Assembly: GCA_046483495.1 (NCBI GenBank)
Contig: JAWODC010000063.1
Span: 1-39,058 of the forward strand
DNA from: Desulfobacterales bacterium
GTDB taxonomy: Bacteria; Desulfobacterota; Desulfobacteria; Desulfobacterales; UBA5616
Length of the DNA stretch: 39,058 nucleotides
Direction: 5' to 3'
Shown: one piece after another, positions 1 to 39,058 of the stretch
How the letters are laid out: each line of letters starts with the position of its first letter
Numbering within the stretch: position 1 is the stretch's first letter
Notes under the pieces: model-generated
Seen by the model: the letters and a program-made list of their open reading frames with translations, nothing else
What the model was told of the DNA's origin: nothing
Database searches by the model: none
Translations under genes and position numbers: made by a program

Positions 1-1
1 G

Positions 2-244
2 TTTTTGGGGCGCGAAATGACGGAAACACGGGATTTCAGCGAACAGACGGCACGCGTCATCGATGAGGAAGTAAAGAAAATCATAAAAAACATGGAGGAC
101 CGGTCCATCGGAATTTTGCGGGACAACCAGGATGCGCTGGTGAGTCTTGCCGAAGCACTGATGAAAAAAGAAACCCTTATGAAGGATGAAATCGATGAGG
201 CGATCAAGAAAGAGAAGCCGTCCGCGGCTGCCTTCAGTGCATGA
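2..244 (+). CDS. ftsH: ATP-dependent zinc metalloprotease FtsH, C-terminal fragment (5' end outside window)
   Basis: FLGREM...DFSEQTARVIDEEVKKII...LAEALMKKETL is the typical peptidase M41 C-terminus; frame is open from the window edge. Confidence 0.88.
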   Translation, partial: FLGREMTETRDFSEQTARVIDEEVKKIIKNMEDRSIGILRDNQDALVSLAEALMKKETLMKDEIDEAIKKEKPSAAAFSA

Positions 245-261
245 TCTTTGCCCGTAAAGCG

Positions 262-3200
262 TTATTTTTTTCCGTAAACGGCGTAATATGTCACCGGCAC
301 TACCAGCAAGGTAAACGGGGTTGATGCCAGCAGACCGAAAATCAGAGCCCATGCCAGACCTGAGAAAATAGGATCCAGGGTGATGGGCCAGACGCCCAAA
401 GCGGTTGTAGCCGCCGTTAACAAAATGGGACGCATGCGAATCGCGCCGCTTTGAAGGATTGCTTCCGTGAGGTCCATGCCCCCTTTCATGGCGTCCTGTA
501 TGAATTCGATGAGGACTAAGGAATTTCGAATAACGATGCCGCCTAAAGCGATCATGCCGATCATGCTGGTGGCGGTGAAAAAAACCAGGTCCCGATACCC
601 GCCGACCATTTCGCCCTTGAGAAGATTGAGCAGCCAGAAACCCGGCATAATGCCGATCAGGGTGAGCGGAATGGCCATCATGATCAGGATCGGCATAAAA
701 AAAGAACCGGTTTGCATGATCATCAAGATGTAAATGCCCAGCATTGCGGCTGCAAAGGCGATGCCCATGTCCCGGAATACCCGAAGGGTGATCTTCCATT
801 CCCCTTCTCCTGCCCAAACCGCCCGAATGCCCGGGGGCAGGGGCTTTTTCGCCAATTGTTTCTGCATATCCAGAATCGCTTCGGCAGGCGCCCTTCCGGC
901 GACTTCCGCGATGACATAGACCACTTGCTCGAGGTTCTTGTGAAAAATTGTTTGATTCTCGATATCGCGATGAATCGTCACCAATTCCGCAAGAGGAACC
1001 CATTTGCCTTCCGCCGTAGTCATGGGGATCTGGGTAAGGGCCGACATCTGGCTTCGGCTGTGACGGGGCAATATGATTTTTACATGCAGAGGCTGCCGTT
1101 CTCCGGGTTCGTGGACGGTAGCCGGCGTTTCCCCGCTGACGGCTGTTTTCAAGGCGCTTACCACATCGAAGGTGGAAACCCCGTGAAGCGCCGCCTTTTC
1201 TTTATCGACAACGACAGTGTACCGATAAAACCGCGTCTCGGCCATATCGTCGACATCGACGACATTGGGCTCTTTTTCCATGATGTCCTTGATGTGGTCG
1301 GCCGCCGCGACAAGCCGACCGTAGGAAACATCCGGTGATCCGTAAAGCTCGGTGACAATTGTGGCCAATACCGGGGGTCCGGGCGGCACTTCCACGAGCT
1401 GAATCGTTGTGTTATGCCGCCGGGCGATATCCGCCAGATCCTTTCTCACCCGCAGTGCAATCGCATGGCTCTGCTGTTCCCGTCGGTTCTTCAGCGCCAA
1501 CCCGATGCGGATATCGGCCTGGTGGGCTCCCCGGCGCAAATAATAGTGCCGAACCATGCTGTTGAAATCGATCGGTGAATGTGTTCCCGCATAGGATACA
1601 AAATAGGTGATTTCATTGACGCCGCGGAGATAATCCTCGAACTCCCGGATTACGGCATCCGTGACCGGAAGCGGCGTTCCTTCAGGCATGTCGATCACCA
1701 GTTGGAATTCATTCTTGTTGTCGAACGGAAGCATTTTCAATGGGACCATCCGGAACAGCACGAGAGCAGCCGAAAACATCAGAAGTATCACAATGGCTGC
1801 CAACAGCAGGTATCGCAGCTTGCGTGATGCCAGAAAGGGGCCTGCGAGCCGGCTGTAAAGCTTGAAAATGGTGTTGGATTGCTCTTGTGACGATTTCCGG
1901 GCGATCGGTCGATTTTTCAGAAGGGAGTAGGTCATCCAGGGAACAATGGTAAGGGCGCAGATCGTGGAATACGTTACGGTCAGGGGAACGTTCGCAGCCA
2001 TCGGCGCCATATACGGGCCCATCATACCGGTGATAAAGAAGAGGGGGACAAAAGAAACAATAATGGCTATGGTGGAGATGATTACCGGCGGGAGCACTTC
2101 TTGCACCCCGTACAAGGTGGCGGCAAAAGGATTCCGGCGTCCCATGAAGATGTGCCGCTGAATATTGTCCACATTGGTGATGGGGTCATCGACGACAAGA
2201 CCGAGCGACAGAATCAGTGCGAAAAGCGTCACACGGTTAATGGTATACCCGAGCAGGTAATTCGTGAAAAGCGCCAGGCTGAAGCTGACCGGAACGGCCA
2301 CGGCAACGACGAAAGCTTCGCGGCGGCCGAGCGTGAATACCAGAAGCGCTACAACCGTCAGAATGGCAAACCCCAGGGAACTCAACAGGTTGTTCACCTT
2401 TTCCTGGGCGGTGTAGCCGTAATTCCGGGTAACGGCTACCGATACGTCAGCCGGTATTATGGTTTTTTTCAGCTCCTCGAGCTTTTCAAGTATATTTTTA
2501 GACACATCAACGGCGTTGGATCCGCGCTTTTTGGCGAGCGCCAATGTGACGGAAGGGTATTCCAGCGGTTCGTCCTGCATGCGGTGATCTGTGCGGTACC
2601 GGTGGGAAAAGCCGATTCGCGTGTAGTACTCGGCCTCTTCGGGACCGTCCGTGACCTCGGCGATGTCGCGCAGGTATACCGGTCTTCCTTTATAGACACC
2701 GACCACCAGTTTTTTGACATCTTCCACCGAATGGAGAAATGTGTCGGTGGCGATTCTGAACCGTGAATTGAACCGGTCGATGTGGCCGGCGGTAACCGCT
2801 GCATCCGAGCCTTTCAGCGCCTGGGTTACCTGACCGAGTGACATATGGTACCCGACCATTTTTTCGGGCAGAAGCTCCACCCGTATTTCGCGGCTTCTAC
2901 CCCCGATAATGTAAGTGCGGCTTATGTTTTCAATCTTCGAGAGCTGCCACAGGACTTCTTCCCCGATCCGGCGCAGCTGATAATCATTATATCGGTCGGA
3001 ATAAAGCGCCAGGTTCACGATGGGCACATCGTCTATTTCCACCGGTTTGATCACCCACCCGCGAACGATATCCGGCACCTGGTCGATGTGCATGGTGATC
3101 TGATTGTGAAGCTTGACCAGGGAGTCTTCCCGGTCTTCACCGACATAAAATCGGACGGTCACGATTGCCGTTTCGTTGAAAGACATCGAATAGACGTACT

Positions 3201-3465
3201 CGACACCCTGTATTTGCCACAGCAGCTGTTCAAGAGGGGTTGCAACGAGCTTTTCGATCTCCTCCGGACCGGCGCCGGGCGCCTGGACATAAACATCGGC
3301 CAGGGGTACGATGATCTGAGGGTCCTCTTCCCGGGGGGTAATCATGACGGCGGCGATGCCGAGACAAAATGAGACGATCAGAAAAACAATAGTGGGCTTT
3401 CCGTGCAAAAAGGGTTTGACGATCCGAGCAATCAGGCCTCCCGGCACTTCCCCATTATTCGACAT
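262..3465 (-). CDS. RND efflux permease (AcrB/AcrD/AcrF family)
   Basis: 1067 aa; PREEDPQI, TM4 LGLVVDD and RMRPILLT motifs; two large periplasmic domains; follows MFP and TolC genes. Confidence 0.95.
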   Translation of the reverse strand: MSNNGEVPGGLIARIVKPFLHGKPTIVFLIVSFCLGIAAVMITPREEDPQIIVPLADVYVQAPGAGPEEIEKLVATPLEQLLWQIQGVEYVYSMSFNETAIVTVRFYVGEDREDSLVKLHNQITMHIDQVPDIVRGWVIKPVEIDDVPIVNLALYSDRYNDYQLRRIGEEVLWQLSKIENISRTYIIGGRSREIRVELLPEKMVGYHMSLGQVTQALKGSDAAVTAGHIDRFNSRFRIATDTFLHSVEDVKKLVVGVYKGRPVYLRDIAEVTDGPEEAEYYTRIGFSHRYRTDHRMQDEPLEYPSVTLALAKKRGSNAVDVSKNILEKLEELKKTIIPADVSVAVTRNYGYTAQEKVNNLLSSLGFAILTVVALLVFTLGRREAFVVAVAVPVSFSLALFTNYLLGYTINRVTLFALILSLGLVVDDPITNVDNIQRHIFMGRRNPFAATLYGVQEVLPPVIISTIAIIVSFVPLFFITGMMGPYMAPMAANVPLTVTYSTICALTIVPWMTYSLLKNRPIARKSSQEQSNTIFKLYSRLAGPFLASRKLRYLLLAAIVILLMFSAALVLFRMVPLKMLPFDNKNEFQLVIDMPEGTPLPVTDAVIREFEDYLRGVNEITYFVSYAGTHSPIDFNSMVRHYYLRRGAHQADIRIGLALKNRREQQSHAIALRVRKDLADIARRHNTTIQLVEVPPGPPVLATIVTELYGSPDVSYGRLVAAADHIKDIMEKEPNVVDVDDMAETRFYRYTVVVDKEKAALHGVSTFDVVSALKTAVSGETPATVHEPGERQPLHVKIILPRHSRSQMSALTQIPMTTAEGKWVPLAELVTIHRDIENQTIFHKNLEQVVYVIAEVAGRAPAEAILDMQKQLAKKPLPPGIRAVWAGEGEWKITLRVFRDMGIAFAAAMLGIYILMIMQTGSFFMPILIMMAIPLTLIGIMPGFWLLNLLKGEMVGGYRDLVFFTATSMIGMIALGGIVIRNSLVLIEFIQDAMKGGMDLTEAILQSGAIRMRPILLTAATTALGVWPITLDPIFSGLAWALIFGLLASTPFTLLVVPVTYYAVYGKK

Positions 3466-4612
3466 CCGAAGGCTCCTTCAATTTCACGACTTCGCCGGGG
3501 CCGAGCCCGGATAAAATTTCAACCCTGGTGCCGTAATCCCGGCCGGTTTTTACGTATCGTCGCTGCCAATCAGCGTCTGTCCGAACAAAGACGGTTTCAA
3601 GTTGGCCGATCTCATGGATTGCGGATTTGGGGGCGAGTACGAGGCTGACTTCTCTGTAAGGGATCAGCAATTTGCCGTACATGCCGGGGTACAGGTGGGG
3701 AAGATCCGGCAGCCCTGCTTTTACCAGAAAGGTTCGGGTCTGGGGATCTGCAAAGGGAACCAATTCCTCCACCCGTGCATCGACGATTTTGTCCAGAACA
3801 TCCAGTTTTACCTGCAGAAGCGTACCGGGGCTCACTTTCCGGATTAAGCTTTCCCGGACATACGCTTCAAGACGCAAGCCGCCTTCGGTGCGGATCAAAA
3901 GAAGCGGTTTTCCGGGCTGGGCGAGGTCCCCGGGATCGACAAGCCGCTTCAGTACTTCTCCGCTTTCCGGTGCTTTTATCCGCGTATACCCCTCGGCGAT
4001 TCCGGCTTCCCGGACGATTTCTTCGGCTGCACGGATTCCGGACAGCGCTTCCGCCAATCCTTCTTCAGCACGTTTGAGGCCGGCTTCGGCCTGTAAATGC
4101 TGCGCCTCGGCCTGTTCGAATTCCTGCTGGGTGGCTGCTTCGGCTTCATAGAAGCTTTTGGTTCGGTTATAGGCGGAAGCCGCGGCCCCGTAAGCCGCCT
4201 CGGCTGCGTTAACCGCCTGAACAGCTTGCCCTCTTCTTGCTTTGGCGCTTTGCAAATGCTGTTCGGCCTGGGAAAGCCGCGCCTTCATCTGTCGGTCGTC
4301 CAGTACGACCAGCACCTGCCCCCGGGTAATCCTGTCACCGGCATTGACGTTAACATCCCTAACCAACCCCGAGACCTGGGCCTCGAGGCGCGCCTGGGTT
4401 CTGGGGACCACCGTTCCGACGGCATCCACCCATTCGGTAACCGTTTCCAATTCAGCTCGGGCCGTAATTGCTGAAGAAGCGGCCTTTTTTTCTTCAGGGC
4501 GGGTTTTGCCGGGAGGAATTTTATCTTCGGAGAAGATCCGAAAAATCAAGAGAGCCGCCACTGCCGCAATGACGGCGGCAACTATAGCCGGTTTGCGTCT
4601 TCTTTTTTTCAT
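3455..4612 (-). CDS. RND periplasmic adaptor (membrane fusion protein)
   Basis: Basic N-terminus plus TM anchor, lipoyl-like halves (AQVSGLV...GD; IKAPESG), Ala-rich hairpin, DPQTRTF; start placed at MKKRRRK (ATG 4612). Confidence 0.93.
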   Translation of the reverse strand: MKKRRRKPAIVAAVIAAVAALLIFRIFSEDKIPPGKTRPEEKKAASSAITARAELETVTEWVDAVGTVVPRTQARLEAQVSGLVRDVNVNAGDRITRGQVLVVLDDRQMKARLSQAEQHLQSAKARRGQAVQAVNAAEAAYGAAASAYNRTKSFYEAEAATQQEFEQAEAQHLQAEAGLKRAEEGLAEALSGIRAAEEIVREAGIAEGYTRIKAPESGEVLKRLVDPGDLAQPGKPLLLIRTEGGLRLEAYVRESLIRKVSPGTLLQVKLDVLDKIVDARVEELVPFADPQTRTFLVKAGLPDLPHLYPGMYGKLLIPYREVSLVLAPKSAIHEIGQLETVFVRTDADWQRRYVKTGRDYGTRVEILSGLGPGEVVKLKEPSDVE

Positions 4613-4619
4613 ATCGATT

Positions 4620-6182
4620 TTACTCGTCCAGTGCACTGCCATCCGGATCCGCCCATTTGCCGATGGCCCGTGTCATATCTGCGGCGGCTCTTATTTTCTC
4701 GTAATGAGCGGCGGCGACGCGAATTCGTGCCCGGTTCAGATCGAGCTCGGCTTCCAGATAGCGGGTAATCGTGACCGCCCCCCCTTTATAGTGCCGCTCC
4801 ACCAGGCGGTAAGATTCCTCGGCGCTTATTTCGCTGCTTCGGGCGGCTCGATAGGCGGCTTTGGCCGCCTCGTGGTTCAGATAAGCGGTCTTGACATCCA
4901 TTTTTATGTCTAAAACAGTCTGACGTCCCGCGGCGATCACCTCACGAACCGCGGCTTCTGCCATGTCCACTTTGGCTTCGGTTGAAAATCCGGTAAACAA
5001 ATCCCAGCTCAACATCAGACCCGCCGTCCAGTTCTCCCGGTTGCGATGAAAATCGAGATCAGGGTCATCCAGGTAGTATTTTCCCTGCAAATCGATGCGC
5101 GGCAGATATTCAGCCCTGGCGACATCGACTTCCATACGGGAGGCGGCTATTCGCCGCCTGATCTTGTCGAGTTCGGGCCGGTTGGCCAGTGCGTAGAAAA
5201 CTCCTTTTTCATAAGTGTCGGGTAGGTCCGGTGCCATTTGGTCCGGCTCGACGAATTGTTCCGTTGAATCGGTCAACACGGATGGATCCAATCCCATGAG
5301 GTTGGCCAGAGCGGCCTTTGCCGATTGGAAGTGCTTTCTTGCCCTGACGATGTTTTCTTTCGATTCAGCCAACCGGACGTTTAAGGACAAAACATCGGAT
5401 TTTAGTGCGCCGCCGCCCTCATATCGGACCTGCATGATTCTCAGCTGTTCGGAAACCGTTTTTTTGGATTCTTCGGCGATTTGGATGTATTTTTCGGCCT
5501 CGAGTACATTGTAAAACGCCTGAATGACCCGGGCGGTCAATAGGTTTACGGCGGATTTTCTATCCGTAAGCGAAATGCGCACCTCCTGTTTTGCTATTTG
5601 GACTGCCAGGTAATCTCTGCCTCCGTTGAAAAGATTCATTTGCACTCCGGTTCCTGTTTCATAGTTTTCGAACCATCCGGGATCATTGAAATCGGCATTC
5701 GGGGGGAGCATGCGCTGATCGATTTTCTTGAACAGATAGGCGGAAGGGGCGTCTCCCTGCATGTACTCGAAGTAGACGTTCAGCTGTGGCCGGAAGGCGG
5801 CATTCGCAAGCGCCTGCATGGCTTTCGACCGCTCGATTCGAAAGGCGGTCTGTTCCAGGTTGTTGTTGTTGGCATGGGCGATGGAAAGGGATTGGGAAAG
5901 CGTCAGGGGGAAAATCAAGCCGGTTTCCGCATCTTTTTTCGACAGACATCGATTTTCCGTCTCGTAAAGACGGGATGGTGCAGCTGGGGGCTGTTCGTGC
6001 CCTCCGTATTCCAGGCATACGGCCTCAACTGAATAGGTGTCGTTTTTCGGCAAAGCTGCGCATCCGGTGCAGACCAAAAGCACCGCCGGCAATACGATTC
6101 CGAGTAAACCCGAAAAATTCATCATAAGCCTTGCTCCACAAAAGGCTGCGGAACCTTTTTTAAGTTCCGAAACGTTTTTCAC
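4620..6182 (-). CDS. TolC-family outer membrane efflux protein, probable lipoprotein
   Basis: OEP repeats (ALANRPEL, AEYLPRIDL, RYEGG/HYKGG), lipobox-like CTGC; alternative start ATG 6125. Confidence 0.92.
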   Translation of the reverse strand: MKNVSELKKGSAAFCGARLMMNFSGLLGIVLPAVLLVCTGCAALPKNDTYSVEAVCLEYGGHEQPPAAPSRLYETENRCLSKKDAETGLIFPLTLSQSLSIAHANNNNLEQTAFRIERSKAMQALANAAFRPQLNVYFEYMQGDAPSAYLFKKIDQRMLPPNADFNDPGWFENYETGTGVQMNLFNGGRDYLAVQIAKQEVRISLTDRKSAVNLLTARVIQAFYNVLEAEKYIQIAEESKKTVSEQLRIMQVRYEGGGALKSDVLSLNVRLAESKENIVRARKHFQSAKAALANLMGLDPSVLTDSTEQFVEPDQMAPDLPDTYEKGVFYALANRPELDKIRRRIAASRMEVDVARAEYLPRIDLQGKYYLDDPDLDFHRNRENWTAGLMLSWDLFTGFSTEAKVDMAEAAVREVIAAGRQTVLDIKMDVKTAYLNHEAAKAAYRAARSSEISAEESYRLVERHYKGGAVTITRYLEAELDLNRARIRVAAAHYEKIRAAADMTRAIGKWADPDGSALDE

Positions 6183-6295
6183 TGCATCCTGAAGCGTCGG
6201 CGTCTGCTTTAAAACGGCCGATCACCATGTAAAGCAGCGTTAGATTGTATAGAGGTGTATGCAAGATATGGTCGGCAGGTCATGTCATGGGTTTA

Positions 6296-6324
6296 TTTTT
6301 ACCATATTGTCGGGGTCTTGTAAA
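6296..6324 (-). promoter_or_regulatory. putative sigma70 promoter of the tolC-MFP-RND operon
   Basis: TTTACA-N17-TAAAAA with extended TG; a half-match to the 18-bp motif (ATAGGTTACTCTGCGGTT, 6324-6341) abuts the -35. Confidence 0.5.
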
Positions 6325-6350
6325 TAGGTTACTCTGCGGTTTGGCCGGAG

Positions 6351-6387
6351 ACTTCCATCGCGCACCGAGTCACTCGCAGATGGAAGC
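6351..6387. terminator. stem-loop downstream of the superoxide reductase gene
   Basis: CTTCCATC (6352-6359) and GATGGAAG (6379-6386) enclose an inner CGAGT/ACTCG stem; no clear U-tract. Confidence 0.35.
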
Positions 6388-6417
6388 CCCATAAGCTTCC
6401 GGCGGCAAGCTCGTAAA

Positions 6418-6813
6418 TTAACCGATGGATATCGCCTTATTGTTTTGCCACAGTCCATGAATATTGCAGTATGAAGAGGCGAAAAGGGTGCCCGGCTTTG
6501 CGGTTTTCATGGAAACCGTAGCCGAATGATGCGTATACGCCGGTCCCTTGTCCGCACCTTCCACCGATTCCCCATGCGCGCAAAACTCGACGTTGGCGAT
6601 CTGATAAGGAAACTTGCCACCTTCCGGGTGAAAATAGAGTTGTATCCACCGGATGTGGTGCTCGGTGGTGTTGGGATGGGCGACTTCCTTTCCAAGGGTT
6701 ACGGTGACGTTAAAAAATTCATCAGCTTTCACCTGGTCCGGACATTCGATGACCGGAACATGCTTTTCCGACTTCCAGTCTGCGCTTTGAAACAAATCAC
6801 CAAATTTTTCCAT
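6418..6813 (-). CDS. sor: superoxide reductase, 1Fe/neelaredoxin (class II SORL) type
   Basis: EKHVP, HPNTTEHHIRWI and CNIHG iron ligands; no desulforedoxin domain; AGGAG RBS. Confidence 0.93.
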   Translation of the reverse strand: MEKFGDLFQSADWKSEKHVPVIECPDQVKADEFFNVTVTLGKEVAHPNTTEHHIRWIQLYFHPEGGKFPYQIANVEFCAHGESVEGADKGPAYTHHSATVSMKTAKPGTLFASSYCNIHGLWQNNKAISIG

Positions 6814-6938
6814 GTCGTTTTCTCCTTTAGTTGTAAGGTTTTGTGAACAAAACGGTTCCTATGCAGCACCAACATTCAATCCGGTTGCCGGAAACCATCC
6901 AACACGCATCGATTTTATCCGGAAACCGGCGAAAATAA

Positions 6939-6956
6939 ATACGTAAAATCCCCTAA
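6939..6956 (-). promoter_or_regulatory. 18-bp regulon motif upstream of sor
   Basis: TTAGGGGATTTTACGTAT, overlapping the first base of TTTATT-N16-TAAAAT (6939-6912). Confidence 0.6.
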
Positions 6957-7007
6957 TCGGAATCGACCACACGATTAGCGAAACCTGCGGCAAAAGGGAT
7001 GCCGGTT

Positions 7008-7964
7008 TCAACAAAACAGGTTCACACTGTAAAACCCATCTTTGTCCAACCATTGCTTAATGAGCTTTACGCCTGCGTTTTCGGCGAGCTGCATGATTTC
7101 TGCAATGCTGTATTTGCAGGAGCGTTCATTGAAAATTCGCTCTTCCGCCCGCAGCGGCAGCTCCAGTCCGAAATCATCGATTGCGATCCACTGATCACAT
7201 TTGCTGATGATGTACGCGTTGATACTTCCGGTCACTCGATCATAAAATGAGCGGTGATAAAAATTGCACGGATTGAAATTTGCGCCGAACTCTCTGTTGA
7301 ACCTTTCCAGGCAATTGAGATGATATCGGCTGGTAATGCCTCGGGAGTCATTGTATGCGTTTTCAAGAATTCGGGAATTCTTGCGCAGGTCGACGCCGAT
7401 GAGCAGACCGTCTCCCGGAACCATGCGCCGCTTTACCTCTTTTAAAAATTCAGCCGCCTCTTTTTTGTCGAAATTTCCGATACTGCTGCCCAGCCAGAGA
7501 ATTAATTTCGGTCCGGATATGTCTTTCAGGTAGTCGAGGCTGTCGAAATAATCGCCGCAGCATGCTGTTATCACCAGGTCACGATACATGCGGCAAAGCT
7601 TTCGTGATGTTTCCATCAATATATCTTTGGAGATGTCGACGGGGTAGTACCGCAATTCCGACTGCCGCTTCAGCCAGCTATCGATAAGAATCCGGGTTTT
7701 TCCGGCATTTCCGCTCCCGAGCTCGACCACGGCACACTCGTTCTCGAATAAGGAGGCGATTTCTTCGGCGTATTCGTTGAGGATTTCAACTTCTTTGCGG
7801 GTCAAGTAATATTCAGGAAGGCTGCAGATCTGTTCATAGAGTCGCGAGCCTTGCTCGTCATAAATAAAAAAGGAGGGAATACATTTGGGATCGGACAAAA
7901 GACCGTTGCGAAGCTCGGATAGTTGATCGGTGACTGTGCCGTTAAAATCGATGAATCGGTACAT
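7008..7964 (-). CDS. egtD: EgtD-like SAM-dependent amino-acid N-methyltransferase (Methyltransf_33)
   Basis: YDEQGSRLYEQICSLPEYYLTRKE, VELGSG, LGSSIGN, AYND and ERSCKY motifs; start ATG 7964 with AGGAG RBS, or ATG 7985 overlapping the upstream stop (ATGA). Confidence 0.88.
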   Translation of the reverse strand: MYRFIDFNGTVTDQLSELRNGLLSDPKCIPSFFIYDEQGSRLYEQICSLPEYYLTRKEVEILNEYAEEIASLFENECAVVELGSGNAGKTRILIDSWLKRQSELRYYPVDISKDILMETSRKLCRMYRDLVITACCGDYFDSLDYLKDISGPKLILWLGSSIGNFDKKEAAEFLKEVKRRMVPGDGLLIGVDLRKNSRILENAYNDSRGITSRYHLNCLERFNREFGANFNPCNFYHRSFYDRVTGSINAYIISKCDQWIAIDDFGLELPLRAEERIFNERSCKYSIAEIMQLAENAGVKLIKQWLDKDGFYSVNLFC

Positions 7965-7981
7965 GTGAGATCTTGCTCCTG

Positions 7982-10195
7982 TCATGTCCCGCACCCCAGC
8001 GTGGGCACGATGTGTTGCGATAATTTTCTTCTTTTTCGTCTTTTTTTCACCACCTGGCACAGGAGTGCCTTATAGACCGGAAAACCCGAAACCGGATCGT
8101 ATTGATGGATATCGGTCAGTTCATTGACGTTGCAGCGCTGCCATTCGGGGGGTCCTAACGGGCCGCCTCCGCCGGTGCTCACATCGACATATCCTGGTGC
8201 TATTCGGTCCGAAACAATCGCCGCCACCGTGACCTGGCCCCGAAGCGTTTTGACAACAACGGTGTCACCCGATTGGATGCCCCGGCGGGACGCGTCGCCG
8301 ACATTGATCGTGACCGTCGGTTCCGGGCGTTCCTTTATCAATTCCGGTATGCTGCGGAAGCTGGTGCGAAAATCGGATTGGATCAGGGCTCCGGAGTTGA
8401 ACACCAGGGGGTATTCGCGGGCAAGTTCCGGATTGGACAGTGGACTTTCCCGGGGCTCTTCATATTTGGGCAGGGGGTCATACCCGTAGTGAGCCAGTAT
8501 CGAGGATGAAATTTCGAACTTTCCCGAGGGGGTGTTAAAACCGGGTTTTCCATCTTGGCGCAGCAGCCCTTTTTCCCATTTTCTGTAAACCATCGGCGTA
8601 TAGGGCATCTGAAGAATCCCGCCGTTGTTTGTCAAGTCATCCAAACGGAACGGAGAACCCTTTAATGCGCAGGTCAAAATTTCTTCATGAGACCGGGGGT
8701 AAAGATGACCGTAGCCCAGCCGGTCCGCTAATTCCGCAAGTATTTCATAATCTCCCTTTGATTCACCGCAGGGGTCGATAACCCGTTCCCTTACCCGCAA
8801 TGAGGAGCCGTAATAGCAATAGGAATCGATTTCGAACCCGGTGGCCGCCGGCAGGACCAGATCCGCATAGGCGGCATCCGACGTAAACTGCCGATCCACG
8901 CAGACTAGGAAATCCAGGGCGCCCAAGGTGCGTCGCCAGAGCACCGGGTCGGGCCATGCGGTGAGGATGGAGCCGCCCATGATCATAAGGAATCGAACAG
9001 GATACGGATCATTGTCAAGCACTGCCTTGGGCAGGGCCATGGCATGGGCTTCCGCGCGATAATGGTGATACAAGGGAAACTGTTTTCTTCCAAGGGCCTT
9101 TTCCGGAGCAGGATTGGGTATGTGGTCGCGGCGATTTACGGGAAAAATATTTTCCTTCATGGTAAAACACCGACCGCCGGGCACGTCCAACTGGCCGGCC
9201 AGCGCCCAGAATATCATTGCGGCACGGATATTCTGCACGCCGCTCGGCGTGTATTCCAGGCCGGTATACATGACCGGCGCCGCACCTTCCGCCGCAGCAA
9301 TCTCCCTGGACAGCCAAATAATCGTTTCTTTTGGAATACCTGTGATTTTTTCAGCGACATCCGGCGGAAATTTTTCAGCGTAATCGGCGAATTCTTCGAA
9401 TCCAAGGCACCAATCTTCTGCAAAACGACGATCGTATCGCTCTTCGTGAATCAAAACATGGCTCATCGCCAAAGCCAATGCTCCATCGGTTCCGGGACGG
9501 ATGGGAACCCAGTGCCCCCCGGGAAGTGAGGCTGCACTGGTTTTGCGCGGGTCGATGACGATGATTCGAGCGCCTTCTTCAGAAGCTTCCTTTATCCGAT
9601 CATAGGTGATCGGTGGACTGGAAGTCGCTGGATTTGTGCCCCACACTACAATCAGATCGGCATTTTCCAGATCGGAAAACATATCGATTTTCATGGCGCC
9701 CATTGTGACATGCGGCGCGATCATGGCGAACGAGACATAGCAATAGGCGCCGGCTCCAAGGGTGTTCGGGGAACCCAGGGGGAAGAATATGCCGGCGGCC
9801 GACGAGACGGCTACGTTCCTGGGTTGCATAATATCGCAGAAGGAACGTTCAAAACAGCCCCTTCCGGTGTATACGGCGAGACTCTCGGGGCCATGGGCGT
9901 CCTTTGTCGAGACAATTTTTTCGGCAAGGAGGTCGTATGCCTCATCCCAGGAGATTTTTTCAAACCGGTAAGTGCCCTTCGGACCGATGCGCTTTAGCGG
10001 ATGAAGCAGCCGTTCCGGAGAATAAACAATGTCCTTTGCCTGGCGCCCGATTCGACACACATACGGTAGGGGCGCGTCTTCATCCGGGCGGATCTCCGCT
10101 ATTCGCTCGTTCTCATCGAAACTTACGATCACGCCACAGCCGGGACTGGCAAAACAGCACCCGCAAACAGCCGATTTTTCTTTGCGCATACCCAC
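7982..10195 (-). CDS. molybdopterin/tungstopterin oxidoreductase of the acetylene hydratase-like class; probable metallopterin-dependent ergothioneine synthase (MES) module
   Basis: N-terminal 4Fe-4S motif CGCCFASPGC...C, ERLLHPLKR, Cys ligand region GAYCYVSF, WGTNP, IRPGTDGA, ADLVLPA, TPSGK and C-terminal pterin-binding domain; no Tat signal; abuts egtD; alternative start 10189. Confidence 0.85.
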   Translation of the reverse strand: MGMRKEKSAVCGCCFASPGCGVIVSFDENERIAEIRPDEDAPLPYVCRIGRQAKDIVYSPERLLHPLKRIGPKGTYRFEKISWDEAYDLLAEKIVSTKDAHGPESLAVYTGRGCFERSFCDIMQPRNVAVSSAAGIFFPLGSPNTLGAGAYCYVSFAMIAPHVTMGAMKIDMFSDLENADLIVVWGTNPATSSPPITYDRIKEASEEGARIIVIDPRKTSAASLPGGHWVPIRPGTDGALALAMSHVLIHEERYDRRFAEDWCLGFEEFADYAEKFPPDVAEKITGIPKETIIWLSREIAAAEGAAPVMYTGLEYTPSGVQNIRAAMIFWALAGQLDVPGGRCFTMKENIFPVNRRDHIPNPAPEKALGRKQFPLYHHYRAEAHAMALPKAVLDNDPYPVRFLMIMGGSILTAWPDPVLWRRTLGALDFLVCVDRQFTSDAAYADLVLPAATGFEIDSYCYYGSSLRVRERVIDPCGESKGDYEILAELADRLGYGHLYPRSHEEILTCALKGSPFRLDDLTNNGGILQMPYTPMVYRKWEKGLLRQDGKPGFNTPSGKFEISSSILAHYGYDPLPKYEEPRESPLSNPELAREYPLVFNSGALIQSDFRTSFRSIPELIKERPEPTVTINVGDASRRGIQSGDTVVVKTLRGQVTVAAIVSDRIAPGYVDVSTGGGGPLGPPEWQRCNVNELTDIHQYDPVSGFPVYKALLCQVVKKRRKRRKLSQHIVPTLGCGT

Positions 10196-10226
10196 TAATC
10201 CACCCCCGGGCGACCGGATCGGGGGC

Positions 10227-11495
10227 CTACCGGTCGCATTGATCTACAATCAGGCGTGCCCCCTTTTTGTAAGAAATATAGAAATAAGCCCACTGCAAAA
10301 ACACGAACACCTTGTTTTTAAATCCGATTAGATAATAAATATGTATAAACAGCCATATCAGCCATGCGGGAAACCCCCCGATTTCGTAGTCACCCTTTTT
10401 CAGGACGGCCCTGCTTCTGCCGATAGTGGCGAGGCTCCCCTTATCATGATAATGAAATTCTCCCCGCAAGTTCCCCGTCACCTCCCGAAGAATGGCTTTT
10501 CCGACAAACCGCCCCTGTTGAAGGGCTACCGGAGCAATCGCCGGCAGCGGATGCTTGCCGTCCTGTGCAAAGTGGGCCTGATCTCCCGCAACGAATATAT
10601 CCGGATGCAGCTGAAGACTCAGATCCTTTTGAACGTAAATCCGGCCGATACGGTCCAGTTCTCCACCCAGTTGCAGGTTCAGGCCGGATGCCCTGATTCC
10701 GGCCGCCCAGATGACCGTTTGCGCCGGAATTTTCCCTTTTTCAGTTGTGATGCCTTCGGCATCGATGTGCGTCACTTTTAACGAGGTTTTTACCTGAACA
10801 GCCAGGGATTTTAAATCGTCCAAGGCGCTCTGTGACAGCTTTTCGGGAAACCCCGGCAATAATGCAGGGCCGGCTTCAAGGAGAAAAATACGGGCGAGTC
10901 TGGGGTCGATATTTTTGAAATCTCTTTTCATGGAATACCGGCACATTTCCCCCAGGGCACCTGCCACTTCGACGCCTGTACTGCCGCCTCCGACGATAAC
11001 GAAGGTTAACAGCTTCTCACGCTCTTCGAGATCCTCTTCAGCTTCGGCTTTTTCAAAAGCGGTAAGAATTTTTTCACGAATATCGATTGCTTCTCGTACG
11101 GATTTCAATGCAGTGGCATTCGTTTCCCATTCTTCATGGCCAAAATAAAATTTGTCAGCACCGCAGGCCATTACGAGGTAATGATAGGGCACTGTGCCAA
11201 GACTGGTGTTGACGCGCTTTGTTTGAGGATCGATCGATAAAACATCGGCCTTATATACATGAATATTTTTATGTCTTGAAAAAATGCTTCGAATGGGGAC
11301 GGCGATGTCCGATGGATTCAGCCCCGCCATGGCCACCTGGTATAACAGCGGTTGGAACAGGTGGTAATTGTTCCGGTCAAGAAGCGTGACGTGCACTTTT
11401 CCTTTTCCGGCAAGAACCTTGGCTGTATTCAGACCGGCAAAGCCCCCTCCGACAATGAGAACGTGGGTGGAATTGCTTGGGTTGTTCAACTTCAT
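10227..11495 (-). CDS. ndh: type II NADH:quinone oxidoreductase (NDH-2)
   Basis: GGGFAG, HLFQPLLYQVA, second GGGSTGVE, WAAG, AGD, C-terminal amphipathic helix. Confidence 0.93.
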   Translation of the reverse strand: MKLNNPSNSTHVLIVGGGFAGLNTAKVLAGKGKVHVTLLDRNNYHLFQPLLYQVAMAGLNPSDIAVPIRSIFSRHKNIHVYKADVLSIDPQTKRVNTSLGTVPYHYLVMACGADKFYFGHEEWETNATALKSVREAIDIREKILTAFEKAEAEEDLEEREKLLTFVIVGGGSTGVEVAGALGEMCRYSMKRDFKNIDPRLARIFLLEAGPALLPGFPEKLSQSALDDLKSLAVQVKTSLKVTHIDAEGITTEKGKIPAQTVIWAAGIRASGLNLQLGGELDRIGRIYVQKDLSLQLHPDIFVAGDQAHFAQDGKHPLPAIAPVALQQGRFVGKAILREVTGNLRGEFHYHDKGSLATIGRSRAVLKKGDYEIGGFPAWLIWLFIHIYYLIGFKNKVFVFLQWAYFYISYKKGARLIVDQCDR

Positions 11496-11602
11496 GTAGT
11501 TTAGAAATCATTGAGAGCAAGGTTTCGAGTACATTAATCCGGGCTAAAAGCATAAACTAAAAACAATTTTACCAAAAGCTACCATGAATGTTCGAAATGG
11601 CT

Positions 11603-11620
11603 ATGGGGTTTATCGTGTAT
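11603..11620. promoter_or_regulatory. 18-bp regulon motif upstream of the ndh-MES-egtD operon
   Basis: ATGGGGTTTATCGTGTAT; abuts minus-strand TAGCCA-N16-TAGCTT; 16/18 identical to the reverse complement of 23617-23634. Confidence 0.6.
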
Positions 11621-11761
11621 ATTCTGATGGATAAGCGCTTATTTGTAATTTCGGATGGATGACCACGGAAGGGGGGACAAAAAATCCGATGAGGACTTCA
11701 AACCATAGCGTTAATGGAAACATGGCCTGTGTCGGCTCTATGCATATGTTTTAATGCACAA

Positions 11762-11807
11762 ATACATTTTAAACCTGATTGAAAAAGAGGAGGGCTTTTC
11801 CTATCGT
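11762..11807 (+). promoter_or_regulatory. 18-bp motif plus sigma70 promoter upstream of the usp-ferredoxin operon
   Basis: ATACATTTTAAACCTGAT (11762-11779), then TTGAAA-N17-TATCGT (11779-11807). Confidence 0.58.
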
Positions 11808-11905
11808 ATCTCTGAAAAGCCGGCAGGAAAGCCTCAACCGGGTGACGATTCACCGCGACTATCGGGCGAAAACAGGGGTTGCAAGAAATGGCGGGGGGGG
11901 GTGAA

Positions 11906-12343
11906 ATGAAACTTGAAAAAATATTATGGCCAACGGATTTTTCTTCAAATGCGCAAGCGGCTCTTCCTTTGGTTCAATTGCTGAGTGAGCAATATGAGAC
12001 ACAAGTCCACGTTCTTTACGTTATTCCCGAATTGGCGGATCATGGCGCCTGGTATGGGGAATTCGACACCTCACATATTCAAAAGATTCATGAATGGGAA
12101 GAAAAAACGGCACAAAAACGGCTGGAAGAAATCTGTGAGGATTATTTGAAGGGCTGCCCGTTGTACGTCAAGCATATCGCCGCAGGGGATGCAGCCGAAG
12201 AAATTCTGAAAACCGCCGATAGGGAGAATGTCGACCTGGTCGTAATGGCGACGCGCGGAAGGAAAAACCGATTTTACTTCGGCAGCGTTGCCGAGGCGGT
12301 GCTTAAAAATTCGAAAAAACCCGTTTTGACCGTTCCCGTATAA
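11906..12343 (+). CDS. universal stress protein (UspA family)
   Basis: KILWPTDFS, DLVVMATRGR...FGSVAEAVL, PVLTV; start at MKLEK. Confidence 0.95.
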   Translation: MKLEKILWPTDFSSNAQAALPLVQLLSEQYETQVHVLYVIPELADHGAWYGEFDTSHIQKIHEWEEKTAQKRLEEICEDYLKGCPLYVKHIAAGDAAEEILKTADRENVDLVVMATRGRKNRFYFGSVAEAVLKNSKKPVLTVPV

Positions 12344-12383
12344 ATGGCGGACCAAATGGCACGAGACACCGAAAGGGACAAAA

Positions 12384-12581
12384 ATGGCAAAAAGCGTATA
12401 CATCGTGACCGAAGAATGTATCGGGTGTGAAAGCTGCGTCGAACTTTGCCCTGAAGTATTTGAATTCGACGCTGAAAATGAAAAGGCCGTCGTCATCATG
12501 CCCGAAAACGGAGATGAAGAATGCATTGAAGAAGCCATGGATTCCTGCCCATCCGAATGCATACATTGGACGGAAGAGTGA
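12384..12581 (+). CDS. single-cluster ferredoxin (4Fe-4S/3Fe-4S)
   Basis: CIGCESCVELCP and distal CP motif; acidic 65-aa protein. Confidence 0.93.
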   Translation: MAKSVYIVTEECIGCESCVELCPEVFEFDAENEKAVVIMPENGDEECIEEAMDSCPSECIHWTEE

Positions 12582-12637
12582 TCAGGCGGTGATCAAATCG
12601 TTAACAAGACACCCGTTTAAATTAAAAGGAGTAAATC

Positions 12638-12949
12638 ATGCCGATGCCGAAGGAATTATATCATCGTGACGTCCTGGAAAATATGGAGCAGAGCTGGCGG
12701 ACACAACTGGACAATATGACTCGGTCTCTGGACCTGATCGAGCAAAATCTCAATGAGGTGGCGGAAATGAGCGATGCGTGCACATCTGAATGGTGTACGG
12801 CGACCGAACATGTCTTGGATGATATGGCCAATGCCATCTTTACCATCAGTGAGCCCCGCTGGGCCCCCAAGGAAGACTCGCAGCACATTAAGCAGCTGAA
12901 GAGAAGAATGCATGACCTTTACACAAAATTTCAATCGCTGCAGTCCTGA
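12638..12949 (+). CDS. hypothetical helical protein
   Basis: AAAGGAG RBS, 103 aa, co-directional with usp and ferredoxin. Confidence 0.75.
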   Translation: MPMPKELYHRDVLENMEQSWRTQLDNMTRSLDLIEQNLNEVAEMSDACTSEWCTATEHVLDDMANAIFTISEPRWAPKEDSQHIKQLKRRMHDLYTKFQSLQS

Positions 12950-12975
12950 CACGCATGCCGGACGGTGGGAGAGTC

Positions 12976-14142
12976 TCAAAGGGGCAGGGCACCGTCGGTA
13001 CTTGCCCAAAACGCCCGAACGGTGGTGCCGTTGCCGATCTCTGAGATTACCTCGAACCTGCCGTCCGTCAATTCGACACGTTCCCGCATACCGTAAAGCC
13101 CCGTGCCTCTTTTGCATTCCGGGTTTGCTTGGGCTTCGAATGGGGACCTGAAGCCTTTTCCATTGTCCGTGATTTCAAGTTTCAAAAGTTTTTGGAAATC
13201 AGCGAATTGAATGTGTACGTGATCCGCACCGCTGTGTTTTGCGATATTGTTCAATGCCTCCTGAGCAACCCGAAAAATGGTGATCTTCAAGTGTTCCGCA
13301 ACGGATTCTTCGGTCAGGCCGATGCTCATCTCGATCTCGATGTTTTTGTTGATCTCGGAGAATTGCCGTGCAAGAGATTGGATGGATTTTACAATGCCGA
13401 GTCTGTCCAGGGCTTCGGGCCTCAGGTTTTTTGTAATGCGCTGAGTTTCTTCAATTGTATCCACCACAGTGGACAGTATCTTATCAAAGGAAAATCCGCT
13501 TCCGGCGGAATCCGGTACAAAAGCGGATCGGCTGGCTTCAAGCATCAGTTTGATAGCCGTGAGATTCGATCCGATGCTGTCGTGCAATTCCTTGGCAATA
13601 TATTTTCGTTCATCTTCCTGAGTCTGAAGGATTTTTACGGATAATCGGCGCAGCTCCCGCTCTGATTCTTTCAATCGTTTGATGTTTTGCCAGCGGTCTA
13701 TACTGTATCGGATGGAACGCTCCAGCAGGTTCGAATCCAACAGATCCTTTTCGATATAATCGTCAGCGCCCAACTTCATGGCGTCCATATCCAGTTCCCG
13801 GTTCCCATGCCCGGTCAACATGATGATCGGTGCGTTGAATTTTTTCTTTTTAAGTTTTTTCAAGACCGCCAAACCGTCCTTGATCCCAAGCCTGTAATCG
13901 AGTAGACATGCATCATAATGATTTTTTGGATCAATTTCGACGTCTTCGGCATCACGGACCCATTCGAGGTCATACCGGGTGTAATCGTTATCCGAAAGAG
14001 AATCCCTTATCAGGATATAATCGTCTTCATCATCTTCAATTAATAAGATATTTAGGCAATCCATTGTTTTCCAGCCTGACGGAAGGGCGCTTTCGCTCTT
14101 ATCTGATGCGCCCTCGAAGTGATTGATCTTTTTTATCTTCAT
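12976..14142 (-). CDS. hybrid receiver-histidine kinase (REC + HisKA_3 + HATPase, NarX/UhpB class), cytoplasmic
   Basis: LLIEDDEDD, LLDY, MLTG receiver; IAKELHDSIG H-box; QEALNNIAKHS, DNGKGF, GTGLYGMRER; ATG overlaps the upstream stop. Confidence 0.93.
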   Translation of the reverse strand: MKIKKINHFEGASDKSESALPSGWKTMDCLNILLIEDDEDDYILIRDSLSDNDYTRYDLEWVRDAEDVEIDPKNHYDACLLDYRLGIKDGLAVLKKLKKKKFNAPIIMLTGHGNRELDMDAMKLGADDYIEKDLLDSNLLERSIRYSIDRWQNIKRLKESERELRRLSVKILQTQEDERKYIAKELHDSIGSNLTAIKLMLEASRSAFVPDSAGSGFSFDKILSTVVDTIEETQRITKNLRPEALDRLGIVKSIQSLARQFSEINKNIEIEMSIGLTEESVAEHLKITIFRVAQEALNNIAKHSGADHVHIQFADFQKLLKLEITDNGKGFRSPFEAQANPECKRGTGLYGMRERVELTDGRFEVISEIGNGTTVRAFWASTDGALPL

Positions 14143-14543
14143 AGAATGATAAGTTTTAGGATTTGCACCAGTTTTTCGTAAGTATCCGGCTTGGTGAAAA
14201 ATGAATTGACACCATGAAGCCTGCAGAATTCAATATCGGATTCTTCACAAGACGTGGTCAATACCACAATATCGATCGCATTGAAGGCGGTATTCTTTTT
14301 TAATTTTTCAAGGACCTCGTGGCCGCTGATTTTGGGCATGTTGAGATCCAGAATGATCAATGCCGGCAACAAGGCCGGATCAGCCTTGTGGGTTTGATCC
14401 AGATAGCCCAACAATTCTTCGCCGTTTTTCACGAAGTTTACGCTATGAGATCGCGTTATCTCCTCGAAAGCATTTTGGATTAGAAACCGATCATCCGGGT
14501 CGTCTTCCGCGACCATTATTGAGGAAATGTGTTGACACCCCAT
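14139..14543 (-). CDS. single-domain response regulator (Rcp1/CheY-like)
   Basis: AEDDPDD, ILDLNMPKISG, VLTTS, FTKP. Confidence 0.92.
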   Translation of the reverse strand: MGCQHISSIMVAEDDPDDRFLIQNAFEEITRSHSVNFVKNGEELLGYLDQTHKADPALLPALIILDLNMPKISGHEVLEKLKKNTAFNAIDIVVLTTSCEESDIEFCRLHGVNSFFTKPDTYEKLVQILKLIIL

Positions 14544-14659
14544 AACAGACCTATTTATTTTTATAAAAGCTGGAATTTGAACCCGGCCTGAAATTCACAT
14601 GTGATGTTGTCTTGCCTTTCCGCGGGCATGATCGAATTCGCCGGCCACAAGTAAGAATT

Positions 14660-14688
14660 ACCGTAGAGTTTTTTTAAATGATTGTCAA
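14660..14688 (-). promoter_or_regulatory. putative sigma70 promoter of the receiver-kinase operon
   Basis: TTGACA-N17-TACGGT. Confidence 0.5.
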
Positions 14689-14789
14689 ATAGAAAAAAAA
14701 CCAACGATATCAACGGATTTAAGCAAGAGACCACCATGCGGCGGTTAGATCGCCATCAAAGGACGGGCTAACAACGGGAGAGGGTTCTT

Positions 14790-15503
14790 ATGAAAAAGGA
14801 ATTTAATTCGGACTCACTGTCAAACCATGACGGTAAAAACGGCAACCCGGCTTATGTAGGATTTCAGGGTGAGGTATTCGATGTCACCGGCAGCATGAAG
14901 TGGAAAAACGGCCTGCATATGAACCGGCATCATGCCGGACGTGATCTTACCACGGCATTCAAAGGTGCTCCACATGGTCCTGAAGTATTTGAAAGATTCT
15001 CCAAAGTCGGCACGTTTATCAAAGAGGAAACAGCGCCTCCGGCTACTGGTATTCTCCATAGGTTATTGAAGCGATATCCTTTTTTAAAGCGTCATCCGCA
15101 TCCCATGACCGTTCATTTTCCCATCGCATTGATGGTGTTCGTTTTCGCCTTTAACGTTCTATTTCTCATTACCGGTCACCGGCCTTTTCAAACAACAGCC
15201 CTGCATTGCCTTGGCATGGCGCTTCTGGCAACACCGGTGACCATTCTGACGGGGTATTATACATGGTGGCTGAACTATGGCAAAAAAACGATCAGGGCCG
15301 TAACCATCAAAAAAAGGGTTTCTTTTTCCATGTTTTTTATTGCCGTTATCCTGTTCGTCTGGCGCTTGCTGGACCCGAATGTCATCGATTCCGTCAAAGC
15401 GGCCGCGGTTATGTATTGGTCACTTCTGGTGCTCCTGATCCTCTGCGTTGTCGTGGTCGGATGGTATGGGGCCACACTCACGTTTCCATTGGATGAGGAG
15501 TAG
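14790..15503 (+). CDS. cytochrome b5-like heme-binding domain fused to a DUF2231-like membrane domain
   Basis: DGKNG-PAYV...VFDVT...W-G-H...HAG-DLT...APHG, then HPMTVHFPIA and four TM helices. Confidence 0.85.
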   Translation: MKKEFNSDSLSNHDGKNGNPAYVGFQGEVFDVTGSMKWKNGLHMNRHHAGRDLTTAFKGAPHGPEVFERFSKVGTFIKEETAPPATGILHRLLKRYPFLKRHPHPMTVHFPIALMVFVFAFNVLFLITGHRPFQTTALHCLGMALLATPVTILTGYYTWWLNYGKKTIRAVTIKKRVSFSMFFIAVILFVWRLLDPNVIDSVKAAAVMYWSLLVLLILCVVVVGWYGATLTFPLDEE

Positions 15504-15520
15504 GCCGGGGGTGCCGCAAT

Positions 15521-16375
15521 TCAGCGATAGACCCTCTCGATCGTGTCTTTTAACGTTTGGCGATTCACCCCGCTATGAACCAGCGGCTTTTCGGCAATGG
15601 CCGGAAAATTTTTTTCATACGGGGGCGTGTCGTTTTTGTAAATAACGCCGACAGGTATTCCTTCACCCCATTGTTCCGACATCTGAATGGCTTTGGCCCA
15701 GTTTTCCGGATCATATTCGGCGGGAAGATGCTTGCATCGATCATTATACCATGCGTAGGTGTTGACGTGATTGAAGGAAACACACGGCTGAAGAACATCT
15801 AAAAGGGAAAACCCGTTGTGGGTGACGGCCTTTTCAATCATGTCGATCAGGTGCTCTTCCCAACCCACAAATGAACGGGCGACAAATCCGGCTTTTAAGG
15901 CTACAGCAACGGCAAGCGGATTGAACGGCGTGAGGGCGACTCCCCCCGGCTGAGCCGGCGTAAATTGCCCCTTGTCGGTTGTAGGACTCGCCTGTCCTTT
16001 TGTCAGTCCGTAAACCTGGTTATTGTGAACGATCAAGGTAATATCGATGTTCCGCCGGATCGCCGCCAGGAAGTGGTTGCCGCCTTCGCCGTAAGTGCAG
16101 CCGTCACCGCTTTCCGCGATGACGGTAAGGTCTGGATTGGCGAGTTTAGCGCCGGTGGCTACGGGCAAAAATCTTCCATGCAGGCCATTGAAGATGTTGG
16201 CGTTTATATAGTGCGCTGCTTTAGCCGCCTGCCCGATGCCGGAAACCACAAGAAGCTGGTGGGGGTGCAGGTCGAGATTGGCAAGTGCCTGCTTTAAGCA
16301 TTTCAGAAGCGGAAAATTTCCGCAACCCGGGCACCAGGCGGTTTTATAGTCGCCGAATTCATTAACATCCATCAT
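15521..16375 (-). CDS. 2-oxoacid:ferredoxin oxidoreductase beta subunit
   Basis: WCPGCGN, SGIG, LHGR, TPP motif GDG...NN, YGLTKGQASPT, QPCVSFN. Confidence 0.95.
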   Translation of the reverse strand: MMDVNEFGDYKTAWCPGCGNFPLLKCLKQALANLDLHPHQLLVVSGIGQAAKAAHYINANIFNGLHGRFLPVATGAKLANPDLTVIAESGDGCTYGEGGNHFLAAIRRNIDITLIVHNNQVYGLTKGQASPTTDKGQFTPAQPGGVALTPFNPLAVAVALKAGFVARSFVGWEEHLIDMIEKAVTHNGFSLLDVLQPCVSFNHVNTYAWYNDRCKHLPAEYDPENWAKAIQMSEQWGEGIPVGVIYKNDTPPYEKNFPAIAEKPLVHSGVNRQTLKDTIERVYR

Positions 16376-16392
16376 GGGTTTTTACTCCTTTT

Positions 16393-18066
16393 TTAATGGT
16401 CCAAACTCTCTAAAATAAATTCCGGTGTGATTGACAACCCGTCATATCGACAAATTCGTTTTGTTATGTGAAACCCGGTTTCCTGCCGGATCAGCCGGCA
16501 TAACTGACCCGTGGCATTTCCTTCAATTCCCACGACCCGTTTTGAATCGGTCAAGATCCGGAAAAAATGATCGGGGTTCATGGGCCAGAGCTGGGTAAAG
16601 TTAAGGCAGCCGACGGATGTGTGGGCGTCTTGTAATTTCTGCGCCGCTTCCAGGGCCGCTCCCCGGGTGGATCCCCATGTAACCAGCAGAATGTCGGGGT
16701 TGTCGGTGCCGGTGTATTCCGGAGGCAGAATTTCCGTTGTTAGCGCCCGGCCTTTTTTCAGCCGTTTCTCAACGAGTTTCGGCCGAAAGCGCAGATCTTC
16801 CGAAATATGCCCATCCTGGCTGTGCTCATGGCTGTCGGCAATTACCAAGTGGCGGCTTTGCCCCGGCAAAAGGCGGGGTGAAACCCCCGTTTCCGTCAAT
16901 CGGTACCGCCAATAGGGTTCCTGTATATTGGATAAGGGGGTGCCGGATCTGACAAACGGGAGATTAGCCGCATCCGGAGGCGACATATCCTGGTATGAGC
17001 TCGACAGGTGATGATCGGTTAATAGGATGGCGGGAATCTGATATTTTTCCGCCATTTCCACTGCATGACGGGTAATATGAAAGCAGTCCTCGGCGTTTGA
17101 AGGCGCAAAAACCGCTCGGGGGAATTCCCCGTGTCCACCGTAAAGCACCAGTTGCAGGTCGCCCTGTTCTGTTCGGGTCGGCAAGCCGGTCGCGGGCCCG
17201 GGCCGTTGAGCCACGACGATGACAACGGGTGTTTCGGTCGCCGCCGCCAAACTAAGCGCCTCGGTCATCAGGGCGAATCCTCCGCCGGAGGTGGCCACCA
17301 TAGCGGGGGCTCCGCAGTAAGACGCGCCGATTGCCATGTTCAGGGCGCAGATTTCATCCTCGACCTGCTCGACAATCAAACCGAGAGCATCCGCATAGGC
17401 CACCAAGGTGATTGGAATCGATGTCGATGGGCTCATCGGATAATACGCACAAAATTTTATGCCGCCGGAAATCGCTCCGAAGGCAACCGCCTCGTGGCAG
17501 TTCATCATCCATTTTCGTTCGAGCGTCTCGATGCGGGTCAATTTTTTAAAATCAAGCGGTTTTTCTTCCGCCCAGCGAAAGGCTGTTTTCAGAATATCGA
17601 CGTTTTCTGCGGCCACATCCGCTTCAAAGCGTTCCTTTACCGCCTTTGAGACGATTTCCAAATCCATTCCGAGAACGGCGGATAGTACACCGATGCCGGC
17701 AGTGTTCCAGTACCGCTTCTTGCCGAACGATTGAAAGGGAACGGCGACAAATCGACTGTCATCGATGTGCCATTCATCATTTCCGATCATCAGCCCGTGG
17801 GGTCGAAGTCGCGGGCGATCGATCGTTAAATTGCCCTCATTCAACGGTAAGGCTAAATCGACGGGTTCAGAGGGCGCAAGCACCTTTTTGTCTCCGGTTC
17901 GGATGACAAATGTGCTGTATCCTCCCCTGATTCTCGATTCAAATGTCTGGTCCGTATGCACCGAGAATCCGCATCGGATCAGGCATTTGGCAAACAGTTG
18001 GCCGACGGTCTGGAGCCCTTGGCCGGCCTCTCCGGAAATAAGGATATTGATTGGAGAATTTTCCAT
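16393..18066 (-). CDS. 2-oxoacid:acceptor oxidoreductase alpha subunit (gamma-alpha fusion)
   Basis: GEAGQG, ESRIRGG, YPMSPS, EDEI, ATSGGGF, QRPGPATGLPT, GHGEFP, WGST; start at MENSP. Confidence 0.95.
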   Translation of the reverse strand: MENSPINILISGEAGQGLQTVGQLFAKCLIRCGFSVHTDQTFESRIRGGYSTFVIRTGDKKVLAPSEPVDLALPLNEGNLTIDRPRLRPHGLMIGNDEWHIDDSRFVAVPFQSFGKKRYWNTAGIGVLSAVLGMDLEIVSKAVKERFEADVAAENVDILKTAFRWAEEKPLDFKKLTRIETLERKWMMNCHEAVAFGAISGGIKFCAYYPMSPSTSIPITLVAYADALGLIVEQVEDEICALNMAIGASYCGAPAMVATSGGGFALMTEALSLAAATETPVVIVVAQRPGPATGLPTRTEQGDLQLVLYGGHGEFPRAVFAPSNAEDCFHITRHAVEMAEKYQIPAILLTDHHLSSSYQDMSPPDAANLPFVRSGTPLSNIQEPYWRYRLTETGVSPRLLPGQSRHLVIADSHEHSQDGHISEDLRFRPKLVEKRLKKGRALTTEILPPEYTGTDNPDILLVTWGSTRGAALEAAQKLQDAHTSVGCLNFTQLWPMNPDHFFRILTDSKRVVGIEGNATGQLCRLIRQETGFHITKRICRYDGLSITPEFILESLDH

Positions 18067-18095
18067 GTGTTTGCGTCCTTTCCTCTGAAAGAAAA

Positions 18096-18353
18096 TTATG
18101 GACCGATGAACTCGGGTTCGACAGCCCCACACGTTTTCCAGGGAGCCTTTCGCTTTCGATCCGTCGGTGGCGGCTCTTTTAGGGGGGGCTGCCGATCGGG
18201 CTCATTTGGAGGTTCTTTTGCCGGCGGCTCGGAAGGTGGAGGAGGCGGTTGATGGTTTTCTCCGGGCTCTTGAATCGGAGGCTTTTTGGGTCCGTTGGGC
18301 GGTTCTTTGACCGGTGGTTTCCGTTTTTCTTTGGATATGCCGTTTTCAGACAT
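18096..18353 (-). CDS. small proline-rich repeat protein
   Basis: AAGGGAG RBS; four PPx(K/Q)EP units; stops 30 bp before the oxidoreductase alpha start. Confidence 0.55.
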   Translation of the reverse strand: MSENGISKEKRKPPVKEPPNGPKKPPIQEPGENHQPPPPPSEPPAKEPPNEPDRQPPLKEPPPTDRKRKAPWKTCGAVEPEFIGP

Positions 18354-18483
18354 CCTGATCTCCCTTTTTGCTCTTACTTAAAGGTCGAAAAACAACCCGG
18401 TTCAGGTCACCGATCGAGTTGCGCCCGGATTGGTGATGCCGGTGGGAAAAACACGTGCTATTGATCGAAAGAAAACTCCGGAC

Positions 18484-18561
18484 CCAGAAATGGCAGATTC
18501 ACTCCATTTCTTCGTTGGCCTGAACTTGAAGTGAATTTTCTCATTTCTGGATAAACACTAA
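18484..18561 (-). repeat. MITE/REP-like hairpin repeat, copy 1 (inner hairpin deleted)
   Basis: Imperfect palindrome CCAGAAATG..ATTCACT / AGTGAAT..CATTTCTGG; 28/32 match to 37211-37242 and 28/34 match to 24252-24285. Confidence 0.65.
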
Positions 18562-18579
18562 ATAGGGTTAAACGAGTAT
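18562..18579. promoter_or_regulatory. 18-bp regulon motif facing the Pro-rich gene and oxidoreductase operon
   Basis: ATAGGGTTAAACGAGTAT. Confidence 0.55.
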
Positions 18580-18694
18580 ATCCTTAACGCACCCATAGTA
18601 TATCATGACATTGGATAAGATACTGAGAGTCTTAAACACCACGCTGTCACCATACCTGCCTGCCGAATACGTCTACTGGATTCAGGGCGCCCGA

Positions 18695-18740
18695 ATACGG
18701 AATTCACCCTATTTATATAAGCCGGTAAAACCTGTAAAAG
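18695..18740 (+). promoter_or_regulatory. 18-bp motif plus putative promoter upstream of 18915
   Basis: ATACGGAATTCACCCTAT (18695-18712), then TTTATA-N17-TAAAAG. Confidence 0.6.
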
Positions 18741-18914
18741 AGGCATCGGAATCGATGTTGAGAAGGTTATGACGTGCAAACAAGATGTATTCTTTTCATT
18801 GTAGTCCTTTTCGAGCCGCCGTCAACGCGGCCGAGATCGTGAACCGCGTTCTTTGATGAAGATACAGCCGAAGACCGTGGTTTTTAACCCGTCAACCTCA
18901 CTTAGAAAGGGAAA

Positions 18915-19187
18915 ATGATCATGATGGAATCGAGTGAACTGTTGAATTTGCCCGGATTTTTTCTGTGTGAAAAAAGCCAATGTATTCTAAGGGTTGCGAT
19001 CTGCATTAAACGACAGATGATGAGCAACAGACGATTTAAGGACAGTGACGGCGCATTTGCCATCTGTTTTAACTGTGAACAGGGGGAAAGAAATATGCGT
19101 GTCTACAATGAAGCCGATATCCCTTTTGTCATGCCGAAATCTCAGGATTATACATGGACTGCTCACAAGCAGGGCGGAATGGCTTAG
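18915..19187 (+). CDS. small Cys-containing hypothetical protein
   Basis: AAAGGG RBS; C-x4-C-x6-C...CxxC; downstream of a motif-bearing promoter. Confidence 0.5.
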   Translation: MIMMESSELLNLPGFFLCEKSQCILRVAICIKRQMMSNRRFKDSDGAFAICFNCEQGERNMRVYNEADIPFVMPKSQDYTWTAHKQGGMA

Positions 19188-19243
19188 ATACTGCTGATTG
19201 AAAAAACGAATAACTACGTGAAAACCTTTATCAGGGAGGAAAT

Positions 19244-19546
19244 ATGCAAGTACAGGACTTTTGCAGCCAGATGGAAAAGCAGTTGGAGACCTTCCAGGAA
19301 TCCATTTCAAGAATTGAAAAGGCATTGGATGCCGGGGGAACCCAGGCTAAGCAGCAGATTCTACCGGTGGTGGGGGACATTAAAAACCTGTTGACCGAAT
19401 TATCGGTGCAAAAAGAGAGGCTCGAAAAAGAATGCCCCTCGGACTGGTCGGACGAAAAATCGAATATGGAGGACCTGGTTGGTCGCATCGGTTCGCATAT
19501 CGACCGGACGTGGACTGAAATATCTCAGGGAAACATCGGCGGTTGA
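19244..19546 (+). CDS. hypothetical helical protein (FC...ECP-W)
   Basis: GGGAGG RBS, 100 aa coiled-coil character, followed by a hairpin. Confidence 0.8.
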   Translation: MQVQDFCSQMEKQLETFQESISRIEKALDAGGTQAKQQILPVVGDIKNLLTELSVQKERLEKECPSDWSDEKSNMEDLVGRIGSHIDRTWTEISQGNIGG

Positions 19547-19569
19547 TGAGTTTCGGTTTTGGGCACGAA

Positions 19570-19615
19570 CCAAATCGGCGGGCTTGTCGCTCCTTGCGGG
19601 ATACCCGCCGTTTGG
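19570..19615. terminator. stem-loop between convergent genes
   Basis: CCAAA-T-CGGCGGG / CCCGCCG-TTTGG. Confidence 0.5.
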
Positions 19616-19652
19616 TGCTGTAGTGTTGAGCCTGTTATTTGCGGCTCCAGTT

Positions 19653-20420
19653 CTAATGCTTTTCCGGTTCGAGCTTATCGGGCGGGGTTAACGGTTCACC
19701 GGTGTCGAATGATTTTTCCACGTTAACCGGTTTGTCCTCACCCTCCGCCAGATATTCCGCATCGGTTTTCGCTGTCGGCTGCTGATCTTCGGTACGGTCC
19801 CGCCTTTCCCATGCCGTTCGGTCAATAGTTAGATTGTCCACCACTTCATTGAAATCCAGGATATCTTCGATAAGGTGGTGAAGCATATCACGGGTGCTTT
19901 CGGCAGGCACTACGCCGTTGAGAAATACGACCCCGTCGCGGCAGTCGATTGTCAGTTCCTCTGAATCGATGTCTTCAGCCCTGCTTATTTCATCCTGAAT
20001 GGCTTCTATCATTTCATCATCGGATAAAGCCTCATCATTCATTTTAACGGGATTTTCGCTTATTTTCTCCGTGGTAAAACCCTGCCTGCTTTTTGCGCAC
20101 CGAATGCAATGGCGGGCCCATGGCTTGGCATACAAACGTTTGACCGAAATCGGCTGCCGGCAAATTTCGCATTTTCCAAAAGTTTCCTTGTCGATTTTGC
20201 TCAAGGCATTGTCGATCTGCTGCAGCTCCGATTGTTGCCGGTCGGCCAGCGATTCCAGCGGACGGGAGGTGGAAAGATTGGCGGCGGTTTCTTCCGGTTC
20301 GATTTCCGACTGGTTGAGCCTGTTCCAGGATTTTTCAAAGCTGCGGCGGTTTGAAAGGATATCCTTTCGCCTTTTAAGAAGTTTTTCCCGAAGTTGGGAA
20401 TAAATCTCGGTATCAAGCAT
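19653..20420 (-). CDS. TraR/DksA C4 zinc-finger protein fused to a BON domain and acidic tail
   Basis: IDNALSKIDKETFGKCEICRQPI..KRL.AKPWARHCIRC, then LSDDEM...GVVFLNGVV...VVDNL. Confidence 0.85.
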   Translation of the reverse strand: MLDTEIYSQLREKLLKRRKDILSNRRSFEKSWNRLNQSEIEPEETAANLSTSRPLESLADRQQSELQQIDNALSKIDKETFGKCEICRQPISVKRLYAKPWARHCIRCAKSRQGFTTEKISENPVKMNDEALSDDEMIEAIQDEISRAEDIDSEELTIDCRDGVVFLNGVVPAESTRDMLHHLIEDILDFNEVVDNLTIDRTAWERRDRTEDQQPTAKTDAEYLAEGEDKPVNVEKSFDTGEPLTPPDKLEPEKH

Positions 20421-20560
20421 ATGACCATCCTCTGCGGCGCCCTTGTCGCCGCCTGATTGTTAATTTTTACATGTTCGACAGCCCTGCCGTTTGCCTGTCG
20501 ACTTTATTCCGATCACCGGTTTTCAGCTCCTCTATGTGAACAGCGGTTCGAAAACCCGCT

Positions 20561-21124
20561 TCAGGATGCACCTTTACAGGATTTTACGGTTCGGGCAACT
20601 CTGTCAAAGACATCCGTCAAGCGTAAAATGCCGATAGGATCGTTCTGAGAATCCATTACCAGAAGCGAGTGGAGCTGATAAGAAATCATTTGATGCAGGG
20701 CCTCCGACACTTTTCTATCCGCATTTACATATTCTTCTCGAGAAGGGGTGTGCATAATGTCTTTCGCCTTAACGTGAAAGGCTTTTTCACACAGCCGATC
20801 AAGCGGTTCCCGCCAAAGTCCGAATTTTTCGATCTGATGTTTAATGAAGTCGGGTGTAAAACCGGTCGGCAGATATCTCTGAATATCCCCCATCCGGGCA
20901 TAACCATCTTCCAGGCTCATGATAACGTCGAATCGGCTCAGTCTCCCCGTGACATGAAGGTCGTCGTTCATTACCAAAACCAGGGCATGTGAATTTTGAT
21001 CCTGCGGTTCGGTGAGCCGAGTTTCTTCAAGTGCGATAATCGCCTCGAACAGTGTGGCCTGCTCGGAAACAGCGGCACAACGGGTCAGCGGGACCATCAT
21101 TTCCTCGACTGTCAATGTATTCAT
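20561..21124 (-). CDS. CBS-domain protein
   Basis: TVEEMMVPL...ATLFEAI, KAKDIM, ALHQM...IGILRLTDVF; GGGAG RBS. Confidence 0.87.
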   Translation of the reverse strand: MNTLTVEEMMVPLTRCAAVSEQATLFEAIIALEETRLTEPQDQNSHALVLVMNDDLHVTGRLSRFDVIMSLEDGYARMGDIQRYLPTGFTPDFIKHQIEKFGLWREPLDRLCEKAFHVKAKDIMHTPSREEYVNADRKVSEALHQMISYQLHSLLVMDSQNDPIGILRLTDVFDRVARTVKSCKGAS

Positions 21125-21179
21125 TTTTACTCCCGTATTCTAAAATCGGGTCATATTGCCGCTTTTCTCCTCAACCCGA

Positions 21180-21225
21180 AAATTAGCCTACATGATGTTC
21201 GCATAAAATAGGCGAAATCCTGTAT
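21180..21225 (-). promoter_or_regulatory. 18-bp motif plus putative promoter upstream of the CBS/DksA-BON genes
   Basis: Plus-strand ATAGGCGAAATCCTGTAT (21208-21225) abuts minus-strand TTTTAT-N17-TAATTT. Confidence 0.6.
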
Positions 21226-21522
21226 TTTATAAAAGCAAACACGCCTTCTGTCGGCTTTGAGATATTTCCCACATAACACTTTTGAACAGGTTGAATGCAA
21301 ATCAATATATTGAAGGCCCGATGGCGAAGGTACCATATCAAGAGGAAAAACGTTCTCCGGATGATTTGAAACGACGGCATTTACCCGCTTATTTTCCAGG
21401 AAAATTCCGGTTTATTATGGTCGGTATCCTGATAGACAACGCCTCTTTTATCATTTAGATGTAATCGTAAACCAAACTTCGAAATATCACCCGCTTTATC
21501 CCACTTGCTTAAAGGATCTGTC

Positions 21523-21807
21523 ATGAAAGTCGTCTGCGGATGGTGCGGCAACAGTAAAAATGATTGGCAAATGTATAGTTGCCGAACGGATAACGTTGTA
21601 AGCAACGGGATTTGCCCTTTTTGCGGCCGGTCGATGGCATCCGATAATCTACAGCGCTGGTATCTCGGTGTTTTCAGAAAAGAAGACGGACAAGAGATCG
21701 CCCGTTTCGATGTAACGGCATGGCCCTTGAAACAAATTGTCGATGTGGCCTCTATTCAAAAATATATTCTGAACCGGTACACAACGTTTTTGTCGCAGGG
21801 AACGTAA
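21523..21807 (+). CDS. small zinc-ribbon-like hypothetical protein
   Basis: MKVVCGWC...SNGICPFC; AAGGA RBS; upstream TAGACA-N17-TAGATG (21433-21461). Confidence 0.6.
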   Translation: MKVVCGWCGNSKNDWQMYSCRTDNVVSNGICPFCGRSMASDNLQRWYLGVFRKEDGQEIARFDVTAWPLKQIVDVASIQKYILNRYTTFLSQGT

Positions 21808-21948
21808 ATGATTCGGACAAAAAACCGACAACCGTACCGAATGCTGATAGGCGAAGGCGGGAGGAAAGGGCCGGTTTTACGGCTCTGATTACAAAAAACC
21901 GGAATCGTCTTTTCCATTGAGAAGAAAAGGCATACAGGTAGTTTGGAA

Positions 21949-23547
21949 ATGAATCAAACGGTTTCTTTACGGGTATTGATGGTCACACCGGAGATCGCCT
22001 GTCCCACGGATAACATGGTGGAGGGGTCACCCTCCATATATGCACGATCGAGTTCATTGGCGGACATATGCGGTTCGCTGATTTCATCCCTGCTGGAAAA
22101 AAATGTCGATGTGCATGTCGTCACGCCTCATTACCGCCGGGTATTTAACCGGCGGGAATGTTGCGTATATTCCGGCGACCGGATGCCGGGGACATGGAGT
22201 GAGCGGATTAACCTGGCCCAGGACCGCTTGTTTTACTACATGAAAGACATCTATCCGGACAATAATCATGATCTTGTGAAAATGTCTATAGCCTTTCAGC
22301 GTGAGGTGATCCATCGGTTTATCCCGATGGTACAGCCCGACGTAATCCACTGTTTCGATGCTGCTACCGGTTTAATTCCCGGAATCGCTCGAGCAAACGA
22401 TATCCCCTGCCTTTTTTCAATTCGAAATCTCTACAATATTAAAACCACGCTGTCTTGTATCGAGAATATGGGCATTGATTGCCTGCCGTTTTGGCAGACT
22501 CTCTATTATGAATGGATGCCGACCGATTTTTCGCAGACCTGCGATACCAATCCGGTGGATTTCTTGGCCAGCGGCGTGTTTGCCGCGGATTACGTCGATA
22601 CGACGGATGAAAATTTTTTAAAGAAATTGATACAGAACCGAAACGGCGGAGCATGTGAGGCATGGCAGCGGGAATTGATTCAAAAATTTTATGCAGGATT
22701 TGCAACCGGAATCGAAAATGTCCCGGATCCTTCATTCAATCCACTGACCGATCCGGCGTTGTTTTCCCCGTTCGGCAGCAGGGATCATTACAGGAAAAAG
22801 CCTTATAATAAATTATTCCTGCAGGAGAGCTTCAATTTGAGGATGGATTCCGCTGCACCGATGGTGATTTCATTCGCCGATTGTGATGTCGTGCATCCCG
22901 AAAACAGTATTCTGTTGCGTGTACTCATGCGTATTCTCCAGAGATTCGAGAATGAGCGGCTTCAATTTGTCTTTTTGGGCAACCATAAGTTCAGGCACTC
23001 TGTTCAGAAAATACTTCATGATCATCAACTCTCGGATCGGGTTGCAATAAGACCTTGCGACCGCCGGTTGGTGCGCATTGCTCTTGGCGGTGCTGATTTT
23101 ATGCTGGACACCGGATTTATGAGAACCTGTGAATCCGCATCCGTTATTGGAATGCGGTACGGCGTCTTACCGATTACGTTTGCTTCGATCGATGCAGACC
23201 AGCCGGTTATCCCGTTAAACCCCAACCAGAACACCGGCAACGGATTTTTGTTCAACCCTTTTCATGAAGACGGAATTGTACAAAGCATGCAGGATGCCGT
23301 TTTCTTTTACCTGATGCCGCAATCGACGAAAAGCGAGCAGATTCAGCGGATTATGGATCAAAGCGCGTCCGATTTTTCAAAAACGCTCCAAGCCTACAGG
23401 AGAATTTATGAGCTTTTGCTGAAAAAATCGAGCGAGAATCGTAGAAGCGGAAGCATATCGCTGTCGCAAGTGAGGCGCACCAAAAGCACCGGAAGGCGGC
23501 AAAAAGAAGGTGGGGGGGATGCCAGGCCTTTCAGCGTCTCGCAATAG
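21949..23547 (+). CDS. glycogen/starch synthase (GT5)-like protein with degenerate catalytic motifs
   Basis: RVLMVTPE, DVHVVTPHY, PDVIHC, GIEN..D..FNP..D, GGADF, MRYG, GNGFLF framework; KxGGL replaced by RSSSL. Confidence 0.8.
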   Translation: MNQTVSLRVLMVTPEIACPTDNMVEGSPSIYARSSSLADICGSLISSLLEKNVDVHVVTPHYRRVFNRRECCVYSGDRMPGTWSERINLAQDRLFYYMKDIYPDNNHDLVKMSIAFQREVIHRFIPMVQPDVIHCFDAATGLIPGIARANDIPCLFSIRNLYNIKTTLSCIENMGIDCLPFWQTLYYEWMPTDFSQTCDTNPVDFLASGVFAADYVDTTDENFLKKLIQNRNGGACEAWQRELIQKFYAGFATGIENVPDPSFNPLTDPALFSPFGSRDHYRKKPYNKLFLQESFNLRMDSAAPMVISFADCDVVHPENSILLRVLMRILQRFENERLQFVFLGNHKFRHSVQKILHDHQLSDRVAIRPCDRRLVRIALGGADFMLDTGFMRTCESASVIGMRYGVLPITFASIDADQPVIPLNPNQNTGNGFLFNPFHEDGIVQSMQDAVFFYLMPQSTKSEQIQRIMDQSASDFSKTLQAYRRIYELLLKKSSENRRSGSISLSQVRRTKSTGRRQKEGGGDARPFSVSQ

Positions 23548-23616
23548 AAATGCGGGGTGGTTTCCATTACCGTTTTGATTCGAGCCGCTTGGAATTACAT
23601 GCAACAAAACCGGCAT

Positions 23617-23662
23617 ATAAGCGATAAACCCCATTTACGGCATGCCTCTTATATAGTGAAAT
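23617..23662 (+). promoter_or_regulatory. 18-bp motif plus putative promoter upstream of the CBS gene
   Basis: ATAAGCGATAAACCCCAT (23617-23634), then TTTACG-N17-TGAAAT; TATAGT also present at 23652-23657. Confidence 0.55.
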
Positions 23663-23745
23663 AAAAAACATTGTCAATATGCCTGAAAAATCCGTCTCTG
23701 ACTTTTGGAAGAAGCGAAAGCTTGGATATTGAATAGGAGGTAATT

Positions 23746-24156
23746 ATGAAGGTTAATGAAATCATGACAGGCGACATTGCCACAGTTACTACGAACGATT
23801 CGATCAAAACAGCGGCTGAGAAAATGAAAGAACTGGATGTCGGCGATATCCCGGTTGTTTTGCATGGCGATACCGTTGGTATGATCACCGACAGGGACGT
23901 CACTGTGAGAGCCGTTGCAAAAGGTCTTGATCCGGAAAAAACGCATGTCATAGACGTCATGACAAAGGATGTAATCGCATGCAATGAGCAGGATGATGTC
24001 GGAACGGCCGTGGATTTGATGAGACGGCACAAGATAAGGCGGCTGTTGGTAATGAGTGAAGGAAAGAAGTTGTCCGGTGTCATTTCTTTGAAGGATGTCG
24101 CGTTGAATTTGGACAAAGATGCCGTTACGCAAATCCTCAGGGATGTTTCAACCTGA
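23746..24156 (+). CDS. CBS-pair protein (Hrp1/YhcV-like)
   Basis: MKVNEIMT, AAEKMKELDVGDIPV, GMITDRD, IRRLLV, GVISLKD; AGGAGG RBS. Confidence 0.93.
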   Translation: MKVNEIMTGDIATVTTNDSIKTAAEKMKELDVGDIPVVLHGDTVGMITDRDVTVRAVAKGLDPEKTHVIDVMTKDVIACNEQDDVGTAVDLMRRHKIRRLLVMSEGKKLSGVISLKDVALNLDKDAVTQILRDVST

Positions 24157-24193
24157 TGAACGGAAAAAGCCGGGTTTTGGAATTGCCTGATGC

Positions 24194-24299
24194 GGCCGGT
24201 AAATTTCAACCGCCGGAATACTCGAAACATTTTGAGGATTTCAGTTTTTCCGGCCAACGCAGAAGAGGAGTGAACCAGCCGTTTCCTGATAGACAATAA
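24194..24299 (+). repeat. MITE/REP-like hairpin repeat, copy 2 (inner hairpin plus right end)
   Basis: GGCCGG...CCGGCC inner stem; 24252-24285 matches copy 1; end TTTCCTGATAGACAATAA is 16/18 the reverse complement of the left end at 37211. Confidence 0.6.
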
Positions 24300-24311
24300 A
24301 CAGGAGGTACT

Positions 24312-24596
24312 TTGGACGAAAAGGAAAAATTCAGGGTGGAAGTCGAGGCCAAGCTCGAGCGGATGGGCTTATCACTGACCGATTTGACCACAAAATGGGA
24401 GACCAGAAAAGAAACCAGGCCGGATTTGCGGCTGCAGGATCTTGCCGAGAAACAGCAGCAGGCGCAAAATATGTTCGAAGAGTTGAAAGGAGCTCCCGAT
24501 GAGCATGAATTCAGAAAAAAGCAAACGGATTTGAAACGGATGATGAGCGATATCGATGAAGATATCCGTCAGGCCTGGGCCTATATCATGTTTTAA
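24312..24596 (+). CDS. hypothetical coiled-coil protein
   Basis: AGGAGG RBS with TTG start; 94 aa, charged and helical; followed by a terminator. Confidence 0.75.
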   Translation: MDEKEKFRVEVEAKLERMGLSLTDLTTKWETRKETRPDLRLQDLAEKQQQAQNMFEELKGAPDEHEFRKKQTDLKRMMSDIDEDIRQAWAYIMF

Positions 24597-24628
24597 GCAA
24601 AACCGAAAACACTCCCGAGAAAGAAATG

Positions 24629-24671
24629 CCGCCGTCTGAGCCGGCAACAAACGGATTCAGGGCGGTTTTTT
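24629..24671 (+). terminator. Rho-independent terminator
   Basis: CCGCC..CTGA..CCG / CGG..TCAG.GGCGG stem followed by T6. Confidence 0.65.
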
Positions 24672-24722
24672 CTATTCCGGACATCACTTGTCCCGCTGTA
24701 CGGCTCAAGGAGAAAAACAGTC

Positions 24723-24983
24723 ATGACGGATATTTTGGGACTGATTGCAGGGGCGCTGACGACATTCAGCGCGTCACCGCAGTTATATTATTCCTATGTC
24801 ACGAAAGATGTTAAAAGTATCGATCTTAAATTTATGCTGATGCTCGTATCCGGTTTATTCTTATGGGGTATATACGGCATTATCATTAAGGCATTGCCCA
24901 TCATTATATTCAATTTTATCGGCTGCCTGCTGTGGCTGCCGATTGTCGCGATGAAGATCAGGTACAAAGCATCGGCTGATTGA
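24723..24983 (+). CDS. SemiSWEET / PQ-loop sugar transporter
   Basis: ILGLIAGALTT...PQ...TKDVKSI...GLFLWGIYG...PIIIFN; three TM helices; AAGGAG RBS. Confidence 0.9.
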   Translation: MTDILGLIAGALTTFSASPQLYYSYVTKDVKSIDLKFMLMLVSGLFLWGIYGIIIKALPIIIFNFIGCLLWLPIVAMKIRYKASAD

Positions 24984-25003
24984 CGCTGATACAACCGTCG
25001 CAA

Positions 25004-25049
25004 ATGGGGGAAATACCGTATTTACGAACGGTCAACGATGAATTATAAA
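25004..25049 (+). promoter_or_regulatory. 18-bp motif plus sigma70 promoter upstream of 25177
   Basis: ATGGGGGAAATACCGTAT (25004-25021), then TTTACG-N17-TATAAA. Confidence 0.62.
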
Positions 25050-25176
25050 ACTCAATTATCATACTTCGGCTAAACGCCTTTGAAGCATCTGAATTCGGTG
25101 CTGTTCGCACCGACGGCAAAAGGCTTGGCCCCGGAGAGGTGAGCAAGAAAAACTTACAGAAGAAAGGGTACGTGTA

Positions 25177-25392
25177 ATGACGACACCTCAGACCACACCA
25201 CAGCATTGCCCAGGATTCGAAAAATTTCGAGAACTGGAATCGTTTACCTGCAGTTGCCCCAATTGTTCGGAGAAAATGGAAATATTTTCCGATGAATTCG
25301 ACAAGCCCCGCAAATGTCCGAAATGCGGCACTCAGATCGATTTCACGCAATGTACACTCGAGGGTTCCGGAAAGGCGACATCATCCAGGTGA
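25177..25392 (+). CDS. small zinc-ribbon protein
   Basis: HCPG...CPNC..EIFSDE..CPKC; AAAGGG RBS. Confidence 0.75.
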   Translation: MTTPQTTPQHCPGFEKFRELESFTCSCPNCSEKMEIFSDEFDKPRKCPKCGTQIDFTQCTLEGSGKATSSR

Positions 25393-25441
25393 GGCGCCTG
25401 GCGGTTGTCCCGGAAAGGCGGCCTGCCCTCGGTCTCAGGGA

Positions 25442-25627
25442 CTATTTCTTTCGTTCGATATAGATGGATCGCTGTTTATCGAAATAGGCCTCATTTTCGT
25501 GTATATACTTTGGGCCGCCTTTCCAGGAGCCAAAAGCCAGGACGGCTGTTTCACCCAGGGAGAACTTTCTGCCGCATGAGACACACCCTTCTGTGTTCAA
25601 TCGGTTCAGGGTTTCAAGGTCCATCAT
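25442..25627 (-). CDS. small hypothetical protein (CxxC)
   Basis: MMDLETLNRLNTEGCVSCGRKFSLGETAV...IHENEA; protein-like; fills the gap downstream of the GT4 gene; start uncertain. Confidence 0.65.
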   Translation of the reverse strand: MMDLETLNRLNTEGCVSCGRKFSLGETAVLAFGSWKGGPKYIHENEAYFDKQRSIYIERKK

Positions 25628-25733
25628 AATTTTTGATCGTGGTTGAGATTGCTGCAATTTCATTTTATCTACCTTTTTAAACAATCAATCCGGCAAGACT
25701 CCAATGCGTATCGCCTTCTGCAGTCTTATTGAA

Positions 25734-27047
25734 TTATGGTTTATGCCTTTCTCGAAACTGTGTGTGTGGTGGATTGCCGCCGGTAAAACTGGTAATCAGC
25801 GCGGTGGTTTTCTCTGCGATCAAATCCCATTCTACCGAAATAGCCCGCAACAGCTTGTCCCACGAGGCAAACAGATTCGAATCCGGTTCATAACGGAAAT
25901 GTTCCTCGGATGCGCTTTCATACAGATCGGCCAGTTTTTCAGCACATGTATTTCTGGAAAAATGTTGCGCCGTACGAGCGGCATTTCGCTTAAATAAGTG
26001 CTTCAGATTTCCACATTCAGCCAGTTCTTCCATTGCTTCGGCAAATTGTATTTCGGAGGATTCGGGATCTAAAAGCCTGCCGTTCTCGCGGTCCGACATT
26101 ACTTCTCGAACACCGGATGCCGAAAGGGCGACTACCGGTGTTTCAGCGGCCATTGCCTCGATCAAAACCATTCCCTGTGTTTCTGATCTGGAAGCAAATA
26201 CAAACAAATCCATAGCGGAATAGGCATCGACCAGTTCCAGCCCGTTTCGTACCCCGGTCATGATGAGGCGGTGCGCCATTCCTTTTTTTCTGAAGATATC
26301 AAGCACAGTTTTTTTGCTTTCCCCCCCACCTACCACCAGGAAAACGCCGTCATTTTTTTCAAGGAAAATCGACACGGCCCTCGCCAGGAAGGGAATATTT
26401 TTTTCCGGGGCCAGACGCCCGACGTGGCCGATGATCGGCATATCTTCAGGTATGGTATAATGTCGCCTGAAGCGCCCGCTGTCTCCTTTGCTGTAAAAAT
26501 CGATATCTACACCGGTTGGAATTTCTACAACGGGGATAAGCACTCCGCGCTTTTTTAACAAATCCCTGATACTTCGGCTTGGCGCAATGACCCTGTTGCA
26601 CAGGTTGGCATAGTTGGTGGAAAGGGTTATGACAAATTTTCGCATCTGCTGGGAATCCATGGATACGTAATGGGTGTATTCCTCATAGCGGGTGTGATGC
26701 GTAAAAATCAGCGGTATGTCATGCCGACGGGCTGTTCTAAGGGCTGCGTCACCGAGAAGATAAGGATGATGGCTGTGGATAATGTCCGGCCTGAACTCGT
26801 TAATTGTGGTTGAAAGCAAGAACGGCAGGGCGATTCGGGCCGAAAAATCACTCCCGTTAAAGTTTTGAATCGCCGGAACCCGCTTTATTTCTTCAGGCCG
26901 GTTCTCCAACATTTTACCGGCAAATGTCGGTGCAATCACCAGGACGTTATGCCCGAGCCGCATGAGATCTTCTGAAAACATTGAAACCGATTTGGCAACG
27001 CCACCCACATGAGGAAGGTAAGTGTTTGTAAACATACAGATGTTCAT
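25734..27047 (-). CDS. GT4 glycosyltransferase (diacylglycerol glucosyltransferase-like subfamily)
   Basis: MNICMFTNTYLPHVGGV, HSHHP, HVGRLAPEKN, SRSETQGMVLIEAMA; start at MNICM. Confidence 0.92.
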   Translation of the reverse strand: MNICMFTNTYLPHVGGVAKSVSMFSEDLMRLGHNVLVIAPTFAGKMLENRPEEIKRVPAIQNFNGSDFSARIALPFLLSTTINEFRPDIIHSHHPYLLGDAALRTARRHDIPLIFTHHTRYEEYTHYVSMDSQQMRKFVITLSTNYANLCNRVIAPSRSIRDLLKKRGVLIPVVEIPTGVDIDFYSKGDSGRFRRHYTIPEDMPIIGHVGRLAPEKNIPFLARAVSIFLEKNDGVFLVVGGGESKKTVLDIFRKKGMAHRLIMTGVRNGLELVDAYSAMDLFVFASRSETQGMVLIEAMAAETPVVALSASGVREVMSDRENGRLLDPESSEIQFAEAMEELAECGNLKHLFKRNAARTAQHFSRNTCAEKLADLYESASEEHFRYEPDSNLFASWDKLLRAISVEWDLIAEKTTALITSFTGGNPPHTQFRERHKP

Positions 27048-27126
27048 GGGTGTCTTTCCTCTTCCATTTCTGAATTCACTTGCGACGGTCCCGTTTGCGG
27101 CGGGCCGTCCCGGAATGCGTCCGGGT

Positions 27127-29412
27127 TCAACCATAAAGGGCCTTTTTATCCGATCGGGAATCGAGTGGAATCAGTGCATGCCGGCCATTGCCGTAATCGG
27201 TAAGTTTTGGACGATATCCCGGCACATTGATTTCGATGATCGGAGGCGGTTTATGCCACTTTGCGTGAGTCTCCAGATAAACGGTGTCCTTTTTCCGGTA
27301 TATGCGGACACTGATGGTTCCCCAAAATACGGGGGCCGGACCAAATACGATCTCATCTTCCGATGCAATCCATTCGGGAAAAATACCCGAGCCCAGCACG
27401 AGCCGCTCTTTTTCTTCCCGGACAAACAAATGATGAATCATCAGCACCCATTCGGCTGCCGCCCATCCATGCTGGCCGTCACCCATGCATCCGCCGCCGG
27501 TAAACGGATGAATGGCTTCGGGCCACTGGCCTGTCGACGACGCCATCCTCGCGGTGTTTTCAACGAGCATTTTATACCTGCCGTCTCCCATTCGCAACAA
27601 CGATTGGGCGATGCACAGGGAAAGGTAGGGATTCATGCCTGAATGAATCATATCCTGGAAAAAGCACCCCGATTGGATACAGTTTTCCATCAGGTAATCG
27701 ACGGTTTCCTTGATGAGGTGGTGTCCGGGCGGGACGATTTGTAATGGATAATCAGCCACCAGGCTTCCAATGGCGCCGGAATCCATTCTTCGATAGGGTG
27801 AAGCCGGTATGCCGCCGCTTGACAGTTTGGAGGAGGCTCGGGCGATGCTGCTGAAAATGGCTTTTTCAAAATCCTCGGCTTCGGACGAACATGATTTTTG
27901 CATTTTAACGGATCCGAATATGCCTGCCAACCGAGCGGCGGCTTTCAGACCCGCCAGTCCCCAGAAGTCATCCCAATAATAAAAATCATTTGGACCGAAG
28001 TGTTCGGCACTGAATCCGGCGGGAAGAAGTCCGCCGTGATTTCCTTGATTTTTGGGCGTACGTTTGTGTTTGATCCACATGGCACCCCTTCGGAGCGATT
28101 TCAACCAGTTTCTCTCGAAGGCGTCTTTGCCGCCCAAATGATAGAAACGATCGAATAACCATAGCACCTGACCGTTCGAATCCCATTCACCTTCCTGGGA
28201 TTGAAAGTACCCCGAATGTCTTTGCCGTTCAAAAAAGAGGCTCAAAGGACGAGTGCATCGATCAGCCAATCCCATTGTTAAAAGGGCGTGCATGATCATG
28301 CAGGCATCCCTGAACCAGAATCGCCGGTATGTATAAGGGCCTGGAAAAACATCGTCTGCCGACAGCAATATAAGGGTTTTTTTGGCGATGTGGTACAGCG
28401 ATTGGACTGTTTTGTCCGGAATAGTAAGTCCGGGTGTATGGGCAAGTGCCGATTCCCAGGTCTGCCGCCTTCTCGGCTTTCTTTCGAGGTTCCGTGAGAG
28501 TTCATCTTGAAGAGGGACGGCGAATTCTATTTCTCTGGCCCGATTCTCTTCCAGTGAAAAAACGGCGGCGGATGTAGCCATTCCAACTTCACAGGAAACC
28601 TTGTGTTCCGATTCGTCTTTTTCCATTAAATGCAGAACGTCACCTTTGCGATAATTTGAAAACAGGACTTTTTCAGGCTCTTCTTCCATATCAATCAGGG
28701 TTTGAGAATTTATTACCCATGTGCGCATCTTTTTTTTATATTCAATATGTTCGATGAATTGAATTCCTTCGGGATTGTAAGGCCTTAGCGACACTGCCAT
28801 GCGACTGTTTCGGCGGGGAGAAAATCCCGTTGCGTTGAAAATGAGAAACGGCCGTTCATCTCGAATTTCCATGTGGACACGCGTGGTCAACTCCAGGCCG
28901 TCCTTTACACAATAGGTGCGCACAGTCAGGTCCGGCTTTATGAATTTCTGGTCCACATCCCGGATTTTGGACGGCAGCAAAGCAATGCCGTTTTCGTCGA
29001 ACATCCAAAAGTCGATGGACCAACCATCGAATAGCGGGGTGATGAGCCCGCGGGGATCCACAATGGGATATATAGGAAGATGAGGAAGGCCCACCGCTGT
29101 CCAATTACGGTTTGTAAGGTTTACGTGGGTTACGGAAAAAGCCCTCGGTATAAAGGAGGGGTCCTGGGGGTTGAACTGCTTTTCCACCCAGAACGGCCAA
29201 ACCCAATCCAAGTTATTTTGAATGGTCCTTGTGTTGATGAGCCCCCGGGCGTGAAACGCGATTCCGGCCCGCAAAAGTTCGATAGGGGTTTGAATTGCAG
29301 AGGGCTGCGAGAAACGCCCAAGCCTGGCCCACAATGAAAATGGATCGATTAGACCGTAAGAACGGGTAATGTGCCGTATGACGAATTTCCAGGGAAGCAG
29401 CCGTTTCAGCAA
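27127..29412 (-). CDS. large protein with C-terminal six-hairpin (alpha/alpha)6 glycosidase-like domain
   Basis: PGPYTYRRFWFRDA, EWDSNGQ, GLLPAG.SAEH, YYWDDFW, GQWPEA..P...MGD..HGWAAAE; GGAGAGG RBS with TTG start. Confidence 0.78.
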   Translation of the reverse strand: MLKRLLPWKFVIRHITRSYGLIDPFSLWARLGRFSQPSAIQTPIELLRAGIAFHARGLINTRTIQNNLDWVWPFWVEKQFNPQDPSFIPRAFSVTHVNLTNRNWTAVGLPHLPIYPIVDPRGLITPLFDGWSIDFWMFDENGIALLPSKIRDVDQKFIKPDLTVRTYCVKDGLELTTRVHMEIRDERPFLIFNATGFSPRRNSRMAVSLRPYNPEGIQFIEHIEYKKKMRTWVINSQTLIDMEEEPEKVLFSNYRKGDVLHLMEKDESEHKVSCEVGMATSAAVFSLEENRAREIEFAVPLQDELSRNLERKPRRRQTWESALAHTPGLTIPDKTVQSLYHIAKKTLILLSADDVFPGPYTYRRFWFRDACMIMHALLTMGLADRCTRPLSLFFERQRHSGYFQSQEGEWDSNGQVLWLFDRFYHLGGKDAFERNWLKSLRRGAMWIKHKRTPKNQGNHGGLLPAGFSAEHFGPNDFYYWDDFWGLAGLKAAARLAGIFGSVKMQKSCSSEAEDFEKAIFSSIARASSKLSSGGIPASPYRRMDSGAIGSLVADYPLQIVPPGHHLIKETVDYLMENCIQSGCFFQDMIHSGMNPYLSLCIAQSLLRMGDGRYKMLVENTARMASSTGQWPEAIHPFTGGGCMGDGQHGWAAAEWVLMIHHLFVREEKERLVLGSGIFPEWIASEDEIVFGPAPVFWGTISVRIYRKKDTVYLETHAKWHKPPPIIEINVPGYRPKLTDYGNGRHALIPLDSRSDKKALYG

Positions 29413-29840
29413 AACGCAAATCCTCTCCTTTTTTTTTAAATAAATCCGCTTAAGTTTTATTCAATTATCAGATTTCATGCAGAAATTTCATTCTTCTCTA
29501 TACAATACCAGGTGAAACGAATAAATACATGCATTCATTCATATGGTTTTGTACTGCCTCGTATTTTTGGCAACCTCCGGCAGTTGCGATAAATAACATC
29601 GGTTATGAAAATAAATGAATACCCGACTTATTATACGTGCTTTGAGGTGATATAATAAAAGCTCATTGTGATTAGGCGTAGTCCTGCAGCTGGATTTGTC
29701 GGCTTAATGAAAGCACGAAATGCGATGCCGTAAAGCTCGAAACCATTTTCGGAACCAGCGTTAACGGCCGCATTCGACTCGCCGGGAGTCATTGAGACCC
29801 GGCAATATAACCTGGAAGCAGAATTTATTGGAGGGCGGAC

Positions 29841-30098
29841 ATGTATCAAAAGAGCGAATTATGTGAAAAAATCAGAAGCATTTATCCTGAAATCGGCGAG
29901 TGCGGAATCGATATTGACGTCGCTTATGACGAGGACATGAAAACGTGGGTGGTATATCTGAATAAGGGAGACACGTCCTTAAAGACGTATCTCGAACCAA
30001 AAGATGCCGATCTGTGTATGGAAGGAAAACAGTGTGTGAGTCTCGGCATCGAGATCAATCAATTAAAAGACAGCATCGACAGAATGCCGCCCAGATGA
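29841..30098 (+). CDS. small hypothetical protein with four Cys
   Basis: GGAGGG RBS; upstream TATAAT at 29651; 85 aa. Confidence 0.78.
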   Translation: MYQKSELCEKIRSIYPEIGECGIDIDVAYDEDMKTWVVYLNKGDTSLKTYLEPKDADLCMEGKQCVSLGIEINQLKDSIDRMPPR

Positions 30099-30132
30099 AT
30101 TCAGGTGGATTCAGATGAAATACAGATGAATT
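30092..30132. repeat. short tandem repeat, 4 x ~10 bp (CAGATGAATT)
   Basis: CAGATGAATT-CAGGTGGATT-CAGATGAAATA-CAGATGAATT. Confidence 0.7.
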
Positions 30133-30183
30133 CCTGCGGCTTAAATTTCCCGGCCGCCGTTACCTGTGACGGCAACCGCCCGA

Positions 30184-31317
30184 TTATTGTTCATCGAGTT
30201 CAATTTTAAGGGATAAAAACTCCAGCAAATCTTTTAGGGTGATGACCCCCAGCAGGCGGTTGCCGTCGGCGACCAGAAGGCGGCTCTGCCGGGACTTGCT
30301 CATCATTGCCAGGGCTTTCATGGCATCTTCAGACGCACCGACCGTATTTTCTTCGTCCGGCCCCCGGACGATGTCAACCACATGGATATCCGGCCATTTT
30401 TCTTTTGGAATTTCCTTGACCTGCTTGGTGGTGACATATCCGATCAGGTTCCGGTCCGAATCGATCACCGGAAACATCTTGAAGTGAAATTTATAAATAT
30501 AGTCGTTTACGAGCGTGCTGATCGTTGCATCAGACGGCACGGTAATCGGATCGGTTTTCATAAACCGGCTGACCTGTTCGCCTTCCAGCGCCCTCCGGGT
30601 GAGAAGCTGCTGATAGGAGGATTTGGCCGCGGAATACAGGAAAAATCCGATCAGTCCCCACCACATGCCGCCGATTAGATTACCCATGAGTATGCTCATC
30701 AATCCCAACACGATCAGCATAATGCCGAACCCCGATCCGATGGAAGCCGATACCCGGGTTGCCCAACGAATGTTGTCCTTGAATTTCCATAATGCGGACC
30801 TCAAAATTCTGCCGCCGTCCAGTGGAAAGGCCGGCACCAGATTGAATGCGGCCAGTACGCCGTTGATTAAAGCAAGATATCCGACAACGGCGCTTATGGG
30901 GCGGGGGAGCCAGCCGGTTTGGCCGGACAGGTAAATTGCAAGAAAAACCAGAGCAATGCCGATACTTGCCAGCGGACCGGCGACCGCCATCAGGAATTCG
31001 GTTTTCGGCGATGTGGGTTCATCTCCCATCTCTGCAACACCGCCGAAAATAAACAACGTAATTCCTTTCATCGGCAGTCCGTACCGTCGGGCCACAATCG
31101 AATGGGAAAATTCATGAACGATAATGGATAAGAACAAACCTAAAGCACCGATAATCCCCATCAGCCAATAAGTGGATGTGGAAAGATTTTTATAGTGAAA
31201 CGGGAAAAAGCCTGTGGAAAGAGACCATGTGATCAAGATGGCAATAAAAATCCAACTAAGATCAATTTTTACTTCGAATCCCAATAAACTGAAAAGCCGA
31301 ACACTGTTGCCGAACAT
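30184..31317 (-). CDS. site-2 protease (M50) with C-terminal CBS pair
   Basis: HEFSH, LFIFGGVA, AGP, FNLVPAFPLDGGRIL, then two CBS domains; GGAGG RBS. Confidence 0.95.
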   Translation of the reverse strand: MFGNSVRLFSLLGFEVKIDLSWIFIAILITWSLSTGFFPFHYKNLSTSTYWLMGIIGALGLFLSIIVHEFSHSIVARRYGLPMKGITLFIFGGVAEMGDEPTSPKTEFLMAVAGPLASIGIALVFLAIYLSGQTGWLPRPISAVVGYLALINGVLAAFNLVPAFPLDGGRILRSALWKFKDNIRWATRVSASIGSGFGIMLIVLGLMSILMGNLIGGMWWGLIGFFLYSAAKSSYQQLLTRRALEGEQVSRFMKTDPITVPSDATISTLVNDYIYKFHFKMFPVIDSDRNLIGYVTTKQVKEIPKEKWPDIHVVDIVRGPDEENTVGASEDAMKALAMMSKSRQSRLLVADGNRLLGVITLKDLLEFLSLKIELDEQ

Positions 31318-31330
31318 TGACTCCTCCCTT

Positions 31331-31705
31331 TCAGGTGGATGTATCGATGAAGGTCCCGACCAGGTTAATTATCTCATTGATAGTTATCGTATTTTTGGAA
31401 ATAAAATAATCCGCACCCGCGTCAATGGCGGCTTTTGTGTATTCCGCGGAATCATAATTGGTAATCACGACAACGGGAAGGATGCTGTTTTTTTCCTTTA
31501 TACTGCGTGTCAACACCAGTCCGTCCGAACCTGGCAGATTGATATCCATGAAAATCAGATTTGGCGATTCGGATTCGATTTCAGTCATGACATACTCACC
31601 ATTGGGAAACTCCCGGATCACCGCGGAAGGATATGCCGAAACGATGATTTCCTTCAGCGTTTCGGAAAAGAGACGGTTGTCATCGACAATGAATATGGTG
31701 AGCAT
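31331..31705 (-). CDS. single-domain response regulator
   Basis: IFIVDDN, IFMDINLPGSDG, VITNYD, YFISK; alternative start GTG 31741. Confidence 0.88.
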   Translation of the reverse strand: MLTIFIVDDNRLFSETLKEIIVSAYPSAVIREFPNGEYVMTEIESESPNLIFMDINLPGSDGLVLTRSIKEKNSILPVVVITNYDSAEYTKAAIDAGADYFISKNTITINEIINLVGTFIDTST

Positions 31706-31846
31706 ACAATTTATCGCTTGAATTTTTATGGATTTTTCCACATAATAGGAATAAATCCAGAAAACACATGCATATAGTCTCCAAAGTTGTTTGGAATCTG
31801 GATGATTTCGGAAAACATTTTAGCATGTCTACACTTATAATATCTT

Positions 31847-31892
31847 TTTTTATTTCCTTTTTTTGATTTCGTATATAGGGTAAATTATGTAT
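31847..31892 (-). promoter_or_regulatory. 18-bp motif plus putative promoter between the divergent response regulators
   Basis: Plus-strand ATAGGGTAAATTATGTAT (31875-31892) abuts minus-strand TATACG-N17-TAAAAA. Confidence 0.58.
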
Positions 31893-32062
31893 TTTGATAA
31901 GGGTTTGGTTGAAAATGAACTGTGGAAGCAAGTTTTTTGAACAAAAAGAAAAACGCTGAAAACCACCTGTTGAACGGCCCTTATCGCCCCATAATGTGGG
32001 GGATGCAGCATCACAAGGCCGGAAAACGTAACCCGAATATGCAAACATGAGGGTATTTGGAA

Positions 32063-32719
32063 ATGAACAAAGCAAAAAAAGTCGTCATCGTCGAAGATCA
32101 CGCGATTATCCGAGACGGATTGAGATCCCTGCTGGAAAAATTTAAAAATGTCGAGGTGGTCGGCGAAGCCGAAGACGGATTGAAGGCCATTCGCTGCATC
32201 AAGGAAAAGAAGCCGGATTTAATTATTCTGGACATTAACATGCCCAAAATGGACGGCTTAGCCGTTATTCATGAGATTAAAACCGTGCTCCCTCAGATCA
32301 AGATCATCGTATTGACCATGTTTAAAGAAGAGGAATACATCATTGAAACCTTTAAATCCGGTGTGGAAGGATATTGTCTGAAGTCTTCCTCGTTCGAAGA
32401 GTTGAAAATGGCGATAGAAGCTATTTTTTCAGGAAAGCAGTTTATCAGCCCCGAAATATCCGACAAGGTGATGGAAGGTTTCATCGAAAGCCAAAAGAAG
32501 ATAAAACAGAAATCCGCCTGGGAATCCCTGACCCAACGGGAAAAAGAAGTGTTGAAACTCGTGGGTGAAGGATACAAAAATAAGGAGATCGCGGATTATT
32601 TGTGCATTAGTGTTAAAACGGTTGAAAAACACAGAGCAAATATCATGAAAAAGCTTGACATGCATACGGCCTCCTCTCTCGCGGCATATGCCGTAGATAA
32701 GGGGCTTGTCAATCGGTAA
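32063..32719 (+). CDS. NarL/FixJ-family DNA-binding response regulator (REC + LuxR HTH)
   Basis: VEDHAIIRDGL, ILDINMP, LTQREKEVL...NKEIADYLCISVKTVEKHRANIMKKL. Confidence 0.96.
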   Translation: MNKAKKVVIVEDHAIIRDGLRSLLEKFKNVEVVGEAEDGLKAIRCIKEKKPDLIILDINMPKMDGLAVIHEIKTVLPQIKIIVLTMFKEEEYIIETFKSGVEGYCLKSSSFEELKMAIEAIFSGKQFISPEISDKVMEGFIESQKKIKQKSAWESLTQREKEVLKLVGEGYKNKEIADYLCISVKTVEKHRANIMKKLDMHTASSLAAYAVDKGLVNR

Positions 32720-32898
32720 CCCAGGATCCTTTGTCAAACCGCCGATCGTTTTCCATCCTTACATACGGTCCCACCACAAACATACGGCAAACGGTGAACC
32801 GACCTTTCTTTTAACCTCCGAATGATGCCGCGGAATGCTCCCTGGATTGGGTCGATTTCAAAAGGACAAAAAAAGGGGAGAAGGTTGAAACCGGGCTC

Positions 32899-33339
32899 TT
32901 ACTCTTTTGACGATTCGCACACCTTGATGGTGCCGTGGGCTTTTTTCTTACCGTTCGAGAGTTCGACACGATAGGTATACACGCCCTCTTTGACAAACCG
33001 GAGACTGGCGGTGGCGATAAACGGCAGGTATTTTGCCGTGTACATGCCGTCTTCCAGGCTGAATCCCATCGCATCGGAAAAGGCAGCGTCCGGCCTTTCT
33101 TCAGCGGAGAGGGAAATATTCACATCCTGATCCTTAATGGCATTGAGCCATATGACCACACTGTTTTTGCTGATGGTGAGTTCAACCGGTTCAAGTTGAA
33201 CGATTGCATTCGCCTCAGCGGCGGCCGTTTTAATCGTGATAATTTTGCCTTCTTGGGCCGCCGCTTCCGCAGCCAATCCACAAAGAAGCACGACATAAAG
33301 GGCGATGAAACGCAAGTTGTCGGACACAATTTGAATCAT
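32899..33339 (-). CDS. exported protein, possible cupredoxin-like fold lacking copper ligands
   Basis: Signal peptide (AAA-QE); P.ELTI.K...V.W.N; F...G.Y.Y; GTI.V. Confidence 0.6.
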   Translation of the reverse strand: MIQIVSDNLRFIALYVVLLCGLAAEAAAQEGKIITIKTAAAEANAIVQLEPVELTISKNSVVIWLNAIKDQDVNISLSAEERPDAAFSDAMGFSLEDGMYTAKYLPFIATASLRFVKEGVYTYRVELSNGKKKAHGTIKVCESSKE

Positions 33340-33392
33340 AAACGTCCCGTGGAAATGGTTATGGTGTTCTGCTCAAGTGCCGAAAACAACGG

Positions 33393-34439
33393 TTATTGAA
33401 CCATCGATCTCATTTTCAAATGATTGCTCAAGGGCTCTGTGGCACCGGTAATGATCACTGTTGATGTATGTTCTTCAGTACGCAGAACGAGCAATTCGCC
33501 TGTAACATAGGGTGGGAGCTTTACCGTTTCAACGGTTTTCGGGTGCAGGCTTGCCTCTTCCTGTTGATATATTTGATAGATTTGCCCCGTTTGGATGCCG
33601 TCTGCGACACCTTTATCGACAAATGCAATGGTGTAATCGCCGAAAATTTCCGAATGTTCCTCAGAAGAGATAAGGTTTCCCTGAATACCCAGGGTACTGT
33701 CCACTACGGGAATTTGTTCGGAACGCGGGACGAGCGGCATGAGTTTGTCTTCGATATAAATCGGCTTTGGTGAGAAGACAATCGTCCCGACCGCGAAGTC
33801 CGATTTTTCTTTCGTAATTTCTACAAGACCTGTGATATAATGTTGAATGCCGTATGGTTCGCCGGTTTTCCGGTTGATTTCCGAATCGAATGTGCGATAT
33901 ACGACAAACCGCCTTCCGGGGCTGAAATCTCCGGTCTTTTCTTTCCTCAGATATACGAGGTCCCCCTTGCTCAGCATTTTATGGTCCCCCTTTACCTTAA
34001 AAATGACGGCACTGGGGGAAACCGCTTTTTCCCGGATGAATCCCACCAAATCGATATTCCGGTACAAAAAATAAACAGGTTCGGGTTTTTCCGGCGTGGG
34101 CAGATCCATAACTTTCGTCCATTCCTTATGATAAAGGCGTATTCGATTGCCCGGATAAATCCAGTGAGGATTTGGCAGTTGACTGTTTTCTTTCCACAAA
34201 TCCGGCCACAGCCAGGGGGAGTCGGCAAACCGTTCGGAGAGGTCCCAAAGCGTATCGCCTTTTTTCACCGTATAATAGAAACCCGCTTCCTGGTCGATTT
34301 TTTCGGGTTCATGGGACGTTGCTCCAACCGGGCAGACCATCAGAAAATAAGCCAAAAAAACGCTTAAAAATATGGTGAATCCACAATTCCTCATACCGAA
34401 AGATCCTGTCAAGCGTGATTTCGTTTTTCCGGTTTCCAT
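33393..34439 (-). CDS. exported LysM peptidoglycan-binding protein
   Basis: Signal/TM segment, YTVKKGDTLWDLSERF...WPDLW..N..NPHWIYPG. Confidence 0.92.
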   Translation of the reverse strand: METGKTKSRLTGSFGMRNCGFTIFLSVFLAYFLMVCPVGATSHEPEKIDQEAGFYYTVKKGDTLWDLSERFADSPWLWPDLWKENSQLPNPHWIYPGNRIRLYHKEWTKVMDLPTPEKPEPVYFLYRNIDLVGFIREKAVSPSAVIFKVKGDHKMLSKGDLVYLRKEKTGDFSPGRRFVVYRTFDSEINRKTGEPYGIQHYITGLVEITKEKSDFAVGTIVFSPKPIYIEDKLMPLVPRSEQIPVVDSTLGIQGNLISSEEHSEIFGDYTIAFVDKGVADGIQTGQIYQIYQQEEASLHPKTVETVKLPPYVTGELLVLRTEEHTSTVIITGATEPLSNHLKMRSMVQ

Positions 34440-34552
34440 TGTATTCTCCGATTTAAGGGGGGTTTAACGGATGTGACGCATACCCTGCATATCTCAAAAT
34501 CAACTAATTTGTCAAGTTTCCACGCTCTTTTGCACTTTCAAAAGTTCAACTG

Positions 34553-34587
34553 AAAAAAAGCCCCCTGCCGGGTGACAGGGGGCTTTT
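34553..34587 (-). terminator. Rho-independent terminator of groESL
   Basis: AAAAGCCCCCTG / CAGGGGGCTTTT perfect stem with a T7 tract on the minus strand. Confidence 0.88.
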
Positions 34588-34636
34588 GAATAAGCTATCG
34601 AATTTATTTAATAAATATCGACACCGGGCGAAACGG

Positions 34637-36310
<1,674 letters not shown>

Positions 36311-36340
36311 TCATCTTATATTAAAAGAAAGATACTTTTG

Positions 36341-36628
36341 TTATTCTATAATACCAAGAACATCGTCTTCGCGCATAATAAGATATTCCTCGCCTTCAAT
36401 CTTGACTTCCGTTCCGGCATATTTGCCGAAAAGAATACGGTCGCCCGTTTTGACTTCAAGAGGAACCCGCTTGCCGTCGTCGCCGAGTTTGCCGTTGCCC
36501 ACGGCCATCACTTTGCCTTCAGCAGGTTTTTCTTTGGCGGTATCCGGTATGATAATGCCGCCCTTTGTTTTCGTTTCCTCTTCAACGCGCTGGACTAAAA
36601 TTCGATCCTGTAATGGTTTGAGTTTCAT
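36341..36628 (-). CDS. groES: co-chaperonin GroES
   Basis: [33 protein letters not shown]. Confidence 0.99.
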
Positions 36629-36865
36629 CGTTCAAAATCTCCTTTCCTCTTAAGGTATATGGGTATTAATGTTTGCCGGCGTTTAAACGAAAAATACCTG
36701 GAATTCGAGCAGTAACTTCATATAGTCATCAAACCGGACCGAAAACCCTGCCGGATTGAATCGATGTGTAAAATAACTGCAAAAACATAATCACGATTTT
36801 TGCCATGTAAAGGGAACCGATAAAATTTTTTCCCTAATTGTAAGCCGAGCATCAGACCCGATTGT

Positions 36866-37159
36866 TTATTCGGCCTTGGAGCCGGAAGAGTTGCTGTCTG
36901 TTTTGGCGCTTTTGGCTTCTCCGCCGCTGTCCGATGAGGCGCCCTCCTGATTTTTTTGCTGGATATTTGCTTTCTGCTTTTTACCGGCGTAATCCGTTAC
37001 ATACCAGCCGGTTCCTTTAAGGTGAAATGTGCTTTGGGAAATGATTTTGTGAAGTTTGCCCGAACAGTGGCCGCATTTTTTCAGCGGCTTTTCCGAAAAA
37101 TTTTGAAATGCCTCGATGATTCGGCCGCAAGATTCACACTCGTACTCGTAAATCGGCAT
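36866..37159 (-). CDS. FmdB-family zinc-ribbon protein
   Basis: MPIYEYECESCG...CGHC...FHLKGTGWYVTDY with low-complexity tail; GGGAGG RBS. Confidence 0.92.
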   Translation of the reverse strand: MPIYEYECESCGRIIEAFQNFSEKPLKKCGHCSGKLHKIISQSTFHLKGTGWYVTDYAGKKQKANIQQKNQEGASSDSGGEAKSAKTDSNSSGSKAE

Positions 37160-37206
37160 AACCCCCTCCCCTGATGTTTGAAAAATCAGATTGCGATATG
37201 GCTGCT

Positions 37207-37255
37207 CTCATTAGTGTCTATCCGGAAATGAAAAAATTCGCTGGACACTCATTAG
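37207..37255 (+). repeat. MITE/REP-like repeat, copy 3 (almost fully deleted, flanked by CTCATTAG direct repeats)
   Basis: TTAGTGTCTATCCGGAAATGAAAAAATTCGCT joined to GGACACT; CTCATTAG at 37207-37214 and 37248-37255. Confidence 0.55.
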
Positions 37256-37275
37256 GATCTAAAAAAATTTTTCTA

Positions 37276-37303
37276 AATATAGTCAGACTTCTGTCGTTGT
37301 CAA
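37276..37303 (-). promoter_or_regulatory. putative promoter for the FmdB-type gene (possibly also groESL)
   Basis: TTGACA-N16-TATATT. Confidence 0.5.
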
Positions 37304-37319
37304 GGGAGAAAGTCGCCTT

Positions 37320-37859
37320 TTACGGGGTAATCATATCGTCGATCGGGATGATCCACTGACGATAAAAATCCAACACCTCCTTCATTCCTCCAATATTTAT
37401 ATCCTTCAGGATTTCACGGGTTTTTCGGTGCACCCGCCTTTCTTCATCCATCTTTTCCCCGGATGAGGCGTGAAAATTTTGAAGAAACGTAACAAAGCGC
37501 ACGATGTGAATCAGTTCATGAATGATGATATACAGTGAAAATGGAAACAGTTTGATTTCGGAAAAACGGTCTATAACGGCAAGGATGGCATGGTCCTGAA
37601 GGCATATTTTGTAAAAATCGAACGTCGTGGATTCAAGGTGGGAATTTTTGGGTCGTGCTTCATAATGAAGAATTTGGGCAAAAGGGCCGTGGACGATTTC
37701 ATCCGGAGCCAGATCGGACAATGTCTTGATGTCGTATCGTTTTCTGAACCACTGACCGGAAGAAAGTTTATACGAATCACTGACCAGTTCTTCGGCCATG
37801 AGAACCGAATGATTGATGGTGTCGATCTGAAAGGAATTAAAGGTTGCCAGGTGATCCAT
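37320..37859 (-). CDS. hypothetical protein with HEXXH motif (zincin-like)
   Basis: YIIIHELIHIVRF plus downstream EE; 179 aa. Confidence 0.7.
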   Translation of the reverse strand: MDHLATFNSFQIDTINHSVLMAEELVSDSYKLSSGQWFRKRYDIKTLSDLAPDEIVHGPFAQILHYEARPKNSHLESTTFDFYKICLQDHAILAVIDRFSEIKLFPFSLYIIIHELIHIVRFVTFLQNFHASSGEKMDEERRVHRKTREILKDINIGGMKEVLDFYRQWIIPIDDMITP

Positions 37860-38159
37860 GATGAACGATTCTGTTGAATGTGAAATCGATTATAATCTTA
37901 AGCTCAACTCCCTTCATGTCTAAGGGCAGAGCCGTTTGGGCCGTTCGTGACGACCAAACCGCGTTGTCATGAACCCGGAAATATGAACCCTAACACATCG
38001 AAAGGATCATAATCAACCGGTTTGACAACGCCGGGCAAGGCTACAGAAACGTAAGTAAAAATAACTATGGACAAATATATTAAAACGATGTTATAAAAAA
38101 AAATTATCCTTCCCTCGAGAAAGGGGATGAAATCAAATAATAGAATTGGAGGTGATCTG

Positions 38160-38258
38160 TTGGGTAGTGTCGTCAAAAAGCGGAGAAAAAAGATGCGTAA
38201 ACATAAGCACAGAAAACTCTTGGCCCGCACACGGCATCAGCGGAGAAAGGGCAAGTAG
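38160..38258 (+). CDS. small basic ribosomal protein bS22-like (AURKAIP1/COX24, mS38 family), 32 aa
   Basis: Manual translation from TTG: MGSVVKKRRKKMRKHKHRKLLARTRHQRRKGK; GGAGGT RBS; below the ORF-track size cutoff. Confidence 0.9.
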   Translation: MGSVVKKRRKKMRKHKHRKLLARTRHQRRKGK

Positions 38259-38298
38259 CAGGAGCGGCATCAGCCGCATGCGGATGCATTACAAAGAT

Positions 38299-38335
38299 AA
38301 TACCGGACCCCTTATAACAGGAGCCCGGTATTTTT
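38299..38335. terminator. terminator between the bS22-like gene and hflC
   Basis: AATACCGG / CCGGTATT stem followed by a T-tract. Confidence 0.65.
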
Positions 38336-38352
38336 GTATTGTCGAAATGCCG

Positions 38353-38865
38353 TTACGGCGTACCGGAGGCATATGTTTCAGGAATGGTTTCGGGACTGAT
38401 GCCCTTTAAATATTTCAAAAATTCGGAACTGGTGGACAGAACGACCGAACTGTCCTTGTCAAAGGATTCCCCATAAATTTCAAGTGTTCTCGCAAATGAG
38501 TAAAATTCCGGATCAACGCTGAATGCCTTTGCAAAGATTTTGGTCGCCTCGGCATCCGCTTTCCCTTTGATTTCCTGGGCCGTTCGATAGGCCTCGGATG
38601 TGATGCGTTTCAGCTCCCGCTCTTTTTCACCCAGTATTTCGCGGGCCTCCCCACGGCCTTCAGACCGGAACTTTTCTGCGATTTGCTTTCTTTCGGCGAT
38701 CATTCGATTATAGACCGATGTTCTGACCTCCTCAACGTAATTGATCCGCTTGATTTTCACATCGACCAGTTCGATGCCGAATTTCACCAGTTTGGGCTTG
38801 GCCTGATTCAAAATGCCCTCGGTTATTTTCTGACGTCCGGTTTGTATGCTATAACGGGGCCGATC
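38353..38865 (-). CDS. hflC: protease modulator HflC, C-terminal part (5' part missing at a chimeric junction)
   Basis: GRQKIT...FGIELVDVKIKRINY...VYNRMIAER...RSEG...DPEFYSF.RTLE.Y; homology stops near 38855-38865. Confidence 0.9.
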   Translation of the reverse strand, partial: DRPRYSIQTGRQKITEGILNQAKPKLVKFGIELVDVKIKRINYVEEVRTSVYNRMIAERKQIAEKFRSEGRGEAREILGEKERELKRITSEAYRTAQEIKGKADAEATKIFAKAFSVDPEFYSFARTLEIYGESFDKDSSVVLSTSSEFLKYLKGISPETIPETYASGTP

Positions 38866-38999
38866 AACAGGCCGCCGGCCCGAGCGATCTTGGCGTCCGC
38901 GCCCAACTCCTCGGCGATCATCCCCGCCAACTTGGCCGTCTCGATGGCGTGGGCGTACTGGTTCTGTCCGTAGCTGGTGCGGAACTTGAGGCGCCCAAG
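38865..38999 (-). other. rny: ribonuclease Y HD-domain fragment of higher GC, probably foreign to this contig
   Basis: LGRLKFRTSYGQNQYAHAIETAKLAGMIAEELGADAKIARAGGLL; breaks exactly where HDIGK should follow. Confidence 0.85.
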
Positions 39000-39058
39000 A
39001 TCACCGAGCTTCTTGGGCGCCTCAAGTTCCGCACCAGCTACGGACAGAACCAGTACGC
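38953..39058. repeat. perfect 48-bp inverted repeat with 10-nt loop at the sequence end (fold-back)
   Basis: 38953-39000 is the exact reverse complement of 39011-39058. Confidence 0.95.

Follow-up and report, generated by a model that had tools for sequence, protein, structure and literature searches.

Desulfobacterota dominate sulfate reduction in sediments, and most of what is known about how they withstand oxygen, salt and starvation comes from Desulfovibrio. A general stress response is defined by genes that stresses of several unrelated kinds induce jointly, and by cross-protection. The typical output of the sigma-B, RpoS and EcfG-PhyR systems comprises catalase, LigD/Ku, trehalose synthesis, OsmY/BON proteins, ferritin-like DUF2383 and DUF378, and the alphaproteobacterial general stress network draws on numerous kinases and lone receivers. 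The DosR regulon, which responds to hypoxia or NO through haem-GAF kinases, has Usp, Hsp20 and CBS proteins among its products, and NreC of staphylococci recognizes the half-site CCCTA within the palindrome TAGGG-N4-CCCTA. For DevR/DosR of Mycobacterium tuberculosis, the box has the half-site GGGACT, and at one promoter a strong and a weak box lie in tandem and in helical phase at −42.5 and −63.5 (PMC3177182). The EsrB box, as quoted in a review, is the 18-bp sequence ATCAGGTgattACCCGAT (PMC6592360), and SsrB is described as tolerating degenerate, orientation-dependent half-sites whose distance to the transcription start is not strict (PMC2837388). In Desulfovibrio vulgaris, DVU3305, a response regulator of a three-component system, is linked to general stress and Usp genes; its named targets are a few operons, and its partner has a Lon domain (PMC3333781).

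The window analyzed here is a stretch of 39,058 nucleotides from a Desulfobacterales genome, in which an earlier note had marked nine intergenic copies of an 18-bp motif, ATRGGG-N8-GTAT. Each of the nine 18-mers occurs exactly once where it had been placed, five on the plus and four on the minus strand. Allowing up to one mismatch, the window contains 13 matches, against 2.99 ± 1.60 in shuffled sequence (0 of 100 shuffles reached 13); its intergenic DNA holds five exact matches (0.017 expected) and eight with one mismatch (0.51 expected), numbers that none of 1000 shuffles equaled. The comparison with shuffled controls and the whole genome that the note had suggested placed the pattern far above background, with 36 exact matches in the intergenic DNA of the genome against 1.65 after shuffling (maximum 5 in 20 shuffles). 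This excess was specific to the N8 spacer, as N6, N7, N9 and N10 gave 0, 1, 2 and 3 matches, respectively.

A matrix restricted to one orientation per place converged at 113 intergenic sites genome-wide, nine of them in the window; the regulon is therefore not confined to the region of about 25 kb to which it had been assigned, and its sites cluster in islands along the genome. An unconstrained iteration reached 257 matches and was dropped, having drifted to a looser, symmetric AT-rich motif. As a non-circular check, a matrix made from just the nine window sites detected 70 intergenic sites elsewhere at 15 bits (4.2 with column-shuffled matrices), and a matrix made without the window scored eight of the nine window sites at 18 to 25.5 bits, the exception being that at 6939. 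As a DNA element, the motif spans 20 bp and is polar. In the direction of the gene its sequence is AATACAGGATTTACCCYATT, which reverse-complements the original spelling: CCCYATT points at the gene at 33 of the 40 sites that lie in single-gene regions (p 4e-5) and at the nearer gene in 54 of 72 sites in divergent regions, so the site usually works opposite to the orientation first assumed. Four additional positions had also been listed, three as half-sites and that at 19214 as a weak copy. The one at 29525 is supported as a weaker site and that at 19214 is a weak one (7.4 bits) abutting a ribosome-binding site, which leaves a promoter no room; those at 6324 and 21416 score below 0 bits as full sites. 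An Rfam scan of the window gave zero matches.

Table 1. Sites, regulator, receiver and kinase in the window. Offsets count from the site; bits are those of the matrix made without the window.
Feature	Coordinates	Strand	Bits	−10-like element	Genes faced and remarks
Site, weakest of the nine	6938..6957	−	11.3	TAAAAT at +21	Superoxide reductase-like gene 6418-6813; minority orientation
Site	11602..11621	−	20.4	TAGCTT at +21	NDH-2-like, molybdopterin oxidoreductase and EgtD-like genes (11495 down to 7008)
Site	11761..11780	+	18.8	TATCGT at +22 (11802-11807)	Usp gene (ends 12343), small ferredoxin-like ORF, 12638-12949
REC-HisKA_3-HATPase kinase	12976..14064	−			No sensor domain; candidate phosphodonor
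Site	18561..18580	−		Poor (AAAATT)	Pro-rich ORF (18096-18353) and 2-oxoacid:ferredoxin oxidoreductase genes; predicted start 18527, RNA contig end 18510
Site	18694..18713	+		TAAAAG at +22	18915-19187 and 19244-19546; predicted start 18747, RNA contig ends 18760, 18762, 18763 (three studies)
Site	21207..21226	−	25.5	TAATTT at +22	CBS gene 20561-21124 and DksA/TraR-BON gene 19653-20420
Site	23616..23635	+	19.2	Poor, at +22 (TGAAAT)	CBS gene 23746-24156 and 24312-24596
Site	25003..25022	+		TATAAA at +22	71-aa Cys-rich ORF 25177-25392; minority orientation; predicted start 25056, RNA contig ends 25072 and 25084
Weaker, near-symmetric site	29524..29543	−	13.1	TATAGA at +22	761-aa orphan gene and GT4 glycosyltransferase
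Single-domain response regulator (lone receiver)	31331..31705	−			DD, D, T and K residues intact
Site, divergent region	31874..31893	−		TAAAAA at +22	Lone receiver gene
NarL/FixJ-family response regulator, candidate cognate activator	32063..32719	+			REC and LuxR HTH; recognition helix KTVEKHRAN

The product of the gene at 32063 combines a receiver (PF00072, E 1.5e-29) with a C-terminal LuxR/GerE HTH (PF00196, E 2.1e-18) and belongs to a NarL clade of Desulfobacterota (quick tree and FastTree) in which its recognition helix is the commonest. The best solved-structure match of its HTH was EsrB (7vim, E 3.9e-16), with SsrB (2jpc) in fifth place; against PRK15369, which we take to be the SsrB model, the protein scored 195.4 bits, below the cut-off of 242. 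The motif agrees with the EsrB box, in the form quoted by the review, at 11 of 18 positions (17 of 20000 shuffles were as good) and at 8 of 9 in the proximal half. Scored against an EsrB-type box of that description (7-4-7, ATCAGGT-type halves), the proximal half obtained 9.0 of 12.1 bits and the distal half −2.8 of 13.3.

In related genomes, where the note had suggested a check upstream of orthologues, the site recurs before the regulator genes: outside the source genome, 18 of 36 clade genes have a site of at least 14 bits in the 450 nt upstream, against 0 of 35 other NarL genes, and a second set gave 12 of 18 versus 0 of 12. Across the order, a motif excess of at least 8 was found in 30 of 109 clade-bearing genomes versus 5 of 141 others, and four of those five carry a second NarL clade with the same recognition helix. 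Beyond the order, no fewer than four further families have the clade; among all sampled genomes of four such families (22 genomes), all 10 motif-rich ones and 2 of the 12 motif-poor ones carry it (p 1e-4). Little motif excess was seen in 79 of the 109 clade-bearing genomes of the order, among them the two that hold the closest 32063 orthologues (7 versus 2 and 7 versus 3) and the genome of the same genus (5 versus 4), and the within-family sign test there was not significant (13/22, p 0.52). We consider it likely that the motif is the binding site through which an EsrB/SsrB-like NarL clade, including 32063, activates sigma-70 promoters of stress and dormancy genes. The clade footprint, the EsrB-like helix and box and the co-occurrence mark 32063 as a good candidate for the activator that the note had seen in it; as the sole or main activator it is less secure, because the genome encodes two further clade members, C11:109283 (helix KTVEKHRSN) and C88:12065, and 32063 may share the task with them.

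It is possible, though we consider it unlikely, that one of these paralogues, or a heterodimer of two clade members, is the main activator, with the mechanism unchanged; in the heterodimer version, the polarity of the site would reflect two different subunits, for which RcsB and its partners are an example. All three clade members are divergent from a site-bearing promoter within a site cluster, the half-sites differ and the promoter-proximal one alone is EsrB-like, and the genomes with the closest orthologues to 32063 have few sites. However, it is 32063 that carries the commonest helix of the clade, that of C88:12065 having drifted to STVDKHRTN; several motif-rich genomes (G407, G446, G314) yielded a single clade match each, and some sites have both halves of the AATAC type or both of the AATAG type, which would suit a tolerant homodimer.

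Direct activation by the NarL clade could also be mistaken altogether if an unrelated transcription factor bound the site and the receiver/NarL locus were one conserved target, an explanation that we regard as improbable. The copy at 31875, which the note had placed in the divergent promoter region of 32063, points away from that gene, at the divergent lone receiver gene. Sites beside clade regulators face away from the regulator in 19 of 20 cases, so they may mark the receiver gene as the target of another factor. The weak within-family signal and genome G135, with 10 versus 1 motif matches and yet no clade member found, fit this explanation as well. Against it, the EsrB-like helix and the EsrB-like half-site agree independently, and four of the five motif-rich genomes of the order without the clade carry the other NarL clade with the same helix. 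None of the 113 sites belongs to the single Crp/Fnr gene that exceeded the cut-off, and a Crp/Fnr reading was rejected.

A TANNNT hexamer starts 22 nt after the site in 32 of 113 cases, against a background of 1.3, and at +21 to +23 in 51 of 113 (11 on the other side of the site), the strict hexamer being missing there in 62 of 113; in other genomes, TANNNT lies at +22 in 39 of 110 sites. This peak places the site center near −43.5, as judged from the −10. The class II activator geometry previously proposed is supported by this fixed position, in which the site is predicted to overlap the upstream edge of the −35 hexamer. The claim that eight of the nine window sites have a −35 and a spaced −10 holds as to the spacing, which is fixed genome-wide, but within the window a strict TANNNT at +21 to +23 follows four of nine sites and a TA start seven of nine, which makes that count generous. 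A weak second copy was detected 22 nt upstream, where ATAC occurs in 13 of 113 cases versus 0 to 3 at 51 other offsets, and the same T/A/C peak is present at this offset in other genomes. In G038, GAC directly follows the site and completes TTGAC in six of six loci read. Matches of the G014/G038 type were considered as a repeat, which was rejected: the six G038 loci have unrelated flanks together with the TTGAC −35, indicating a promoter variant.

The RNA data are contigs without strand, level or true start, and they give a weak hint of these starts, with ends 13-17 nt past the predicted position at three promoters (18760/62/63, 18510 and 25072); at a plain TTGACA-17-TACGGT promoter near 14653, contig ends fall 17-19 nt past the start, and at two other promoters they lie 46-82 nt off. 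Where contig cover is missing, as over the receiver gene 31331-31705, the data are uninformative. A contig with an adapter end at 31903 (one run) ends near the divergent-region site, which is likely located at or just before the 32063 transcript start.

For the clade regulator, we propose that a phosphorylated dimer would occupy the strong site near −43.5, with the site's last TT as the first bases of a weak −35 hexamer, and would act as a class II activator that recruits RNA polymerase; a further dimer may bind cooperatively near −65.5, by analogy with DosR. The phosphate would come from HisKA_3 kinases, often with PAS or GAF domains, or led by a REC domain as at 12976. The genome has 13 HisKA_3 genes; the one at 12976 is preceded by a second lone receiver (14139-14516), and the kinases neighboring clade regulators carry PAS, GAF, Cache, MASE3 or REC domains. 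The lone receiver beside 32063 is a conserved divergent partner of the clade, and an M50 peptidase-CBS gene follows it; the site in the divergent region could turn on this receiver as a phosphate drain, and its occupancy might at the same time damp the promoter of the regulator itself. Oxygen/redox or general stress is the most probable signal.

That the protein is mainly a repressor seated on the −35 region seems highly improbable to us. The site does touch the −35 hexamer, which is a strong TTGAC in G038, and at the promoter of the regulator it probably overlaps the transcription start; nevertheless, activation calls for just such a single register and orientation with respect to a −35 that is mostly weak, and repressor operators are usually less fixed in position. 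CCCYATT can hardly be the −10 element of a sigma-32-type factor, which would make the motif itself a promoter with a CTTGAA-type −35 about 13-14 nt before CCCCAT: an RpoH-like gene is present and two Hsp20 genes, FtsH and DegP are among the targets, but no conserved hexamer exists at the expected −35 (positions −7 to −2 at or below 0.04 bits), the TANNNT peak lies separately 22 nt further on, the RNA contig ends agree with the later start, and groES-groEL in the window has no site.

The genes under sites include catalase, SOD, rubrerythrin, LigD, an OtsA-type GT20 (trehalose synthase), Usp and BON proteins, as well as Hsp20 (two genes), dodecin, DegP, FtsH and CBS proteins; in other families, GT20, DksA-BON, CBS, PRC, DUF2383 and GlgE recur. 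Of all 3665 genes, 191 lie under a site; the count is 7 of 23 for CBS genes, 3 of 7 for BON genes and 2 of 18 for Usp genes (p 0.24 for Usp). Many of the 100 first genes encode central carbon enzymes and 27 have no Pfam match; "stress" is therefore an interpretation of the target list. RpoS and SigB were not found among the six region-4 matches of this genome, which is 96.7% complete.

No earlier description of the motif or regulon, nor of a general stress response in Desulfobacterota, was found in the literature searched. We hold the balance to be even on whether many Desulfobacterota run a programme for general stress and dormancy that lacks RpoS, sigma-B and EcfG and is built from an EsrB/SsrB-like NarL regulator, a pool of HisKA_3 kinases, a self-induced lone-receiver buffer and one polar box at a handful to more than 100 sigma-70 promoters. 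If so, strict anaerobes would have evolved one more general-stress architecture independently, and a stress-regulating family would stand behind the virulence regulators SsrB and EsrB. The analysis yields a concrete motif with its promoter register, lists about 100 promoters as targets in a single genome and names a clade of regulators; the motif also places many unannotated small genes in one programme. Regulon size varies widely between genomes, which offers a model for regulon growth through islands.

Compared with the known systems, NreC is a label given to relatives in some databases, and the proximal CCCTA equals the NreC half-site; the NreC palindrome was rejected as the motif, with 2 intergenic matches against 3.6 in shuffled DNA. 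DVU3305 offers a parallel, as a response regulator of a sulfate reducer that is associated with general stress and Usp genes. The likeness to DosR comprises a NarL-family activator, tandem boxes (here near −43.5 and −65.5, a 22-nt offset) and targets that cluster and encode, among others, Usp, Hsp20 and CBS proteins. In contrast to DosR, the strong box is here the promoter-proximal one, about twice as many promoters are involved and genes for NHEJ, trehalose and peroxide/superoxide defence are included; the GGGACT half-sites given for the Dev box in that source are not matched by the motif matrix. The target families are common to the sigma-B, RpoS and EcfG-PhyR regulons, and the many kinases and lone receivers resemble the alphaproteobacterial network, but the output appears to pass through an activator at sigma-70-type promoters. 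EsrB, SsrB and 32063 are all NarL-family proteins and have KTVE-HR-N in common in their recognition helices (7vim and 2jpc alignments). Unlike in EsrB, the distal half is ATACAGG; unlike for SsrB, the spacing to the promoter is fixed; the proposed partner kinases here are of the HisKA_3 type, unlike those of EsrB and SsrB. No secretion-system gene occurs among the 100 first genes under sites, and the targets are stress and storage genes, whereas EsrB and SsrB control secretion systems.

All nine copies of the ATRGGG-N8-GTAT element that an earlier note had described lay where it placed them, and of its four additional sites the one at 29525 was recovered and the other three were not. The window held 13 matches against 2.99 expected from shuffles (intergenic, 8 against 0.51), and the intergenic DNA of the genome (4.19 Mb, 94 contigs, 96.7% complete) contained 36 exact matches against 1.65, with enrichment only for the 8-nt spacer. 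A converged matrix retrieved 113 intergenic sites, nine in the window and 15, 11 and 18 on contigs C70, C57 and C11. When the matrix was built from the nine window sites alone, 70 sites were recovered elsewhere against 4.2; when it was made without the window, eight of the nine scored 18-25.5 bits and the copy at 6939 scored 11.3. The sites were clustered: 58 of the 113 lay no more than 5 kb from another site, where random placement gave 29 (maximum 47 in 1000). The candidate regulon is real, genome-wide and phylum-spanning. The earlier proposal of a 25-kb regulon under the NarL/FixJ response regulator 32063 is well-supported as to the regulator family but not as to its extent, with 9 of the 113 sites in the window.

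The consensus site, read towards the gene, is AATACAGGATTTACCCYATT. Its CCCYATT end faced the gene at 33 of 40 sites with one gene start available and the nearer gene at 54 of 72 sites in divergent regions; a minority, including those at 6939 and 25004, are used in the opposite orientation. In columns outside the matrix used to find the sites, TANNNT peaked at +22 past the 20-mer (32 of 113 genome sites; background, 1.3), and 51 of 113 had it at +21 to +23 (11 on the opposite side). From this peak the site is placed roughly between -53 and -34 (centre -43.5), with its last TT opening a -35 hexamer that is mostly weak. With the same matrix, 110 sites of other genomes again peaked at +22 (39/110), and in genome G038 the site ran directly into TTGAC in all six loci read. 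A promoter-like -10 had been claimed for eight of the nine window sites; strict TANNNT was present at four, and TA at +21/+22 at seven. A weak second copy started 22 nt upstream: ATAC occurred there at 13 of the 113 sites, with 0-3 occurrences at each of 51 other offsets, and the same columns were seen among sites of other genomes. The element is very probably an activator site at sigma-70-type promoters.

Pieces of the window were present at 99% identity or more in salt-lake metatranscriptomes from three studies. RNA contig ends, drawn from 32 of 73 and 28 of 33 pieces listed, gave a weak hint about predicted starts: among these pieces, the predicted start at 18747 had ends at 18760, 18762 and 18763 from three studies, that at 18527 an end at 18510, and that at 25056 ends at 25072 and 25084. 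Ends at 14636 and 14634 were seen for an ordinary TTGACA-17-TACGGT promoter (predicted start 14653), and at two other promoters they were 46-82 nt off.

LuxR-HTH genes number ten in this genome. A tree built from 78 NarL proteins placed 32063 within a 39-member clade (SH-aLRT 99) with two paralogues from the same genome (C11:109283 and C88:12065); its named relatives come from Desulfobacteraceae, Desulfobacterales and further Desulfobacterota. With the own genome excluded, a site of at least 14 bits lay within 450 nt upstream of 18/36 clade genes and 0/35 other NarL genes (12/18 and 0/12 in a second gene set). In the first set, it pointed away from the regulator in 19 of 20 cases. Of the 30 loci examined, 14 had a lone receiver as the divergent gene, and 15 of 21 had a HisKA_3 kinase downstream (58 of 98 ORFs entered this analysis). 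The regulator start codon often follows the site by only 44-70 nt, and an RNA contig covering 32063 starts at 31903, 10 nt beyond the site, so the site may overlap the regulator's own start as well. Sites crowd round the clade gene in genomes G162 and G190. Besides the 761-aa orphan of the window, there are orphan ORFs (761 and 691 aa) adjoining the clade regulator in loci L023 and L024.

The order was sampled with 250 genomes: matches exceeded those of the reversed pattern by at least 8 in 30 of the 109 genomes that had a clade match (E ≤1e-62, set at a gap in the scores; only 11 candidates scored per genome) and in 5 of the 141 that had none. The within-family sign test (13/22) and the few sites in most clade-bearing genomes, including two with the closest 32063 orthologues, count against the link. 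A second NarL clade with the same recognition helix was found in four of the five motif-rich genomes lacking the main clade, and in G018. No clade regulator was found in G135 despite five sites within 6 kb (L202, G135:C205), an exception to the pairing. Ten of 194 genomes from other orders had at least nine matches and twice the control. Their four families were represented by 22 genomes in the sample, and among these the clade was present in 10/10 motif-rich and 2/12 motif-poor ones. Of four large motif-poor genomes from other families, one carried it too.

Features observed in the window and at related loci
Location	Strand	Feature	Observation
12384-12581	+	65-aa ferredoxin-like ORF	CxxCxxC...CP; directly after Usp gene
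18096-18353	-	85-aa Pro-rich ORF	Ahead of 2-oxoacid:ferredoxin oxidoreductase genes; covered by RNA contig 18219-18510
19653-20420	-	DksA/TraR zinc finger-BON fusion	Same fusion under site in L190, L205
25177-25392	+	71-aa Cys-rich ORF under 25003 site	Zinc-ribbon-like CxxC pairs; RNA contig cover in two runs; absent from hexamer gene calls; no NCBIfam match at 1e-15
27127-29412	-	761-aa protein	Overlaps GT4 gene; no match in Pfam or NCBIfam
32063-32719	+	Regulator 32063	Site at 31874-31893
C11:92642-105018 (L103)		Run headed by five-BON gene	27.7-bit site; PEP synthase, N-ATPase operon with internal Na+/H+ antiporter, non-clade LuxR regulator
L159, L164, L169, L174, L179, L184 (G038)		Pyrimidine-rich box variant	Then strong TTGAC -35; G014, G047, G086 grouped with G038
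G047, G086		NarL clade ending GPELW	Main clade absent; identical recognition helix
L189:17069-17482 (G162); L194:12931-13350 (G190)		RsbW-like and STAS (anti-anti-sigma-like) genes	Under sites

A hexamer-based caller gave 3665 genes, so gene starts are approximate; 191 of them lie under a site. The window encodes an RND pump, a superoxide reductase-like protein, EgtD, a molybdopterin oxidoreductase, an NDH-2-like enzyme, Usp, 2-oxoacid:ferredoxin oxidoreductase, DksA-BON, three CBS proteins, glycosyltransferases and groESL, together with a REC-HisKA_3 kinase, two lone receivers and the NarL-type regulator. Outside it, 73 of 100 first genes under sites had a Pfam match. These targets included catalase, Fe/Mn SOD, rubrerythrin, encapsulin ferritin-like protein, LigD, OtsA-type GT20, Usp, a group of carbon enzymes (GAPDH, glucokinase, transketolase, PDH E1, PFOR, malic enzyme, amylase), two BON and two Hsp20 proteins, dodecin, PEBP, DegP, FtsH, an HPF-cold-shock fusion, DUF2383, DUF378, PRC, CBS and cytochrome c oxidase subunit II; on C57 a site leads a small ORF followed by two Ku genes. 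CBS (7/23, p 1e-4) and BON (3/7, p 0.004) genes were often under a site, and Usp genes in only 2/18 (p 0.24). Among 61 targets in other genomes, GT20, DksA-BON, CBS, PRC, DUF2383, GlgE, desulfoferrodoxin and receivers recurred. The outputs of the sigma-B, RpoS and EcfG regulons resemble this target set. One sigma region-4 query gave six genome matches (RpoD, an RpoH-like factor, two ECF factors and two LuxR HTHs), among which RpoS and SigB were not found. The RsbW-like and STAS genes under sites hint at a link to partner-switching modules.

The position and polarity of the site, its tandem copy and its co-occurrence with the clade are observed features; binding, activation, feedback and signal belong to the mechanism that we infer. 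In it, a HisKA_3 kinase most likely phosphorylates the NarL-clade regulator; one dimer would bind the strong box beside the -35, a second would occupy the weak box at two turns' distance upstream, and sigma-70 polymerase would be recruited. The regulator would also induce the lone receiver, a putative sink for phosphate, and would probably dampen its own promoter. The site is likely bound by the 32063 clade; that 32063 is the main clade member in this genome we favour slightly, and that the signal is oxygen/redox or general stress we favour somewhat more.

Among PDB entries, EsrB matched the 32063 HTH best, and its box agreed with the 18-nt core of the site at 11 positions (6.2 bits), the likeness residing in the promoter-proximal half. 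This score was reached by 17 of 20000 shuffles and 231 of 20000 palindromic shuffles, and the likeness supports the regulator assignment independently of co-occurrence. The literature searched, as far as its text was accessible and leaving aside subscription journals, RegPrecise and supplements, held no description of such a regulon in this group; an earlier computational prediction may exist in those sources. For Desulfovibrio, another stress regulator, DVU3305, has been described (PMC3333781). At one DosR promoter a strong and a weak box are placed at -42.5 and -63.5 (PMC3177182). The present system falls outside both DosR and EsrB/SsrB (PMC6592360, PMC2837388), but it is alike to the former in its architecture of a strong and a weak box and to the latter in its apparent reading of DNA.
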